From contig CM022676.1 of the NCBI GenBank assembly GCA_012295275.1, forward strand, positions 12,400,001 to 12,464,000: DNA of 64,000 nt, given 5' to 3'. Below are positions 1 to 64,000 of the stretch, one piece after another (positions within the stretch are counted from its first letter, which is position 1; each line of letters starts with the position of its first letter). The notes under the pieces were generated by a model. The model had not been told where the DNA came from. It searched no databases and worked only from the letters and a program-made list of their open reading frames with translations. A program made the position numbers and the translations under genes. This DNA comes from Chrysomallon squamiferum (taxonomy: Eukaryota; Animalia; Mollusca).

Positions 1-406
1 AAAGATGATCACTGTAATACTTATTACCTTTGTCATTTCAGAAGATTAGCACTGATATTTAAATGTCTTGAATTGAGATAATTATGTTTGATATTGTCTT
101 CATATCGGTTTATTATTTTGTTTTGAATTTCTATTAAGTATTTTGCAGGTTGGCCTTCCCACCTAGTTAATAACGTCAAATGTCCGAACTGTTTATAATG
201 CTGTAAAGGGAAATTAGTGAAATTAATAATAATTATAATACATCAACGTTGACGGATCGAAAAAATCCATTACAGTAATTTGATTTAGAGTTATCTCCCA
301 TGATAACTTGATTCATAAACCAACCGATAAATGCATGCAATAAAAAAAGAAAACTTCACATTAACAAGGAAGTGTTTAGTTTTGTTGCAGTTTTCTTTTA
401 CCAATA

Positions 407-467
407 ATGTGGAGACGAGTGTATTTACAGTTAATAATTTATTCTGTAGTCGTGAAATCTTTACTGG
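407..467 (+). CDS. Gene A leader exon MWRRVYLQLIIYSVVVKSLL(G)
   Basis: ATG, basic N-terminus and hydrophobic core. G|GTAAGT phase-1 donor is compatible with the D1 acceptor at 3431. Confidence 0.7.
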
Positions 468-1844
468 GTAAGTATAGAATTTAATTAAAATTACTTAGAC
501 ACGGTTAGTAAATTACAAATTTATTTTGACTCTTTTCGCCCTAAAAGACTATAAAATAAATTTAGAAATATTACTCTAGTCATTTGTGATTGTGAATATG
601 TTCCAAAAGAGCCAGCAAAAATTTAAAATTCCCAGTAACAGTAACAATAAGAAATAGTAACAGGGAAAAACAGTATAATTATACCATAATTTATGATGGT
701 TACTGGAAAAATAACGGAGTAATGGCTCTTTTACGTTTCGAAATTTCCTGTAGGTTAGCGCCCCCCCTTTTTTGTTTCTTGTGTCAACCTTTATTGAACA
801 AATGCTTTGATCGAATTTCAGTAAATTCTCAGATCTTCACTAAAAAGCAGGATAACTGCATGTAATGCTGAGGATGTCAAGTTCATTATTTGAGGTTAAA
901 AGTCTAGTTCACCTAAATTTCAGCTAATTAACTGATGAATTAATTGCGGTCTCTTAATGAAATAATAGCACAGTTTTCAGGGATGAAGATGGAATTTGAA
1001 ATGTAATTATATGATGGATTATTATCATTTAACTAACTGGTGAATTTGACTGATGAAAGTTTGTAAAATAAATAATCAGCTGGATTAATTATTATCAGAA
1101 TATGCAGTGGTACCTGTCTTTAGCGGCTGCTGAAATGAACGGCCACCTACCATGTACGGACACTATTCTTAACCCCGATTGGTTTTCAATAGATATGTCC
1201 CTTAGATAAGCGGACAGCTGGTCAACACGGAGAATTTTTTAATTATTGTCAAATAAAGATGTGTTTTGTATCAATCGATACAAATATTTTTGAAGTTACC
1301 TAAAAAATTGAGAAACATTGCATTTCAAAGTTGTGAAAACTAAAGAGTCCGAATGTACGAATTTTAAAAAATTGAAAAGAAGAAGAAAAAACGTATTTCA
1401 TGAGATATCTTTATCAAATTTGCATTATCTATTCAGTAAATACAGGAAGACTTACTGAATTAAATATTTTGTTTTCGGCCTGGTACAATTCACATATCAA
1501 TTTGAGATCGTTCCTGACTAAACGTTCTCGTTAGTGAATAGGTGATTTTTCACACATACACACACACAAGGAAGGTGTTTCATTTAAACTTCTTCATGTT
1601 AGAAACGCTGGAACGTTCGGAACTCTTGCTCAAATAATTTATTCAGCGTGATCGACTGTTGTCGTTTTTTACGATTAATTTTTTTTCTAACATTCACTGA
1701 CTGTGTAGTCATTTTTCCTATTTCTCTGTTTGCTTTGTTTTTGGATGTTAAGACATGTATTTTTAAGAAATTCTCCGTACAAAATAAATTGATATTTGAT
1801 CTCATTGTGCTTTGAAACATAGCAAGCTCCCCAAGCAGTTGTTA

Positions 1845-1910
<66 letters not shown>

Positions 1911-4900
1911 ATTAAGCATGATGACAGTCAAAAAAACTGAAGCTCTGCATTTGTAGTTTATTTTGTTGATGTCATTTATCATGCGGAAAGTTCACAGAAG
2001 TGATTATTGTACATTCTGTTTCAACCTAAAACTTCCCTGCACTAAAACAGCTTGTAAACTCTGAATAATAATAATACATAAATAAATAATAAAATGTTGT
2101 TTTATTATTATTATTATTAATTTATTTTTTAAGTTAGTTAGTTATTTTTTTATTATAGATAATAAATTTATAACTGAGAGATCAATATGCAGAAGAAATT
2201 AAGAATCATCAAACCAATTACAAATGACCAAGAACAAATTCACAAATAATTCAGGAGAATAAATACACAGTTAAGAACAACAAGCACAGAATTAGTCAAA
2301 TAATTAAACAATAAAGAAGAAAAGTAATTGTAAATGGTAACAAATTCAAAACAACTGGCATTTTCAGGAATACCAACACCAAACTCAAAAACAACATTTT
2401 GAAAGTTTGAAAAGATTTACATGGATATTGTCTGTCATTAGCAAGAAAATTCAAGTCAACATCTGAGATACTTTTCTTTATAAAAGGCCAAAATGAAAAT
2501 TTGTTATGGAAAATCTCATTTCTGAAGTGTAAGAATGTCATCTTGCCATTACTGTACTTGAACAGATGATTAGTGGATCCTCCATTGTGATTCTCTGCAA
2601 ACTGCTAGTGGTCACAAGATGAAATGCAGCTACAATCATCTCAAGGATCACCTTTTTTCAGCTTTCCTTGATTTTAGTCTTCAGTGCCTCCTCAGCTGAA
2701 CATATTCAAATTCCATTTACCATTTCATGAGACATTGTATTGAATACGTTCAGAACTTGTGATAGCCATTCTCCTTTCTTTGTGAACTTTGGTGGTGCAT
2801 CTTCCAAATGTTCTTGAGTTTGTTGACTTTATATGAATTGCCCTATTGTGTTGAAATGTTTTGGTAATATATAAACATGTGCAGTCTCAGAGTACAGCAC
2901 AGTTTAGTAACTTATTTTAATTCTCATAACTGACTTTAGTGGTGCAGGTGTCAGTTAAATGTAACTACATTGTTTTATACTCTAGGAAATTCTACTGACA
3001 TCACCATTGAAAGTAGGGTGCTCCAAGATCAGAAAATTTCTCTCTGAGATCTGTGGGTTTCTGTGTTGTCCTTAAGTGAGCAGATAGCTTCCTCCACATC
3101 TTGAACATTATCTTGTGTTTATGCTGATTTAGGTGATAATTTCCCATATTCCTCTCAGTCCATCTGGTACTTTTATACCTTCCTGTTTATAAATCTCTTT
3201 ACCAATGATGTCACTTCTTTCCAAGAAATTCAGTTGTGTTTCTTGGTCCATGGCAACCATTGTGAGAAAAACAAATCAGACTTAACCCATTATCAGAATG
3301 TGAGAGTATCATTTTTAGTGTCATGTAATGAAAACTATTAGTTTTGAAAATGAATATTTAGTCAAATGTGATTTGATAAGTTCAGTTTTCTACTAATATC
3401 TTAATTCATTATAATTTTATTATTTTTCAGGTTTGTCTCTACAGATGAATGGATCATCATCGTATGGAGTTATAAGAGAGAGATATACTTTGTTTTGTTC
3501 TGTTTCACCTGTTGATGATATATCATCAAATGTTCTATTTAAATCATATGAAAATGGTGCTTTTACTTCAGTTTGCTTGGTTAGCACATCCTGTGTTGAG
3601 TTTTTTCCACGCTCTGGTTATAACTGTGGATGTTTTCACAGCAGTGGAGAAACTCGTGTCTACAACTTGACAATACAAAGTCTGAACATTACTGATGACA
3701 CTAAATGGAGATGTTATCATACTTCCAGTTTCAGTAAAGACTTTATCTTGAACGTTTACTGTAAGTACTTTTGATAAAACAAGTTTCTAGTCTTTCATTT
3801 TGCTTTGTGATATTCAAAGCAAAAGAATAGTTCAGTTATAAGCATTGGCACAGACCAAAGAAAGCAAACTATTTGAAATCTTTATTAAATTTCAGACCAC
3901 ATTTTGCTTTGTATAATCTTTGAAATATAAACAACAAGCTATGACACAATACTGAATAAAAAGTTGGAAACACAAATTCTTTGTTTGGTACTATAGACCA
4001 AACTGGTTTTGTTCTGAACAGCTACATAGTATGAACACCGGTGATTTGTAATTGCTGATCATACTTTTATAATAAGTTTCTTGAATTGAGGAGAAGTGCA
4101 CCAACAATTGTGATGATTTCAAGAATCCAAGAGTCTTACCTTTCTGGATGGCTGATGATGATATTTTGTTTTGGAGAGAAAAAGGTTGATATTGCAACAA
4201 AATAGTTTGCTTTACATATTTATTGAAATTTCCTTTAACACTTAAATGTTTAAATGCAGTGAGAAACACATGGTTCAGCCAGTATCTGCTGTTATAGATC
4301 AGCTAATTATTGTCTGAAATCACCAGCGTCAGACTGTCTATAAAAACTATATTTATTCCTTATCACTGTGTAGAAATGTAAGACAGAATCAATATAAGTT
4401 ATTCCTCTCTCTGATGTCCAATCACTTAAGTTGGAAACTGTTGTTATCTCCAAATACTTTTCCTCTTCACAATTGCCAAATGTGGTGACTCCAATAAACA
4501 GTTTGCGTACTCATAGTGGATAAAGAAACATTAGCTTTATATAAGATAAATTAGTATGTACCTGTATCTTTGTTCTTTATAATTCTCAAGCGCTTCAGTA
4601 AATAAACATTAGTTTAAGTTTATATATTTGAGTAATATAATGGGTTATTGAAGTTAATGAAGTGAGTGGCATTGATAATTTTCGATCTCTTAAAATAAAT
4701 ATGTAAATAGACACAAACACATTCATTAGATATGTAGTGTTTAGAAAAGGGTTTATAGTGTTTTCAGTTTTTTCATTTTATCATTTCAGTTGGTCCAGAG
4801 AATGTGACTGTCACTGGTAACAAAGCTGAATTTGACGCTGATGGTAAAACTATTTTAACACTGAAATGCACAACTTCATCATCCAGTCCCAATGTGACCT

Positions 4901-7900
4901 TCACCTGGAAGAATCTGACCAGTGGTCAAGAGATTATTTCACAGAGTCCAGTCAGAGAAGAAGATGCAGGTGATGGGGGAAAACAATTCAGTCAAAATCT
5001 GACAATAACTCCATTCTGGTTTCAAGACAACAACACAATCAGATGTCAAGTGAAAAACACAGCAGTGTCAGTAGAAAGAGTTTCTGACATTGTACTAGAC
5101 TTGATATGTAAGTGTTAATTACACTGTTATTTTATATTAAACAGTTTATACATTGTACTAGACTTGATATTTAAGTGTTAAGTACACTGTTATTTTATAT
5201 TAAACAATTTATACATTGTACTAGACTTGATATGTAAGTGTTAAATACACTGTTATATTATATTAAACAGTTTATACATTGTACTAGACTTGATATGTAA
5301 GTGTTAATTACACTGTTATTTTATATTGAAGAGTTTCTGACATTGTACGAGACTTGATATGTAAGTGTTAATTACACTGTTATTTTATATTAAACAGTTT
5401 CTGACATTGTACTACACTTGATATGTAAGTGTTAAGTACACTGTTATTTTATATTAAACAGTTTATACACTGTACTAGACTTGATATGTGTTAAGTACAG
5501 TTATTTTATATTAAACAGTTTCTGACATTGTACTACACTTGATATGTAAGTGTTAAGTACACTGTTATTTTATATTAAACAGTTTATACATTGTACTAGA
5601 CTTGATATTCAAGTGCAAATTTACTTTGTTATTTTACACTTACTTTTAGCCAAATACAATGTTTAACGTGTTCAGTCTGTATGAATACTAAATTTTGTGG
5701 TTTGTAATTCATCAAAGTTTAAACTATTTTTGATCAAATCTTTTACATGTAAATTGAATTTAATGTATGTGTTCATTTTTATCAGCATGAATGTATTATT
5801 GATGTAATCTCTATTTATTTACTACATTTAATTTAATCCATTCAGTTGATGTTTTAAATTATGCAATACATTAGAAATCAGATCACTCAGTGATTACATA
5901 TATAGCGAATAACAACAAATCTGTACAAATTTCCTCAAACTAAACCTCTAAAATTGCTGACAATGTATTTGAAGTAGAATTTCTTTATGTAAAAATAGGT
6001 AATGATACATATTGTTACACAAACAGATCCGCCATTGAAGCCACCTGTAATATCAGGATACCAGACAGGAAATGTTGTGTATGAAGGTGACACGCTAAAC
6101 CTGTCATGTGTTGTCACTGGGGGGAAACCTTTGGTGACATCAGCAACGTTGTCTTGTTTTGGAGGTCAGAATATGACATCTTCACAGACTGTTGCCAACA
6201 GTGTTGTAGTAGATGTGAAATTTACAGTTACTGGAAATGTTAATATGAAGACTTGTCAGTGCAGTGCAAAACACAAGACAGGCAGATACAGAGACACTGA
6301 CAACAAAACCATCACAGTGTACTGTAAGTATTCTTATTACACTGTTCACTGTGTACTGTAATTGTTCTTATTACACTGTTCACTGTGTACTGTAAGTGTT
6401 CTTATTACACTGTTCACTGTGTACTGTAAGTATTATTATTACATTGTTCACTGTCTACTGTAAGTATTCTTATTACATTGTTCACTGTGTACTGTAAGTG
6501 TTCTTATTACACTGTTCATTGTGTACTGTAAGTGTTCTTATTACACTGTTCACTGTACTGTAAGTGTTCTTATTACACTGTTCTTATTACACTGTTCACT
6601 GTGTACTGTAATTGTTCTTATTACACTGTTCACTGTGTACTGTAAGTATTATTATTACATTGTTCACTGTCTACTATAAGTATTCTTATTACATTGTTCA
6701 CTGTGTACTGTAAGTGTTCTTATTACACTGTTCATTGTGTACTGTAAGTGTTCTTATTACACTGTTCACTGTGTACTGTAAGTGTTATTATTACATTGTT
6801 CACTGTCTACTGTAAGTATTCTTATTACACTGTTCACTGTGTACTGTAATTGTTCTTATTACACTGTTCACTGTGTACTGTAAGTGTTCTTATTACACTG
6901 TTCACTGTGTACTGTAAGTATTATTATTACATTGTTCACTGTCTACTGTAAGTGTTCTTATTACATTGTTCACTGTGTACTGTAAGTGTTATTATTACAT
7001 TGTTCACTGTGTACTGTAAGTGTTCTTATTACACTGTTCTCTGTGTACTGTAAGTGTTCTTATTAAATTGTTCACTGTCTACTGTAAGTGTTTGTATTAC
7101 ACTGTTCACTTTGTACTCTAAGTATTCATATTACACTGTTCACTGTGTACTGTAAGTGTTCTTATTAGACTTTTCTCTGTGTACTGTAAGTGTTCTTATT
7201 ACAGTATTCAGTGTGTACTGTAAGTGTTTTTGTTACGCTTTTCTCTGTGTACTGTAAGTGTTCTTATTACACTTTTCTCTGTGTACTGTAACTGCTCTTA
7301 TTGCCTTTTTCACTGTGTACTGTAAGTATTTTTATTACATTGTTCACTGTGTAATGTAAGTATTCTTATTACAGTTTTCGCTGTGTAATGTAAGTATTCT
7401 TATTACATTGTTCGCTGTGTAATGTAAGTGTTCTTATTACATTGTTCGCTGTGTAATGTAAGTGTTCTTATTACATTGTTCGCTGTCTAGTGTATGTTTC
7501 TTATTACATTGTTCACCTTGTAATTTAAGTTTTCTTATTTCAGTATTCACTGTAATTGAATTGTTCCCTACGTATTGTGAATGTTTATTACACTGTTCAC
7601 TGTGGACTACAAGTGTTCATATTACACTGTCTGCAGTGTACTGTAGTTGTTGATATTACTTTGTTATTTGTGCACTTTTTAACAGTGAACTGTACATTTT
7701 TTTATTATATTGTTCACAGCATACTGTAAGTATTCTTATTACAGTTTTAACTGTGTAATGTAAATTTTCTTATTAAATTATCACTGTGCAGTGGAACTGT
7801 TCTGATTATCTTATTCATGTGTTCTGTAAGTGTTTTAATTAGACTGTACAATGTGGACTGTAAGTGTTCTTATTGAATAGTTCACTACGTATTGTAAATG

Positions 7901-10900
7901 TTCTTATATTATTCACTCTGTATCTGTGTTCTTATTACACTGTTCACTGTGTACTGTAAGTGTTCTTATTACACTGTTCACTGTGTACTGTGTGTTCTTA
8001 TTACTTTGTTCACTGTGTACTGTAAGTTTTCTTATTATCTTGTTCACTGTGTACTGTAAGTTTCCCTATTATCATTATTTACATTGTGCAGTGTTCGGTA
8101 GTGTTATTTTTAAATAGTTAAATGTACATGTTTCATTATCTACATTTTCGTCAGACTATATTTACTTCTCGTATGAATCACTGTTGATAATGAAATGTTT
8201 TCGTTATTTAGTTATTGAAATATGTTTGTAGTTCCACCATCAGTCCCAAGTTTAACTGCAAGTTCAAATTTTCCCTGGTTGGAAAAAGAAAATAGAAATT
8301 TGACGTGCTCTGTGACAGAGAGAGGAAATCCTCCAGCTGACTTTGTCTGGTACAAAAATGGAGTCAAACAGTCTGGACAAAGCAAATCTGTCTGGCAGTT
8401 CAGAAACCTGACTTACAAAGAAAACAACCAAACATTCAGATGTGTGGCTCAAAATAATTTTACACTACACAAAAATGAAGTGAAATCTTCACCTGATACA
8501 ACACTCAATGTTTTCTGTGAGTATTAAACATGATGCTTTGTTATTTTTGTACTTTTTCATGACTTATTGAATCTTAATTTGATAACGAGTAGTGTTTATT
8601 GCAATGAAAAGTCCAAGAACGATAAACTATTTAATTATTATTAAGAATTATTCTTTGTTTGCTCAAAATAATTTATAGTTTATACGAGAAATCAAACTTA
8701 AGAACAAGTAAATAATGATTTAATTTACTACAGACAGTCCACGAGTAACTGTTGATAAATCTGGACCAATCACAAAGCGAGAAGGACAGAAGTTGGAGAA
8801 GATAGACTGTACTGCAGACAGCAATCCTCCAAACCCTACAATTACTTGGACATCAGATTCAAGTAAACCATGGAAGGGTGGTCTCCCTTTAGAGATAGCA
8901 GTACTTGACAGAGGGCAGCACGGTACATATACGTGTAAAGCGACAGTAACTTCGTCACTGGGAACACTGACAGGAACCTCACAAATTGAAATTGTAGTAA
9001 ACTGTAAGTTTTTAAAACTCTTTTTAAATTATATTATTTTATTACTTTTTATAATACATTATTGCACATTAAATCTTAATTAGATCCACAAATCACAAAT
9101 TGAAATTAGAATAAAGCATAATTTAAAAAAAAAAAAAATTAATATTAAATTTATTTGTTGATTAGTTATCTCTCTGATTAGTTAGTGTCGTTTTAATTTG
9201 TTTTAAATTTATTAATAGGTTTTTTTTTGTTTTCTAAACTGGTGGATTATTGTATATTCAATTAGATTCATCAATTACAAACTGCAATTGTAGTAAAATA
9301 TAAGAGGAATATTTCTTTTTCTCAATAATAATAATAATAATAACAACATTGTTCATTCTGATTTCTCTATGATGACTTTTTTAATGTTTTGGAATGTTAA
9401 ACAGATGCTCCTGATGTAGAAGTGACAAGTCAGACAACAAGTGAAGGACACAAACTGACTGTCACATGTGAGGCTTTTGGTCGACCAGACTCTTACACAT
9501 TTCACGGTTTTCAACAGAGCTGGAGGGATCAGTTTGTGAGAAAGGTGGAAGGTACTAAAGAAGAAAGAAACAAATATGTTTGGACAGTGCAGTCTGCTAG
9601 TTACAAAGATTCTGGTACATATCAATGTCTGGTAGACAATGGAATCAAAGACACAAACAACACATTGATTCAAAGCAACACAACTTTAGTACTTGTAAAT
9701 GGTGAGTTATTTTATTGAAAATTCTGTAAATTATATCAAAACGTCATACATATCAGTAATTATTTCACTTGAATTGTAACAAATTCTTTTATATGTTTAT
9801 AAAAGAATAACATCACTAAAAATCAGTGTGTTTCATTGTAAGAATTAAGAATCTTGATTAGGATGTTTTATGACTTCAGGAAACAAAATTTTAATTTCTG
9901 GCATAGTCACACACAAACTGAGGTCTTTGTTTCCACTTTCTATGAATTATTTTAATATATGTAGCTCAATGCTTGAAAACTCATTTTCACTGGTAGCCAG
10001 TCATGGTTGGAACTAGAAATACAACTGTTAATTCTGACTGGTTACTATGACTACAAATCATTCTTTAGATATATTAGAAATAACAAATTAGAAATAGAGA
10101 AAGCTTTATTTACATCACAGACAAATATTGTTAGAATAATGATGATGATGATGAAAATGATGATGATGATGTTTACAGGAAAACCAGTGATCACACTGGA
10201 GAGCAAGAGAGATGAAACAATTGGAGAAGAAACAAGCAGACGAGTCACGTTGTACAAAACAGTGTTTTCTCAAAGTGAAATTACGTCACACAAGTGGATG
10301 AAGAACAGTGACGTCATTAATGACACCAGAATAAAAACTGAAATGACTAAAACAAGAATAACTCTGAGTTTGTTTGAAAAAGTTGTTCATGATGACGGCT
10401 ACAACTTTACACTGGACATCAACATGTTTGAAGAGTCAGACACTGGACAGTACAGACTTGAAGTGTGTAATAATTTCACTTGTGAAATTTTCTCAACTCA
10501 TCTGACAGCAGCAGGTTTGTACTGTTTTTATTTCTGATGGTTTTATTAAAAGTTTTTTTCATTATGATAGTAATTAGATGACAATGTCTATAAGGTCATC
10601 TCACATATTTTTATTCTGGATGTGGCCACAGCTAAAGTCAAATCGTTAAAGCTGTGCTAATTTTGGGTAACAGACTTCATGGGATGATCTATATGACTTT
10701 TCATGCTAGCAGAGAAAGTCTTCTGTGTGTCCAGTGTTGTTTGTGTCAGGTGAGTGACAGTGTTTACAGCCCACCAGTTGTGTTAAACTCAGATGGGCAG
10801 TTGTTAGGACCCATGGTCAGATGTCCTTACAGTCAACACATTCAGTCATAATACAGGTGATGATGTACATAATATAAACACATTTTATTAAAATCAAGAG

Positions 10901-13900
10901 AAAACAACCCACATTTATGTCTGAAACTTGTACAAAAATAACAAAAATCAAATGTATTTAATATATATTATTGACATGAAAATTATTTAATGCAGTGTTG
11001 AAACAGTTGTACTATTTGATGGTAATAATTTGGTGACACTCTATAATGAAAATTAATTGATGTTATATATTTTGTTAATTCTGTGCGTTATTTGATGGAA
11101 GATGTCATCATTTTCATTATCTCATGTGTTCAACACTAAAAAAAGTATATGTAAAATAAAAGAAATCCATAAAAAAAAAAAAAAACAATCGTAAGAAAAA
11201 AGTCAAAATCCTAATGTCTATATTAAAGTTTATTTCCTGCTAGGACCTCCTTACATGCCAAGGTCATTCTCAGCATTTGGTTCTACAAGTGACACTGTAT
11301 TTCTAAAGTGGACAGCAGATTTTGCTGGAGGTCCATACACTCAGAGATTTTTAGTGGAATACAGAGACACAGATACAAAGTCTGACTGGAAACAACAGTG
11401 GTACAATGAACATGCTGAAAGAGATGAAGTTGTTTTTATGAACATCACAGGATTAAACTCAGGACACAAATATGTGTTCAGAGTTTTAGCTGAGAATTCA
11501 AGAAATCTCAGAAACCGCAGTCCATTTACATCTGAAGTAACCATAGAGACTAAAGGTAACATCTAATAATCATTTCAATTATCCAGAGAGAGAGAGAGAG
11601 AGAGACTGAAACTTTATTTAAATAGTTACAATTTTGAATTTTGACGATAATAATAATAACAACATTTTTAAAAAGTTTAAAGAAATTAACTGTAGAAATG
11701 GAGTTCTAGTATTGTAAGAAAAATGAAAAATACATATTTTGATATGTTAGCATATATATTTGAGTTTATTTATAAAATTGACTAAGTGTCCCTTTGGTAA
11801 CATCACATGTTTATATTAAATAAAAGAAGTTATTGCTTCTAATTTAAATTCTGTAAAGAAGTTTTATATTGAACAGCAATTTATCATTTATAAATAGTTT
11901 TTTTTTATATCTACAAATATGGAATGACAAATTTCTAATTTGTTTCTTGTACTGATTATAAAAGAAAATAAATGTTCTACATAAAGAGATATTTTACCTT
12001 CTCATGGACAGGAACAAACCGATACAAAATCTGATTATAAGCATGAATGTCTCATACCAGTTCATCTAAACTGTGATATAACCTGTTGATAAACATTCTT
12101 TGTAAAATCTGGTTATAAACATGAATGTCTCATACCAGTTCATCTAAACTGTGATATAACCTGTTGATAAACATTCTTTGTAAAATCTGGTTATAAACAT
12201 GAATGTCTCATACCAGTTCATCTAAACTGTGATATAACCTGTTGATAAACATTCTTTGTAAAATCTGGTTATAAACATGAATGTCTCATACCAGTTCATC
12301 TAAACTGTGATATAACCTGTTGATAAACATTCTTTGTAAAATCTGGTTATAAACATGAATGTCTCATACCAGTTCATCTAAACTGTGATATAACCTGTTG
12401 ATAAACATTCTTTGTAAAATCTGGTTATAAACATGAATGTCTCATACCAGTTCATCTAAACTGTGATATAACCTGTTGATAAACATTCTTTGTAAAATCT
12501 GGTTATAAACATGAATGTCTCATACCTTAGTTGTAAAATCTGGTTATAAACATTATTGTAAAAGCCTGTTGATAAACATTCTTTGTAAAAGCTGGTTATA
12601 AACATGAATGTCTCATACATTAGTTGTAAAATCTGGTTATAAACATGAATGTCTCATACCAGTTCATCTAAACTGTGTTATAACCTGTTTATAAATATAA
12701 TTAGGAAATAATTTAGCTTATTTAACAAATTATAGGTATTCTATTGTGCACTGATCAAAACACTGGCAATAATCTTGAATGTCTAGTGCCACGTCATCTA
12801 ACTCTGCTCATAAACATTTTAGTTAATTTAACAAACTTTAAATCATTTCTAAATTCATGATCAGTTTATGTTTTTTTTCTTCTTTTTAAAATAAAAATTA
12901 ATATTGAATAGAAATGAAAAAAAAAAAAAAAGGAAACATTTCAGTATTACTGATATTTCTTTTTAGAAAGTAAGATGTAATCATAATTGCAGTTAGTTGA
13001 ATTTGTGTTAAAATACTAGGTTAAATTTATTATTTGTTTCTTTCAGTAAAAGCGTCTTCAAGTGCAAATACTGGAGTTGTTATTGGAGGAGTTGCTGGCA
13101 GTGTTGTTGCATTAATAGTGATTGCAGTGATTGTGACAGTGATTGTGGCACGTCGAAGAATGATGCACAAGAAACGTGGTGAATGATTTTGTCATTGTCA
13201 TTAAAATATTGGATTCTTAATGCATATGGCATTTAACCTTTCTCACAAATTTTTGTTTTTAAATTTAAAATTTTAATAATAATGATAATGATAATAATGA
13301 TAATGACAATAATGATAATGACAATGATAATGATAATAATAAGAAAAGGAATTTATTGCTTGAAATGTTGATGTGTAATTGTATTGTGTATTCATATTTT
13401 TCTTTATAATTTTGTTTTGTTTAGGGTAAAATTAAATATAAAACCAATCATTGTGAACCCAATATATTATCTGTGAGAAAAAATGAAAATAAGACTGGCC
13501 GAAACCATTAGTATTGTTTTATTTCTCATATTCCTTTCAGATCATCTTGATTTATGAATATTGGTTCCTGTAACATCTCATACTTACTTGGCTAGAAATC
13601 TTAAACATTATTCCATGTGATAGAGTATTTAAGAAAAAAACAAGAAAAAAATATATGCATATGTATAGCTTTAAACTACAATTCCAAATGGTAATCATCA
13701 GGAAATACATATTAATATGATCAAACAACATTATATTATTATTCTCTGTTATAATTGTTAAATGGGATGGCTTAAATAAAAAGGTAGTTTTGAAGGATTA
13801 CATTTTTACTAAAAATCATTTATTAATTGTCTCTGTTGGTTAAAACCATTCTATGATGTGATTGGTCAGTACTTGCTGAACTTCTCTGTATGCAGTCAGT

Positions 13901-16900
13901 CACTGTGTCGGCTTTGTGTTTGCTTCTGGTTAGTGAGAAAGTTGAAGCAGAAAGTTGTGTGGGTGCTGTGCAAGCCCCAGAACTGAAATAATAAGATACC
14001 TGTATTTACAAAAAGATTTGTTGAAATGATCATGGGATCCAAAACATTTTCTGAAAGCAAAAAATCTGTAGAACATTCTGATCCCTGTTTGAATATTTTT
14101 TAATAACAAACATCTCCATTCACATTTTCATCTCATACAAAATGCAGATAATAATAATAGTAATAAAAATAATTTCAGTGAACAAATTTTATGCCAGTAA
14201 TATATCATTGATTTATTTTGTATGTAAGTAACTTTAGAATTAGCTATTTATATCTGCAACTTTGGAAACTTGTTATGTAATATAGTTATGCATTTTGTAT
14301 GAATTTTGTAATCTGTTAAATGGCTTCTTAATTGTTTTATTAACTAAAATAATGTTTTATTTATTTATTTAATTATTTATTTATTTATTTATTTTTTTTT
14401 TTTTTTTCAGGAAAGGATTCAGAGAAAGGACTGTAAGTGTATTACAAATATAAAAACAAAACTGAAATAATTAGATTGATGGTGTGTAAAAATATCCAAG
14501 AATTCTATTTTGTTTTAATAAATTCCTTTTATTGGTCACTTAATTATATTTTCTATTTTAAATTTCTTTGTAGAATGCTAAATGGTAGTAATGGCTGTGA
14601 CAGGTAATGAAAATATATGTTCACATGGTAAGACATAAATACTTGTAAATTTGTTTTTAAAAATAAAAACAATATTGTCTCAGTCCATTATTTGAAATGA
14701 TAATGTTACAGTTCTGTTGAAAATGTCACATTTGTTTCATTTAAATATAAAATTTGGTTAAGTTTATAAAATCTAATCACCTTTAATTGTCCTTGAAAGG
14801 TTTAGAAACTGCCAAATGCAAAAGCAAAAGATGGCTAGATACACAGATCTTACTTCATTTCATAGCATAGTTATTAATGAGCTAAAAACTAATTCAGGTT
14901 TACCTATGTACATTTTCTTCAGATGTTCTTTTCTCCCCAAAAAGCTTTAATATTCTGAGTAACAAAAAACCATTAGACATTTAAAGCATAAAATATAGTA
15001 AAAAAATATATATATACCTACATATATATATGCCTTACTGCTTTCATAATCTCATGAATAAATTGATAAAATTATTTAATTTAGCATGGAGAAGGATGAA
15101 CATAAACATTTGTTGTTCACTGATAAAACTATTTTCTAAATACCTTTTCTCTTTTACATTCTCTTTTACAATCTCTATGAATCGAATTTTAAATATATAT
15201 TTATTCTGATACAGCAGAATGTGTTAATAGAATTTTGCTTAGTGTTAGTTATTAATACAGAGAAATCAGTGTATTTAATTTGATTTTCTTCTTCAGAAAT
15301 GGATCAAGCTCATCCTCACATTCTCAGAAATGAAGGTAAGATGTGTTCTAATAAGAATTGATTCCATCAAGTTAATTATACTTCTACACATTTTCTTAAT
15401 AATGATGAGACATACTTTAGTTCTCTATAATTAATAGAAAAGTACTTAAGAAAACAAAAATGATTGTTAGTTTAAAGTTTGAAGTTTATTAATACTATTG
15501 TTTTAATAATTATGGTTAAAACAGTTGGTAATTTCTCTTTTTATTTTAACAGAAATGGATCCTAATCCTATTTATGAAAGCTCAGCTGGAGCTAGACCTC
15601 ACATCCTTAAAAATGAAGGTATTTTGTAAAATATTTTAGTATATCTATCTATTCATGGATTAATGAATTCTGTCTTTATGTTCTAATGTAAAAACATGTG
15701 ACAAAATGAAATAATGTTCAGGTATAAAATTCCTCCTGATTTTTCATGCACAGATTTGTTGTTTGATTCACTGGAATAATATTGGATTTTTGACTATGCA
15801 CATATTTAGAAAATAGAGGAAAATTTGAATTTGATTTTAAAATATGCACAGCTTGAATGTTAATAAAGAATTGCATTTCCTAATATTTCATTCCTTCAAG
15901 TTTTTAGATCATGAGGTAAATGAAAAAGTGAATGATTAAATAGAACTGATATCCTAGACTTAGACCAGAAATAAAATATAATTAAATACATTTCTTGATG
16001 TCACTATCTTCACTAGCAACAAGTAGATCAGTATTGCAATATGTAAAATGTTTTCTTTGTGAAAATGTGCAACTAATGGATTTTTTATATTTTTATTCAC
16101 AGAAATGGAGCCAAATCCAATATATGTCACATCTGAACAGGACAGTCGGATACTGGAAAGTAAAGGCAAAAATAAATAATTATTTAGTAATCAAATCATA
16201 TTTTATGGGAAGATTACGTTAATGTGTCCTCATATTTTCTTATTCAGAGTGACTGACATTTTCATTTTGGTCATGATATTATTTCAGCTTAGAAAGAAAG
16301 CTTAATAACCAAATTAATCAGAAATTGCCTTGAATGTGTAATGGTCAGCTTGTTTGCACTGTTATAAACTAAGAAATTTATTGTTAAAGATTTTAAAAGC
16401 TGGACTAGTAAAATAGAAATGACACCAACTGTATAAAATTAACTCTTTCTGATCCATTTTAATTGTTTTCTTAATTTAGGTGTTTAATTCATTTACCAAA
16501 CTTTTCCTAAAATATAGCAGTTAATATTAATGAAATAATTTGGTGATTTTCACAATTTTAGTTTATCTTTGTGATACGTAAGTATATATTATTATTTCTA
16601 CATTATGTAGGTGTCTGATGTCATGGAGAGTAAGAAATAAATAAAGTATTACTTTTATTGTGATGTGAATAACATTTACAATTATTATCAGGCATTTTAT
16701 GGAACATCTAAGATTGTATTAATACTTGTTTGAATACATTGTATAATTTCAACATGCATACACTAGTATCACCTGTTTTTATTATACAGTCAAATAAAAA
16801 AGATAAATTTATAATTTATTAAAATCAGATTACATTAATGTAATTCAATAAATTAGGCTTTGAGCCAAAAATACAAACACATTTCATATATATATATAAT

Positions 16901-17963
16901 TTTTAAAAATATTATTGCATTTATTTCACTGTATTCATTTTTAGGGGTGCATTTTCTTGACTGCACTTGAAATTTTATTCTTATGAAAATCTTCATAAGC
17001 ATGACTCCCTATTCTTTTACATTAAAATGGTTTCAATGTTTTATTTTTTATTTTTTATTTTTTTTCAATCTTTAATACTGAAATAACATTCATTAAATTC
17101 CAAGTTATATCAAAATAGAAAAACAAAATAAGAATGTGTTGTTGTTAACTAGTTTTATTTAGGACTACCAATGAAAATGAATTACAGCAGACGCCTAAAA
17201 CAGTATGGTTTCCATGCCTTATTCATCTACCCTCAGTGTATCAAAAATGTAATCTAATGTCAAATAGATTCTGCCTATACTGAATTTGGAGTTATATAGT
17301 ACAGTTTGTTCAGCCAGTATACAAGTATTTATTTATGGTTTAGTAAATAACAAACAGTGTATGTTACTTGATCAGCTGGATTATTATGTTCATACTTAAG
17401 TATTTACTTACCTTCTTTTTTTATAATGTTCAGCATTTGTAAGAAATTTAATATGTTAAATGAAATTTGAAATTGGTGTTAGGAACAGGAAATAAGAAAT
17501 TTTCTCTAGATTTGGCATTATTGAACTGGTAAATAGAAACAAAAAAGAAGTATTATTTTGAGTAGTTTAACATGTAAGTTTAGAGTGTGGGTAGGTGATT
17601 ATTTCAGTTGTAATTATTTAAATAATAAACTAGAAAATTGCTATGCTGTAAATGACAAAAAGCCTAATAAAATGAGTTGATGTTTTTATAATTGTTTGTT
17701 TATCTTGTTAAGTTTTATTAGTTTTATTTCACATATAAAACAGATAATTTTATTTGTAGACAATGATCAGTCTGTTAAAGAAACAAGGCAGATGGGAGGA
17801 GTTGGTGCCAGAGCCAAAGAACCTAAACAACAGAAAGTTGAGGAGGTTAAAGGTCGGGTAGATAATTAGTATTTTCAACTTTTAAATTTTTATTATTATT
17901 TTTTAAGCTATTTATTTTATTTTATCTAATTCAAACACTCTTAGTCATTCATGAATTATTTTT

Positions 17964-18020
<57 letters not shown>

Positions 18021-20164
18021 CTCACATACACACACACATCAGAAGTGATTTATCCAGATTTGTTTTGTTTTGTTTTGTTTTGTTTTTGTAATTAACTAAA
18101 ATAAATATTATTCAACTTTATTAACATATAAAGATTGAAATATTTCACTGTTCATATGACTAAATATCAGTCAAAACTATGATAAGGAATTAACAAATTC
18201 AGACATTAACCTTAAATATTAAATAAGTTACAATAGTTATGACTATTCCTAATGTTAAAATTAATATGAATTATCCATAACTATTAATGCAGAATTATTT
18301 ACTAAACCTGAAATCCTGAAACATTAATTCTGAATTAATATTTTGAGTTAAATAAAAAAAAAGTTAATATAAACATAGTCATGGTCATTGAGGCATATTT
18401 GTCCATTTTACATGCATGCAAGTAGAATATATAAACTTTTTTTATCTGAGGTTAACTTTTTAAATAGTTGTGTACTTTTCAGATGACCTTCAAAATTTGT
18501 ATTCTAAAGTGAAAAAAATGAATGAATCAAAAACAGATAAATCTGCTGAAAAGAAGAAACTGAAAGCTCAGTCATCTTGTATGTATATTAAGTTGATATT
18601 TGTAGCTCTAAAATGAATTACATAATATTTGTTTTCTAACATGATTTCAACAATATACTTTAATGTTTGAAACTCTCACAATCCAGTTTTCTGAAGTTGT
18701 CAAAAACAGCACAAATATCAGTATAAACATGTAGAATGATTATACAGAACAAAATTTACTTTGGTTTCAGTTTTTACTTACACTGATAGAAAGCTGATTG
18801 ATCTGTGGTGAGATTGCATAGGGGAACCATTGTCAATGCACACACAATAAAAATAATGTTAAATAGGTAGAATCTTCCAAGATAAAACACAGAGCATACA
18901 CAGCATGTGTGTACATGTGGCCAGTGTAAACAGACTGTCGTGCTTGATGAGACATCTTTCAAGAGTCTGAATTGTGGTAGATTCGAGATAAAAGAAAATC
19001 TGCATATTTTTCAGATTTTGTCTGATTTTACTGTCTGCCAGCAAATATGGGTCTATTGAATGGATGATTGAATATATTAATACTGTACAAAAATAATAAA
19101 TTAAAATAAAAAACACACTTTCTGAATATGTTCCATAAAGGAATATCAATAATATTACATACTGGATGATCTAATGATTCTTGGAGGGTTAAACAAATGT
19201 AAAATGTGAGCATTTATCTAGAAAGCTTTTTGAGAGTCAAAGCCTGCAAATGAATGAATGTCTAATAAAATATTACCACATTTTAGTACTGATGATTAAT
19301 ATTTATATAAATATAATATATATCAAATTTTAACAAAGTGTCACTATTATTCAAATTTAATTACTGATAAAAAAATGAAGAAAAAACTTATTCAGTTGCT
19401 TTATGGCTTTTTTATCACAAAAAAAAAAAAAAGACAAGGCAAAAGATAAAGTAGTTGAATCTGAAAAGAACTCTTGAAAAGTGAGTTGAATGTTCATATT
19501 TAATATATCCATTAAGTTTAACATTTTTATAGTAATTTTCAAGCAGTAAGTAAATATTACAGGTAAGAAAGAAACAGGATTGTCAGATTTTATTAAAAAT
19601 TATTTCAGAGTATAATTATACATTTAACTGATAAATTTATATAGATGACACACAAAATGTGAATGAAATAATATACTTACAGAATGTTCAGTTATAAATA
19701 AGATATATATTTTAGATGCAAGGACAAATCCCATTTACTCTATCTAAATGTGATATATAAAAAATCCATTTGTTGATTTTTTGAAATTAGCTTTTGAAAC
19801 AAAGTAAAGGAAAGTACCTAACATTTTGTCTCTGATCCATATTTTGTATCTGCCTAAATGGATGAAAATATTTTTATTTGAATTTTGTCTCACCCATATT
19901 TTGTATCTGCCTAAATAGTGAATATTCTGAATTTACACCTATTTCTATCCCACTGGAAAGAGCATTGGATACCTGCAATGATAACATGAAAAATAAGGGA
20001 ATGGTGTCAATTTTAATTTTTTCAGGCTTTCTCAAAGCAAATAATAGACTGTCATCAAAGTTCATTAGATCTTTCTGATTTCCTTAAAAAGGAATATAAT
20101 TGAATTAAATGTTCAAGTTGATTACAAGGAGATTATTAGTTTTACCTTAAATGATATATATATA

Positions 20165-20196
<32 letters not shown>

Positions 20197-21594
20197 AATT
20201 ATAAAAACACTAAGTGAAAAAATATAAAAAGTAAAAAAACAAAAACACAAATCAACAGAACAAAATTCAGTCAAATGGCAGTATTTTTTTCACAATCTAA
20301 ATCATCAAATAAGATGATTTTTTCCCAGAAACAGAAAATAGTTAGTGGTCAATACATGTTGGTGTTTAGGCAAATGAAGTTAAATACCTATTCAGTATTT
20401 GACATTTCATGAAAAATTCAAAAGCAAACTCAAAATGTTTTATTCTGGATAATTTAAAACATTGAACTATAACACAAGTCTTAGAGTATGTGTACAAAAG
20501 CTGGATTGAGGCTTTAGCAGGAATTCAGGAACTAGGGTAAGGACATAAAGTATGATTTTGTCATGGACTGAAAGTGGTTTTTTTGTTTTTATCTGTTTGT
20601 GTTTCTACTTATTATTTACTGCACAAAGTGAATGAAAGTGTCTGACAGATAGCATTTGAGATTAAAGATTTTTGTCAGATACACAGTTTGCACATTGGAA
20701 CAAAGGCAATAAATGACTTACATGTTAATTTAAAAACGTACACCTACAGCAAATGAAGTTCCTATTTAATATTCACTTCAACTTTTCTTGATAATCAACA
20801 AATAGTTCCATTAATCCACAATTTAAAATATTTATCTTCACTTCACAAATTTAGAAACATGTTGATAGTGACACAAATTTATTCTTAATAACAGTGTGAT
20901 ATTTTTTCATCTCTTTTTTATTGATTTATTTTAATTTATTATATATTCTTTTTTATTTTATTTTATTATTATTTATTTAATTTTTTGTTTTTTTCTATTG
21001 TTTTTGTATATTGGTAATAGATATTAAGCATTACATTTTTAACTGTCATGATTAATTGTTCAGCAAAGTGCATAGATATAAAACTGACCAGGCATTTTTT
21101 GTTTTGGTTTATTATCTTCTTTTTTGTTTAGAAACCATAAGAAACCATCTTTCTAGTGCCTTTATATATGTAGGTACTGGTTCTCATAATTTTATCTTAG
21201 AACATTAACTTTAATTGTTTTCCCCTATTTTTTATTTTTTTTTACAATATTGTTATAATTTCTAGTGTTGAAAATGTCTTCAGTTAGCAATAAATAAATT
21301 ACCAGCTTCATGTCACAGAAGACTGAGTCATGTTTTAAATAATGTGATTAAATTAATTTTATTACAGTGTTGTCAGTTTTGCATGTTAGTTGAGTTTAAA
21401 TGAAAGAGGCAATACCTCTAAAAATTATTTGTAACTTACAATCAAAAATGTTACAAAGAACAATAATAATGTGTTAAGAAACATAGAATCTGAATGTCAC
21501 TTTTAAAATATAACTGAAATAATTTGATGGAAATTCCACTGAACATGTCTGTTTAAAATAAACACAATATTAGATCAAAAAAGCAAAATAATAA

Positions 21595-21641
<47 letters not shown>

Positions 21642-23440
21642 ATAATAGTGAAAAGTGTAAAAAAATGAAGGAGATTTCATGTATATGTTTAGTGAGTGTC
21701 AACTATTTTCTTTATATTTTTAAGGGAGAAACTATTTAAAAACTGAAAAATAACTGCATTCAACTTATGGAAGGAAACTCCAGCTTAAAAGGAAAAATAA
21801 AATTAGAAATATTGTAAAGTAATCAATAATACTGATGTTAATTATTGATTTCTTTAAATGTTTTTAAAATACACTATATATATATAATAAATTGCATTGT
21901 TATTCAGCTAAACTATTTTTAACAATTTCATGTTTATAGCTGAGAAGAAAAACAAGAAAGGCAAAAAAGGTAATTAAATTTAAACTTTCATTTGAATGTT
22001 CTGTTTTGTAAATAACACTAAACATTGTGTGTTAAAAAAAAAATAAAGTAAAGGAAAATGAATAAAAAAAGCTATTTGAGATTTTCTGTCAGTTTTATTG
22101 TAATAGTTTCTGTTAATAAGGTCCAGAAAGTAGTACACTGTCTGAAAGGCAATATACTTTTTATTTCAGTATTTATGAAAAGTATTTTTATTTTAAATTT
22201 TCACCTACCAGTGATATTTTTAATTAAGCTGGTTAATCAAGATTTAATTTAAGACAAAAGTGTAAACATCTGTTTGCTAGTGTGGAGCTGGCAAGAGTCT
22301 AATAAACTTGTAAGCAATAACAACTTAAATATTCATGTAATTATATTATGTATAATAGCAATTTATTTTTATTAATTTTCTTCTTAGCTTCAGGCTGACT
22401 ATAAATTATTTTATTATAACTACAGATGTGTGATATTTGGATTATTACATTGTTTAATACAATATTATCAGGTGGTGAAGAAGTAGTAAAGTCTTTAAGA
22501 ACTGGAAATGCTGGTGAGCCTTTATTTAATTTTTATTTGAAATGTTTAAATATTTATAATCTGCATTTTTCATTTTTATGTTACTGATACTAAAAAGAAG
22601 TAGAAGTTATTATTTCTGGATAACAATCAAATTTCTCTTTACATATTATTATTATTATTTTTTTTTTAGTAAAATGCTTGACTTTTTTTAGGAAACATTG
22701 TTTTCATACTGATTCTGTCTCCAAATGAAAGGATATAGACACCTTGATGGTTAACCCAGACCGATATTTGAGACAGACTGAAATGTTGCTTAAGAATTTA
22801 AATGGGATTATATAAGTAGTATTTACAGAAACATGTCACTTGAAAATAATTTTATTTGTTAATGATTTTATTTCTTTTGTTCTTTAATTAAAAGATACCT
22901 TGAATCGTTTTACTTTTAAGCATAATTACTTGTAATGAAAATATGGTTGCCATTTAGAGATAGAACTTTTGGAAACATAACAGAAAATGCAATGCCAATG
23001 GACCGTCTGTTAACCTGAACAATACTTTTGAATGTTTTCTAGAGATATTAAAATTTTAGTCTTAAAGTTAAATTCATTATAATTATCTGGTGATTGTTAA
23101 ATACCTTGTTGTCTGTTAATTCACAACAATAAACTGTAAAACAAAAAATAACATAAATTATTTCTTTATAATATTTTCCTTGATTTAATGCTCATGGAGA
23201 GTAAATTTAATAAATTGTGAAATTTGATTACTTATATTTTAGGTGATGTATATCAGAATGTTGAACTTCAGAATGTCTACACTAATTCAGCTTTTGATGA
23301 CAATGTTTATCAAAACGATAAACAGAAAAGTGATACAACTGTGAGTTAACTATTTACTATGTTAATGGTCCTGTAATAATGAATAATAATAATGCCAAGG
23401 AAATATAATTTATATATAAATATATAAATTATATTATATA

Positions 23441-23494
<54 letters not shown>

Positions 23495-23529
23495 TATATA
23501 TATAAATATATATATATAAATTATATAAA

Positions 23530-23561
<32 letters not shown>

Positions 23562-24273
23562 ATAAAAGAACGTTTTTTTTTTTTGCTGCATTTCCTTACA
23601 AAAATAAACCTATTTTAGGCAAAAAATACAAAATAGCCTAAAAAGCTAATTAACTAATTTATTTGAAGTGAAACTGTTTTCACTTTGAGATAACTATGAG
23701 ATCAGTGAATATGTCTGTTTTAAAAAAAAATAAATATATATATTCAGTTTAGTACAAATTATTTGGTCTGTTTCAGGTATCAGTATTTTTTTAATTATCA
23801 AATTTTCTGCATCTAGACAATCCAAATATACCCTACAGAGCACACAATTTCTGAACACAAAAATGTATCGAATACAAATTCTGAAAATGGCAAATAAATT
23901 ACATGTGCAGTTGTAAACATTAGCTTATATAAAATCAGTATTTAATTATTGTAAACTTCATTCCATTAAAATGTAATTAAATTATAAATTATAAAAATGT
24001 AATGTCTTTGTTTGTTTTGTTTTCTTGTTTTGTTGTTATTTTTATTTTATTTTTTTAAAAGAACTATAATGAAGAAAACAATCCTAATTATAATGGACAT
24101 ATTTTTTTCTTTCTTAGGCTCATGCTCAAGGACTTATTTATGTAGATCTTGACTTCAGTGGCTACAGTCCATCTAGGCAAGTCCTTGGAGATGACAATGA
24201 AAAAACAGAATATGCAAGTATAGATCATGGCAAAGTAGGAGAACCTTTGCCAGATGATGAACAAAATAATTAG
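407..24273 (+). CDS. Gene A: multi-exon IgSF type I receptor (leader, 7 Ig-like, FN3, TM, cytoplasmic NPxY/YxN/ITIM/ITSM); nephrin/sidestep-like architecture, putative inhibitory receptor
   Basis: GT-AG exons join in frame with phase-1 introns: 407-467, 3431-3760, 4790-5107, 6027-6323, 8232-8516, 8734-9003, 9405-9701, 10179-10514, 11244-11555, 13047-13178 (TM). Cytoplasmic micro-exons follow, to a terminal exon 24118-24273 ending TAG. A few junctions at 14.4-14.6 kb and 16.1-17.2 kb are ambiguous. Confidence 0.85.
1105..1230. mobile_element. Possible pogo/Tigger-like terminal fragment
   Basis: Begins CAGTGGTACCT like the TIR at 25486 and is locally GC-richer. No matching second end was found. 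Confidence 0.3.
1848..1909. repeat. (CT)n microsatellite
   Basis: Direct reading. Confidence 0.97.
3431..3760 (+). CDS. Gene A D1: N-terminal V-like Ig domain with 6 Cys
   Basis: tttttcag acceptor and T|GTAAGT donor. YTLFC...YNLTIQSLNITDDTKWRC Ig pattern. Near-identical copies at 38323 and 55230. Confidence 0.9.
4790..5107 (+). CDS. Gene A D2 Ig domain (C2/CD80-like)
   Basis: LKCTTSSSSPNVTFTWKN...IRCQVKN. Canonical splice sites. Paralog at 59808-60125 has the same 318 nt length. Confidence 0.9.
5085..5620 (+). repeat. 63-bp tandem repeat (~8.5 units) containing the D2 exon end and splice donor
   Basis: Unit cattgtactagacttgatatGTAAGTgttaattacactgttattttatattaaacagtttata recurs at 5088, 5151, 5214, 5277, 5341, 5405, 5468, 5526, 5589. 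Confidence 0.95.
6027..6323 (+). CDS. Gene A D3 Ig domain
   Basis: PPVISG...LNLSCVVTGGKP...CQCSAKH. Paralog at 60670-60966 is also 297 nt. Confidence 0.9.
6312..8070 (+). repeat. 34-bp minisatellite (~50 units, degenerate around 7480-7920) seeded by the D3 exon end/donor
   Basis: Unit actgtgtactGTAAGTgttcttattacactgttc. First two donor positions are 6324 and 6358. Confidence 0.95.
8232..8516 (+). CDS. Gene A D4 Ig domain
   Basis: NLTCSVTERGNPPADFVWYKNG...FRCVAQN. Splice sites tgtag / T|GTGAGT. Confidence 0.9.
8734..9003 (+). CDS. Gene A D5 Ig domain
   Basis: IDCTADSNPPNPTITW...HGTYTCKA. Splice sites present. Confidence 0.9.
9405..9701 (+). CDS. Gene A D6 Ig domain
   Basis: VTCEAFGRP...DSGTYQCLVDNG (DxGxYxC motif). 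Confidence 0.9.
10179..10514 (+). CDS. Gene A D7 atypical Ig domain lacking the canonical disulfide
   Basis: KWMKN...DTGQYRLEVCNNFTC. Splice sites tttacag / G|GTTTGT. Confidence 0.85.
11244..11555 (+). CDS. Gene A fibronectin type III domain
   Basis: GPP...VFLKW...GG...FLVEYR...ITGLNSGHKYVFRVLAEN FN3 signature. Confidence 0.92.
12026..12695 (+). repeat. 78-bp tandem repeat (~6.5 near-perfect units plus fragments)
   Basis: aaaatctggttataaacatgaatgtctcataccagttc... recurs at 12026, 12104, 12182, 12260, 12338, 12416, 12494. Confidence 0.95.
13047..13178 (+). CDS. Gene A transmembrane exon
   Basis: Translates VKASSSANTGVVIGGVAGSVVALIVIAVIVTVIVARRRMMHKKR: an uncharged hydrophobic helix with a basic stop-transfer. 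Not in the ORF track. Confidence 0.92.
14411..14432 (+). CDS. Gene A cytoplasmic micro-exon (GKDSEKG)
   Basis: Strong poly-T cag acceptor and GTAAGT donor. Needs a phase-correcting exon near 14574-14627 whose boundaries are unclear. Confidence 0.55.
15297..15335 (+). CDS. Gene A cytoplasmic micro-exon (EMDQAHPHILRNE)
   Basis: 39 nt, phase 1-1, homologous to the next two exons. Confidence 0.75.
15553..15618 (+). CDS. Gene A cytoplasmic exon with NPIY motif
   Basis: EMDPNPIYESSAGARPHILKNE, 66 nt, phase 1-1. Confidence 0.8.
16103..16159 (+). CDS. Gene A cytoplasmic exon with second NPIY motif
   Basis: EMEPNPIYVTSEQDSRILE. The donor is either GT at 16160 or GC at 16166. Confidence 0.7.
17760..17852 (+). 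CDS. Gene A cytoplasmic exon
   Basis: NDQSVKETRQMGGVGARAKEPKQQKVEEVK, 93 nt, phase 1-1. GC-richer island in an AT-rich intron. Confidence 0.7.
17966..18038. repeat. (CA)n microsatellite
   Basis: Direct reading. Confidence 0.95.
18483..18578 (+). CDS. Gene A cytoplasmic exon with YSKV motif
   Basis: DDLQNLYSKVKKMNESKTDKSAEKKKLKAQSS, 96 nt, phase 1-1. Confidence 0.78.
21940..21969 (+). CDS. Gene A Lys-rich micro-exon (EKKNKKGKK)
   Basis: 30 nt, phase 1-1, tttatag / G|GTAATT. Confidence 0.65.
22472..22513 (+). CDS. Gene A micro-exon (GGEEVVKSLRTGNA)
   Basis: 42 nt, phase 1-1, atcag / G|GTGAGC. Confidence 0.65.
23243..23340 (+). CDS. Gene A exon with three YxN motifs
   Basis: GDVYQNVELQNVYTNSAFDDNVYQNDKQKSDTT. 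Phase 1-0, GTGAGT donor. Confidence 0.85.
23403..23560. repeat. (TA)n-rich microsatellite region
   Basis: Direct reading. Confidence 0.9.
24118..24273 (+). CDS. Gene A terminal coding exon with ITIM + ITSM
   Basis: AHAQGLIYVDLDFSGYSPSRQVLGDDNEKTEYASIDHGKVGEPLPDDEQNN*. Phase-0 acceptor ttcttag. AATAAA near 24592. Confidence 0.88.
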   Translation, partial: AHAQGLIYVDLDFSGYSPSRQVLGDDNEKTEYASIDHGKVGEPLPDDEQNN

Positions 24274-25485
24274 AACAGCAATCCACAGAATTCTTAAAAA
24301 TGAAAAAAATACACAAATTGAAAATCTTGTTAATAACATAGGTATGTGTTGTTTTTTAAAAATATTTTTAATAATATAGGTATGTATAAGATTTTGAAAT
24401 CTAATTCTTGATGTTTGTATATTAATTTAGCCCTTTTGTATTAACTGTGATATTTTTTATTTCATTTCATTTTTGTTTTTCTTCTAATACAGTGTGTATA
24501 TATAGTTGATAGCTATAACTTGTGCTTTAGAAATAATTTTACTAGTAAATATGAATAACATTTAAAAATGTCATATACACTTTATTTATCTAATAAAATA
24601 AAAATCTAATAAAACTTTTGACATAACTTTGTTGGTCTTTTGACTTTATTTTTTTCCAATTATTTTATGAAGAGAAATAATTTGTGAATATGTGATTTCA
24701 TAAGTAAATAAAATCTCTGAATTTTCATGTATATATATGAGTATATGTGTGTGTGTTTATATATATATATTCTGAAAATCTATTGGTCTTCCTGTTAATT
24801 TTATATTTAATTACTGACAAAATGTTTATAATGCTCATAATATGAAACGAAATGCTAATATATATATATATCTATATATATAGAAATATATTAAATATTT
24901 TATACTTTCTAGAGATGATAAAATATATGCATTTTTTGCAATTATTTACTTATTCAAGATTTTTTTAAATATTTTTAAAAATTCCATTAAAAACTGTACA
25001 TTTCTTAAAAGGCTATGTTTTTAAAAACATTATTTTATTTTATTTTAATTTCAAATACATGATTTGTTTTTCACACTTTTTGGTTTTTGAAGGCTAAAGT
25101 TTAAATAAGTGTTAAAACAGTGTAACATTTCTAAATTTATTTTTTCAGTCATGTAAAAATTATTTTTTAATTTTCTATCTTATTTTCATGAAATGTTTGA
25201 AGATTAAAACTATTAAGAAATTGCTTTCTTCTCTTCTGATATTATTGATAGCAGGAATACAATTTCACTGTTTTAGAAATTAGACTGTTTTGGAATATTT
25301 ATGTCTGTGGAAGTATTCATGTTTTTCAGTTGAATTGAAACCTGTGAAAATAACTTTTCCAGTCAAAGTGGCTGAAACATACCAATACTGCTGACCTTTG
25401 CAATGATAATTACAAATTTGTTTTCCAAAAATAATGTTTACTCAGAGAAGCCTTTCAGAAAAAACAAGCTGAATGTTTGAATATA

Positions 25486-26264
25486 CAGTGGTACCTTGAG
25501 TTACAAGTGATCCAACTTACGACTTTTTCGAGTTACGAGCAGCCGCCTGGTCGAGTTTTTGCTTTGAATTGCGAGCCAAAATCCGAGTTACAAGCAAGCT
25601 TCAGATATGCCACTTCTAGTTGGCACAACGAACAACACAACATCCTCCCAGCATCCAGCATCTCACTCATTTACATCACACGGTTACCTCGCCATTGAAG
25701 TTGTGCTCGTGTTTCTTGCAGAGTTTCAGCAATTGTTTTTTTGGGGGGGTTCGGACCATGGATCGTAAGAAAGTGAGTGCAAAGGACAGTGCTAAGAAGA
25801 AGAAGCAGATGATGTCCATTGAATTAAAGCATAAAATCATAGAAAAACATGAGCGAGGTGTGCTAGGCAGTTCGAGTGTAGTACTTTTACGATGTGTAGC
25901 ATACTGAAGCAGAAGGAGTCGATAAAGGCTATAACTCCAACCAAAGGCGTTAAAATAATTTCTTAACTGTAGACATATGTCCATGAAAAGATGGAGAAAC
26001 CCTAACCCTGTACACTTTACAAAACCAGTTTATTTCCATACATTCTCTTTTATTTTGTTTTCATACACTATTTGTCATTTATAAATACATTTTTCTTAGT
26101 TAAAAACACATTTCAAAAAAACAGTTCGGTGGTTTTGGGGGAACTGGAATGAATTAATGGTATTTCAGTTAATTTCAGTTGGGAACATTGATTTGATATA
26201 TGAGTAAATTCAGATACGAGCTTGGTCAGGGAAGAAATTACACTTGTAAGTCAAGGTACCACTG
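25486..26264 (+). mobile_element. Internally deleted Tigger/pogo-family DNA transposon
   Basis: 24-bp TIRs CAGTGGTACCTTGA(G/C)TTACAAGTG (23/24 match) with TA on both sides. Internal MDRKKVSAKDSAKKKKQMMSIELKHKIIEKHERGV resembles a CENP-B/psq-type HTH N-terminus of Tigger transposases. Confidence 0.9.
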
Positions 26265-29200
26265 TATTTAAAAGTCATTTCAGTTTATTTGATTTTAGAA
26301 ATATATTTCTTATTGGAAATGGTATTGACACTGAATTTAAAAGAAAATTTAAAATGTTAATGTAGTTTATTTGACCTGAGGTTAACACTTTCAGTTTTGC
26401 TAGTCCTTAAAGTAATGGAAACTTGTACTTTTTTCATGTTTTGGATTGTTCAAATTCATCATTTGATCCATTTGAAGATTTTGGCAGTTAATGCCTTGGT
26501 ATGAAAGGGAAAATAGACATGATGCATTTTTAAAAATTTTTTTAATTATTATTACTATTATTTTTTTAATGAGTACAAGCCATGAAAATCTGCTCCTTAA
26601 AGCTCCTCTCAGCCCTCATTGTTAAATTGCAGTTTCAGTTAAACTTTGTTTTATTTTGTTTATTTTCCTACATGTTAAGCATATTTCCAGAAATTTTAAA
26701 ATAGACATCGCATGATTTTAATGTCATTTGAATTTAGACTTAATATATCATGAAGATTATTTTTATTTTTATTTGTGTGTTTCTTCTTTTAAACACAAAT
26801 GAATGTTTTAAAAATTAGAACTATGGTGCTTAATGCCCCAGATGTCCCATCTGTTGTATTTCTTCGCTAAAAAAATATTGATGGTTTAGAAGTGTGATAC
26901 TGTTTTATGATTACTGTAAGTGAAACATAAGAAAAATTACGTTTGCAAAGTCTCTTCGAATTGTCATTATAGAAAGATAATTTTGCATCTATTATTCCTG
27001 TTTCTATTAAAGAAACTTGATTGGAAATCATGTCATTATATTCTGTATTTAATTCAGAGAATTTTATGAAATGATTTTATGAAATGTTTAACTGAATAAT
27101 TAGTTATTTATTAATTAAAGATATATAATTCAATTATTATTTAATAATTGAAGAAATAAGGAAACAAGATCCAGACACATATAGTGATGTTTCAGATTTT
27201 GTTTCCAGTTTTGATCAGCTTGATTGAAATACTTGTTATAATTGATTAAATTATATTTTCACATAACTGAATGCTGTTCTGTTATATTAAAATATTAATA
27301 ATAGTCATTAATAATAGCTTTTAAAGCTACAAACCAATAGAGTCTTTTTGAATAATTATGTAGATAATAGAATTTTTACATCTTTTTGTTTTCATTGCAA
27401 TTAATATATTTTAGTGGTGGCAATAGTAATATTATAATAGAAATTATATTTTCAAAGCATACATATACAGTATTACAATAAATTACACAAGAATTTGATT
27501 TTGTTGGATGTTTAAATATGCAGGGCTCACATAAATCATGTGTTTTTGTTGTCGGTACAGCCTTGACTGCAATAATATGCTGTTAGTGATGCTGATAATC
27601 CCATATCTATGTCCACTTCCATCTTGAATGACATTGAACAGGACACTATTACTAAGACTTTGACAGTTTCTAAACAGTTGAAGAAACCAGTTTAGAGTAA
27701 AGAAGCAATAAAGGGAAAAAACAGTTCTTAAGAGGTACTAACGAGAACCTAGCAAGTTTAATCTGGACATTTATGAAACTGCTGGAAATAATATCTTAGC
27801 ATCTGTTAAGTTGTTTGCCTCAGAGTTAATAATTTAATAGCACTTTTTAATAAATTGATATTAATTGTTCTGTGCATGCTGATGGTTTTCAAGTTTGTTA
27901 CATATCAGCCAGTCTGGATGTAATTCCAACAGGCGACTGAGATTTTCAAAACTAAAACTATGCATTTTGCAAGAAAAGGTGTTTTCATTCAGATCCATAA
28001 CTGGTCTTTGAAAAAAGTGGTTTAGGTTGTAGAGGGATTTTTAGGTATTATTTGTCATAAAAAAGCAATAACAAAAAATAAATAAATTAAAAGAAATACT
28101 ACTAATACTACTATTTGTCTTTGAAAAAAAATCTGATTCCTGTAGAGGAATTTAATAAATAAATAAAAAGAAAGAAAAAGGGACTAAAGGATCTATATAT
28201 TTTATAACTTACTGGACACATTGAATGAGAAGCAGATCAAAAGGTTTTGCTCTGTTTATATAAATGTCTTGCAAGATCAAAATTCAATTATGGTTGGATA
28301 ATGTGGAGATTTTCTTTCAAGTCATATCTGCAGATACATATACAAACAGCGTCTAAGACAGTATCTTGGTTTTTTTAAACAGAATAGTTAGTAAGCTAAT
28401 GACAATTTTTACAAATATTTTTGTAACTTACATAACAGAGAACATTACAAATAATATTTAGAAAAATAAAGTCACAAGCTACAGAAGGGTGGGGGAAGGA
28501 TTATCCAGGCCTGAGTAACTTTCCTCCTTTAACCACTGATTTTCCTGATGTCATATGATAAATAAACAAGAATGTTTTAAGTGATATTCACTAACTGCAT
28601 TTTAAATATTACATAAACAAATATTACTTTGTACAGACAATGTTTTATTTGTTTTCAATATTAGATTTTTCTATGGAACTAATATTCAGTGTCCATCCTG
28701 TATATTAGTAACTATAATAGTTCTCTAAAAAATTTTGGCTGCATTTTGTTTATAAGATTGTTTTATTTCTGTTGATATTTACTATTTCAATATGAAAAAT
28801 ATTACATTATAAAGCTTAACACTTTTTGTTGATTTTCTTCATGATATTACTGTATGGAACTAATATTGTGTAAATATCTGGGCCTCAGACTTTGTATAAA
28901 AAAATTAGGACAAATAGAATGTGTTTGTTGCATGAAGACATAATTAAGAATATTGGGAAAAGTATGATGTCTGTTATTTTACATAGAGTTTTTCTCAGAC
29001 ATTATATAAGCTACAACCTTGAAATATGTCCCATTATATATTAAAAGTTGAAATACTCTTTATCCATAGTGTAGCTTCTGCATAACAAGAATTTATGACT
29101 TTCAAGCCATTACTAATAGAATTAAGATTTATAGCTCTCACCAAATACTCCCTTGTTGTTACAGGTCAACAGAATGTATCTATATAACTATATGCATAAC

Positions 29201-30074
29201 AGCAGTTGGCAGTCTGTGACATATTCACAGATCCAAGAATTCAAACTGAACAAGTGAATACAGAAAATACATACAACTGGACATCCAGTGGCTTGTGAAA
29301 TACCTTAGCGTCCCCCTCATGTCTCCACACCTGAATTTAGGAGACTGAGGTAAATGATAATGCAGATATCATTTCCAAGCAGGATGTAAAATAAAATAAA
29401 ATAAAATTACCTGAAAATGTTCACATACACGTGTTAAATAATTGGGTGTTGTCTTGGTCATCTTTTTGTATTGTTGACATTTCTCACAATTTGCACAGTT
29501 CTGCTCACTCGTGGCTTTCCACAGTAAAATGTTGGCATCAAAAGGCTTAGTCAATACATTGGAGCACTGTTACGTATATTTGTTACTCCTTGCACATTAC
29601 AAAGTGTGTCTGTGTAATCGTTAAGGTTTTGTTTTTTTAAATTTTTGCTATACATTTGACTCATTGCCATCAGTACCAGTCTACTTAAATATTCTCTGAC
29701 AGCGTAAAATATTTTAAATCGAATAATATTAACAGTGAGGAAGGCAGACGAAGAAGACTGGTAAACAGATCCTGTATAACAGTTAACTTGGCTGTATGCA
29801 GAAAGCTAAAGCAATGCAGTGGAATTATACAAATATTTCAAAGACATAATAATTTGAATAAGTGATTTGCACCCTGCTGTAAACTACTTAGCAGCTACAG
29901 GGAAAGTTTTTGAGGAAACTAGTCTGGAAGATCTCCCTTGTATATGTATGTATATATATATATATTAACAGCAATCAAAATATAAATATTAGTTGTTGTC
30001 GGCTTTTGTCGGTCATTAGTGGGTGAAGAACAGCTTGGAAAAGAAAACACCGCGGAATCCCGAAAGTTTTCGTT

Positions 30075-30128
<54 letters not shown>

Positions 30129-30479
30129 TACAGTACTGGGAATAATAAAAATAATGTTATCCCGATGATCATATTAACATCCTGTCATTAAATCTGTTGG
30201 TCTCCAGTTACCGCCTACCCATTTTAATATTTCTGTCGGAAATACTGGTACAATCAATTTATGACACTAGCACTGAACATACTATAGTTTAATAACATCA
30301 GGTTTTTCTTAAAGTACATGTGTTTGGCAGGTATTAGGTTCACTGCTGGACTGGTACACGAAGAGGGCTAACTTCCTCGGGTTAGCGGCGCAACACTTGC
30401 CTTGCTCCGGAAGCTGGCAACACAAGCTGTGCCGCTTCCTCTGCTTCGCATCAACTGATTGGATGTTGAATTTATTTGT

Positions 30480-31780
30480 ACACATTATTTCATTGATACA
30501 GCATTTCTAAATTAAGTCTGCAGTGACATGTTGTCACGGTGTCAACGTCGTAATTTAATGTCAACTGATGAAACGGAGGGGTACAATGAGACCATTAAGT
30601 GGAACATTGATAACAGAAGTACAATGAGACCATAATCTCAGGAACAGTGATTCCCGATTCAGAGCAATTTATAGGTCATGGACATTAAGGATATGAGGAT
30701 GGTTTTCACGTATCCTGTGATCCAGTGGGTCCCACGCATGCTCATTTGGGGACAAGTCAGGGGACTTTATTGGCCAGTTCAACACTTGGATGTGGTTTCG
30801 CTCAAGAAGATTAGTGGCCAGTCTAGCGGTTATCTGGTCTAGCGTTGTGATGTTGAAACAGAAAGCGAGGATGTTGCTGCAGGACTGGAATGACTACTGG
30901 TGTAATGATCTCGTCGCATTAACGTTGAACAGTCATGTTTCCGTGAATGAAAACAAGATCTGTTTCACCTCCACCATGAATGCCGGCCCAGTCCATGACG
31001 CTCCCACTGCCATATCGGTCATGCTGATGACGTTGTCTGCATCATATCTTTCTTCCCGTCGCCTCCATACATGACGCCTACCATCCAGACAGTGAACACA
31101 AAACCTGGATTCGTCTGTGAATAATGTCTGATCCCATTGTCTGCGTCGCAAGTGTTGGTTTATTCTGACTCATCTCAGACGTTCCTGAATGTGACGAGCT
31201 GTCAGGGGAACACCTACAACAGAGCGACGTGCTTGTAATCAAACTGCACAGAGACGGTTTCGGACAGTTTGAGCATGAATTCCAGTGCCTATTGTTTGCT
31301 GCAAGGTCGAGCACTTTCGAACCTGTGACGTCGAGATGACGTCACTAAATACCCATCTTCTCTTGGAATAGTTAATCATGGTCTATCAGAACGTGGTCGA
31401 TCTCGCACTTGCCCAGTTTGGTGTACACGTTGTCGGAGTCGTGATATGGTACTGTCATGAACACGAAAGTACTGAGCGACGTTGTATATGGATATTGGCC
31501 AGTGTTAACCGTTCCATTGCTTCATGACGTTGATTTTTCGTTAAGCCTGGACAGCAACGCAATATCAGAAGATAAACTCTTCCTTTCTGTTCTAGATAAT
31601 AATGGTTTAGTGCATCAATATGTTTGCACGTGCAGTACACATAGCCGTGTGCGATATGACAAACGGTGTTGTTTTCATTACCCAAAGCGACAGGGCATAT
31701 GCAACTAACATATTACCAAGTTTTATCACATTATTTTAAATTATTTACAAAAACTTGCTAAACGTTTTTCGTTAAATATA
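30480..31780 (-). mobile_element. Degenerate Tc1-family transposon
   Basis: Frameshifted minus-strand pieces: WDQTLFTDESRF (first catalytic D), FQHHNARP, WPIKSPDLSPNEHAWD and an N-terminal RDRPRS HTH-like part. Ends are approximate. Confidence 0.88.
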
Positions 31781-33692
31781 CATATACATACATATATATA
31801 TTTATGGTCGCAACCGAAAAAGTTAGGAAACTACTGGATCTGAAGATACTGTCTTTTAATGTTCATTTTCAAAGGGTTACACTAGTAGATAATTTGTGGA
31901 TATGTTATGATATATGCATTATTGCGTTCATAAATAGAATTACCCACACTAAAATTCCCTGCAAACATATCCCTTCAACAGTCTTACAGTGTCCGTGGTA
32001 TATGCTATATATTCTTTCTTATCTTTGGGAAAGTACATGAAAGTAAGTAAAGATTACCCTATCATAAAATCGATAAAAATACTTTGTTCTCAACAAATTT
32101 CTTCGAAGAATGGTAATCTCCTTTTATTCTGTATTTCACATTTTCTTATGAAATTCTACCAAGCATCTTGGATACTAATATTTGATGTAACTACTTTTTC
32201 TCGATGTCCATATTGGGATGTTGAATACTTTTTAGTGACTGTCACAGTGGGAATCGTAAATATGAGTTAAAAAAATACCTGTTTTGTGCTAACATGTAAA
32301 TGGGTTACCAAGTATGAATTCTGTTCTTCTGCTTTTTTTGTTTGTTATCTCTGATTTTCGATAACGTCTTTAACCATCAGTATACAAACTGTGAGCGCGA
32401 CGTTCAGTCTTTGTCTATGTAGTCTTTTAGAATGACTAGACATAAAGTACTACTAATAATGTTAAGAGAAAACATTTTGTGTCTTAATGGTTTGTAAAAG
32501 ACTCTGATTATCAGTAAATGACATCACCTCAAATTACCTGTGAGTTGGTAAGTGGAAAAATAACTGGTTTTCATTTTGTTATATATGTTAGAATTTTTTG
32601 ATTCATTTTCAGTATTATTTATATTTGTTTGTCATTAATTTTATCCAGCCCATAAAATATGCTAGTTAAAGAAAATTTGTTTTTGGCCTAAACACGAAAA
32701 TAGTTGTCCAGCCTTATTATAGTAAATAGTATATACAGCTTAATATGAATATTAAAACACTTTACACCAACCAATAAGCATTTCCCATGTGCCTATAAAG
32801 CTCAGCAAAATATTTTATTGTCAACATATTTCTATTTATGTCTGAGCCAGACGCATAATACAAATTAATATTTTATAAATTTGCAAACTAATTAATATCT
32901 AAGAGGCCTATCTCTTACAATTATACATGGAATTGCATTGAAAAATTCCATTGGGTCACGGTTCAGGAATTATGAAACACCTAACTATAGAGAGGAACTA
33001 ATGAAATTCTTTTGTTATTTGAAATAATTCAGAACCATAGTAGCGAATAGAGGAAGTGAAAACAATCTGATATTACGAAATAAACCTATTTTGATTTTAT
33101 TTTTTGATGTTGATGACAACTGATGTAGCAATAGGGCATTTATAACGACATAATTTTTTTTTTTATTATTTCAACCGATTAAAAAATTGTTACAGCTTTT
33201 TCTTTAGTATATTTTAGATTAAATAACATACGGAATACATTTTGAATCTTTAGATATGTTCTTATAATCTTGTCAGGATTCTTCTTTTTATTGATTATTT
33301 TATTTTCTGTTGAATTTTATGTTCTATTCATCTACTTTTCTCTCAAAACGTTTTGACTGTCTATCTCTCTATCTCTATCTATGTAGCTATATATATATAT
33401 GTATGTCTGTCGGTCGGTCGGTCTGTTTATCTTTCTGTTTCTCTCTCTTTGAGCACATCTCTTAGTTTCTGTGTTTTATTTATGTTCTTCGTTTCTTTCT
33501 GTTATTGAAGGCACTTGATTGATTCAGTTTGTGATCTTTTATCTTTTTTTTTTTTTTTTTCAGGTTTTTCAACACTTTAGTGATCACTGGTTTGCTGTAG
33601 ATCGAAACACTCCTCACAGACAAACACTGAGATGTGACAGATCTATCAGATACTTACAACAAATAAATTATATTCTTTGTTTCTTTCGGTTT

Positions 33693-33773
33693 TATATTAT
33701 TATTATTATTATTATTATTATATTATTATTATTATTATTATTATTATTGTTGTTGTTGTTGTTGTTGTTGTTG
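33693..33773. repeat. (TAT)n/(TGT)n microsatellite
   Basis: Direct reading. Confidence 0.9.
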
Positions 33774-33966
33774 TAACTTATTCACTTCTTTGTTTACTTT
33801 TAGTGTTTGTTTATATGTAAACTCTGAGTTAATTTATGTTTATAAAAGCACTTGATATAATGATAAATTCAAAGTAGTAGTGTTAGCATTAGAGTGATCA
33901 AAATTTATTTTCTAGTTGGAATATTGAATACGTTTTCAATAAATATAATTGCATTTAATAATGATC

Positions 33967-34029
33967 ATAATAATAATAATAATAATAATAATAGTAATAA
34001 TAATAGTAGTAGTAGTAATAATAGTAGTA

Positions 34030-34070
<41 letters not shown>
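33967..34070. repeat. (AAT)n/(AGT)n microsatellite
   Basis: Direct reading. Confidence 0.9.
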
Positions 34071-34073
<3 letters not shown>

Positions 34074-34708
34074 CAGCTTTTGTTAATGAACGGCTCTTAA
34101 GTATCAGAGCTGCGATTACTTGTCTCTACTGAACAAAATTAAAATGTAGATCATTTTATTAGTTATTTTTACATTACTTTTTAGCAAGTTGTGATATATA
34201 AAAGATTACTGAAATTAACCATTATCATAAATGTTTTAATGTTTAAAATTTCAACTTGTCTCATTTAAAACAAATTCAGATTCTTCGGTCCCAATTACAC
34301 TTTTTCAAGAAAATTGGAGGTTACGATGTTTCATGTAACGTCAAAGAGGAAAACATTATTGCAGGCACACAGCCTAATTTGCTTGGTATTGGGCCCCATA
34401 AACAGCATATCGAATGTCGTCTTTAGAACATTCGATCTTTTTCTATAAATGTTCGTAATCTCTAATTTGCTATTCCCAAAAGAAATGTTAGACCACTTCT
34501 CTAAACGATCTTGAAGCATTTCGTTGAAATTAAATTTGGTAATTTGGTATTTAAACGAAAGAAACAGTTAAATCAACCGATGCGCTAAAGAAGAAAGGAA
34601 GTAAAGGAATGTATCGAAAAAGTAGATACTTTACGGCTTTCACACAATAAGTTAACCTAGAAACAGTCTGGGTACCCGGAAGAAACAAGTTTAGTCACGA
34701 CATTCACA

Positions 34709-34763
34709 ATGGCGCTGTTGAGATATTTACTAGTTTTTCTCACGCTTGTTAGATACTGTGTAG
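34709..34763 (+). CDS. Gene B leader exon MALLRYLLVFLTLVRYCV(G)
   Basis: Signal-peptide-like, with G|GTAAGA phase-1 donor. Homolog at 53007. Confidence 0.85.
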
Positions 34764-34785
34764 GTAAGATTTATTATTATTATTA

Positions 34786-34826
<41 letters not shown>

Positions 34827-37800
34827 GATATAATGAAACAATCATGTAAGATAACAGCGAAAATTGTGATTCTAAAGTTTATTTTATCTGTGACGTGGTT
34901 AGAGCTGATTTTGTGTTAAAGCGTGACGTGTAGGAGTTTCTCACTATATGTTATGTACACTGCTGTGAATGATCGTGCAATGAAAACAGCGTAGTTAAAC
35001 TTTTCCGAATATGTACATTTCTTTATCATATTATGAGTTTAACATTGTTTTTTTTTTCGTTTTATAGTCCGCAGAAAATGCCGTGTGTGTGTGTTTAACC
35101 TCGTTTTCGATATAAAGTATTTTTAGGTGTTGATTACTGTTGTTAAGCGCACATATGAAATAATATGAAATAAAATAAAACAAAAAACAGAGGTCGTTTT
35201 ACATCTTTTCGAGCATAAAAAATTTGATGCAGCTATGACTGCCCCCGCTAAAATGGAAAAAATAAATAAAAATAAAGATGGCCCCATATTTTATACACTG
35301 CAGAAAATGCATTTTCTCAAGAAGCCTTAATTATACCGGTATCGCATTATTAATACTTAGCTGCTTAAAGTATCTGAATTATATTATTGTCCTTTCTTAT
35401 GCTTTCTCAAGTAGTTAAGTTTATACTTAATAAAATGAATTTTGATGTTTCTTAACGTTTGAAATATGATCTTTCACATTCAAAATTCGAAGAACTCACA
35501 ACTGACTTAAATGTGCTTTTATTATCTTTCACTGTAACATACAAAACATGTGTCTTCAGTTTTCAGATATTTAGCTAGTTGGAGACCAGGCTTATTCTGT
35601 GATGACAGAGGCAGTGTAGAGTATTCATAAACAGGAAGCACAAGCTGAAAATAAGCAGCAGGGTTCTTGATTCAATGAATCATCCTGAAGCTATAGTGAA
35701 CATTGTCAAGGGCAGAATGGTATCACTTCAGTCAGTGTGCAAAGTTCCACTGAAGTTGGAAGAGAACAGATATCTGAATTCAAAAGGATCTGGCCAGAGC
35801 TCTTCTATGATATTATGCGTTACATTAGCACTGATGAAGAAAAGTGTAAACGTTGGGGAAACAAGTGTACTGGAGATTAATCTCATCTGTTCAGAGTAGT
35901 AGCCGTCAGATCTGTTCCACTGAAGTGGTCATTAAGGATGCATCGCACATGAGCTGCTCTTCTTTGGGTCTCACATAGATCTGTCAGTAGTCCAGCATAA
36001 ACCTATGTGTTCAACTTCAGACAAAATATTGAGAGGTAGCTGCAAATAAGAGCTGCGTACATTTTCAGTACTCTGAATATGTGTGAGGAACACTGAAACT
36101 ATTAGCGCTCACCAGCTGAAGGTAACCATCGCAGAAAGTAACCATGTCATTGAAAACAAGAAGTTCTCAAAGATATAATCTGTAGTGACTCATACGAGAT
36201 AATATATACAAATGGATCATTACATCACATGGCCCTGAGATCAGTAATGGACAGGACATCATCAAAAATGATGGGAACATTACTCACGAAGAGGCAAGTC
36301 CATTACCAGTGCTTAGAATGCTCGTTATCATCGTCCAGAGGATACAGACGTTTAGAGGCATTATGATATGGATCAATAAATTCAATTGTAGACAGTAATT
36401 TATTATAATATTATCCTCAACCATTACACAAATAACACATCAACAAGGAGTAGATCCTAATTTATTTATTAATTATATCCGAGATACATACTCGACTAAA
36501 TTATTATTTAACATGCGATATCAGTCAGTTGAAACCTATTTGAAAACGGAATCGGTAAGGGGAGAATCAAGATAATTATGTTAATATAAATTTTATATAT
36601 ATATATATATACACACATACATACATACACACATATACACTGGTCATTAAGACAAGACAAGTAAGAATGTCATCTTACCAAATCCCATTGCCAAACTCTT
36701 ATCATAACAAGACCTACGTCATGGGAAAGGTAACCCCGGGTTATACAAGATGTCACCATTACATGACCGCTAATAAAGTTATTTAAAGAAAAAAAAAGAA
36801 ATATCTTTAATAGTTCATTATGTCGGACTCTTTAGCATTTTCATCAGGATGATCTCAAGCTCATGGTAAAGTGCAATTTTAAAGAATGAATCAAAGTTGA
36901 AATAGACACAACCGTTGAGAAGCACAGACAAATCATATCAGAAATCGTTGCTGCTGATGCACTTTCTAGTTGTGACACAGTTCCTGGGTGTTTCTATACT
37001 GAAGAGAACACAGTCCTGAAAGTTGTAAGAAATGGATTTAATCCGTCGCTTCTGGGAAAAATCGATGCATCACTGCCAATGATTATTCAGCAGTGAATGC
37101 CATTCATGACGACGAATTTTTTTTTTTTTTGGTCCGCCATTATGTTTAGTGCACTAATATTATCCCGTATTGTGAGAAAAGGTATTTAATCTCAATCAGA
37201 AGTGCCTTGGAGCTACAACATCATTCACACAAAATTTTGTACATTCACGAGGGTTACTTAATAGCTTTCTTCATATGAACAAATCTACAAAAGAACAAAC
37301 AAAAAAAAACTCGATGTCTTAGCTTCAGTTATATATCCAACAAAATCGATATTGCCGCACGAAAGTGGTAGAATTTTTTTTATGCAAAACCTATTGACCT
37401 CAGTAGAGGAACACACCCCTTTCTGAAAGGTACCATCGGCAACAGCAACGTTTCATCTTTTAAATAACAGTAGAACTGAAGCTTAAAACAACTCAACAAC
37501 GATCCGCCTCCTGATGCACCTCTCCAGAAGCAGTATAAGGAACTGAAGTCCAGCCTTCACAGAGGAGTGATAATGCTATAGACATCTGTGACGACTTGGC
37601 ATTTCAGTATGCGTCTAAGGTGGTTAGCATTGGAGCTAATTTACCAATTAGTTCAGTGCCTACTGTACATCGTCAGAGCATGCCGTTAGGGCGACTGTTA
37701 GCACAGGATGATCAGACCCAATACTTTTATGCATATCACTTGTTCCACTGTGCTCGCCTGATTTCTGTCCATATTGCCCAAATGAACCAGTTCGACAATT

Positions 37801-38926
37801 ACGATCTGATATGGAAGGCACTAAAGGAGAGAAACTTCTGTGTGAAAAGTCTCACTCATCCTTCATTGCACTATTTACCGGTCGCGCTCTTGAGCAGAAG
37901 GTCAAGAAGTTGAAAGAGACTAGTGATCTTGTGAGCATTACACAAGATGAGATGTCACTTGATGGTGTTTTCAGTAGATACAACTGCTGTAGAGATTGGT
38001 TTTATTCCCATGTGTAGGATTAGCCATCTGGTTATCAATATACGACTTACTACACATCATCTCTGTTGTCAACTGCCTCCCTCTCTTCAGATCAGCATTA
38101 TTAGCAGCACTGAAGAGCATCATTGCGTCATCAGAACATAAACCGGAACCTGCGAAAGAGGACATACTCTGCTGGAAAGAGAAGGAAATGGATGGTGAAA
38201 CTGAATCGTCATTTTGACAAAAATATAATCAAAAGGAATCTATGGCAGGGTTTGACAATATGGAGAAAAAATATTATTTGTGATCACGAAATTTAAATAA
38301 TAATTACTTTTTTATTTTTCAGGTTTATCTCTACAGTTGAATGGGTCATCGTACGGAGTTATACGAGAGAGATATACTTTGTTTTGTTCTGTTTCACCTG
38401 TTGATGATATATCATCAAATATTCAATTTAAGAAATATCAAAATGGTGCAATTACTTCACTTTGCTTGGTTAGCACATCCTGTGTTGAGTTTTTTCCACG
38501 CTCTGGTTACAACTGTGGATGTTTTCACAGCAGTGGAGAAACTCGTGTCTACAACTTGACAATACAAAGTCTGAAGATTACTGATGACACTAAATGGAGA
38601 TGTTATCATACTTCCAGTTTCAGTAAAGACTTTATCTTGAACGTTTACTGTAAGTACTTTTGATAAAATGAATATCTTCTCTTTCATTTTGCTTTGTGAT
38701 TTTAGAATCCAAAAATAATTCAGATATTAGCAATGACAAAGACCAAATGAAGCAAACTATTTCAAGTCTTTATTATATTAAATTTCAAAGTTATCTGTTA
38801 ATCATCAAGGCTTAAATAAAGTCAGATTTCCATGAAAACAAACTTACTTTTAGAAATCTCATTAATTTCAAATTAGTCAAAATAGAGGTTTTGTAGATAA
38901 TATCCCATTATTGCTACTACTGCTGC

Positions 38927-38966
<40 letters not shown>

Positions 38967-41900
38967 TTATTCTTTGTTATTTAATTTTATTCTTTTGTTT
39001 TTTAATTTATATCTATATCTATATATAATATAACATTTTAGGATTAAAGATTAATATTTTTCTAATTTTAAAATTTCAGTTATAGAATATTTGTGTCTAA
39101 TTTGAAAAAAAAGAGAAATGTTCTATGAAATTTAGAATGATTAAATAAGGATATAAATAGTAAGCAATTTATGCTGGCGTGGCCTGTAACAAAATTCCAG
39201 ATTATTTTTTTTTCACTTCCATCTAACACTTGAACAGAGAAAATAAAATAACTTTGTAAAGAGAAACTATAAGAATTGTATCTGATTTGAATTTCACCAT
39301 TCCTTTTAATTCCATTAATCAAACTTTAGTTTTTCAAAACAAACTGTATATAAGAAAATGCTGGAAACTATTTCAGTAAATAAATAAATGACTTAATAAC
39401 CTATACAAAATACAAAGTAATTTGACGATTAATTTTAAATGAAATGTTTTAGTATTATTGTTACTCTTAATTAAAATACTTATTTTTATTATAATTTAAT
39501 TTTCGAAAACAAAACAAAGTTGCTAATACTACTAATAATTCATAATAATTACTTACTGATAATACTATCTTTAGTATTTAATTTTTGTTTACCATCATAA
39601 ATCAGCAAGTTTATTACCTTAATATTTACTTTATGTCGAACTGAAAAAGCCAAAATTTTAAAATACATCAGTATATTATTTAAAACTTATTACATTTTCA
39701 GCTCCAGTGGCATCAGTTACTCTGGAGGTTTCAGGATCTACTCCAGGTTCTGTTGTTGTTGTGGAAGGAAGATCAGTTGAGTTCACCTGTTTTATACAAG
39801 GAGCAAAACCTGCACCCACAACATCTCAGGTGTCATGGTACAGACAAGACAAGTCAGGTAGTAACTTCACTTTACCTGGATCACCTGCTACACCTACTAC
39901 ACGTGACAGAAGTACATCTGTGAACTACACATACACTGCTGACAGACAACATAACAACGACAGTGTTTTCTGTACTGCTAGAAACAGTCTGATGGAGAAC
40001 AGTTCAGATTCAGATATCACATCCACAAACAAAATACAACTTAATGTGCAGTGTAAGTATTATTTTATAATGTTAAAAAGTTAACAATAGTAACATCTCA
40101 GAATGACAAAGTGATTGCTAAAATAATTTCAAAAAATTCTGGACTGATATTCAAAAGGATACTTTGTTATGGAGCCTAACATAAAACATTATGTGTGTGT
40201 GTGTATGAGTTTTTATAAGTTACTACATATATATTGTGTATATATTGTTAAGTATTCTTTTTTTCTCTGATTTTATATATACTATCAAGTGATCTCCTAT
40301 AAATCGAGTTTTATAAAGTGTCTTTCCATCCAGCTTCATTTTATATTAACAAAGTGATTAACTTTCAGGGCCTCCAGTGAGTCCAGTTTTATCAGGAAAC
40401 TGTCCATCCAGCTACATAAGTTCATCTACTACAGGAACATGTCACTGTTCTACATCTGACAGTGGGAATCCAGCAGGGAACACTTCCTGGTTTAAACCAG
40501 ATGGAACAAATACAGGAACAGATGACCTTGTACTAAACACAATACTACCACAAGAGCACAACACCAGAGATTACACGTGCAGAACACAAAATATTGTGGG
40601 ATCAAAAGAAATTATCTTTACACCAAAACTAGCATGTAAGTAAAATAAGCTGAACTCTGTAATATGACACCGATACCACTCATTTATCAAGTTTAAATAT
40701 TGTATATGACTATGCAACTCCAGTCAGAATTAAAATATTTTTCCTTTGAAGATTCAGATGCATTTTTTTTTAAATCAACAGCATATCTATGCACTTTTAA
40801 TGTATAACCATTGTGTTCTATACATAATAAAGATCAGATGATTTTTATGAACTATTTTTATACAAGGTACTTGAAATGTTAGATATACTAGGAGAAAAGA
40901 AATGGTTTAATTCCTTGTGGGCAAATCAGCTCAAATGCCTTTAGGTTCTATGAGAATTTCAAGTAAATTTCTTTAGTTATTTTTTACAGTGATTTAGGTA
41001 AGGCTTTCTTGTTGATTGTGAAATGCTGTCTATTGCATGTTTAATCATGTTAGTTTGCCTATTAACAGTTACTAAGGAAAAATAAGTCAGAAATTAGTTG
41101 TCATGGTTCTCGTTTTCATGTCGAATGATATTCCAAAACATGATAAATAATCCAATTAGGCACACAAGTTATGGATTTTATAGTTATGTTTGCAAATTAG
41201 TGGTATACTATTCATTCAAATAAAATTGAGCATATCTGAGCATCTGTATCACTACCAAAAATCGTACAGCTAATGAAAAGAGAAATTTGAAACTGAAGAA
41301 AACAAAAATTGAATATATGAATCTCACGGGTAATTAAGCACTCCATTCAAAATTTAGTACTTTCAAAAAAATGTGGATAACAAAATAATATAATACATTT
41401 TAGAATTGTGTAATGATCTTTGAACTTTAGACAACAAGTCATGATATTATATTGAAAAAAAAAAATGTTGGAAACACAATGACTTTCTTTTCGGGTCAGA
41501 ACAAATCTTGAAATTGCGACAAACAATTTAGTTGACATATATTTACTGAAATTTCCTTCACCATATATAGTGAGAAGCACATGGTTCAGCCAGTGTCTGA
41601 TAACGTTTCAGATATTTATTGTACCACCTGATTAGTTTAGGAAATATACTAGTTTGAATTTTTCATCAAACATGGAAAAGAAGATTCATTAGAAATTGAA
41701 CAAGCAGTAGCTATTTGTAACAGTTTTCTGTATTCACAAGTATTTGCAACCTTAATGTTTCCACTTGACCTTGAATATGACTTTTAAAATATCGATAGGC
41801 TAAAACGAAAATATTTCAAAATAGAAATTATAAATATATTTTATTAGTAAGGCACATATTTTGTGTCTAGCATACCCCAATCCCCACAAAAAAGACAACA

Positions 41901-44548
41901 ACATTTACTTCAATTAAGAGGCAATATTTTGAATAGATCCTCCAAACAGACCAACACTTTCATCAGATCCTGAACAGCCATGGCTAGAAAACACAGGAGG
42001 CTCTTTGATTTGTTCTTTACCTGACAGTGGTAAAGGAAATCCAGCAGCTGAGCTTTACTGGATTAGAAATGGATCTGACGTACAACACACAGGATTTAAC
42101 TTGTCACTGACACCTACAAAGGAAGACAATGGAGTCTGGTACAAATGTTCAGCTGGAAATCTCTTCACAGACACAAATGGACAACAGAGACCTGAGTCTA
42201 ATTCTCTTCAGATGAATGTGTATTGTATGTTGTTTATTATTTAATATATATATATATATAATTTTTTTGTTTATTTGTTTGCTGATCACCATTTTCACAT
42301 TAACTAAGTAAACAAATAAGTAAATAAATAAGTGTACATATCTTTTGAATATATATTAACTGCACTTTAATTTCACCTCTTTTACATTGTAATCAATGTT
42401 TTCTGTTTCCTCATATTTTAAATTTGTTTTACTTTTATTTTAATCTGTGTAGATGCTCCCAGAGTGAGAATTTTATCAGAGAGTCATATCAGAGTTGAAC
42501 TGGGAAAACTTGTGATACTACGCTGTACAGCTGACAGTAATCCAGACAGTGTTGTATTTGAATGGCGAACTGGTACAAAACACCTCACTGACAGTTCTCT
42601 GTTTCAAATCTCCTCATTTCAACAGTCAGACCAAGGAGAGTACACGTGTTCAGCAACTTCAAAAACTTCATTTAACACTTCAATGTCAGGATCTGCCAGT
42701 GTCATGGTTACAGGTAACTTTATTTACACTTTTTTCATGTGACCTTTGTTAGCAAATGCAACTGATTTTGTTATTGTTTCCATACCTGTCAGAATTAGCC
42801 AGTGTCAATTTATATATGCAGACTTTATTAAAATGTGGGGGTGGGTGTATCTATATATATAGATAGATACACGCACGCACACGCACACACACACACACAC
42901 ACAAACACACACATATACATATTATTCCCAACATTAAAATATTTAAATATATTGCTGATGAAAATTAAAACATAAATCCTTTTTCACGTTTTAGTTCTTG
43001 AATCAGCTCCTGAATGGTGTTACTGCACAAATGTGTTAGAAACTTCAGTTGATCTCAAGTGGAAGTACGACACAAACAAGTTCACTAGATTCACAGTTGA
43101 ACAACGCTTGTCTACTGAAGACCAGTCTACCAGTCTGCAAGTGTCAGACAATAAGACACACGACAAGACTTTTTCTTTACACATTTCTCATCTCAAGTCC
43201 AATTCTTCCTACCACTTTAAAATTTACTCTTCTGCAAATAAAAATGACAGCCGTTACTGTTTGACTCTGTGTACCACTTTAACAACAATAAATTGTAGTA
43301 AGTAAAACATAGAAGTAAAACATATTTGTTACAATACTTTTCTATAGATAAATGAGAATTCATACGTTGTGAAATTATTTACATTTTAAATTAAATCTTT
43401 TTAAATTATATTTAATATATCTTACAGATATAAATCGTTTTAAAAGTTGGTAGTTTTCACCTATTGATTTACTGCTAGCTTTGAAATATCATTATCAGTA
43501 AATGTAAGAGAATAAAGAAAATAAGACAGATCACTGAATTAAGTTCTATAATGTATTATTATAATTACTGTAGTAGGATCTTCGTCCCTGTCAACACAAG
43601 GGACTGGAATTGGAATTGGTCTTGTAGTAGGAATAGTTCTGATCTGCCTTGTTGAAACAATTATTCTACTCATCTTGAGGAAAAGAGGTTATACAATCCG
43701 AGGTCAGTTTTTCTCTTTTTCATTGATTTATTGATTTCTTTATTTACTTTTATTTTCTGTCTGTTAGTTTATATATGTGTGTGTGTATGTGTGTGTGACT
43801 TGTTCCTTTTCTTTTTTGTTTAACTGTTTCTTTCTTCATTTGCTTGATTAAATATAACTTAAATTATGATAATGTAACAATACTTATTTAGCTTGCTAAA
43901 TAAAATTTTATAACATATCCTGCAGACACAGACAGCAAGAATGAAAATGAAATGCATACGTGAGTATTGTTTTGAAATGTTTCCGAACAGTACTATGATA
44001 ATTTCTGATACTGAGGCATCTCTCTACTAAATTACCCGCAGCAGCTGTTTGACATATAACCAATATGTATAAAGTGATAAACTGTATTATATAACTATTT
44101 CACTTTAAAGCAAGTGTTGTTCTAAAATTAAATGCGGATAAAACATATATTAACTGATAACAGCATATGTACATTGTTGCATTAATAAAAAATACTTCCA
44201 TAAATTATGTGAATGTCTCGTTAATAAAATCATACTAAGCACAAATATACCTGGTAACACAACAATATACTGTTTCTCTTATATTGTACAGATACCAAGA
44301 TCTGTCTATGGATTCAGTCCAGGAAACAGCTGTTCGTTCAGGTAAAATAAGAAATCACGTGTTTTGAATATCGTTTTTCGATCCTAGTTTTATTAGTAAA
44401 ATTTCCATTAGAAAGTAATTAACTTGTTAATACTTAAAACGACTCAAACTGAAGTATGTTTTGAAATACAAGTCAAGACGACTGCGGAAATGTAAAATCA
44501 GATACCAGTTTTTCATATACATCAACGAACATTATGCAGCTACCCAGA

Positions 44549-44596
<48 letters not shown>

Positions 44597-45061
44597 TCGA
44601 ACACACATTTTATTCTCTTCATGAAGAGCATGTATCAATAAAATTAATACCAGCAATTACAGTTAACATACAAAATTGAGTATGTCAAATACTTTCTCTA
44701 GCCATTGATCTTTACAAATAGTTTTAGTATTCAGTTATTTGTAAAATTTGTTGAGATATTCGGCTTGATGAGGAAATATTATTTTCCCTTAATACAGCCA
44801 TTAATATTATTTTTCCCCACAAAGTGACTTGGACATATTTTTAATTGTTGTTCTTGTTGTTCTTCTTCTGAATTATCTTCGTCAGATTTCCACATTCAAA
44901 AATAAAATAACGTATTGAATACAGAAATGTATTAGTTAGTGTTTTAAATTATGAGTGGTGTTCATTATACTTTACCGGTATAGAATTAGGACATATTTTC
45001 TAAAATAACTGATTAGAAACAAATATATTTTTTAAGTTAAATTTCAAATATTGTATGTATG

Positions 45062-45093
<32 letters not shown>

Positions 45094-45640
45094 TGTATGT
45101 ATGTATGCATGCATGTATGTATTTATGTATGTATGTATGAGTGCATACATGCATGTATGGATGCGTATATGTATATACGTGTTTTAAATTGAGAGAAGCT
45201 ACAATGAATTAAATAAATCGAAATTATCACCTAATAGTTTTTCCAAATTACGATAATCATTTAATTTAATAAATATTTTCTAGAAAATATAGCTGAATCG
45301 AAAAGAAAAATAGTTTTTCAAAACGTACACAAAGATTTATAGAAATACTAATACATTTATAGAACATTCTGAAACCTCTACTACTGAGTACGAGTGTCTG
45401 CAATCACGCCATGCACCTGCGTATGAAAACATAACCAATAACAAACGGAGTCCAGGTAACATTATTTATTGTCATACAGTTTTTCAAATTCCCATTTAGA
45501 ATTGTTTACTTTGATTTATTATCTAAAAGTTTATCCACTTACGACATAAGTCGACAATAAAATATTCATATGTTAAAATAAAATATACATTTCTAAAAAA
45601 AATCTCAAATGATTTCATTCGTTATTGGTTATCACCAGTC

Positions 45641-45705
<65 letters not shown>

Positions 45706-45842
45706 AAACAACTTTTGTTTGAAAGCATGGCTTCCAGAATTTTTAATAGTTATTTTCAATTTATTTTTATCCCAAATCGTTTTTTTTTTCAATGTTTGTT
45801 TTTCCCTTTTTTCTAGGGAATGTATACGAAAATACTGTGTAA
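34709..45842 (+). CDS. Gene B: complete multi-exon IgSF type I receptor (leader, 5 Ig-like, FN3, TM with Glu, cytoplasmic ITAM); putative activating receptor
   Basis: Exons 34709-34763, 38323-38649, 39702-40052, 40369-40635, 41937-42224, 42453-42713, 42995-43297, 43574-43702, 43926-43959, 44292-44341, 45363-45455, 45817-45842. All are GT-AG and form one continuous reading frame ending in TAA. AATAAA at 45945. Confidence 0.9.
35570..37100 (+). mobile_element. Decayed Academ-like DNA transposon fragments (XPG/PIN-like region) in gene B intron 1
   Basis: Remnants NHPEAIVNIVKGRM, THEEA and IDTTVEKHRQIISEIVAADALSSCDTVPGCF..TVLKV resemble the HEEAD / HALSGCDT motifs. Interrupted by stops and host sequence. 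Family call is from memory. Confidence 0.55.
37440..38010 (+). mobile_element. Decayed Academ-like transposase core fragment
   Basis: YFYAYHLFHCARLISVHIAQM...IWKALKERNFCV, then frameshifted SFIALFTGRALEQKVKKLK..LVSITQ, resembles the YAR..M / DQALEQ..K..GG..GIT pattern. Confidence 0.55.
38323..38649 (+). CDS. Gene B D1 (near-identical to D1 of genes A and C)
   Basis: 327 nt, one codon shorter than the A/C copies. Confidence 0.9.
39702..40052 (+). CDS. Gene B D2 Ig domain
   Basis: FTCFIQGAKPAP..VSWYR...VFCTARN. Paralog at 56737-57087. Confidence 0.9.
40369..40635 (+). CDS. Gene B D3 Ig domain
   Basis: CHCSTSDSGNPAGNTSWF...YTCRTQNIVG. Paralog at 57428-57691. Confidence 0.9.
41937..42224 (+). 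CDS. Gene B D4 Ig domain (distant homolog of gene A D4)
   Basis: PP..P.L....PWLE....L.CS....GNP.A...W..NG pattern shared with A D4. Confidence 0.9.
42453..42713 (+). CDS. Gene B D5 Ig domain (distant homolog of gene A D5)
   Basis: LRCTADSNPDSVVFEW...DQGEYTCSAT. Confidence 0.9.
42995..43297 (+). CDS. Gene B divergent, Cys-rich FN3 domain
   Basis: SVDLKW...FTVEQ...ISHLKSNSSYHFKIYS FN3 signature. Confidence 0.85.
43574..43702 (+). CDS. Gene B transmembrane exon
   Basis: GSSSLSTQGTGIGIGLVVGIVLICLVETIILLILRKRGYTIR. TAGTAG (NAGNAG) acceptor. Confidence 0.9.
43926..44341 (+). CDS. Gene B cytoplasmic exons 43926-43959 and 44292-44341
   Basis: Phase 1-2 and 2-1 exons join as DTDSKNENEMHTYQDLSMDSVQETAVRS. 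Confidence 0.8.
45363..45455 (+). CDS. Gene B ITAM exon
   Basis: EHSETSTTEYECLQSRHAPAYENITNNKRSP, 93 nt, phase 1-1. Confidence 0.88.
45817..45842 (+). CDS. Gene B terminal coding exon (GNVYENTV*)
   Basis: Strong polypyrimidine ttctag acceptor, in frame, ending TAA. Confidence 0.8.
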
Positions 45843-46815
45843 CTGATTCTACATCTAAAAATTACAAAGATGAAATTTTTCGCACCTGTGTGGAAGGTCT
45901 TTAGAAATATTTTCGGAAACGATGAAGATATATTATAGATCTGTAATAAAGTGACAGTGTAAAATATTAAATAACATTTAGTTGTGTTTCTCTGTCTGTA
46001 TCGAATCGGTACTGAACTTCGATTAGTTTCGTCTACATGAGTGCTTGTTTATCAGAGTTAACTGAAACGTTTCTTTTTTTCTTTTTAGTAATATATATAC
46101 TTTATTATTCTGTACTTTCTATAAGAAAACATCTAATGTCATCGTCGTTTCACGAAGTAATAAAATGTTATTTGTAATTTATTTCTCAAATTAACGATGG
46201 AACGGATATTTTCACACGAAATCTGTAACAAAGTGAGATATTTAAATTTGATATTTACTGTAATAAAAATGTTCACTGTAATCTAACTGTTTGATTTTAA
46301 ATTCATTCACCCAGTTTAGCCTTTTCCCTTTACGCCTCAGTTTGGAGAGTGGGTTTTCATCGAAAAAGAAAATATTGTAATTAAGAAAATTACCTTTTGT
46401 AATTCTGTAATTTCTCTATTCACTGCCAGATACATATCAATTTATTAAATATCATCGTTTAAAGGAACACAATTAATTGATATTTTGCAGATGTATTGTT
46501 TGAAAAACAAATGATTAGGCAATGAATTAGATATAAAATTATCAGTTATTGACCGATTCGGAAGTGCGTGGTATGAAAACAGTTCAGATTATTAGTTACA
46601 TTCAAGTGTGCAATAAGAGTCGTACACGCTTTGCTGAGTTAGTGGACTGAAATAAGCTCACAATAAATAAGTTCATCTTATTTTATAAATATAAATGTTT
46701 TATAAATAGCGAAATTTTCAAGGTATGATTACTGACAAATAACAGAAACAAAAAATCATGTGAAATGTAATACATAAAGTGAAATAAATATACAAAAAAT
46801 AAACACTTTAATAGA

Positions 46816-46960
46816 ATGACAGCGCTATAGAAACGTGACACAATAACTTAACCTAGATAAAGTACAACTCGTGTACCTGGAAGAAACAAGTTTAGTCACA
46901 ACATTCACAATGGCGCTGTTGAGATTATTTGTTTCTTTGTTTGTTTGTTTGTTTATTTAG
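46816..46960 (+). pseudogene. Broken copy of the promoter/leader-exon module
   Basis: Same upstream motif and ATGGCGCTGTTGAG as 34709, but the donor is lost and an in-frame TAG follows. Confidence 0.75.
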
Positions 46961-47413
46961 TTAGTTATTTATTGATACATTAAAACATGTTAGATAAAAC
47001 CGACCAAGACCATATAGTGAAAACGTAAGATCTTTATTCAGTCTGTTTCCTGATAGGAGCTGGTTTAATGTAGAAATGTTTTTATCACCGTATGTTATTT
47101 AAACTGCACGATCTCTCTATCACAAGCGAATGAATCACTTCATCTAAACAGTGTGAAATATATGTATGACAGTATGCGACGTCTGCAGTTTATATTTAAT
47201 TATATTATATGCATACTATTAGATTAATTACAGAGAACGGTTTCACATTTCTCCATTTCTGTTTTGTTTAATCAAAACGCCGAATGCAGAATTAGAACGC
47301 TAATAACACGAATTAAGAATGTATTGATTGTTAATAAATTGTTTGTAAAATCAACTAAACAGCATTCGTTTTCATTTATTTTTGTCTATTTTTTATTTTA
47401 TTATTAGTATTAT

Positions 47414-49920
47414 CATAGCGGGGAGAAACGTAAGCAGTTTAAAATACAATATATTTAACTATAGCAACGTGATTTATAAAGCTAAAGTCGTCAAGTTACA
47501 ATCCATCCAATCTAAGAATAGACATATAATTAATTAAAATACCTAACTACATTAATACGTAACGATATCAGCAGGTTCCAATTAATGGGTATGCGCCGAT
47601 TTTTGACCAATATTGCGTTATATCCAGCAATATTCATACAGCCATCATCAACAACAGCTACAACTACTACTCAGATCACGTCTTCTTCTATGTCAACAAC
47701 TAGTGATTCAGCCATTCCCTACCAGTACAAACGGTTACTCCCATCATGGCCCATGTAACACTGAGAAAATTTTGTGGCAACCAGAATATGTCGACCTGGT
47801 GGAATGATTTCACAGGACTAATTGCCTTAAACGGTTACTCAAGTGAACGAGCGTGTCTGTTGGTGCCATTCTGTTTAGAGGGACCAGCCAAGATGTGGCA
47901 TCAGGACTTAACAGAAGAAACAAAGAAAAGCCTGCCACTCCTGAAACAAGCCTTGAGAACCGGTTGAAACAATGTTCGGTTTTCCACTTGGCACTTTTCT
48001 CCATGTCACAGAAAACACTTGAGGCCGTGGAGGACTACATAACACGAATCCAAACAGCTACACAACATAAACGCCTATCAAAAGAGCATGTAGTAGCAAT
48101 AGCTGTAAATGGCCTTCAGGAGACTCTTCGACAGTGGGTCTACAATAAAGAGCCCACAACGCTTGAAGAAGTTAGGCATTTTGCACATGTAGCTAACCAA
48201 TCCACTATAAAGATGCAGCTGCTCAGTACGGCTAAATTGGAAGAAAAGGTGGGTCACCCGACGACATTGGTGCAGGCCTTACTAAATAACGAAGGTAATG
48301 CGGTAAACCGACTACAGCAGAGTCCAACAGGAAAATGCCACCATCTCAGGCATCTAGCCGAAGACGTTTCTGGCAACACTTTCCAGCCCCAAGAAACAAA
48401 GCTTACCACAACGAGAATCAGGAGCCTGCATAGCAAGCAGTATTTCGACCAGCAAACCAACCAAGATTCCAGCCACAATACCAGCGAGCTCACCAGGACA
48501 GACCGATGTCGGCTCCACTGCAGCGAAAAACCAGACAGTACCAGCACCCTCTACCACCCTAACTACGACAGCGATGTAAAGGATGTGGTGAGTATTGCCC
48601 TGCTTCTCCACCTCTTATAACCGTGTTTATTTTTTTCCTTGGTTATTATTTTGCAGTATAACTACTTTGGGGAATGCAGTCTGGGAGCAGTGGGGTCCAG
48701 TCTAAATACAAAAAATGAAAGAGAGATGAGCCGAGTTCCGAAGTGTTTATTGCTGGACAGACAAGTACGTTGTCCTTCTACATAGAATACATACATATAC
48801 AGTTTGCAACAATATAAGAGCTATACACAAAATTGATTCATACATATATATTAATTATGCATAATGGCTGTATACACAGGTAACAGTAAATAACTGTATT
48901 AGTTAATTGTGTATATATTGTTTCAATGTTTATTATTGTACATATAGTTATGAACGATTTGTAATATTAGATCAATAAAGTACATATTGCGTGTGTTCCT
49001 GTGGCACCAACGACATGTAATAAATAGCATTTTATAACAAACATAGATTAAAGGTACTTACCTAAATATAAAAATGAAAGAGAGATGAGCCGAGTTCCGA
49101 AGTGTTTATTCTAGGTCAGCCAAGTGCGTTGTAACTGGACACTTGAACCTTGAACCTTGAAACAAATTAACGTACTAATCAAAGCAAGCTGTTGTGAAGC
49201 ACGTCTACGACAGGCACACTTTCTGACAGGTCAGCGGGTGTGTCCGTCACAGAAAAGAGTTTTGGGTAAGGAACGAGGAAATGGGTTCTCGTTACGATTA
49301 CTGGACACAACGAGTACGTTGATGTTTTCCGCTCGTTGTTGTTTCCGGCACTTGTCTTGCTCGTTGAATATCTCATATTCGTCACCGGGTCCGTGTTGGT
49401 TGCGTCCTGTTTGTTTGTTCTCTTCTCGGCTGCTATTGATGTTTCTTTGTTATTTTTGGCTGCTTCCCTCTGGTCCAACAATTCCAAACTTTTTTTTCAT
49501 AATAATAATACTTTTTTTTGATACTGGACACTGCATGAATGAATGAAAAAGAAAAATTAACGTGCTAATTACTGGACACTGGTCTGTGCGTTATTTTATA
49601 GCACTCGGCTCATATCGTTACGTATTAATGTATTTAGGTATTTTAATTATTGTTTAGATTATTGCAGTAATCAATTTACTCGGGATAAGACATCTTTTGT
49701 CTACAGCGGTCCTTAATCGGCGCATACCCATTAATTGGAGCCGGCTCATATCATTACGTATTAATGTATTTAGCTATTTTAATTAATTATATGTCTGTTG
49801 TTAGATTGGATGTATTGTAACTTGACGACTTTGGCTTTATAACTGACGTTGCTATAGTTAAATATATTTTATTTTAATCTGCTTATGGCATGTCCAAGCG
49901 AGGCGTTTCCCCCCACTATG
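47414..49920. mobile_element. Composite ~2.5-kb insertion bounded by ~190-200-bp imperfect inverted repeats
   Basis: 47414-47601 is the reverse complement of 49715-49920, e.g. ccaattaatgggtatgcgccgatt vs aatcggcgcatacccattaattgg. Confidence 0.8.
47746..48620 (+). pseudogene. Frameshifted Ty3/gypsy-type gag fragment
   Basis: KFCG...WWNDF...LEGPAKMWHQDL and Q..E.VEDYITRI...AVNGL...EPTTLEE are capsid-like motifs. A truncated CKGCGEYC knuckle lies in another frame. No pol or LTR pair seen. Confidence 0.75.
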
Positions 49921-50358
49921 TTAGTATTACTACTACTGCAACAACAACAACAACAACTACTACTACAGCTACTACTACAACAACAACAACTACTACTACT
50001 ACTACAACTACTACTACTCTTATTTATTTATTAGAGTATTAAGACAGTATCTAAGGCCAGGCTTAATTAACAGTACCACTTACGCAGACAACCTATATGT
50101 AGTAAAGAAGTCTGTAAATACATTATACAATACAGAATAATGTAGATGTTTATTTTAATGTTATTACTGTAGTATTTCTTCTCATCCAACAGTTAAATAA
50201 TGAATCATTGACATGATTACAATGGTAAACACATTGCACCGTTGTTTCTGCTTCACTTGATACAATAAGTATGTACTTATCTTACTTAATTGTTAATGCT
50301 GGCAGCCACAATAGGTTTATGTAACTGAGACAAAGCTAGTCTCTTTATAGTAGAGAAG

Positions 50359-50432
50359 GCGCTGTACTAATATCGTGGCACAGCAAGTTAACCTAGTTAG
50401 AGTACAACTCGTGTACCTGAAAGAAACAGGAT
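50359..50432 (+). promoter_or_regulatory. Promoter-module copy without the leader exon
   Basis: gcgctgta...aagttaacctag...agtacaactcgtgtacctgaaagaaac matches 46820 and 52925. Confidence 0.6.
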
Positions 50433-51167
50433 TTGTCAGAATATATACACCTGCTCCAATCAAACATTTATTTGTTTCTGTCATAACTGTTACTGTCCAA
50501 ATACATTTTTATTTTTATTTTGTAATTGATAAATTAAAACAAATATGCTGGATACTACCGATCGTCCGATCTATGTACTGAAAACTCAGTTTGGTTACGG
50601 TTGGTTTTGTGTTAAAACTTAAAGCTTTATCACTATATGTTATTTAAACATGACGGGTATGTCACTAGTGAAAATACAGTGAAAATACATTTTTTAACTA
50701 AAGCTTTTCTAATGTAAATATCAATACGAGACGTTTATTTAAATCTATATCCACACACACACACACACACACACGCACACATTCGTGGAACAAATAGTTT
50801 TTTGTAAAGAAACAAGATTTTTGCTCGATGATACACTCAGCTCTGCACGTTAATCAATGGGCTCCTTTCAACGTTCGCAGTAGAGCATATTCTAGAACAT
50901 TGCTTAGATTGTTACGAATTTAGAACCCTGAAACCATCCTGTATTTTCTGTATAAAACTATTCTCATCCACTAGATAAATAACAAAATTTGAGTTATTTA
51001 TTAATTCATAAACATATTTCGCAATAATACAAAAAAAAAAAAAAAAAAAAAAAATAAGGCCAGTTAAATTATTAACAGTTTAAAATACAGAATTACTTAA
51101 CTGAATTCTGTAGAAAAATGGAATCAGTCATGGGAGAATAAAATAATTATATAAGTTGTAAGTAGAG

Positions 51168-51172
<5 letters not shown>

Positions 51173-51225
<53 letters not shown>

Positions 51226-51260
51226 ACACACACACACACACACTTACACACACTACACAC
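51173..51260. repeat. (CA)n microsatellite
   Basis: Direct reading. Confidence 0.95.
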
Positions 51261-51972
51261 ATCTAAGACACATATTACATTGTAAAAATACTGTACCAAA
51301 ACATGTGAGAAAAGTATCTTACCAAGTCTCGCAGTCAAATTCTTACCCAGAAGACCAAAGTTTCAAGATCGTCTGCCGTGTCCTCCCTGTACATCAAAAT
51401 GAAATACGAGCTGAGTAAACGCCTGTTTGTCTCTGTTTTTCGTCAAACCCTCGAGTTTTTTCTGGTGCCTGTATGTAGATATTATATTCCTGTGTACGGC
51501 AGTGAAAATCGGGGAGGGAATGCTAACAAATTTTAAAACTGTATTTGTTTGTTGCACAAAGCTCGCCATAACGTGGTCGCTAATTAACTGAAATGTATCG
51601 TTTGAAAACTTCAAAGAGTTCATCATCGCATATTTTTGCATAAAATGATATTACTGATGGTTAAAAGAAATTGAATGATTTATTTTTCTTGATATTTAAA
51701 ATCGGTGTATTCATTTATTATAATTATTTTATTTTATTTTAGCATTGTTGTCACTTTATAGTTTTCCCAGTTTATCAATAAAGACTAGATAATCATAAGA
51801 TTACATACATATAAAATAGTATTATTTTAATAAAATCATTTATAGCTAGTATATAGAAACTAGATGTATTTACTGGAACAGTTTCATAGATATCCGAGTT
51901 TAACGTTAAAACAAATTGAGACCATTTTCCTCACAATAACAAGAATAACAAATTAATGAATAAAAGAGCCTA

Positions 51973-52030
<58 letters not shown>

Positions 52031-53006
52031 GTAATATCATACTGAAAACAGACGAAGTTAATATTTTTTGTTAAGATGATGCATAATGCAGTGTCAGAAA
52101 ATAGGTCAGATTGCAGAAAATATCAGTTTTAATCGTGTATATGTTATTCTAGTTCAAGATCATTTCCTTGAACTAGTATTTTAGGTAACGTATTTGCTTT
52201 CATTGCATCCTCTTTTTTTCGATTTCTTTAGTGTTGTTGAAAATTACTGTTAACTAACGATGTATAATTGAACTAGAACTATTGAGAAAAAAAAGAAGAA
52301 AAAAGATCAAATAACTTTCTTGTGTTTGTTTTTATTTAAAAATCGTCCAGCTAAAATCGTCCAGTTTCAACTCGTGTATACAAAGTACAGAAGTTTACTA
52401 ACTGTTACTTCAGAATTAAATGAGTTCTAAATATACTTTGCATATGACAATACATTCTTACAGTCCTTTATAGTAAACATACTAGTTTACAAATGCATTA
52501 AACTACATTAAAGAAACAAATGAAAATCCCAATTAAATTTACCAACCTACACTAGTCAAAGGTAAAAATAGAATACAAAATAATAAATAAATAAATTGGA
52601 TTGATGCCTTGTCTGGTACCTTATTTATAATTAATTAATACCTCAGGTCTGTTAATTTTGATACATTGCAGTTTAGAACATGATGCTGACTCTGGAGATC
52701 TAAGCCTTCGTAAGTGTTTGTGGTGTTATCAGAGTTTCAAATGGATCTGCGACAAGTGTATCAATCAGACATAATCAAAATATAGGTTATCTTAACTGAC
52801 CTCAGAAACTGTTAGATATGCTATTCTTGAAAACAATGCTATGTGCAGTATAGATAAACTGAGGCGCTAAATAAGAAATAAAGTGAAATAAATATATGTA
52901 AAACGCAGACACGTTTACACAGTGACAGCGCTGTAGTAATAACGTGACACTGTAAGTTAACCTAGATAAAGTACAACTCGTGTACCCGGAAGAAATAACA
53001 TACGTA

Positions 53007-53061
53007 ATGGCGCTGTTGAGATATTTACTTGTTTCTCTCTTGATTGTTAGATATTGTCTAG
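53007..53061 (+). CDS. Gene C leader exon MALLRYLLVSLLIVRYCL(G)
   Basis: 55 nt, G|GTAAGT donor, homologous to the gene B leader. Confidence 0.85.
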
Positions 53062-54006
53062 GTAAGTGCTTTTTTGTGTGTGTTATTATTATTATTTTAT
53101 CTTTAATTCATACATTAAAACGAACATGTTAGATATCACTGGAACGAAGATGCACATAAAGAAGAAAGACAAAAAAAAAAAAAGAAAAAAAAAAAAACAA
53201 GAAAAAGAACAACAACAGAAAAAACGCAAAATCTGGTTCTGGTTTTGTGTTCAAACTTGGCTTAAAGTTTTATCTCTTTATATTTCTTAAACTGCACGAC
53301 CTATCTATCAGAAGTGAACGGATCGTTCTGTAAAGACACAGCTTCATGTAAACTGTACGGAATGTTATATATTGTAAGTGAAACACTCATGCACACACAC
53401 ATACACACACACACACTCACACATAATTATATATATGTACACACGCATTTCATACATGCACATATCCATCCATACACAGAAACGAAGCAAAAATGCAGCA
53501 TCATATTCTAGTGAAAGTTGACGTAGTTAAGACGGTTTTTCATTTAATGTAGTAAAATACATTGTTCTATAGTTATAGTTAAATGCACACTGGCAGTTTG
53601 TGATAGAGTAATATTACATCACAGTGACATACACTGCTGAACTTACAAAGAGTACAGGAAGGCAGTTAGAAAATATCAGTTAATATCACGTCTATAGAGA
53701 CGCTGTTCCAGTTAATTGTGATATACGTAATTTCTTTAACACGTTTTTCAGGTAATACAGTAACTATTAACTCAGTAAAGTGGTTTGAACCAGTAGCGAC
53801 GATAAGAATCCTTGAACAGCCACGTTTGACAGTAAATAATTCCAACTTGTTGGTTGTTTTGAGGCAATAAACTGAGAAAAACAAGTGCACATGCATTTTA
53901 ATAGCATGACATAATTATTTTTGATTTTAATTTTAAAAGACAAATCCTAGAACTAGCTGTTTCGGTAAGCCTGTTTCAAATCTCAAAATGCGTTATTATT
54001 ATTATT

Positions 54007-54043
<37 letters not shown>

Positions 54044-57000
54044 CCGTCATTATTACTATTATTATTATTATTATTATTAGTTGATATTGCTTCTGCGATT
54101 AGTAACTGAAGAGCTTGCAACTAATACTAAGAAATATACGCTGAAATGAGTGGTAAACTGTAGAATTATCTTTATTTCAGTGGTACAACAGTCTCCATCA
54201 CGAAGTCCTCTCAATCACAGTCAGTACTATTACTGTCGAATTGTATCTGCTTTCAAAAGTGAAAAATCCGAGATGAGTTCTGTGATTCTTATTTAAAAAT
54301 ATTTTTGAATATCCCTTCCATTGTACCTCTCAGCAAATACCGGTTGCCATGCAGCTAGTTTGGAGAGCATATGCACTTTATCACAAAGTTAACTTTAAAA
54401 TGCGTTTTCCTCAGTAAATATTTTCCAAACCACAGACCTTTGAATTATTATAGCTTCGTAGTTTTCAAGATATTGGTCTGTTTTATATATCAGTTTAAAA
54501 GGAATTAAATACAGAATTGAAATTTAAATACATTTTTTCTTTCATTTTCTTTTAATTATTTATTAATATTTGTATTTCATTTTCCAGGACAACTAGTGTT
54601 TTTGTACATTGTTGATGAAAATTACTCAGAACTAATGCTGTCATATCCTTAGACTAGATATAATGAGTTAATATAAAAGTGTCAGAAAATGTTTTGTTTT
54701 CTTTTTTTCGCAGATATCGACCAACAGATTTAAATTCAGTTTCTGTTTACAATCTGCCATAGTTCTTCTTGCTATTTTTTAAACTCTATACAAAAATTTA
54801 CAAATGGGTTGTTAAAACACTCTATATGAAGAAACATTCTTTCAAGTGTTTATATTAAGTCCGTAATAAGGTAACCTAGATACTGTTTATATGCTCGGAA
54901 GAAACAAGTTTCGCCACAACATACACAATGGCGCTGTTTGGATACTTACTTGTTTCTGACCTCATTATTAGATATAGTTTACGTAAGTTTTCGAAACTAT
55001 TAGATTGTTATTCAATAAAAAACCTCATGAAACCTCAACTAAAGTGCCAAACGTTTAATACGACTACCACGTATGATAATAATATTAACCCTATACTGTT
55101 ACTACTACAACTACAACTGCGACTACCCTATCATTGATGAGAATCATTTGCAAACATTTACTAACTTTTTCTCTACAGCGATGTACTAGAATATTATAGC
55201 TTGAACTAATATTTTTATTTATTTTTCAGGTTTGTCTCTACAGATGAATGGATCATCATCGTATGGAGTTATAAGAGAGAGATATACTTTGTTTTGTTCT
55301 GTTTCACCTGTTGATGATATATCATCAAATATTCAATTTAAGAAATATGAAAATGGTGCAATTACTTCACTTTGCTTGGTTAGCACATCCTGTGTTGAGA
55401 TTTTTCCACGCCCTGGTTATAACTGTGGATGTTTTCACAGCAGTGGAGAAACTCGTGTCTACAACTTGACAATACAAAGTCTGAACATTACTGGTGACAC
55501 TAAATGGAGATGTTATCATACTTCCAGTTTCAGTAAAGACTTTATCTTGAACGTTTACTGTAAGTACTTTTGATAAAACAAGTTTCTAGTCTTTCATTTT
55601 GCTTTGTGATATTCAAAGCAAAAGAATAGTTCAGTTATAAGCATTGGCACAGACCAAATAAAGCAAACTATTTGAAATCTTTATTAAATTTCAGTGCAAA
55701 TTATTAATCAGAAAGGCTTAAATAAAATCAGATGTTCAAGAAGGCAAACTTACTTTTAGAAATCTCATTAATTTCACATTAGTCAAGATAGAGATTTTAT
55801 AGATTATCTCGTATTATTCCTATTCCTATTGTTATTATTATTGATATTATTATTATTATCATTATTATTATTATTATTATTATTATTACTGAGTTTACTT
55901 TATTCTAATTTATTTAATTTTTTTTTTTTTTTTTTATTATGTGTGTATATTATATGTATATGTATTTGTATTATATGTATATGTAATAGAACACTGTACC
56001 TAATCAGAAGAAATAAAATAAGGATACAAAAAATAGTTTTTTGATTTTTTCAGTATGACTTTCAATACCTTTAATCAAACTTTAATTACTCAAAACAGTA
56101 CATACAACAAAATGCTAGAAACTGTTTCAATAAATAAATAACATTATTAAATAACATTATTAATTAATTAATTAATTAATGATAATAATTTCTACAAAAT
56201 ACAAAGTAATTTGAAAATTAATTCTAAATAAAGTATTTTTTTTTATTATTATTTAATTTTCAATAACAGAACAAAATTGGTATTATTACTAATAATTCAA
56301 AATCATGTTAATTTCTGCTATCTTCAGTATTTATTTTTTGTTTGCTATCATAAATCAGCAAGTGGATTACTTTAATATTTAATACAACTCAGAATAGTAG
56401 TACTGCATATTAACATATTGTCAATAACAGCAGATTTAAAGTAAAAGTCGGACCTGAAAAATTTAAAACCATAATTCATTGAAGAATATATTCTCTATTA
56501 GAATGAGAGTTGCTTATTCATTATTGTGTGAAAATTTACAAATGTTGAATTGAATTTTGTACTGATAAAGTTCAGACATCTGTAAATTAAGAAATCTTCA
56601 ATGTGATGCAGATTATACATATTTAAAAATGAATTTGTATCTACAAAGCCAAAATATTATACAAATGAAAATGTCTTTTGTGTGTTTGATCATTAAAATA
56701 CATTAATACATTAATTAACAATTACTACATTTTCAGCTCCAGTGACATCAGTTACTCTGGAGGTTTCAGGATCTACTCCAGGTTCTGTTGTTGTTGTGGA
56801 AGGAAGATCAGTTGAGTTCACCTGTTTTATACAAGGAGCAAAACCTGCACCCACAACATCTCAGGTGTCCTGGTACAGACAAGACAAGTCAGGTAGTAAC
56901 TTCACTTTACCTGGATCACCTGCTACACCTACTACAGATGACAGAAATACCTCTGTGAACTACAGCTACACTGCTGACAGACAACATCAAGGTAACAGAG

Positions 57001-60000
57001 TTTTCTGTGCTGCTAGAAACATTCTGATGGAGAACAGAGGAGATTCAGATATCACATCCACAAACTACATACAACTTAATGTGCAGTGTAAGATTTTCTT
57101 TATATTACAATGTACACACTAGTAATACTACAAAATATCAAACTGGTAGTTAATAATGTTTTTAAAACTTTGTCATGTGATGTCAAATGTTCAAAAGCAT
57201 GTTATAAGTGTATTTCTATACAGTTTTATAACTCACTGTTTATTAACTTTCTAATATTTACTCAGTCTGCAATGATACTGCTTCTCACAAATTTGTTTAT
57301 ATATTTTTTTTTCGCTTGATAAATCTTTTTCTATAACATTTGAACTGATTGATTAATTTAGCATCTCCTTCAAATTCAGACTTTCCACCCAACTTTATTT
57401 TATATTAACAACGTGATTAACTTTCAGGGCCACCAGTGAATCCAGCTTTATCAGGAGACTGTCCGGACAGCTACATACGTTCATCTACTACAGGAACATG
57501 TCACTGTTCTACATCTGACAGTGGGAATCCAGCAGGGAAGATTTCTTGGTTTAAACCAGATGGAACAAACACAGGAAAAGATGACCTTGTACTAAACACA
57601 ATACCACGACTACACAACAACAAAAATTACACGTGCAAAATAGAAAATATTCATGGATCAAAGACAATTATCTTTACAGCAAAACTGGCTTGTAAGTAAC
57701 CTAAAGCAAACATAATGACACTGATTCCACTCAATTATCAAATACAAAATATTTTATGTACTTATCCAAACTGCAGTGAGAATTAAAATAATAACATTTG
57801 TTCTTTGAAGATTCAGATTTGTATTTTTATAAAAGCAATAGCATATATGAATGAACTTTCAATGCTTTAAACATTCTGTTGTTTTCATAACAAAGATCAG
57901 ATTAATTTGAAGATTGAGATTTAGATAATGCTCTTAAAATGCACATATTCCTTGATCTATTCTAGGAGAAAATAAATGGTTTTATTCTCTGTGGGCTAGT
58001 CAGTTGAAATGCCTTCAGCCTCTTTGACAAATTCAAGTAAATTTCTTTAGCTACACATCTGTAACATTAGATATATTTTACAGTGATTTAGGTAAGGCTT
58101 TCTTGAGCGTTGTGAAATGCTGTCTATTACTTATATTAATCATGTTCGTTTTCCTACTAAAAGACGCAAATTAAAACTAAGTCAGAAATGTGTTGTCATC
58201 AGTCTCATTTTCATGCCAAATTATATTCAACAACATAATAAATAATCCGATTAGACATAATTTTAAAAGTTATGGGTTTTAAAGTCATATCCTAAATTTG
58301 CGGTATACTATTCATTCAAGTAATGCTCAGGATATCTGAACATTTGCATAACTACAATAAGTGGTACATCTGATGAAAAGAGAAATTTTGAAAAACACTT
58401 TTTTTTTTTAGAAAACTTAACTCTAGTTGGTTATTAAGTACAATATTTAAAATTTACTACTTTCAGAAATGTAGATAACAAAAATAATACTATACTTTTA
58501 GAACTGTACAATAATGTTTGAAATTCAGACAAGAAGCCATGATATAATAGTGAATAAAATGGTGGAAACAAACACTTGTATAATAAATTTCTTGAATCAA
58601 AAATATTTTTGTGGTTGTCATTGCTCTCATTCATGTCCAGTGATATTCCACAACATAATAAATAATCCAATTAGACATAATTTTACAAGTTATGGATTTT
58701 AAAATTATTTTGTAAATTGGTAGTACACTATTCATTCAAATAAAGCCCAGCATATCTAAATATCAGTATAACTTCTAAAAATGGTATATCTAATGAAAAC
58801 AAATTTAGAAGAAAAAAAAAGAAAGAAAATGTGACTTTGTTATTAAGGACAATATTTAAAATTTAGTACCTTCAGAAATGTGGATAACACAATAAAACAT
58901 ATTAGAATTGTATAATCTTTGAAATATAAACAACAAGCTATGACACAATACTGAATAAAAGGTTGGAAACACAAACTCTTTGTTTGGTACTATAGACCAA
59001 ACTGGTTTTGTTCTGAACATCTACATAATATGAACACTGGTGATTTGTAATTGCTGATCATACTTTTATAATAAGTTTCTTGAATTGAGGAGAAGTGCAC
59101 CAACAATTGTGATGATTTCAAGAATCCAAGAGTCTTACCTTTCTGGATGGCAGACGATGATATTTTGTTTTATACAAAAAAAGTTGATATTGCAACAAAA
59201 TAGTTTGCTTTACATATTTATTGAAGTTTCCTTCACTTAAATGTTTAAATGCAGTGAGAAACACATGGTTCAGCCAGTATCTGCTGTTATAGATCAGCTA
59301 ATTATTGTCTGAAATCACCAGCGTCAGACTGCCTATAAAAACTATTTATTCCTTATCACTGTGTAGAAATGTAAGACAGAATCAGTCAGCAGATTTCACA
59401 TTCCCATTATAATATGTTATTCCTCTCTCTGGTGTCCCATCTCTTAAGTTTTAAACTGTTGTTATCTCCAAATACTTTTCGTCTTCACAATTGCCAAATG
59501 TGGTGACTCCAATAAACAGTTTGCATACTCATAGTGGATAAAGAAACATTAGCTTTATATAAGATAAATTAGTATGTGCTTGCATCTTTGTTCTTTATAA
59601 TTCTCAAGCGCATCAGTAAATAAACATTAGGATAAGTTTATATATTTGAGTAAGATAATGGGTTATTGAAATTAACGAACTGAGTGGCATTGGTAGCTTT
59701 TGTTCTCTTAAAATAAATATGTAAATAGACACAAACACATTCATTAGATATGTCGTGTTTATAAAAGGGTTTATAGTGTTTTGAGTTTATTTATTTTATA
59801 ATTTCAGTTGGTCCAGAGAATGTGACTGTCACTGGTAACAAAGCTGAATTTGATGCTGATGGAAGAAATATTTTAACACTGAAATGCACAACTTCATCAT
59901 CCAGTCCCGATGTGACCTTCACCTGGAAAAACCTGACCAGTGGTCAAGAGATTATTTCACAGAGTCCAGTCAGAGAAGAAGATGCAGGTGATGGTGGAAA

Positions 60001-63000
60001 ACAATTCAGTCAAAATCTGACAATAACTCTAGTCTGGTTTCAAGACAAAAACACAATCAGATGTCAAGTGAAAAACACAGCATTGTCAGTAGAAAGAGTT
60101 TCTGACATTGTACTAGACTTGATATGTAAGTGTTAATTACACTGTTATTTTATATTAAACAGTTTATACATTGTACTAGACTTGATATGTAAGTGTTAAT
60201 TACACTGTTGTTTTATATTAAACAGTTTATACATTGTACTAGACTTCATATGTAAGTGTTAATTTACTTTGTTATTTTACACTTACTTTTTAGCCAAATA
60301 CAATATTTAATTTGTTCAGTCTCTATGATTACTAAATTTTGTGGATTTTAATTCATGAAAATTTAATTTATCTTTGATCAAATCTGTTACATGTGAATTG
60401 AATTGAACGTATGTGTTCATTTTTATCAGTATGAATGTATTATTGATGTAATCTGTATTTATTTACAACATTTAATTTAATCCATTCAAGTCATGCTTTA
60501 AATTATGCAATACATTAGAAATCAGATCACTGAATGATTATATATATAGTGAATAACAACAAACCTGTATAAATTTCCTCAATCTAAACCTTTAAAATTG
60601 CTGACAATGTAAGGAAGTAGAATTTCTTTATGTAAAAATAAGTAATGACACATATTTTTACACAAACAGATCCGCCATTGAACCCACCTGTGATATCAGG
60701 ATACCAGACAGGAAATGTTGTGTATGAAGGTGACACACTCAACTTGTCATGTGTTGTCACTGGTGGGAAACCTTTCGTGACATCAGCAACGTTGTCTTGT
60801 TTTGGAGGTCACAATATGACATCATCACAGACTGTTGCCAACAGTGTTGTAGTAGACATGAATTTTACAGTTACTGGACATTTTAATATGAAGACTTGTC
60901 AGTGCAGTGCAAAACACAAGACAGGCAGATACAGCGAAACTGACAACAAAACCATCACTGTGTACTGTAAGTATTCTTATTACACTGTTCACTGTGTACT
61001 GTAAGTGTTCTTATTACACTGTTCACTGTGTACTGTAAGTGTTCTTACTATACTGTCCACTGTGTACTGTAAGTATTCTTACTATACTGTTCACTGTGTA
61101 CTGTAAGTATTCTTATTACATTGTTCACTGTGTACTGTAAGTGTTCTTATTACACTGTTCATTGTGTACTGTAAGTGTTCTTATTACATTGTTCACTGTG
61201 TACTGTAAGTGTTCTTATTACACTGTTCATTGTGTACTGGAAGTGTTCTTATTACATTGTTCATTGTGTACTGTAAGTATTCTTATTAGACTGTTCATTG
61301 TGTACTGTAAGTTTATTTATTATACTGTTCATTGTCTGTTGTAAGTGTTATTATTACACTGTTCACTGTGTACTGTAAGTGTTCTTACTATACTGTTCAC
61401 TGTGTACTGTAAGTGTTCTTACTATACTGTCCACTGTGTACTGTAAGTATTCTTACTATACTGTTCACTGTGTACTGTAAGTATTCTTATTACATTGTTC
61501 ACTGTGTACTGTAAGTGTTCTTATTACACTGTTCATTGTGTACTGTAAGTGTTCTTATTACACTGTTCACTGTGTACTGTAAGTGTTCTTATTACACTGT
61601 TCATTGTGTACTGTAAGTGTTCTTATTACACTGTTCACTGAGTACTGTAAGTGTTCTTATTACACGGTTCATTGTGTACTGTAAGTGTTCTTATTACATT
61701 GTTCATTGTGTACTGTAAGTGTTCTTATTACATTGTTCATTGTGTACTGTAAGTGTTCTTATTACATTGTTCATTGTGTACTGTAAGTGTTCTTATTACA
61801 TTGTTCACTGTGTTCTGTAAGTGTTCTTATTACATTGTTCACTGTGTACTGTAAGTATTCTTATTACATTGTTCAATGTGTACTGTAAGTGTTCTTATTA
61901 CATTGTTCACTGTGTAATGTAAGTGTTCTTATTACATTGTTGAATGTGTACTGTAAGTATTCTTATTACATTGTTCACTGTGTTGTGTTAGTGTTCTTAT
62001 TAGTTTGTTGTTTTTGTACTGTAAGTGTTCTTATTACATTGTTCACTGTGTAATGTAAGTGTACTTATTAAATTGTTCAATGTGTACTGTAAGTATTCTT
62101 ATTACATTGTTCATTGTGTACTGTACGTATTCTTAGAACATTGTTCACTGTGTTCTGTTAGTGTTCTTATTAGTTTGTTGTTTTTGTACTGTAAGTGTTC
62201 TTATTATAATTACTTACATTGTTGATTGTTTTGTATTGTTGTCCTTAAAATGTTAATGTTTAAACATTTGTTTTGTCTACTTTAGTAAATCAAGCATTGA
62301 ACGAGTTATAATAATACTTATTGTTATACTTATTGAAATCCATTGATAGATCCACCATCAGTCCCAAGTTTAACTGCAAGTTCAAATTTTCCCTGGTTAG
62401 AAAGAGAAAACAGAAATTTGACGTGCTCTGTGAGAGAGAGAGGAAATCCTCCAGCTGACTTTGTCTGGTATAAAAATGGAGTCAAACAGCCTGGACAAAG
62501 AAAATCTATCTGGTTGTTCAGAAACCTGACTTACAAAGATAACAAACTAACATTCAGATGTGAGGCTCAAAATATTTTTACACTACACAAAAATGAAGTG
62601 AAATCTTCACCTGATACAGCACTCAATGTTTTCTGTGAGTATTAAACATGATGCTTTGTTATTTTTATACTGTTTTATGATTTATTGAACTTTAATTTGA
62701 AACCGACTAGTGTTTATTGCCATGAAAAGTCCAATAATCATAAACTGTTTAATTATTATTAAGAATTATTCTTTGTTTGCTAAAAATAATTTATAGTGTA
62801 CGAGAAATCAAACTTAAAAACAAGTAAATAATGATTTAATTTACTACAGACAGTCCACGAGTAACTGTTGATACATCTGGACCAATCACAAAGCGAGAAG
62901 GACAGGAGTTGGAGAAGATAGACTGTACTGCAGACAGCAATCCTCCAAACCCTACAATTACTTGGACATCAGATTCAAATAAACCATGGAAGGGTGGTCT

Positions 63001-63446
63001 CCCTTTAGAGATAGCAGTACTTGACAGAGGGCAGCACGGGACATATACGTGTAAAGCGACAGTCACTTCATCACTGGGAACACTGACAGGAACTTCACAA
63101 ATTGAAATTATAGTAAACTGTAAGTTTTTAAAACTCTTTTTAAATTATATTATTTTATTATTTTTTTTATAATACATTATTGCACATTAAATTTAAATTA
63201 GATCCACAAATCACAAATTGAAATTATAATAAAGCGTAATTTAAAAAAATAAAAATAAATTAATATTAAATTTATTTGTTGATTAGTTATCTCCCTGATT
63301 AGTTAGTGTCATTTTACATTTTTTTAAATATATTAATATTTTTTTTTTTTCTAAACTGGTGGATTATTGTATATTCAATTAGATTCATCAATTACAAACT
63401 GCAATTGTAGTAAAATATAAGAGGAATATTTCTTGTTCTCAATACA

Positions 63447-63483
<37 letters not shown>

Positions 63484-63853
63484 TAATAATAATAATAACA
63501 GTGTTCGTTCTGATTTCTCTAAGATGACTTTTTTAATGTTTTGTAATGTTAAACAGATGCTCCTGATGTTGAAGTGACAAGTCAGACAACAAGTGAAGGA
63601 CACAAACTGATTGTCACATGTGAGGCTTTTGGTCGACCAGACTCTTACACATTTCACGGTTTTCAACAGAGCTGGAGAGATCAGTTTGTGAGAAAGGTGG
63701 AAGGTACTAAAGAAGAAAGAAACAAATATGTGTGGACAGTGCAGTCTGCTAGTTACAAAGATTCTGGTACATATCAGTGTCTGGTAGACAATACAATCAC
63801 AGACACAAACAACACGTTGATTCAAAGCAACACAACTTTAGTACTTGTCAGTG
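53007..63853 (+). CDS. Gene C (5' part, continues past window): IgSF receptor, leader + at least 8 Ig-like domains
   Basis: Exons 53007-53061, 55230-55559, 56737-57087, 57428-57691, 59808-60125, 60670-60966, 62350-62634, 62850-63119, 63557-63853, all phase 1 and open. Confidence 0.88.
54928..54982 (+). CDS. Alternative or decaying gene C leader exon MALFGYLLVSDLIIRYSL
   Basis: 55 nt, intact C|GTAAGT phase-1 donor and its own promoter-module copy. Asp in the hydrophobic core. Confidence 0.5.
55230..55559 (+). CDS. Gene C D1
   Basis: 330 nt; 8 aa differences from gene A D1. Confidence 0.9.
56737..57087 (+). CDS. Gene C D2 (paralog of gene B D2)
   Basis: 351 nt, same length as B D2. Confidence 0.9.
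57428..57691 (+). CDS. Gene C D3 (paralog of gene B D3)
   Basis: 264 nt, one codon shorter than B D3. Confidence 0.9.
58190..58980 (+). repeat. Old ~420-bp intronic tandem duplication
   Basis: gttgtcat..tctcatt..catg...caacataataaataatcc.attagacataa at ~58190 and ~58611. Single copy in gene B (~41095). Confidence 0.7.
59808..60125 (+). CDS. Gene C D4 (paralog of gene A D2)
   Basis: 318 nt, high identity to 4790-5107. Confidence 0.9.
60103..60265 (+). repeat. 63-bp donor-containing repeat, only ~2.5 units
   Basis: Same unit as 5085-5620. Confidence 0.9.
60670..60966 (+). CDS. Gene C D5 (paralog of gene A D3)
   Basis: 297 nt. Confidence 0.9.
60955..62205 (+). repeat. 34-bp donor-containing minisatellite (~37 units)
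   Basis: Same unit as 6312-8070. Confidence 0.95.
62350..62634 (+). CDS. Gene C D6 (paralog of gene A D4)
   Basis: 285 nt. Confidence 0.9.
62850..63119 (+). CDS. Gene C D7 (paralog of gene A D5)
   Basis: 270 nt. Confidence 0.9.
63557..63853 (+). CDS. Gene C D8 (paralog of gene A D6)
   Basis: 297 nt, G|GTGAGT donor. Confidence 0.9.
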
Positions 63854-64000
63854 GTGAGTTATTTTATTGTATATTTTGTAAATTATGTTAAGAGTTAAAA
63901 TAGTATTCAAATCAGTGTATCACTTTATTTCTAAACATATATTTTGTATATACGACAAAAATAACATCACTAAGAATCATTTTCTTTCATTGTAAGCTTT

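Follow-up and report, generated by a model that had tools for sequence, protein, structure and literature searches.

Paired receptors and their upkeep by gene conversion are a hallmark of vertebrate innate immunity. SIRP and Siglec-5/14 are encoded as clustered pairs with a similar ligand-binding region, an ITIM-bearing member and an activating member that has Arg or Lys in its transmembrane (TM) segment and a short tail. For the adaptor-coupled pairs KIR, LILR and PILR, PMC3533184 likewise gives the activating member a TM Arg/Lys and a short tail. The invertebrate accounts consulted present ITIM or ITAM receptors one by one, in oyster, and clusters devoted to allorecognition, in Hydractinia and Botryllus. 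Oyster CgIgR (five Ig domains and an ITAM) is described as recruiting Syk and CgNCAM1 (three Ig domains, FN3 and two ITIMs) as binding SHIP; both, together with CgIgIT/CgIgIT2, are reported from hemocytes and bind microbes (PMC6994640, PMC11841013). Molluscs are described as having Syk and lacking DAP12 and FcR-gamma (10.1101/046789). ITIM/ITAM IgSF receptors of oyster, Hydractinia and Botryllus are already in print, and the literature searched held no earlier description of conversion-matched ITIM/ITAM pairing in a mollusc. Here we describe a tandem gastropod-type Ig receptor cluster that, judged from its sequence, we think reasonably probable to work as a paired inhibitory/activating immune system, with a matched D1 domain and tails predicted to be opposite.

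The window, the whole 64-kb stretch of DNA analysed, holds three tandem IgSF genes (A, B and C), all on the + strand and head-to-tail, a small gene cluster of the kind that paired receptors form. The adjacent A/B pair of the original prediction is present on that strand, accompanied by C as a third gene. Ig and FN3 domains were called with Pfam families (Ig families at E < 0.001), and RNA evidence comprises contigs from four runs of one study (X1, X2, X3 and X4).

The ectodomain of gene A consists of a V domain, six Ig domains and FN3, followed by an uncharged TM and a terminal ITIM and ITSM. Exon 1 (407..467) provides the ATG, a hydrophobic 20-mer signal peptide with no relation to the B and C signal peptides, and a GTAAGT donor in phase 1. 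D1 (3431..3760), a V-set Ig domain by structure model and fold matches, precedes Ig exons D2 (4790-5107), D3 (6027-6323), D4 (8232-8516), D5 (8734-9003), D6 (9405-9701) and D7 (10179-10514), each with AG/GT ends, an open frame and a Pfam Ig match, and phase 1-1 throughout (4790..10514); the D1-to-D2 junction has a loose end in run X1. The FN3 exon (11244..11555; Pfam fn3 E 2.7e-9) is predicted to join the TM exon (13047..13178), which encodes no charged residue, as originally claimed. Two candidate tail micro-exons of ambiguous phase follow: the first (14411-14432) has strong splice scores, and at the second (14574 to about 14603) both best donors lead to a stop, breaking the frame just after the TM. 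Further predicted micro-exons (15297-15335; 15553-15618; 16103-16159, with two NPIY motifs; 17760-17852; 18483-18578; 21940-21969; 22472-22513; and 23243-23340, with three YxN motifs) form an open, phase-consistent chain from the TM through the last exon (24118..24273). That exon, identified by its sequence and an abalone match, contains both expected motifs, LIYVDL (ITIM, 24133-24150) and TEYASI (ITSM, 24205-24222), with 24 residues between their tyrosines. A thus has the ITIM of an inhibitory paired-receptor member, provided that its last exon joins in frame as predicted. A tandem ITIM..ITIM/ITSM arose in 0.48% of shuffles of A's 234-residue tail, and a single ITIM in 25%.

Gene B encodes a V domain, four Ig domains, FN3, a TM with Glu and an ITAM. 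Its exon 1 (34709..34763) specifies a signal peptide homologous to that of C by sequence comparison and is followed by D1 (38323..38649; 100/108 residues identical to A and 102/108, or 94%, to C), Dx (39702-40052; 89% identical to C), Dy (40369-40635; 78% identical to C), D4' (41937-42224; 34% identical to A), D5' (42453-42713; 31%) and FN3 (42995-43297; 27%), with Pfam and RNA support from Dx onwards. The TM exon (43574..43702) bears the predicted Glu (43654-43656), eight residues inside the cytoplasmic basic cluster, and a run X1 contig covers 43611-43700 with all letters as in the window. Four tail exons, with joints in RNA contigs, encode 75 residues: 43926-43959, 44292-44341 (with YQDL), 45363-45455 (with the ITAM, 45389-45433) and 45817-45842 (with YENT and the stop). 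YECL (45389) and YENI (45422) lie seven residues apart in a single exon, again as predicted. An ITAM appeared in 0.15% of 100,000 shuffles of this tail. Across its 127,996 codons, the raw six-frame translation of the AT-rich window matched the ITAM pattern 35 times and the tandem pattern 9 times, so motifs count here solely for lying in spliced or conserved exons.

The TM and ITAM exons of B are spliced to the ectodomain. Nine of the 11 predicted joints were listed in RNA contigs, including that from the TM to the YxxL-x7-YxxI exon, giving B its own ITAM as in CEACAM3-type receptors. The SP-D1 and D4'-D5' joints were absent among those listed, no listed contig spanned D1 to the ITAM, and the D1-Dx and Dx-Dy joints stem from C-type contigs. 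The RNA check supported the spliced B model and also revealed a stop-bearing variant: a B-like contig whose reading frame stops immediately upstream of the ITAM exon occurred in two of four runs (X1, depth 5.75; X2, depth 20.2), and among the joints listed the intact one to the ITAM exon came from X2 only (depth 4.9). In three of four runs, D4' has a one-letter deletion without compensating insertion.

Such stop and frameshift variants would be expected if the array were shuffled neutrally, unequal crossing-over having moved the V exon among old paralogues with no selection for opposite signalling and with B-type copies decaying. We consider this unlikely, although the array offers it several further points of support. 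Gene C (53007..63853) is an overt B/A chimera: its signal peptide (53007-53061) is homologous to that of B and its D1 (55230-55559), Dx (56737-57087) and Dy (57428-57691) are B-like, whereas D2 (59808-60125), D3 (60670-60966), D4 (62350-62634), D5 (62850-63119) and D6 (63557-63853) are shared with A (87-96% across D2-D6). B-like introns extend to about 41600 and A-like sequence runs from the D2 intron onward; the Dy-to-D2 junction has loose ends in runs X3 and X4, and deep D1-Dx-Dy contigs agree with C at 23 of the 26 sites listed. C continues past the window end, and its tail lies outside. Sequence comparison also showed that the promoter and first exon of B/C recur as three orphan copies on the + strand (at about 46835-46960, 50370-50445 and 54862-55000), and in X3 and X4 other D1-like and D4-like exons are joined by splicing to Dx, D4' and D5'. 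Moreover, D1-type domains sit on many unrelated scaffolds, among them Draper-like and adhesion-GPCR proteins, which makes D1 a mobile module. Against neutral shuffling, the window copy of B keeps an intact reading frame across all 12 exons.

D1 matched no Pfam Ig family. Its predicted model (pLDDT 94.6) is nevertheless V-set, with the V-type sandwich, the B-F cysteines and a C' strand; it resembles antibody V domains most closely (TM-score about 0.8), and CD8 alpha aligns at Z 15.3 (rmsd 1.7, 99 aligned). C22 and C94 are invariant in 18/18 aligned rows, and the C-strand Trp is replaced by Phe. A and B share D1 alone. The anticipated near-identity (about seven substitutions and one indel) holds at eight substitutions and one indel, with 95% nucleotide identity and dS 0.11, so that the presumed extracellular ligand-binding region is matched while D4, D5 and FN3 are 27-34% identical (dS 1.49 for D4 and 1.34 for D5). 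Identity jumps at the D1 splice acceptor from 48-60%, the baseline of unrelated AT-rich sequence, to 90-99%, and returns to baseline about 170 nt inside the following intron. Residues 34-47, which form strands C and C' in the model, hold six of the eight substitutions (P 0.0016), and all eight A-private nucleotides are confined to a 40-nt patch (P 0.0008, collapsed to five codons), which marks A's D1 as a mosaic. The closer match of B is C rather than A, B agreeing with C at five of the six C-C' positions where A differs. Exon-bounded identity, the mosaic D1, saturated dS elsewhere and the abalone trees described below indicate that conversion or recombination matched the presumed ligand-binding exon; the shared D1 has likely been kept alike through gene conversion and exon exchange, conversion and crossover both being compatible. 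The A-private changes are concentrated on C-C', and most of them are non-synonymous, a further point against neutral shuffling. Since most A/B differences lie on the presumed binding face, A and B may have different ligands.

Abalone relatives extend the comparison. The tail of A is homologous to those of P0008 (z 6.9), a RefSeq model fusing two genes, and P0026 (z 11.6), and its last exon has an ungapped 14/32 match to P0026 (E 1e-7). By these alignments the ITIM-ITSM module is conserved in abalone with equal spacing. The tail of B has no detectable homology to the abalone partner tails (z 0.8 and -0.2). In 50-residue windows, ectodomains are 61-92% identical within the H. cracherodii pair P0008(754-1527)/P0028 and 72-96% within the H. 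asinina pair P0026/P0029, compared with 48-80% between species (four-point test). The ectodomain tree groups by species (support 100/99 and 100/100), and AU tests on it reject a clade of the ITIM receptors (p 0.002) as well as one of the partners (p 1e-4); tails instead sort by type, with z 52 and 21 for tails of one type and z below 0 when partners are compared. The partner tails are only ITAM-like (YxxM-6-YENI; YxxV-7-YVNT), the same family includes ITAM-tailed members (P0033-P0036), and D1 is the least similar domain of the H. asinina pair. This species-wise matching of an ITIM receptor with a partner that has another tail, seen again in two abalones, also argues against neutral shuffling. 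Elsewhere, Dx of B is 47% identical to Gigantopelta P0012, in which Dx again follows a D1-like domain, and the nearest relatives of D1 in other gastropods reach 26-40% identity.

RefSeq labels the family hemicentin-, NCAM-, syg-2-, turtle-, nephrin- or CD22-like. The names of the abalone relatives, the multi-Ig plus FN3 layout, the NPIY and YxN motifs of A and the YENI and YENT of B would suit adhesion or neural/developmental receptors (nephrin/SYG-2, NCAM or turtle-like) that signal to the cytoskeleton through Grb2, PTB adaptors or SHP-2 docked on their tyrosines. We find such a role improbable: the labels vary gene by gene inside one family, as best-hit names would, the divergence of D1 among gastropods is unlike that of conserved wiring molecules, and the expansion is lineage-specific and chimeric. 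Domain order resembles nephrin/SYG-2, and in a PDB search covering the abalone relative P0029 and single window domains, P0029 matched generic multi-Ig proteins. Equally doubtful is an allorecognition or self-marking locus of the Hydractinia Alr or Botryllus FF/FcoR type, with allele-specific D1-D1 binding or a linked self ligand, the ITIM signalling self and the ITAM rejection. We know of no gastropod fusion/rejection biology, which counts against this reading. Contigs of X3 and X4 connect Dx to the end of a different D1-like exon that may be allelic, but they do not separate allele from paralogue. The combination of V, Ig, FN3 and TM with ITAM/ITIM tails is Alr-like as described in PMC9546547, whereas the oyster look-alikes are reported to bind microbes (PMC6994640, PMC11841013).

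The paired-receptor reading draws on the exon-bounded D1, the RNA joints of B, the abalone ITIM-ITSM and the species-wise abalone pairing; it is weakened by the acidic TM, the nearness of B to C and the stop-bearing B transcript. We propose that ligand binding at D1 would cluster A (or C, if C ends like A), that Src-family kinases would phosphorylate A's two tyrosines and that a tandem-SH2 phosphatase (SHP-2 type) or SHIP would dampen activation. B would bind that ligand or one closely related to it, have its own ITAM phosphorylated and recruit Syk/Shark, signalling in a CEACAM3-like manner rather than via an adaptor; its TM Glu would probably help dimers or partner complexes to assemble. Microbes binding the inhibitory receptor may have selected for an activating look-alike, conversion re-matching D1 before the C-C' face diverges again. 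More tentatively, and with slightly less than even confidence, we suggest that gastropods have paired immune receptors of their own, in which an old ITIM-ITSM brake, present from this lineage to abalone, repeatedly gains ITAM or ITAM-like look-alikes, pairs being re-matched by conversion in each species and the V exon swapped between genes and individuals. If true, the vertebrate counterbalance model would extend to a protostome, the activating partner having arisen convergently at least twice. The recurrence of both tail types on matched ectodomains in two abalones with public genomes makes the generality of missing-self/counterbalance logic testable. The candidate genes, concealed by hemicentin-, NCAM-, syg-2- and turtle-like labels, are now named, and could be relevant to how farmed abalone resist disease and to microbe tolerance.

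The vertebrate paired-receptor layout invoked by the original prediction is recovered in the ITIM member, the ITAM member and the matched D1, but the TM of B is acidic, not basic, and its tail long. KIR, LILR/PIR and PILR, as summarised in PMC3533184, likewise have clustered genes, a similar ligand-binding region and an ITIM inhibitory member; by that definition the TM Glu and 75-residue ITAM tail rule B out as an adaptor-coupled activating receptor. An intrinsic ITAM fits molluscs described as having Syk without DAP12/FcR-gamma (10.1101/046789). D1 has its V fold in common with domains of antibodies, TCR and CD8, to which it is 10-22% identical, and with no sequence signs of orthology seen, we infer that likeness to vertebrate families is convergent. 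Oyster CgIgR, CgIgIT/CgIgIT2 and CgNCAM1 are similarly multi-Ig (some with FN3) with an ITAM (Syk) or ITIMs (SHIP), but are described singly, whereas the window genes are ectodomain-matched (PMC6994640, PMC11841013); no oyster protein was among the matches of homology searches for window-type domains and relatives. The pearl oyster Ig-FN3-TM genes described in PMC9646362 are clustered likewise, with Ig number varying and copy number differing between haplotypes. Hydractinia Alr genes (PMC9546547) form an IgSF cluster with a V-set D1, an Fn3-like fold and ITAM (14) or ITIM (2) tails; they serve allorecognition, and the account consulted describes no conversion-matched ITIM/ITAM pair. Their domains 2-3 lack the canonical cysteine pair that D2-D6, Dx, Dy, D4' and D5' possess, a feature in which the window genes differ from Alr. 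Botryllus FF/FcoR, termed a paired receptor system with ITIM and hemITAM tails and gene-content variation, belongs to a chordate and is described as a receptor and co-receptor, not two receptors sharing a V domain (PMC12582321, PMC12065747). The Xenopus CEACAM pairs described in PMC5112662 face opposite directions, whereas the window genes are head-to-tail, and A/B differ from them in a dS of 0.11 rather than near zero, the presence of FN3 and the TM Glu of B. Like A/B, these CEACAM1/CEACAM3-type pairs combine an ITIM/ITSM member and an own-ITAM member with a near-identical N-terminal V domain, exon-bounded identity and non-synonymous change on the C-C' face.

Three immunoglobulin-superfamily receptor genes lie head-to-tail in the AT-rich window (GC 30%), as delineated by self-comparison and exon mapping. 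Gene A (407-24273) encodes a signal peptide (SP), the N-terminal V-set domain D1, six further Ig exons (D2-D7), an FN3 domain, a transmembrane segment (TM) and a tail, in total ~1,100 residues, and its last exon (24118-24273) carries an ITIM and an ITSM. Gene B (34709-45842; ~730 residues) encodes SP, D1, the Ig exons Dx, Dy, D4' and D5', FN3, TM and four tail exons (t1-t4), with an ITAM in the tail exon at 45363-45455. Gene C, from 53007 to past the window end, is a chimera with a B-like first exon, D1, Dx and Dy, followed by A-like D2-D6. We rejected a haplotype-duplication artefact as the source of A and C, because their first exons differ, C has two extra exons, and D1-D2 and Dy-D2 junctions both occur in RNA.

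Pfam Ig or fn3 families matched 12/12 scanned non-D1 domains (E < 0.001), and no Pfam family matched D1. A structure model of D1, built from an alignment of 18 rows (pLDDT 94.6), is V-set by Foldseek, with antibody V domains at a TM-score of about 0.8, and matches CD8 alpha by VIA-align (Z 15.3, rmsd 1.7, 99 aligned). Relatives of D1 occur in Gigantopelta aegis, Haliotis and Patella: the clusters examined for 16 of its 20 hits comprised 14 gastropod proteins with names and 6 unnamed ENA proteins. A Gigantopelta protein also matches Dx at 47% identity, and together these relatives point to a gastropod as the source of the window. A cysteine-rich V module of the same type forms the tip of a Draper-like EGF receptor, of an adhesion GPCR from Patella and of membrane proteins with tandem V domains (P0010, P0011, P0003, P0006); it is a widely used gastropod recognition module, missed by Pfam. 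A D1 word search among proteins of 192-2000 residues gave none from 45 candidates, and metagenome scans found no relatives among 71 pattern matches for A's FN3 or 352 for B's Dx.

The original prediction of near-identical D1 domains on otherwise unlike receptors is borne out. D1 is identical at 100/108 positions between A and B (A/C, 101/109; B/C, 102/108), whereas A/B identity is 34% in D4, 31% in D5, 27% in FN3 and 11/40 in the TM exons; A/B dS is 0.11 in D1 versus 1.49 in D4 and 1.34 in D5. Measured in windows of 100 nt, A/B identity lies at 48-60% ahead of the D1 acceptor, rises to 90-99% between the acceptor and the exon end, drops to 87% and 71% over the following two windows and then returns to baseline. 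The D1 of A is a mosaic, C-like in its 5' part, 3' part and downstream intron, with 8/8 A-private bases within 40 nt (P 0.0008 on 5 codons). Of the eight amino-acid differences between A and B, six lie within residues 34-47 (P 0.0016), which are strands C and C' in the structure model; the C-C' face is described as the ligand-binding side in many V-set receptors in the consulted portion of PMC5112662. C, rather than A, may be B's best-matched partner, because B and C agree at 5/6 of the positions in this segment that separate A from B. Neutral shuffling as the explanation of this arrangement appears improbable to us, if not negligibly so.

Expression of B was examined over 34600-45950 in RNA contigs from four runs (X1-X4) of one study. 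At least 9 of the 11 introns predicted for B are spliced out with GT..AG ends, namely D1-Dx, Dx-Dy, Dy-D4' and D5'-FN3, together with FN3-TM, TM-t1, t1-t2, t2-t3 and t3-t4, which confirm the anticipated splicing of B's TM and tail exons onto its ectodomain. No RNA piece listed covers the SP-D1 or D4'-D5' joints, and no contig listed reaches from D1 to the ITAM. B's TM Glu is covered in X1 without difference from the window sequence. The deep contigs across D1, Dx and Dy are largely C-type: of 26 variant sites listed for these exons, 23 have C's base. D1 cover is nearly nil in X3 and X4 at 90% likeness, thin cover by itself being no proof. In X1 and X2, a contig resembling B has 18 letters replaced at the t2-t3 joint, which turns the Ser codon at 44338 into a stop ahead of the ITAM exon (depth 5.75 in X1, 20.2 in X2); among listed contigs, the intact joint occurs in X2 only, at depth 4.9. 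A 1-letter deletion lies within D4' in X1, X2 and X3. The stop-bearing contig and the D4' deletion count against the paired-receptor reading. A YEKL loose end at 45429 (X2), considered as ITAM conservation, probably comes from the stop-bearing variant, and the argument was dropped.

Loose contig ends lead from D1 to D2 in X1, from Dy to D2 in X3 and X4, from a different D1-like exon to Dx in X3, and from other exons to D4' and D5' in X4. By these joints the receptor family is larger, with its modules mixed. One X4 contig continues past a B-like FN3 exon into the intron (43280-43297), and may be pre-mRNA or a secreted form.

For A, a splice-site scan yielded a predicted chain of eight micro-exons that links the TM exon to the last exon in an open frame. 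Two more micro-exon candidates directly follow the TM, one having the best splice scores in the region. Two donors tried for closing the frame failed, 14596 by a stop at the junction and 14603 by a frameshift, and no candidate micro-exon between 16159 and 17760 fitted A's tail in frame. The resulting 234-residue tail is homologous to those of the abalone ITIM receptors P0008 (Haliotis cracherodii, z 6.9) and P0026 (Haliotis asinina, z 11.6; 500 shuffles), which supports the predicted chain; common to all are a Y-E-S/T-S-A motif, a lysine-rich block and a terminal module. The expected conservation of A's tyrosine motifs was found in the ITIM-ITSM stretch, which aligns ungapped with abalone, tyrosines 24 apart. 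Shuffling puts the chance of the tandem motif in A's tail at 0.48% (25% for a single ITIM) and of the ITAM in B's tail at 0.15%. Three short tail exons of A (15297-16159) are internal repeats of one unit, two carrying NPIY, which we take to be of PTB-binding or endocytic type; NPxF occurs at the C-terminal end of the Gigantopelta relatives P0001 and P0012. A search with the ITIM tail of P0026 (815-994) returned 3 abalone proteins only, of 1503 candidates, a word-based result that does not imply absence from other molluscs.

A search with P0019 (E 1e-40), in which 7992 candidates were scored, gave 13 proteins from Haliotis. Their tails comprise one with ITIM + ITSM (P0026), four matching an ITAM with a 9-residue spacer (P0033-P0036, with P0034 and P0036 possibly isoforms from a single gene), two ITAM-like (P0028, P0029) and six that are short, motif-free or missing. 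P0008 and P0042, from other searches, also terminate in ITIM + ITSM; both are H. cracherodii RefSeq hemicentin-like models fusing two tandem receptor genes, each half complete with V domain, FN3 and TM. In H. cracherodii, the second half of P0008 is 81% identical to its different-tailed partner P0028 over 584 ectodomain residues, and in H. asinina P0026 and its partner P0029 are 90-96% identical over most domains, D1 being the least similar at 77%. D1 identity across the two species is 52-58%. Both members of each pair are on contigs of equal length, suggesting that they share a chromosome. A 7-row ectodomain tree groups by species (support 100/99 and 100/100), and the AU test rejects both a clade of ITIM receptors (p 0.002) and one of partners (p 1e-4), the tested groups having been chosen after the identity table was known. 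A D1-only tree also rejects the ITIM clade (p 2e-6) and leaves the H. cracherodii D1 pair unresolved, which a 46-row tree recovers with SH-aLRT 94. The tails, by contrast, match within each type (z 52 and 21), and tails from one species do not match each other (z -0.2). Species-grouped ectodomains with type-grouped tails are the concerted-evolution signature of paired receptors. That signature does not establish an activating role for the abalone partners: they have imperfect motifs, neither tail is related to that of B (z 0.8 and -0.2), and in H. asinina D1 is the domain in which the pair differs most. Between the canonical ITAM members and the ITIM members, D1 identity is only 43-45%. None of 40 PDB matches to P0029 (E 1e-8) is a nephrin/SYG chain, which is not an exclusion. 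Adhesion as the function of the window's receptors seems to us quite unlikely.

A 2.4-kb element (47431-49885; inverted ends of 178 nt, 90% complementary) contains a 257-codon open frame at 47847-48617, gag-like by eye. At 25485-26270, short inverted ends flank a helix-turn-helix-like fragment, likely a DNA-transposon remnant and presumably Tigger/pogo, and a minus-strand fragment at 30900-31350 is transposase-like, in our assessment resembling Tc1/mariner; none of the three has a Pfam match, and seven intergenic ORFs matched 0 Pfam families. Intronic minisatellites (5075-5636, 6312-8125, 12026-12698, 60093-60279 and 60955-62250) have units of about 63, 34 and 78 nt; the first two types occur in both A and C, differ in copy number between them, and could facilitate unequal crossing-over. 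The promoter and first exon of B/C recur as orphan copies at 46835-46960, 50370-50445 and 54862-55000; that at 54928, 250 nt upstream of C's D1, retains an open signal-peptide-like frame and may be an alternative first exon.

On the directly observed gene layout, D1 sharing with its boundaries, spliced TM-ITAM of B and conserved ITIM-ITSM of A, we favour, with some reserve, a paired-receptor mechanism in which A (perhaps also C) would act as a brake and B as an accelerator through its own ITAM. An acidic TM residue together with an ITAM also occurs in CD3 and adaptor chains, and by that likeness B's TM Glu may serve assembly. The ligand would most likely be microbial, or a self marker mimicked by microbes; allorecognition we regard as a rather poor prospect. 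According to the accessible text of the sources, tandem ITIM/ITSM motifs recruit SHP-type phosphatases or SHIP and ITAMs recruit Syk/Shark (PMC9546547), both arms are functional in a mollusc as oyster CgIgR-Syk and CgNCAM1-SHIP (PMC6994640; PMC11841013), and molluscs have Syk and lack DAP12/FcR-gamma (10.1101/046789).

The D1-sharing, opposite-tail gene cluster is a real feature, and its sequences give no sign of orthology of A, B or C to vertebrate families. Paired receptors in invertebrates have already been suggested, in the part of PMC2413239 consulted; in the literature searched, which covered shellfish-immunology journals only partly, we found no mollusc described as having ITIM/ITAM pairs with matched ectodomains. 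By analogy, A/B would work like CEACAM1/CEACAM3-type pairs, and not like the adaptor-coupled type as defined in the available portion of PMC3533184. In the sections seen of the respective reports, Botryllus FF/FcoR is termed a paired system (PMC12582321; PMC12065747), Hydractinia Alr includes both tail types within one family (PMC9546547), and copy number differs within an Ig-FN3-TM cluster of the pearl oyster (PMC9646362).

Follow-up and report, generated by a model that had tools for sequence, protein, structure and literature searches.

Conserved paired tyrosine motifs in the terminal coding exon of a predicted gastropod Ig–FN3 receptor

We analysed a 64,000-nucleotide stretch of the Chrysomallon squamiferum genome (hereafter the window; assembly GCA_012295275.1, contig CM022676.1, positions 12,400,001 to 12,464,000) and modelled on its forward (+) strand a gene of 13 exons, gene A, in which every border is AG/GT and 983 codons are open up to one terminal stop. 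The predicted product is a type I receptor with, in order, an N-terminal domain, six Ig exons, a fibronectin type III (FN3) domain, a transmembrane (TM) segment and a tyrosine-rich tail. This Ig-fold membrane layout is read from matches to Pfam Ig families in exons e2 to e7, to fn3 in exon e8, and from the TM exon. Phase 1-1 applies to the Ig, FN3, TM and cassette exons, and the last two exons, c3 and c4, meet in phase 0. No signal-peptide (leader) exon was found upstream of position 3431 within the window.

Exon e1 (3431..3760, +; AG/GT, phase 1-1) encodes an N-terminal cysteine-rich domain that looks V-like by eye; it matched no Pfam family above threshold, giving a sub-threshold match only, and is 34% identical to residues 16–136 of P0004, a 963-amino-acid protein of the gastropod Gigantopelta aegis (blastp). 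An AlphaFold2 model of this domain, built from a four-row alignment, had a mean pLDDT of 34.4 and was unusable. Exon e2 (4790..5107, +; AG/GT, phase 1-1) encodes an Ig domain of the C2-set_2 or Ig_3 type (C2-set_2, E 5.9e-07), and exon e3 (6027..6323, +; AG/GT) encodes an Ig-like domain with an Ig_3 match under the curated cut-off (E 3.8e-4) and 33–34% identity to G. aegis P0004 and P0009 (blastp). Three further Ig domains follow in exons e4 (8232..8516, +; AG/GT, phase 1-1; Ig_2, E 9.8e-09), e5 (8734..9003, +; AG/GT; Ig_3, E 1.6e-08) and e6 (9405..9701, +; Ig_3, E 2.3e-08), the last being 40–42% identical to G. aegis paralogues (blastp). Exon e7 (10179..10514, +), an Ig-like domain with weak Ig_3, I-set and V-set matches, is 41–43% identical to G. 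aegis paralogues at an E value of about 1e-24, and the FN3 exon e8 (11244..11555, +; fn3, E 4.5e-09) is 35–41% identical to them (both blastp). The TM exon (13047..13178, +; AG/GT, phase 1-1), a hydrophobic stretch and then a basic stop-transfer run, aligns with TM segments of G. aegis proteins.

Four exons are predicted to make up the cytoplasmic tail. Cassette exons c1 (15553..15618, +) and c2 (16103..16159, +), both bordered by AG/GT and of phase 1-1, each carry an NPIY (NPxY) motif and are paralogous, at 46% identity; skipping either predicted cassette leaves the reading frame intact. Exon c3 (23243..23340, +; phase-1 acceptor, phase-0 donor ACT/GTGAGT) contains three YxN motifs (VYQNV, VYTNS and VYQND) and is 57% identical over 30 amino acids to residues 493–522 of the G. 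aegis protein P0003 (blastp). The terminal coding exon, c4 (24118..24273, +), has a strong phase-0 acceptor following a polypyrimidine run and translates into a 51-amino-acid peptide ending at a TAG stop (24271–24273). The preliminary description of this DNA had proposed a pair of inhibitory motifs in this exon and depended on the frame in which it is spliced. That frame is borne out by the model, because the phase-0 acceptor of c4 fits the phase-0 donor of c3 and the predicted splice is open from the TM exon to the stop. An AATAAA hexamer (24592..24597, +), 319 bases past the stop codon, is a possible polyadenylation signal and weak evidence as such, because the hexamer is common in DNA of 30% GC. 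Three metatranscriptome RNA runs from one study contained 5–9% of the sampled words of 22900–24700, which is too small a share to serve as evidence of expression.

Searching the c4 peptide with phmmer against 1.84 billion representative proteins returned 2 matches only, P0001 (E 4.6e-4), which is XP_041346832 of G. aegis, and P0002 (E 1e-3), a protein of 61 amino acids. The c4 peptide is 54% identical to P0001 over 46 amino acids (blastp), and in a three-tail alignment it is 41–50% identical to the two other sequences, with both motif tyrosines kept. Residues G5, L6, Y8, D12, F13, P18, S19, Y32, D36, K39 and P43–D47 are invariant in all three tails. In a RefSeq model of G. aegis, a homologous tail is joined to an Ig–FN3–TM protein in the same order as in gene A. 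P0003, a cluster member of 585 amino acids, has an Ig-Ig-FN3-TM arrangement followed by three repeats that contain tyrosine, then a YxN region and the same bis-tyrosine tail, and its tail matches the window at 23242–23316 and then at 24130–24264, in that order (tblastn). When each exon was compared by blastp with P0003–P0009, exons e1, e3–e8 and the TM exon proved collinear with P0004. Conservation is higher in the tail, at 54–57% identity to G. aegis, than in the ectodomain exons, which reach 33–43%.

From its exon order and these matches, gene A fits a gastropod family of Ig–FN3 receptors like that of G. aegis LOC121391345. The G. aegis receptors XP_041378941 and XP_041346832 resemble it in having an N-terminal domain, Ig repeats, FN3 and TM in collinear order, and a tail in which tyrosine repeats, a YxN region, two tyrosine motifs and a PLPD-acidic end follow one another as in gene A. 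They differ in the second motif, which has valine instead of threonine at −2, and in a spacing of 23 instead of 24 residues; some G. aegis paralogues also have a different, ITAM-like tail, unlike that of gene A. The paralogues of the two receptors have been named automatically as hemicentin-1-like, CD22-like, syg-2-like and others, and all these G. aegis proteins are uncharacterised. A literature search of papers available without subscription found no experimental study of the G. aegis receptors and no paper on the tail family of gene A. A coarse word-index protein search, of a kind poorly suited to short tails, retrieved nothing with the c4 tail or with residues 495–585 of P0003.

The two motifs in c4 are LIYVDL (24133..24150, +), within a wider conserved block G-L-[IV]-Y-x-x-[LI]-D-F, and TEYASI (24205..24222, +), in which Y32 and D36 are unchanged in the three aligned tails. 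In a study in eLife 2021 (PMC8631942), an ITIM is defined as S/I/V/LxYxxI/V/L and an ITSM as TxYxxV/I, and the proposed assignment of LIYVDL as an ITIM and TEYASI as an ITSM agrees with these definitions. The motif tyrosines, encoded at 24139–41 and 24211–13, stand at positions 8 and 32 in the c4 peptide, and the translation thus upholds the claimed distance of 24 residues; the distances in the three tails are 24 (c4), 23 (G. aegis) and 25. The first motif has leucine at −2, and the second has threonine, valine and threonine in the three tails. The valine makes the second motif of G. aegis (VxYxxI) ITIM-type and not ITSM-type, and the ITSM ('switch') identity is therefore not conserved in that species.

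We compared the motif pair with two chance expectations. The 742 six-frame stop-to-stop open reading frames of at least 35 amino acids in the window, comprising 39,528 residues, contain 175 single ITIM matches and 21 single ITSM matches, and only one ordered ITIM-to-ITSM pair with tyrosines 18–26 residues apart, which is the c4 pair. When the 51-amino-acid peptide was shuffled 300,000 times with its composition preserved, a control that concerns this exon alone, an ordered pair at 18–26 residues arose at a frequency of 0.00005 (about 5 per 100,000) and a pair at exactly 24 residues at a frequency of 0.000007. The c4 motif pair exceeds chance expectation, because it is unique in the window, rare in shuffles and built on tyrosines that are invariant in relatives.

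The preliminary description had likened this arrangement to the tails of SIRPα and PD-1, a comparison that is exact in spacing for SIRPα but not for PD-1. According to Supplementary File 4 of PMC8631942, the tyrosines of SIRPα (Y429 and Y453) are 24 residues apart, as claimed, but those of PD-1 are 25 apart, and the other ITIM–ITSM receptors listed there fall between 18 and 26, with the exception of CD300LF, whose tyrosines are 35 apart, and of the entries for the SLAM family. The authors of that study ascribe the spacing of 18–26 to 1:1 bivalent binding of tandem SH2 domains. The distance in c4, and those of 23 and 25 in its relatives, lie inside this range of about 18–26. No sequence relationship to SIRPα, PD-1 or Siglec tails emerged from the phmmer search of 1.84 billion representatives, which gave no vertebrate match. 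A phmmer search of the Protein Data Bank (PDB) with the c4 tail gave 0 matches, and SIRP chains were absent among the best 60 PDB matches listed for a G. aegis paralogue; as for membership of the SIRP family, tail homology to SIRPα was not detected in either the representatives or the PDB. The likeness to SIRPα and PD-1 is therefore at the level of motifs only, and with just two c4 matches, both non-vertebrate, convergence is indistinguishable from a homology that is too short to be detected.

When the three tails were combined into a profile, its best PDB match was the PZR (MPZL1) peptide of entry 9MQ5 (9mq5_B), a borderline hit (E 0.037, 17.4 bits, about 30 residues) in which the first motif of c4 and its D-x-S-G flank line up with the PZR peptide at every residue. 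A match of this length and strength does not distinguish homology from convergence. The PZR peptide is bound to SHP2 in doubly phosphorylated form, the N-SH2 domain holding pY241 and the C-SH2 domain holding pY263 (PMC12415285).

Taken together, these observations suggest that c4 closes the coding sequence of a single-pass receptor gene with 13 exons, whose ITIM and ITSM, once phosphorylated, likely dock an SHP-type phosphatase bidentately, a reading to which we give a probability of roughly 0.6. In the mechanism that we envisage, a Src-family kinase would phosphorylate the tail tyrosines after ligand engagement, an orthologue of SHP-2/Corkscrew would bind the first motif through its N-SH2 domain and the second through its C-SH2 domain, and this bidentate docking would open and localise the phosphatase. 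The outcome would be that tyrosine-kinase signalling is dampened or re-routed in the expressing cell. The upstream NPxY and conserved YxN motifs would add adaptor docking, as NPxY docks PTB domains and phosphorylated YxN docks SH2 domains of the Grb2 type. Because NPxY motifs (two) and YxN motifs (three) accompany the c4 pair in the tail, it is likely, as far as its sequence tells, to be a multi-docking scaffold rather than purely inhibitory. None of these observations speaks for the 'don't-eat-me' type of role that the preliminary description also suggested.

Other partners could use the same tyrosines. The conserved bis-tyrosine tail may dock a different SH2 effector, such as a SHIP-type inositol phosphatase, Csk or a SAP-like adaptor, which we regard as unlikely. 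SHIP has a single SH2 domain, which gives no reason for keeping a distance of 23–25 residues, yet this distance, which has been linked to bivalent binding by tandem SH2 domains, is kept in all three tails. Precedents for such partners do exist: the oyster receptor CgNCAM1, with a two-ITIM tail, is reported to co-precipitate with CgSHIP2, an inositol phosphatase and not an SHP (PMC11841013), SHIP1/2 bind ITIMs too (PMC9546547), and SH2D1A/B adaptors bind ITSMs (PMC8631942).

Alternatively, the tyrosines might act mainly unphosphorylated, as YxxPhi and NPxY sorting signals for endocytosis or phagocytic uptake through AP-2 and PTB proteins. Both YVDL and YASI match the YxxPhi pattern, each of the two cassette exons contributes an NPxY motif, and sorting signals also need the invariant tyrosines and the hydrophobic residues at +3. 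Sorting has no need, however, of the conserved G-L at −3/−2, the D-F at +4/+5 or the 23–25 spacing, and a plain YxxPhi signal needs no particular residue at −2, whereas the residues found there (leucine in the first motif; threonine, valine and threonine in the second) fit the preferences of SHP-type SH2 domains. The residue-for-residue alignment of the first motif and its flank with a peptide that binds SHP2 also speaks against sorting as the main role, and we consider it improbable. Finally, the pair could have arisen by chance in a non-functional or unexpressed exon, whether of a pseudogene or mis-called. The missing leader exon and the abundance of lone ITIM matches in AT-rich DNA would be in keeping with this, but the rarity of the pair in both controls, the identity of c4 and its invariant tyrosines in two other sequences, and the fact that 13 of 13 exons are open and phase-consistent make it highly improbable.

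Two neighbouring paralogues, genes B and C, share the N-terminal exon of gene A (e1), the exons of the three genes being 90–92% identical. In gene B, one exon of consistent phase encodes an ITAM-like YxxL-x7-YxxI pattern, although the same pattern occurs 47 times in background open reading frames. Alignment of this exon with the ITAM-like tails of G. aegis was weak, its score being reached by 88–112 of 2000 shuffles, and a tblastn search of the window with those tails gave no convincing match (best E 0.16–1.2). That gene B may carry an ITAM-like tail is a weak lead. It would be in line with a lophotrochozoan paired-receptor cluster of independent mollusc origin, in which near-identical N-terminal recognition domains, perhaps kept so by gene conversion, would be coupled in gene A to an ITIM–ITSM tail with predicted SHP binding and in gene B to an ITAM-like tail, together with a glutamate in the TM helix; we hold this to be doubtful. 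Such a cluster would mirror the logic of vertebrate NK-cell, SIRP and CEACAM receptors, and both tail types occur in G. aegis too. Because its N-terminal exon is common to neighbouring genes, the locus is a candidate for the study of paired receptors outside vertebrates. Elsewhere in the window, a 257-amino-acid open reading frame (47847–48617) considered as a gag-like gene was dropped, as it had no Pfam match.

The annotation of gene A as a gene of an expected kind is well supported. If both SH2 domains of an SHP-type phosphatase do bind its tail, selection would be acting on the bidentate ITIM–ITSM geometry in a mollusc lineage and not in vertebrates alone. Gene A would then be a conserved example, defined by its sequence, that extends the oyster receptors to a second class of molluscs, and its short peptide could be tested to learn the age of the tandem-SH2 'ruler'.

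Among invertebrates, the oyster CgIgIT is said to carry an ITIM plus an ITSM and to recruit SHP2. As described in PMC11841013, the inhibitory oyster receptor CgNCAM1 is built of three Ig domains, FN3, a TM segment and a two-ITIM tail, a likeness to gene A in described architecture; CgIgIT, CgIgIT2 and CgSiglec-1 are cited there as further oyster IgSF receptors. Another, CgIgR, has an ITAM and works with Syk (PMC6994640). Like gene A, these are mollusc type I proteins that combine Ig domains, in some cases alongside FN3, with ITIM or ITAM tails, and the sources describe them as regulating haemocyte responses. ITIM-bearing Ig–FN3 receptors are thus already described in oysters, and gene A adds one more. 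The Alr family of Hydractinia is also a tandem cluster of diverging IgSF genes, whose tails are of either ITAM or ITIM type, and SHP, SHIP and Syk/Shark homologues are encoded in the same genome (PMC9546547). The family differs from gene A in being cnidarian and in its domain make-up, and its tails diverge more than its ectodomains, the opposite of gene A, where conservation is higher in the tail.

Close parallels in motif geometry are the vertebrate receptors SIRPα (SHPS-1), PD-1, BTLA, Siglec-5, Siglec-9, Siglec-11, PECAM1 and G6b-B, all type I IgSF proteins with an ITIM followed by an ITSM at 18–26 residues. They differ from gene A in the ectodomain, which in gene A comprises seven Ig-type exons and FN3. 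PZR has an ectodomain of a single Ig domain, and its tail differs from c4 in carrying two ITIMs, 22 residues apart. SIRPα, Siglec-5 and Siglec-11 have their tyrosines at exactly 24 residues, as in c4 (Supplementary File 4 of PMC8631942). PZR resembles c4 in having two tyrosine motifs, which in PZR form a 1:1 bidentate complex with SHP2 by occupying its N-SH2 and C-SH2 domains (PMC12415285). With its further NPxY and YxN motifs, the predicted tail of gene A is best seen as a scaffold like that of PZR or SHPS-1, and not as a pure off-switch.

The terminal exon of gene A, a 13-exon Ig/FN3 receptor model (3431–24273, +), encodes a pair of tyrosine motifs. This exon, c4 (24118–24273, +), is a 51-codon open frame ending in a TAG stop, with a polypyrimidine run and an AG directly upstream. 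Its translation contains LIYVDL (24133–24150, +) and TEYASI (24205–24222, +), which match the ITIM and ITSM consensus sequences quoted in PMC8631942, as claimed in the preliminary description. The motif tyrosines stand at positions 8 and 32 of the c4 peptide, confirming the claimed distance of 24 residues. ITIM-like strings by themselves are common in this AT-rich eukaryotic DNA (GC 0.23–0.41, mostly about 0.30, in 2-kb windows): the 39,528 residues of six-frame ORFs of at least 35 amino acids in the window contain 175 ITIM-like and 21 ITSM-like strings. In the same residues, the c4 pair is the single ordered ITIM-to-ITSM pair at 18–26 residues. Such a pair arose at a frequency of 5e-5 when the 51-residue c4 peptide was shuffled 300,000 times, a null that covers the peptide of this exon alone, unjoined to the rest of the tail.

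Exon-sized stop-to-stop ORFs on the + strand form a chain from 3.4 to 24.3 kb. Among the gene A ORFs, Pfam recognized Ig families in six exons and fn3 in one, and no family for the first exon or the two last exons. All 13 exons have AG/GT borders. The Ig, FN3 and transmembrane (TM) exons and two small cytoplasmic cassette exons, c1 (15553–15618) and c2 (16103–16159), are of phase 1-1; exon c3 (23243–23340, +) passes from phase 1 at its acceptor to phase 0 at its donor, ACT/GTGAGT, and the c4 acceptor at 24117/24118 is of phase 0. Joined by coordinates, the exons give 983 codons with a sole, terminal stop, and the frame is kept when one or both of the 57–66-base cassette exons are omitted. Beyond the TM segment the tail has eight tyrosines, in two NPIY, three YxN, the ITIM, one GYSPS that is not conserved, and the ITSM. 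A signal-peptide exon of gene A was looked for within the window and not found. Minisatellites open the introns after exons e2 (5075–5615, +; 63-bp unit, 8.6 copies) and e3 (6312–8076, +; 34-bp unit, 52 copies), with a counterpart array in the paralogous gene C (about 60955–62206). Every unit copies the exon end plus the GTAAGT donor, so that the true donor has dozens of potential 5' splice sites downstream of it.

Searching with c4 alone by phmmer against 1.84 billion cluster representatives, we found two matches with an E value of 1e-3 or better: P0001 (XP_041346832, 101 aa), from the deep-sea gastropod Gigantopelta aegis, and P0002, a 61-aa protein from an assembled contig. A G. aegis member of the P0001 cluster, P0003 (XP_041378941, 585 aa), has the order Ig, Ig, FN3, TM, three tyrosine-containing repeats, YxN region and two-tyrosine tail, and tblastn of its tail against the window matched 23242–23316 and then 24130–24264, in the same order. 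The three repeats of P0003 are of the cassette type, to be compared with c1, c2 and a third, degenerate copy without NPIY just upstream of c1 (15284–15337, +). Six more paralogues were found in G. aegis, and the 963-aa P0004 is collinear with exons e1 and e3–e8 and the TM exon of gene A. Because the gastropod homologues are collinear, the splice model gains support that is independent of the reading of splice sites.

The homology makes a mollusc the most likely source of the window; identities between gene A and G. aegis range from 33 to 57%, too low for that source to be G. aegis itself. They are 54–57% in the tail exons versus 33–43% in the ectodomain exons, as would be expected if a signalling module had been conserved while the ectodomain in front of it changed quickly. 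G5, L6, Y8, D12, F13, P18, S19, Y32, D36, K39 and P43-L44-P45-D46-D47 are invariant in the alignment of the three tails. Both motif tyrosines are conserved in all three, whereas the intervening tyrosine is not, and the distance between them is 24, 23 and 25 residues. The second motif has T, V and T at position −2, and is accordingly of ITIM type in the G. aegis tail and an ITSM in the other two.

Two paralogues lie downstream of gene A on the same strand. Gene C (55205–64000, +), which runs past the window end, shares 84–96% amino-acid identity with gene A over six exons. Its 3.2-kb segment at about 55703–58907 carries two extra Ig exons that gene B shares and gene A lacks, implying either a deletion in gene A or a mosaic gene C. 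Between A and C, the overall dN/dS ratio is 0.45; the first exon alone gives 1.23, from only two synonymous and nine nonsynonymous differences. In gene B (38304–45455, +), the first exon is 90% identical to that of gene A and is followed by five further Ig/FN3 exons, the next two common to gene C and the remainder only about 30% identical to gene A. The TM exon of gene B (to 43702) has a glutamate within the hydrophobic stretch, and an ITAM-like exon (45363–45455, +; phase 1-1; YxxL-x7-YxxI) lies 1.66 kb downstream of it; no terminal exon of gene B was identified in the window. The tails of the G. aegis proteins P0004 and P0005 contain YxxL-x8-YxxL. These tails weakly suggest that genes A and B are paired receptors, of which gene B may be the activating partner. 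The ITAM motif is, however, common in background ORFs, with 47 instances, many of them within a TA microsatellite, and the alignment score of the ITAM-like exon against the G. aegis tails was reached by 88–112 of 2,000 shuffles.

The signal-peptide exon of these receptors is probably represented by a short exon at 34709–34763 (+), 3.5 kb upstream of the first Ig exon of gene B: it opens with ATG, encodes a hydrophobic peptide (MALLRYLLV...) and has GTAAGA as its phase-1 donor. Similar copies lie near 46900, 53006 and 54930, between genes B and C; the part of the window upstream of gene A yielded none. A GC-richer patch between A and B holds interrupted ORFs (30672–31341, −) similar to a DDE transposase of the Tc1/mariner type (weak Pfam DDE_3 match, E 0.002, under the curated cut-off), and another between B and C holds the longest ORF of the window (47847–48617, +; 257 aa), for which a Pfam search gave no match.

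According to Supplementary File 4 of PMC8631942, the ITIM–ITSM distance is 24 in SIRPalpha (Y429/Y453), Siglec-5 and Siglec-11, in agreement with the SIRPalpha spacing given in the preliminary description, 25 in PD-1 and BTLA, 23 in PECAM1 and Siglec-9, 26 in G6b-B and 18 in Siglec-3; its authors relate spacing to 1:1 bivalent engagement of tandem SH2 domains. When all PDB chains were searched with a profile built from the three mollusc tails, one match had E <0.1, the 33-residue MPZL1/PZR peptide of 9MQ5 (borderline, E 0.037), with an alignment covering the first motif and its D-x-S-G flank, and the second motif. In 9MQ5, the tandem SH2 domains of SHP2 are bound to doubly phosphorylated PZR, pY241 on N-SH2 and pY263 on C-SH2 (PMC12415285). 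From the receptor spacing and the match to the SHP2-bound PZR peptide, we propose that a Src-family kinase would phosphorylate the c4 tyrosines and that a SHP-2/Corkscrew-type phosphatase would then dock bidentately on both. The conserved YxN and NPxY motifs would, from the known specificities of such sites, bring in adaptors of the Grb2 and PTB type, respectively; with this further recruitment the gene A tail resembles a scaffold of the PZR/SHPS-1 type more than it does a pure inhibitor.

A SHIP-type partner in place of SHP is a real alternative, as oyster CgNCAM1, with three Ig domains, FN3, TM and a two-ITIM tail, is reported to bind CgSHIP2 (PMC11841013), but a single-SH2 partner would leave the conserved tyrosine spacing unexplained. 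Plain YxxPhi/NPxY sorting signals would account for the tyrosines and +3 residues, but not for the conserved −3/−2 and +4/+5 residues. The conservation and the uninterrupted frame across 13 exons make a chance match or a pseudogene unlikely; conservation of the tail disfavours chance more strongly than does the shuffle count.

The likeness to SIRPalpha and PD-1 drawn in the preliminary description holds for the motif pair and, in SIRPalpha, for its 24-residue spacing. Searched by phmmer against the PDB and the 1.84 billion cluster representatives, c4 showed no homology to the SIRPalpha, PD-1 or Siglec tails, and the resemblance is thus one of short linear motifs. Among the PDB matches listed for the G. 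aegis ectodomain, the best were CEA, FcRL5, Robo, DSCAM, NCAM2, CD22 and SYG-2, which are generic tandem-Ig proteins. Our literature search found no paper on this tail family of gene A and G. aegis. ITIM/ITAM-tailed invertebrate IgSF receptors already described include oyster CgNCAM1 (PMC11841013) and CgIgR (PMC6994640), together with, from titles cited in PMC11841013, CgIgIT, CgIgIT2 and CgSiglec-1, and the Hydractinia Alr family provides a cnidarian case (PMC9546547). Receptors of this kind are already known, and gene A is an addition to them.

What the first reader, a model, noticed from the sequence alone, without database searches (positions are those of the whole stretch)
38323..40052. 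Gene-conversion-like tracts homogenise the distal Ig exons between the ITAM gene and its neighbours
B vs C in D1: the first ~45 nt have 4 synonymous changes, 1 replacement and an indel, while the remaining ~285 nt have only 1 synonymous change. Identity then drops abruptly ~19 nt into the intron. B vs C in D2: about 2 differences in the first ~200 nt versus roughly 20 in the last ~150 nt. Sharp patches of synonymous identity indicate recent conversion, not just purifying selection. Conversion keeping ligand-binding exons matched is established for Siglec-5/14-type pairs.
Basis: partly seen in the sequence, partly recalled or inferred. Interest (0 to 1): 0.72.

Follow-up and report, generated by a model that had tools for sequence, protein, structure and literature searches.

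The report
Gene conversion matches snail immune-receptor exons
Three neighbouring immunoglobulin-type receptor genes of a likely gastropod mollusc, one carrying an activating (ITAM) tail motif and one likely carrying an inhibitory (ITIM/ITSM) tail, share short stretches of their outermost exons that are almost identical even at silent sites while the introns differ by about 23%. This is most likely gene conversion between paralogues, as known from vertebrate paired immune receptors.

Summary
Between gene B (ITAM) and gene C, the introns differ at 375 of 1596 aligned sites (23.5%). Two tracts are nearly identical. One is D1 from nt 43 to 19 nt into the intron (304 nt, 6 differences). The other is the first 200 nt of D2 (2 differences). 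Silent differences in the tracts are 2 per about 111 silent sites. That is far below the introns (p=3e-10), below D3 (p=0.004) and below the first 15 codons of D1 (p=0.002). In an internal control, A versus C, silent sites are not slower than introns (8.2% vs 5.8%), so purifying selection does not explain the tracts.

The D1 tract ends do not coincide with the exon ends. Gene A adds a mosaic: 8 of its 11 D1 differences from C lie within 40 nt, and there C equals B (p=4e-4).

The end of the D2 tract at nt 200 rests on replacement changes only, so diversifying selection may contribute there.

Short-read contigs from other runs confirm B's junctions but cannot bridge the exons.

B likely took its D1-D3 block from a C-like gene. 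A's tail exon carries ITIM and ITSM motifs. The kind is known (CEACAM1/3, Siglec pairs); this is a new molluscan example.

The parts
38323..38649 (+). Gene B exon D1 (V-set-like Ig domain, phase 1 at both ends)
   Evidence: Splice sites cag|GT and T|gtaagt, open frame. AF2 model with pLDDT 89.7 matches antibody V domains at TM about 0.8. No Pfam hit.
38365..38668 (+). D1 conversion tract in B, widest limits. It pairs with C 55275-55578 and A 3476-3779.
   Evidence: 6 B-C differences in 304 nt. Only 3 of the 35 B-specific sites fall here. The tract runs 19 nt into the intron.
39702..40052 (+). Gene B exon D2 (Ig domain)
   Evidence: Pfam Ig_3, C2-set_2 and I-set below or near their cut-offs. 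Splice sites.
39691..39901 (+). D2 5' conversion tract in B, widest limits. It pairs with C 56726-56936.
   Evidence: 2 differences in 211 nt. The intron upstream differs at 8 of its last 45 nt, and the intron downstream at 26 of 79 nt. In three DNA runs k-mer depth here is about 3.5-4 times that of the flanks.
40369..40635 (+). Gene B exon D3, not homogenised; used as the internal comparison
   Evidence: pS 0.138, pN 0.118. An RNA contig joins 40635 to 41937 with GT..AG ends.
55230..55559 (+). Gene C exon D1
   Evidence: Alignment with B and A.
56737..57087 (+). Gene C exon D2
57428..57691 (+). Gene C exon D3
3431..3760 (+). Gene A exon D1
   Evidence: A lacks D2 and D3: C 55703-58907 has no counterpart in A.
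3532..3571 (+). 40-nt mosaic patch in A's D1, encoding the C-C' hairpin of the V domain. At all 8 sites A differs from B and C, and B equals C.
   Evidence: 8 of 15 A-C differences in 473 nt fall within 40 nt, permutation p=4e-4. Strand positions from the model.
34709..34763 (+). Predicted signal-peptide (leader) exon of B. Similar exons lie upstream of C at 53007-53061 and 54928-54982.
   Evidence: ATG, a hydrophobic stretch and a phase-1 donor G|gtaag. Not shown by RNA.
41938..43306 (+). B's membrane-proximal Ig, Ig and FN3 exons, only 30-35% identical in protein to A's D6 and D7
   Evidence: Pfam Ig_3, Ig_2 and fn3. blastp. RNA joint 42711>42993. Summed k-mer depth about 20-30 times that of the flanks.
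43611..43700 (+). B's transmembrane exon, the part covered by RNA
   Evidence: Hydrophobic stretch followed by RKRG. RNA contig and joint 43700>43924.
45389..45433 (+). ITAM of gene B (YECL, 7 residues, YENI)
   Evidence: Motif scan. Acceptor and reading frame.
13047..13178 (+). Gene A transmembrane exon (predicted)
   Evidence: Hydrophobicity 3.1 followed by RRRMMHKKRG.
24118..24273 (+). Terminal exon with ITIM (LIYVDL) and ITSM (TEYASI), probably the tail of gene A
   Evidence: Strong acceptor and an open frame to TAG. It is 47% identical to the tail of a 1527-aa Haliotis protein that also has a D1-like domain, and that protein matches A's D1, D6, FN3 and this exon in the same order. No RNA shows the link.

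Best explanation
Short tracts of the D1 and D2 exons of three tandem immunoglobulin-superfamily receptor genes have most likely been copied between the genes by non-allelic (interlocus) gene conversion.

Shown directly:
- B and C share a homologous block, B 38292-41600 and C 55201-59283. Its introns differ by about 23%.
- Inside that block two tracts differ by only 1-2%, silent sites included. They are 304 nt of D1 plus 19 nt of intron, and about 211 nt at the start of D2.
- Gene A shares the D1 tract, except for a 40-nt patch where C equals B.

Inferred history:
1. B is a chimera. A C-like D1-D3 block was placed on a distantly related Ig-Ig-FN3-TM-ITAM backbone.
2. At least three short conversion events followed: the D1 tract, the 40-nt patch and the D2 tract. 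These are younger than the A-C duplication.

Inferred function: the conversions would keep the membrane-distal V-like domain of the ITAM-bearing receptor matched to that of ITIM/ITSM-bearing neighbours. The genes would then act as paired activating and inhibitory receptors for the same, unknown ligand.
For: 1. Sliding identity, B vs C: D1 95-99%, the first 200 nt of D2 99%, introns 72-84% where alignable.
2. Nei-Gojobori counts:
- D1 codons 16-110: pS 0.017 (1/57.8), pN 0.022 (5/224).
- D2 codons 1-66: pS 0.019, pN 0.007.
- D1 codons 1-15: pS 0.364 (4/11).
- D3: pS 0.138.
- Introns: 375/1596 = 0.235.
- Fisher tests on the tracts' silent sites: against introns p=3e-10; against D3 p=0.004. D1 rest against D1 5' end, p=0.0017.
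3. Calibration with A vs C, exons D4-D8: pS 0.082 (27/328.7), introns 0.058 (107/1850). Silent sites are therefore not slower than introns in this genome.
4. The tract limits are offset from the exon limits. B-specific sites number 5 plus an indel in exon nt 1-42, 3 in the next 304 columns, and 27 in the following 123 intron columns (p=7e-13).
5. Mosaic among the three genes. In the patch there are 8 A-specific and 1 B-specific sites. In the flanks there are 3 and 32 (Fisher p=8e-6). A 3SEQ-like walk gives a maximum descent of 7 with 35 up and 11 down steps, permutation p=4e-4.
6. Excluding the patch, A and C are more alike around D1 (7/434) than in the other introns (103/1706), p=5e-5.
7. Independent runs:
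- Contigs of X1 and X2 run from B's unique upstream DNA to 38384. Among the listed differences (15 rows were not shown) they differ from the window only upstream of the exon, so the B-type 5' end is taken as present.
- Contigs join B's introns to both ends of D2 (39205-39740, 39882-40367).
- The tract pieces have about 3-4 times the depth of the flanks.
8. Chimera: B's Ig4 and Ig5 are 30-35% identical in protein to A's D6 and D7, while D1 is 92% identical.
9. Signalling motifs: ITAM; ITIM plus ITSM exon, colinear with a Haliotis protein.
10. The same signature is described for CEACAM pairs: stretches without synonymous change, and highest similarity at the N-domain exon barely extending into the introns (PMC2832619, passages read).
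Against: 1. Only one assembly and three paralogues were available. No orthologous locus or family census could be obtained, so neither the direction nor the donor of any event is known.
2. The break in D2 at nt 200 is not significant at silent sites: 1/53 vs 2/30 after rounding (unrounded 2.5 of 30.5), p=0.3. D2 5' against D2 3' plus D3 gives p=0.056. In the D2 3' part pN exceeds pS (0.146 vs 0.082).
3. D3's pS (0.138) is also somewhat below the intron value (p=0.06). Part of the exon-intron contrast may therefore come from alignment error or faster change in AT-rich introns, or from older conversion.
4. Short-read contigs break inside the identical stretches. No independent molecule was seen spanning a whole exon with both of its introns.
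6. No RNA links the ITIM/ITSM exon to A. C's tail lies outside the window. No ligand or expression data exist for the pairing.
Confidence: 0.75

Rival explanations
1. Purifying selection alone. The exons are conserved because the protein, or exonic splicing signals, are constrained, and no sequence has been transferred between the genes.
For: Exons are in general more alike than introns. D3's pS is also below the intron divergence.
Against: Silent divergence in the tracts is 2/111, against 8.5/61.7 in D3 and 4/11 in the first 15 codons of the same exon. pN/pS is 1.3 inside the D1 tract and 0.86-1.8 in D3 and the D2 3' part, so the proteins are weakly constrained. The identity continues 19 nt into the intron and leaves out the first 42 nt of the exon. 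A-C silent sites diverge at least as fast as introns.
Confidence: 0.06
2. Assembly or polishing artefact. Reads of one paralogue were used to build or correct another across near-identical exons, which created the patches of identity or the mosaic.
For: Contigs of the other runs stop inside D1 at 38384 and do not bridge it. At 38490, 38502, 38510 and 39835 only the C-type letter was seen in the runs that cover those places. The window's B-specific letters inside the tracts could therefore be private variants or errors.
Against: Polishing cannot turn sequence that is 20% diverged into identical sequence. Two runs from different studies link the B-type 5' end of D1 to B's unique upstream DNA. 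The B-type 3' part of D2 is linked to B's intron 2 (records 1, 9, 3, 18). The tract pieces have about 3-4 times the depth of the flanks in X2 and X3, as expected if several genes really share them. The discrepant letters make B and C more alike, not less.
Confidence: 0.08
3. For D2 only: the contrast at nt 200 is a change of selective regime, not the end of a conversion tract. Diversifying or relaxed selection acts on the C-terminal third of the domain, and the whole D2 exon may have been homogenised.
For: In the 3' part 17.5 of 20 changes are replacements (pN 0.146, pS 0.082). pS there is below the introns (p=0.03) and does not differ significantly from the 5' part (p=0.3). Several changes are clustered multi-base changes, at nt 252-258 and 302-304.
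Against: pN/pS of 1.8 is not significantly above 1 (p=0.37). The D2 3' part resembles D3 in both pS and pN, so it may simply be unconverted background. Intron 2 directly after D2 differs by 33%.
Confidence: 0.35
4. Reciprocal unequal crossing-over made recombinant genes, with no non-reciprocal short-tract conversion.
For: B as a whole looks like such a recombinant: a C-like 5' block on another backbone. A lacks D2 and D3 through a 3.2-kb deletion.
Against: Each tract is flanked on both sides by diverged sequence within a few hundred bases (tracts of 304, 211 and 40 nt). That needs two exchanges per tract, which is what defines conversion. The gene order and the introns are intact.
Confidence: 0.06

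Closest known systems
CEACAM1 / CEACAM3-type paired receptors of mammals and Xenopus (PMC2832619, passages read; PMC5112662, listing and abstract only)
   Same: Clustered IgSF genes. One has an ITIM/ITSM tail and one has an ITAM in its own tail. The exon for the N-terminal V-like domain is kept alike by gene conversion or recombination. The similarity barely extends into the introns, and there are stretches of codons without synonymous change. The activating member arises by recombination of domains.
   Different: No sequence homology was found here: D1 has no Pfam hit, and its relatives by phmmer are molluscan only (the 5 of 13 hits that carry a name). These proteins are much longer (5 to 9 or more Ig domains plus FN3). 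The tracts are shorter and begin inside the exon. Function and ligand are unknown.
Siglec-5/Siglec-14 and Siglec-11/Siglec-16 (PMC5701461, passages read; PMC4042635, listing and abstract only; Angata 2006 seen only as a reference entry)
   Same: Neighbouring inhibitory and activating genes whose distal Ig exons undergo repeated gene conversion.
   Different: Activating Siglecs lack an ITAM of their own and signal through DAP12 (recalled, from no call). The converted regions are about 2 kb and include introns and upstream DNA. Here the ITAM is in the receptor's tail and the tracts are 40-300 nt.
Hydractinia Alr family (PMC9546547, passages read)
   Same: An invertebrate cluster of IgSF genes with V-like N-terminal domains and ITAM or ITIM motifs. 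[quoted passage not shown]
   Different: A cnidarian allorecognition complex with 1-3 domains. In the passages read, conversion is suggested rather than demonstrated tract by tract. No homology to this family was tested here.
Oyster CgIgIT2 and Biomphalaria FREPs (PMC11999971, passages read; PMC7588048 and others, listing only)
   Same: Molluscan IgSF immune molecules. CgIgIT2 has five Ig domains, a TM segment and an ITAM. The FREP literature invokes gene conversion.
   Different: No paired ITIM partner or exon-tract homogenisation is described in the passages and listings seen. FREPs are secreted lectins with a fibrinogen domain.
Haliotis cracherodii 'hemicentin-2-like isoform X4' (XP_071095565.1) and uncharacterised Gigantopelta aegis proteins
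   Same: They are the only sequence relatives of D1, at 24-40% identity. The Haliotis protein has D1, many Ig domains, FN3, TM and an ITIM plus ITSM tail, colinear with gene A.
   Different: They are distant and uncharacterised, and nothing is known about conversion there.

Membership tests
Paired activating/inhibitory IgSF receptors evolving in concert (CEACAM1/3, Siglec-5/14 kind) | Neighbouring paralogous type I membrane IgSF genes | tested here: met
   A, B and C lie in tandem on the + strand, with Ig and FN3 exons and TM exons.
Paired activating/inhibitory IgSF receptors evolving in concert (CEACAM1/3, Siglec-5/14 kind) | Distal ectodomain near-identical while the rest of the genes is diverged | tested here: met
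   D1 is 92-94% identical in protein. B's Ig4 and Ig5 are 30-35% identical to A's D6 and D7.
Paired activating/inhibitory IgSF receptors evolving in concert (CEACAM1/3, Siglec-5/14 kind) | Similarity maintained by gene conversion: silent-site identity, sharp limits, mosaic | tested here: met
Paired activating/inhibitory IgSF receptors evolving in concert (CEACAM1/3, Siglec-5/14 kind) | Opposite signalling motifs in the two tails | tested here: inconclusive
   The ITAM is in a B exon. The ITIM plus ITSM exon at 24118-24273 is assigned to A only by position and by colinearity with a Haliotis protein. No RNA shows the link, and C's tail is outside the window.
Paired activating/inhibitory IgSF receptors evolving in concert (CEACAM1/3, Siglec-5/14 kind) | Same ligand, co-expression, opposite signalling (Syk vs SHP phosphatases) | not testable with these tools
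   Only sparse RNA contigs were available.
Vertebrate CEACAM or Siglec families (homology) | Sequence homology of the N-terminal domain to these families | tested here: not met
   D1 has no Pfam family at E<=0.1. phmmer against 1.84 billion proteins gave 13 hits; 6 were looked up and the 5 that carry a name are from Gigantopelta or Haliotis.
V-set immunoglobulin fold | Beta-sandwich with the B-F disulphide, matching solved V domains | tested here: met
   Model pLDDT 89.7. Foldseek TM 0.80-0.83 to VH domains at E about 1e-6. C21 and C93 are invariant in the alignment of 9 sequences. The usual C-strand Trp is Phe here.

The most novel reading that the evidence does not exclude
A gastropod has evolved, independently of vertebrates, a true paired-receptor system. 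An ITAM-bearing receptor was built by grafting the three distal Ig exons of an ITIM/ITSM-bearing neighbour onto another backbone. Its V-domain is kept matched to the inhibitory genes by ongoing short-tract conversion that still varies between individuals. The variable C-C' hairpin would be the ligand or pathogen contact. That would be the decoy/counterbalance arms race of CEACAM and Siglec pairs, arising convergently in a lophotrochozoan.
Probability: 0.4. Interest if true: 0.7.

Novelty: new member of a known kind. Interest (0 to 1): 0.5.

Why it matters
Concerted evolution of activating and inhibitory receptor pairs is a hallmark of vertebrate innate immune gene clusters (CEACAM, Siglec, KIR/LILR). 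It is usually read as a trace of pathogens exploiting inhibitory receptors.

Finding the same genomic signature in a mollusc would make the origin and generality of paired-receptor logic testable outside the deuterostomes. The signature here is an ITAM gene and a likely ITIM/ITSM gene side by side, a V-like distal domain kept identical by short conversion tracts, and the activating gene assembled by domain grafting.

Four literature searches found no report of such a pair in molluscs. Subscription journals are not covered by the library.

The finding is also a practical warning. Exons of this family are near-identical across genes, so short-read assemblies and RNA quantification will confuse the members.

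Tried and rejected
- Whole genome: none is held for this window, so no census of paralogues was possible.
- Word-based protein searches with D1, 'longer' and 'near' lengths: no hit.
- Scan of metagenome contigs with D1: 177 pattern matches, none confirmed.
- Earlier notes of this scan: nothing.
- GENECONV and RDP are not installed. I used my own maximum chi-square test, a 3SEQ-like walk, a clustering permutation and Fisher tests instead.
A and C were therefore never laid against reads, and the 40-nt patch in A rests on the assembly alone.
- RNA contigs of X7 gave no cover of D2 at 97% likeness. No conclusion is drawn from that.
- One RNA contig (X7, record 25) carries D1 with C-type letters spliced directly to a D4 exon. 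It could be gene A with a C-like D1 in that animal, or gene C skipping D2 and D3. This was not resolved.
- GC-biased conversion: the tracts are not consistently richer in GC than the other exon parts (D1 tract 0.34, D2 5' part 0.46, D3 0.41). Not informative.
- Upstream homology: blastn found none between A's, B's and C's upstream regions, apart from the leader-exon repeat.
Full report
WHAT THE WINDOW HOLDS

The window is AT-rich (about 30% G+C) and eukaryotic. Three paralogous receptor genes lie on the + strand. They are built from phase-1 exons, each encoding one Ig or FN3 domain.
- Gene A: D1 at 3431-3760, followed directly by D4 to D8, one more Ig exon and an FN3 exon. A predicted TM exon lies at 13047-13178.
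- Gene B: predicted leader exon 34709-34763, D1 38323-38649, D2 39702-40052, D3 40369-40635, two further Ig exons and FN3 (41938-43306), a TM exon (to 43700) and an exon with an ITAM, YECL-7 residues-YENI, at 45389-45433.
- Gene C: D1 55230-55559, D2 56737-57087, D3 57428-57691, then D4 to D8. It runs off the window.

RNA contigs of one run show GT..AG joints at 40635>41937, 42711>42993, 43700>43924 and 43959>44292, which confirms part of B's structure.

D1 has no Pfam hit. Its AlphaFold model has pLDDT 89.7 (from an alignment of 9 sequences) and matches antibody V domains at TM about 0.8.

The only sequence relatives of D1 among 1.84 billion representatives are 13 proteins at 24-40% identity. 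Of the 6 I looked up, 5 carry a name: 4 are uncharacterised proteins of Gigantopelta aegis and 1 is a 'hemicentin-2-like' protein of Haliotis. The Atlas also points to Mollusca. The organism is therefore probably a gastropod. This is an inference from relatives only.

HOW THE THREE GENES RELATE

A and C are recent duplicates, 91-99% identical through exons and introns alike. A lacks C 55703-58907, which holds D2 and D3.

B and C share a homologous block, B 38292-41600 and C 55201-59283. Its introns differ at 375 of 1596 aligned positions, or 23.5%. Beyond that block B is only distantly related to A and C: B's Ig4 is 35% identical to A's D6, and Ig5 is 30% identical to A's D7, while D1 is 92% identical. 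B therefore looks like a chimera, a C-like D1-D3 block on another backbone. This is inferred.

No pair of the three genes shows homology further than about 10-30 nt upstream of D1.

THE OBSERVATION

D1, B vs C:
- The first 42 nt hold 4 synonymous changes, 1 replacement and a 3-nt indel.
- The other 285 nt hold 1 synonymous change and 5 replacements.
- The first 19 intron positions are identical, and then 6 of the next 11 differ.

D2, B vs C: 2 differences in nt 1-200 and 20 in nt 201-351.

Maximum chi-square with 2000 permutations gives p=0.038 (D1, break at nt 42), p<=0.0005 (D2, break at nt 200) and p=0.056 (D3).

CONVERSION OR CONSTRAINT?

Nei-Gojobori counts:
- D1 codons 1-15: pS 0.364 (4/11), pN 0.032.
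- D1 codons 16-110: pS 0.017 (1/57.8), pN 0.022 (5/224).
- D2 codons 1-66: pS 0.019, pN 0.007.
- D2 codons 67-116: pS 0.082 (2.5/30.5), pN 0.146 (17.5/119.5).
- D3: pS 0.138, pN 0.118.

Silent differences in the two tracts, 2 per 111 sites, are fewer than in the introns (p=3e-10), in D3 (p=0.004), in D2 3' plus D3 (p=0.004) and in the 5' end of D1 (p=0.0017).

As a calibration, A versus C in exons D4-D8 gives pS 0.082 and pN 0.033, against 0.058 in the introns. Silent sites in this genome are therefore not slower than introns.

Inside the D1 tract pN/pS is about 1.3, and in D3 about 0.9. The proteins are weakly constrained, so constraint cannot produce 98-99% identity.

The D1 tract (B 38365-38668) begins inside the exon and ends inside the intron. 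Selection on the protein does not predict that.

THE THREE-GENE MOSAIC

In the A/B/C alignment, columns 58-525, there are 35 B-specific, 11 A-specific and 3 C-specific sites, 1 three-way site and 4 gap columns.
- B-specific sites number 3 in the 304-column tract and 32 in the 164 flanking columns (p=7e-13).
- Eight of the A-specific sites lie in 40 nt (A 3532-3571), and there C equals B. Clustering of the A-C differences gives p=4e-4. Site pattern by region gives p=8e-6, and a 3SEQ-like walk gives p=4e-4.
- The patch encodes strands C and C' of the V domain. It holds 6 replacement and 2 silent changes.
- Outside the patch A, B and C differ by 1-2% in the tract, less than A and C differ elsewhere (7/434 vs 103/1706, p=5e-5).

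The D1 homogenisation is therefore younger than the A-C duplication. At least three events are needed: the D1 tract, the patch and the D2 tract. Direction and donors cannot be told.

WEAKER POINTS

- The break in D2 at nt 200 is carried by replacement changes (p=3.5e-6). It is not carried by silent ones (p=0.3; against D2 3' plus D3, p=0.056). The D2 3' part may be unconverted background like D3, or it may be under diversifying selection.
- D3's pS is itself somewhat below the intron value (p=0.06).

ARTEFACT?

Contigs from three DNA runs in two studies were laid on B at 97% likeness.
- Contigs of X1 (1564 nt) and X2 (1203 nt) run from B's unique upstream DNA to 38384. Among the listed differences (15 rows were not shown) they differ from the window only upstream of the exon, so the B-type 5' end of D1 is taken as real and linked.
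- Other contigs join intron 1 to the start of D2 (39205-39740, 39072-39743), and the diverged 3' part of D2 to intron 2 (39882-40367, 39961-40359).
- The D2 tract piece has depth 299, 24.6 and 22.1 in X1, X2 and X3. The neighbouring single pieces have about 60-76, 6.8 and 5.9. The D1 tract piece in X2 has 15.8 against 4.6-9.7. Several genes evidently share these stretches in other animals too.
- At 38490, 38502, 38510 and 39835 only the C-type letter was seen in the runs that cover those places. The window's B-specific letters inside the tracts may be private variants or errors. This makes B and C more alike, not less.
- No contig bridges a whole exon. The artefact is therefore disfavoured but not excluded.

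SIGNALLING TAILS

The exon at 24118-24273 has a strong acceptor and reads ...GLIYVDLDFSG...KTEYASID...*, that is an ITIM followed by an ITSM.

The Haliotis relative (1527 aa) has a D1-like domain, a TM segment and a tail ending ...LLYVSVDFSG...TEYSGID.... It matches A's D1, D6, FN3 and this exon in the same order. The tail match is 47% over 32 residues, E=0.002.

No other + strand receptor exon lies between A's TM exon and this one. I infer that it is A's last exon. No RNA shows this.

COMPARISON WITH WHAT IS KNOWN

The pattern is the one described for CEACAM1 and its ITAM-bearing relatives: conversion or recombination at the N-domain exon, barely reaching into the introns, with stretches lacking synonymous change (PMC2832619, passages). 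It is also described for Siglec-11/16 and Siglec-5/14 (PMC5701461, passages; PMC4042635, abstract only).

In invertebrates, the Hydractinia Alr paper proposes conversion in a cluster of ITAM and ITIM IgSF genes (PMC9546547, passage). An oyster ITAM receptor, CgIgIT2, is known (PMC11999971, passage).

Four searches found no molluscan paired receptor with conversion tracts.

VERDICT

The conversion reading is supported, strongly for D1 and adequately for the 5' part of D2. The paired-receptor function is plausible but inferred. This is a new member of a known kind, of moderate interest.

Noticed in passing
window 41738-43339: B's Ig-Ig-FN3 exons have summed k-mer depth of 630-1707 in X1, against about 40-110 in the flanking bins (similar ratios in X2 and X3). 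DNA contigs leave the window sequence right after the exon end (loose ends at 43307 in three runs). Many other genes in the genome seem to carry near-identical copies of these exons with different introns.
   Followed up: partly
window 5075-5615, 6312-8076; 60093-60279, 60955-62206: The introns after D4 and D5 of A and C begin with minisatellites of 63-nt and 34-nt units (up to 52 copies). Each unit repeats the last bases of the exon together with its splice donor (…GATAT|GTAAGTGT, …GTGTACT|GTAAGT). The result is arrays of dozens of potential donor sites.
   Followed up: no
window 3401-3430, 38292-38322, 55201-55229: All three gene pairs lose homology at the same place, about 10-30 nt upstream of D1. 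This includes A and C, which are otherwise 91-99% identical. It points to a shared duplication or recombination boundary at the acceptor of D1. No leader exon like B's or C's was found in the 3.4 kb upstream of A.
   Followed up: partly
window 53007-53061 and 54928-54982: Two leader-like exons (ATGGCGCTGTT…, phase-1 donor) lie upstream of C, 2.2 kb and 0.25 kb before D1. The distal one resembles B's leader at 34709 (identical over the first 23 nt).
   Followed up: partly
window 38349-38649 (RNA contig, run X7, record 25): A 401-nt RNA contig holds an upstream exon, a D1 with an A/C-type 5' end and C-type letters at 38490 and 38502, and is spliced directly to a D4 exon. It is either gene A with a C-like D1 in that animal or gene C skipping D2 and D3.
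   Followed up: no
window 55703-58907 (absent from A); 58192-58576 vs 58614-58977: Relative to C, A has lost 3.2 kb that hold D2 and D3. C's intron 3 carries an internal duplication of about 380 nt at 76% identity.
   Followed up: no
window 30669-31341 (- strand), 47847-48620 (+): Broken ORFs of a transposase of the DDE_3 (Tc1/mariner-like) type lie between A and B; the Pfam match is weak (E=0.002). A 257-aa ORF without any Pfam family lies between B and C, flanked by an inverted repeat (47431-47601 vs 49715-49885).
   Followed up: partly
window 43611-43700: B's predicted transmembrane segment contains a glutamate (…LICLVETIILLIL…), although the receptor carries its own ITAM.
   Followed up: no
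window 12026-12695: A 78-nt tandem repeat (6.4 copies, 99% matches) lies in A's intron after the FN3 exon.
   Followed up: no

Follow-up and report, generated by a model that had tools for sequence, protein, structure and literature searches.

A transcribed multi-Ig receptor gene with its own ITAM exon, a candidate activating receptor in a tandem gene family of Chrysomallon squamiferum

The window analysed here, a stretch of 64,000 nucleotides (64 kb) from the mollusc Chrysomallon squamiferum, contains three tandem paralogues, genes A, B and C. We lean, though only slightly, towards reading the middle one, gene B, as an expressed type I IgSF receptor gene with an ITAM on an exon of its own, whose product likely activates via a Syk-family kinase. 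Gene B spans 34709-45842 and comprises 12 exons and 727 codons, the first exon being putative. Spliced and translated by script, it yields, in this order, a signal peptide, a V-set domain, four Ig domains, a fibronectin type III (FN3) domain, one transmembrane (TM) span and a tail of 75 residues. The ITAM, YECL-x7-YENI, lies at 45389..45433 on the + strand, which also carries all exons described below, and is an exact match to the regular expression Yxx[LI]-x6-8-Yxx[LI].

The ectodomain is built exon by exon. Exon 1 (34709..34763) was placed by a hydrophobic run, a GT donor and an open spliced frame; it provides the ATG and an 18-codon hydrophobic leader and ends in phase 1. This leader occurs in four copies within the window, and the exon lies outside the stretch compared with RNA contigs. 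Exon 2 (38323..38649; RNA joint 38649>39702) matches no Pfam family at E<=0.1. Its AlphaFold2 model (pLDDT 89.7) has antibody variable domains as best Foldseek matches in the PDB (TM ~0.8), and on this modelled fold exon 2 is an N-terminal V-set Ig domain. Pfam Ig models match four of the five Ig exons at E<=0.1, those of exons 3 and 6 alone being above the curated cut-off. Exon 3 (39702..40052), Ig domain 2, matches Ig_3, C2-set_2 and I-set and has RNA joints at both ends; exon 4 (40369..40635), Ig domain 3, matches Ig_2 and ig weakly, below the cut-off, and is bordered by the joints 40052>40369 and 40635>41937. Exon 5 (41937..42224), Ig domain 4, matches Ig_2 and Ig_3; it is AG/GT-bordered and phase 1-1, its 3' border having no exact bridging contig. 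Exon 6 (42453..42713), Ig domain 5, matches Ig_3 at 8.5e-11, with a contig starting at 42452 and a joint 42713>42995, and exon 7 (42995..43297) matches fn3 at 2.1e-07, above the cut-off, between the joints 42713>42995 and 43297>43574. At intron 5 (42224>42453), the sole reported joint is a non-canonical one, 42191>42430, from a diverged contig; the borders of this intron are therefore set by AG/GT and phase only.

The membrane and tail exons follow. Exon 8 (43574..43702; joints 43297>43574 and 43702>43926) encodes in translation a TM segment with one Glu inside it and a basic stop-transfer. Two small tail exons come next, exon 9 of 34 nt (43926..43959; phase 1 to 2; joints 43702>43926 and 43959>44292) and exon 10 of 50 nt, which carries YQDL (44292..44341; phase 2 to 1; joints 43959>44292 and 44341>45363). 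Exon 11, the 93-nt ITAM exon (45363..45455; phase 1-1), is joined upstream by 44341>45363 (X2, X4) and downstream by 45455>45817 (X2 record 12). Exon 12 (45817..46145) supplies the last eight codons, with YENT, a TAA stop at 45840-45842 and a 3' UTR reaching at least to 46145; its two contigs, 45815-45958 and 45931-46145, have 0 mismatches, with 2 gaps in the second. The coding exons 43574-43702, 43926-43959, 44292-44341, 45363-45455 and 45817-45842 are all AG/GT-bordered. Re-splicing and the motif search gave the same exon coordinates, the same phase 1-1, the same canonical ITAM and the same flanking YQDL and YENT as the first-pass annotation. That annotation had also singled out the symmetry of the ITAM exon: the phase is right, but the ectodomain exons and the TM exon are all phase 1-1 too, so that symmetry is a rule of the family and no special feature of this exon.

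Transcription was assessed with RNA contigs from four runs, all of one study. GT..AG joints were found at nine of the eleven gene B introns, among them those on either side of the ITAM exon. The joint 45455>45817 is carried by X2 record 12, a contig of 237 nt with 0 mismatches, the joint from 44341 to 45363 is present in contigs of X2 (depth 4.9) and X4 (depth 3.8), and exons 8, 9 and 10 are linked by a further contig (X1 record 1; 171 nt, 0 mismatches). Since contigs join the ITAM exon on both sides, it is included in mRNA, and the first of the two refuting conditions named in the first-pass annotation does not hold. No contig that skips the ITAM exon was seen among the six joints listed; contigs drop rare isoforms, and some minor skipping may occur. 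Diverged transcripts from the same runs, which are paralogues or alleles, retain the ITAM motif positions. In one of them (depth 20, X2), the sequence diverges after 45429 and has K-L after the Y-E codons, so that it likely reads YEKL, provided that the Y and E codons before them have not changed in that transcript; another has a Tyr codon at the first ITAM position. The ITAM stretch of the paralogue differs by six letters.

Along the tail of gene B the tyrosine motifs are ordered YQDL, YECL-x7-YENI, YENT. The ITAM lies 40 residues past the basic stop-transfer of the single hydrophobic span, in a topology predicted from the sequence. Acidic residues precede its first Tyr at -1, -6 and -9 (all Glu), and the classical -3 position is Thr. 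The tail has four L/I in total, three of which are at Y+3. When the 75-residue tail was shuffled 200,000 times with its composition preserved, 0.16% of the shuffles satisfied the regular expression, while a six-frame translation of the whole AT-rich window (~128,000 residues) gives 69 matches, many of those listed lying in simple-sequence repeats: by itself the motif is no rarity in junk sequence, yet it is improbable in the tail of gene B. The 64-kb window contains the ITAM exon only once, and the DNA of the tail region is similar there only to simple repeats. One tblastn match to the gene B tail (12753-12827) lies upstream of the TM exon of gene A and was discarded as chance.

The three paralogues are closely alike in their V-set exons. 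The V-set exon of gene A (3430..3760), located by tblastn, is 92% identical in amino acids to exon 2 of gene B, which is 94% identical to that of gene C, all three exons being within 92-94%; outside the V-set exon, identity between genes A and B does not exceed 34%. At the DNA level, the block 3412-3891 of gene A matches 38305-38779 of gene B at 90.8%. The likeness between A and B covers the V-set exon and ~130 nt of the next intron, at 91%, and the remainder is unrelated. The dN/dS ratios of the V-set exon are 0.33 (A-B), 0.31 (B-C) and 1.23 (A-C), which argue neither way on selection because the 11-16 differences are too few. Gene C is a gene A-like copy and visibly chimeric. A transposon search returned only a weak DDE_3 match, below the cut-off, at 30669-30893 on the minus strand, and gave no transposon label to the ORFs 47847-48620, 25620-25907, 37539-37913, 36890-37096 and 30933-31169.

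Gene A differs from gene B at its 3' end, as far as this can be predicted. Its TM exon (13025..13178), read from the ORF, its sequence and the donor, encodes a membrane span without a charged residue. A scan for acceptors and ORFs points to a terminal exon at 24118..24273 with a predicted ITIM (LIYVDL), a predicted ITSM (TEYASI) 24 residues on, and a stop. This exon aligns over 32 aa with the tail of an abalone protein (P0012) at 47% identity (E 7e-5); that tail, LLYVSV ... TEYSGI, lies opposite 24130-24225. The abalone protein, labelled 'hemicentin-2-like', shares the V..FN3-TM architecture, has an ITIM-type tail and comes from an automatic gene model that resembles two fused genes. The ITIM/ITSM exon is 11 kb downstream of the TM exon of gene A with no other + strand Ig gene in between, and we infer that gene A most likely ends in it. 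No second copy of the exon was found in the window, for instance one that would give gene B another 3' end. A filter on splice sites and composition also left 14411-14432, 15297-15335, 15553-15618 (with NPIY) and 15908-15927 as candidate tail exons of gene A, and TM > 15297 > 15553 > 15908 > 24118 as a candidate in-frame chain.

The nearest database relatives of gene B are gastropod proteins rather than oyster ones; exon 3 is 46-47% identical to the Gigantopelta proteins P0001 and P0013 by tblastn. A search with the V-set exon found 13 database relatives. None of them has an ITAM, and of the four whose cytoplasmic tail is complete three lack tyrosine there, so an ITAM tail is no conserved trait of the wider family. 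Word-index protein searches with Ig exons 6 and 3 gave no match at E<=0.001; these blanks mean little, because the exon 3 search missed the very proteins that tblastn aligned at 46-47%.

The first-pass annotation held that little was known of invertebrate multi-Ig receptors fused to an ITAM, and gave Draper-Shark as precedent. This is outdated: such receptors, with the ITAM in cis, have been published in the oyster (CgIgR) and in Hydractinia (Alr), and gene B therefore belongs to an already known kind. CgIgR of Crassostrea gigas, a 'BCR-like' receptor, has five Ig domains, a TM segment and a classical ITAM; it reportedly dimerises, binds CgSyk and drives ERK and phagocytosis (PMC6994640), and a 2025 review names it CgIgIT2 (PMC11999971). 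As described there, it shares with gene B a molluscan origin, five Ig domains, one TM segment and an ITAM in cis, and its second half-motif, YEKL, is the likely reading of the gene B paralogue transcript. It differs in ITAM spacing (x8 versus x7) and in that no FN3 domain is reported, the word 'fibronectin' being absent from the text (PMC6994640); this comparison with the published description is one of architecture and motif only. The Alr genes of Hydractinia lie in tandem arrays and encode type I receptors in which domain 1 is an atypical V-set, alongside more Ig domains (V-set/I-set) and an Fn3-like fold; some tails have ITAMs and others ITIMs, and exon shuffling is reported (bioRxiv 10.1101/2022.03.04.482883). 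The likeness drawn here is one of architecture. These cnidarian proteins have two or three Ig-like domains with highly unusual sequences, whereas four of the five Ig exons of gene B match Pfam.

Two further oyster and mammalian systems bear on gene A. CgNCAM1 of the oyster is summarised in its report as an Ig-FN3-TM receptor with three Ig domains and an ITIM-type tail that recruits SHIP2 (PMC11841013); compared by description, it would resemble gene A, with its predicted tail, in this layout. In mammals, CEACAM1 and CEACAM3 are the inhibitory (ITIM/ITSM) and the activating (ITAM-like motif in cis) member of one cluster, and gene conversion keeps their N-terminal V-like ligand-binding exons closely similar (PMC2832619). 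Genes A and B are likewise clustered and share a closely similar V-set exon, A having a putative inhibitory tail. No sequence homology is claimed, as lineage and domains are both unrelated to those of CEACAM, and CEACAM3 has an N domain only, against five Ig domains and FN3 in gene B.

The vertebrate ITAM chains CD79a/b, CD3, FcR gamma and DAP12 share with gene B the YxxL/I-x6-8-YxxL/I motif in a short tail and an acidic TM residue, and CD79 and CD3 also an Ig ectodomain. The pattern YE.L-x7-YE.I of gene B resembles CD79. These are short adaptors with separate ligand-binding chains, whereas in gene B one large chain both binds the ligand and bears the ITAM. Draper has an ectodomain based on EGF repeats and not of IgSF type. 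Membership of the Draper/Nimrod class (EGF/NIM-repeat ectodomain) was considered for gene B and rejected, its ectodomain exons giving only Ig and fn3 in Pfam; Draper-Shark has no family relation to it. Drosophila Draper does carry an ITAM in cis and recruits a Syk-related kinase, as cited in the Alr preprint (bioRxiv 10.1101/2022.03.04.482883). A narrow search of the open-access literature, judged by titles and the first lines of abstracts, found no gastropod ITAM receptor and no mollusc paired receptors among the papers listed, which does not prove that none exist; in one listing the single paper to mention molluscs was a review of NK cells.

The oyster receptor and the general biology of ITAMs suggest the following steps. 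A ligand binding at the V-set end would cluster the gene B receptor, a Src-family kinase would phosphorylate both ITAM tyrosines, and a Syk/Shark-type kinase would dock through its tandem SH2 domains on the doubly phosphorylated ITAM; ERK signalling, phagocytosis or cell activation would then follow. The two YEN motifs (pYxN) in the tail would also suit a Grb2-type SH2 domain. The tandem family swaps exons, and genes A and B would act as an inhibitory/activating pair on one ligand. Because the V-set exon is common to both and gene A has a predicted ITIM and ITSM, we infer that B and A may be paired in this way, and such an arrangement would be the most interesting part of the locus. In its full form, which we hold tentatively and somewhat short of even confidence, the proposal is that of a paired-receptor locus: activating gene B (ITAM in cis, acidic TM residue) would stand beside inhibitory gene A (ITIM-ITSM) and the gene A-like copy C, the V-set exon being kept ~92% identical by gene conversion while the rest diverged or was reshuffled; a lophotrochozoan would then have arrived on its own at decoy logic of the CEACAM1/CEACAM3 or KIR type.

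Other readings of the tail have to be set against Syk coupling. Its tyrosines might be independent SH2/PTB docking sites of an adhesion-type Ig-FN3 receptor in the style of nephrin, NCAM or Sns, engaging Grb2, Nck or Src-type adaptors singly, with the ITAM spacing incidental and no Syk-family kinase involved; we think this unlikely. An Ig-plus-FN3 ectodomain is typical of adhesion molecules, the Grb2 SH2 domain prefers pYxN, which YEN provides in two of the four motifs, and none of the 13 relatives has an ITAM. This last point speaks against the Syk-coupled reading as well, as do the acidic residue at -1 instead of the classical -3 and the YEN sequence of both second-half motifs, a possible sign of Grb2-type rather than Syk docking. 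Incidental spacing, however, fits poorly with three L/I at Y+3 plus an exact x7 spacing, found in only 0.16% of shuffles, with paralogue transcripts that lose YxN (N to K) but retain YxxL at the second position, and with the predicted ITIM/ITSM tail of the neighbour, which suggests immunoreceptor logic.

The YxxL/I motifs could instead be YxxPhi endocytic sorting signals for AP-2, making the gene B product a scavenger-type receptor, or one that recycles constitutively, and not a kinase-coupled one. YQDL, YECL and YENI all satisfy YxxPhi, a motif that needs no fixed spacing between copies; that reading leaves both the ITAM spacing and its conservation in the paralogue unexplained, and endocytic and ITAM roles are compatible, as vertebrate ITAMs also drive uptake. 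We consider it improbable. Equally little weight goes to the ITAM being a chance arrangement, with no signalling role, in a tyrosine-rich, fast-evolving tail: the 69 matches in the six-frame translation of the AT-rich window and the lack of tail conservation in database relatives would agree with it, but the shuffle probability is 0.0016, the ITAM exon is spliced into mRNA, and diverged transcripts retain the tyrosine and YxxL.

ITAM/ITIM signalling was long regarded as a vertebrate immune invention, and work on the oyster, Hydractinia and Botryllus has revealed invertebrate receptor families that share ITAM and ITIM motifs. To these the present locus adds a gastropod-related receptor family whose ITAM exon is documented directly by RNA. 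If the predicted tail of gene A is real, the locus would also hold a compact activating/inhibitory pair sharing one homogenised V-set exon, and two questions would become testable in a mollusc: whether paired receptors arise there from the same pressure, pathogens exploiting inhibitory receptors, and whether a balance of Syk against SHP/SHIP is at work beyond deuterostomes and cnidarians. How such tails and domains are shuffled is illustrated by the all-phase-1 exon structure and by the chimeric gene C.

Gene B, an ITAM-tailed Ig receptor gene, is the middle one of three tandem paralogues (A, B and C) that we found within the window, all on the + strand. It consists of 12 exons (34709-45842) and, once spliced, reads as an open frame of 727 codons. 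Its leader exon (34709-34763), which contains an ATG and a hydrophobic run, has a GT donor in phase 1; the V-set exon (38323-38649), the exon of Ig domain 2 (39702-40052), three further Ig exons (40369-40635, 41937-42224 and 42453-42713) and an FN3 exon (42995-43297) follow, each of phase 1-1. The TM exon (43574-43702), a 34-nt exon (43926-43959) and a 50-nt exon (44292-44341), each bordered by an AG acceptor and a GT donor, lead to the 93-nt ITAM exon (45363-45455; AG/GT borders) and to the last coding piece (45817-45842), which terminates in TAA. Spliced, the tail exons encode a hydrophobic span and a basic stop-transfer, then a tail of 75 residues whose tyrosines lie in YQDL, YECL, YENI and YENT, in addition to a single juxtamembrane Tyr. 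The first-pass annotation had described a canonical ITAM on a symmetric exon of its own, flanked by YQDL and YENT: splice borders and a regular-expression match place the exons and the motif (45389-45433) exactly where it had them, and splicing and translation of the exons established that the ITAM exon indeed enters and leaves in phase 1. This symmetry is the family norm, since the whole gene B ectodomain and the TM exon are also phase 1-1. One Glu codon (43653-43655, + strand) lies within the predicted membrane span, unlike the span of gene A, which has no charged residue; an acidic TM residue is also found in vertebrate ITAM chains, where it serves partner assembly.

Expression was assessed on contigs from four RNA runs, all of one study, which cover parts of the gene B stretch. 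These contigs contain the GT..AG joints 38649>39702, 40052>40369, 40635>41937, 42713>42995, 43297>43574, 43702>43926, 43959>44292, 44341>45363 and 45455>45817, that is, nine of the 11 introns of the model; intron 1 lies outside the RNA-compared stretch, and no RNA contig bridges the predicted ends of intron 5. Record 1 of run X1 (171 nt) runs from the TM exon through the 34-nt exon into the 50-nt exon, and record 12 of run X2 (237 nt) spans the entire ITAM exon and reaches 144 nt into the last one, both with 0 mismatches. The ITAM exon is therefore present in mRNA, which disposes of the objection, raised at first pass, that it might be absent from it. No exon-skipping joint occurs among the joints listed for these contigs, which may miss a minor isoform. 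Gene B is thus expressed, and it encodes a type I IgSF receptor that carries a canonical ITAM in cis.

A bare ITAM pattern is cheap in AT-rich DNA: in this AT-rich, eukaryotic window (~30% GC), six-frame translation of the whole length (~128,000 residues) yields 69 matches, many of those listed lying in microsatellites. Within the gene B tail the pattern is not cheap, because Leu and Ile number just four, three of them at Y+3. It is present in 0.16% of 200,000 composition-preserving shuffles of this tail, and in 0.35% when a spacing of x6-12 is allowed, and we regard a chance arrangement as improbable. The tyrosines might otherwise serve single-site SH2 docking in an adhesion-type receptor, an explanation that we consider unlikely but would not dismiss: YEN suits Grb2, and the gene B tail offers it. 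That the YxxL/I elements are YxxPhi sorting signals seems to us as improbable as chance. Diverged transcripts add to this picture. RNA contigs 88-99% like the window, which are paralogues or alleles, occur in the same four-run set. In one X2 variant (depth 20), the ITAM exon has its first 15 nt replaced, six unseen changes fall in 45378-45429, and the in-frame reading past 45429 is K-L-K-V-S-D; assuming that the preceding Y and E codons are unchanged, its second half-motif is YEKL, so that YxxL is retained and YxN is lost. In another variant, whose contig has a loose end at 44341, the first ITAM position is occupied by a Tyr codon. These variants offer partial evidence that the ITAM positions are kept under divergence.

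Under the preferred reading, that of a signalling ITAM, clustering of the gene B receptor would lead to phosphorylation of the motif by a Src-family kinase, a Syk/Shark tandem SH2 would dock on it, and ERK and phagocytic activation would follow, by extension from oyster CgIgR and from general ITAM biology. CgIgR, with five Ig domains, a TM segment and an ITAM, is reported to dimerise and to bind CgSyk, driving ERK (PMC6994640), and this oyster ITAM-in-cis multi-Ig receptor is also covered in a review (PMC11999971). Receptors of the same type are described in the Hydractinia Alr family (bioRxiv 10.1101/2022.03.04.482883), ITIM/hemITAM receptors in Botryllus (PMC12582321), and an ITIM-bearing Ig-FN3 receptor in oyster (PMC11841013). 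Gene B hence adds to an already known type, and the first-pass interpretation, whose proposed signalling function has a published precedent, is partly supported.

Pfam Ig families match four of the five gene B Ig exons at E<=0.1, two of them exceeding the curated cut-off, and fn3 matches one exon above cut-off; only the first Ig exon is left unmatched. Its predicted fold reaches a pLDDT of 89.7 (9-row alignment), and the best PDB matches of this model are antibody variable domains (TM ~0.8), on account of which we assign it as a predicted V-set domain, unusual in sequence and bearing extra cysteines. Searched exhaustively by HMMER, this exon retrieved 13 proteins at E<=0.001 (best 1.1e-11). 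Those with names are uncharacterised proteins from the snail Gigantopelta aegis and, from the abalone Haliotis cracherodii, a model labelled 'hemicentin-2-like'; two Gigantopelta proteins are 46-47% identical to Ig domain 2. These relatives identify the source of the window as a mollusc, probably a gastropod. An ITAM is absent from all 13 relatives, and of the four that possess both a TM span and a complete tail, three have no tyrosine in that tail. Two Gigantopelta aegis proteins, P0001 and P0013, repeat the unusual V-set domain several times, and their short C-terminal tails contain NPxFF and lack tyrosine, indicating that tail types vary widely across the receptor family.

In gene A, the upstream paralogue, the V-set exon (about 3430-3760) is followed by more Ig exons extending to 10537, by FN3 (11195-11566) and by TM (13025-13178). 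Genes A and B have in common a 480-nt block (V exon and ~130 nt of intron) with 90.8% DNA and 92% protein identity; the non-V domains of gene A are at most 34% identical to their gene B counterparts, and no DNA similarity was found between the tails. In a scan of the sequence beyond the gene A TM exon for open frames flanked by an acceptor, we located an exon (24118-24273, + strand) encoding an ITIM (LIYVDL) and, 24 residues later, an ITSM (TEYASI), then a stop. Over 32 residues it is 47% identical to the abalone tail (E 7e-5); the C-terminal end of the abalone protein reads LLYVSV ... TEYSGI, and the second half of that model has a V ... FN3-TM layout, as in gene A. No other + strand Ig gene was found between 13.2 and 24.1 kb, and we take exon 24118-24273 to be the probable terminal exon of gene A. 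Also 3' of the gene A TM exon are two candidate mini-exons (15297-15335 and 15553-15618, + strand), duplicated and phase 1-1; the latter encodes the PTB-type motif NPIY and is similar to LYETS motifs in the tail of the abalone protein.

The common V exon and the opposite predicted tails of genes A and B would suit a paired-receptor scheme. Among its analogues with an ITAM in cis, CEACAM1/CEACAM3 is the best described, and the N-domain exons of that pair are reported to be kept alike by gene conversion (PMC2832619). A narrow literature search found neither a gastropod ITAM receptor nor mollusc paired receptors. The novel part would be this activating/inhibitory reading, resting on one inferred gene A splice; such a pair, if verified, would raise the interest of the locus.

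Gene C (54928-64000), whose tail is beyond the window end, combines a gene A copy (86-97% DNA identity to 3411-9842) with a gene B-like Ig2-Ig3 block (77-93% to 38308-41479) inserted after the V exon, a chimera that makes exon shuffling in the cluster directly visible. Between genes B and C lie two more copies of the family leader exon, with start codon and hydrophobic leader (46907-46920 and 53004-53017, + strand), the latter retaining its GT donor; both stand without attached Ig exons and may be remnants of broken family members. Long transposon-like ORFs occupy 35600-38200 (intron 1 of gene B) and, between genes, 30669-31341 (- strand) and 47847-48620 (+ strand); apart from a weak DDE_3 match under cut-off at 30669-30893 (- strand), they have no Pfam match. 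A 34-bp minisatellite of ~52 copies (6312-8076) begins at the 3' end of an Ig exon of gene A and has a counterpart in gene C (60955-62206); since each unit repeats the exon end and its GTAAGT donor, the intron contains dozens of potential donor sites.
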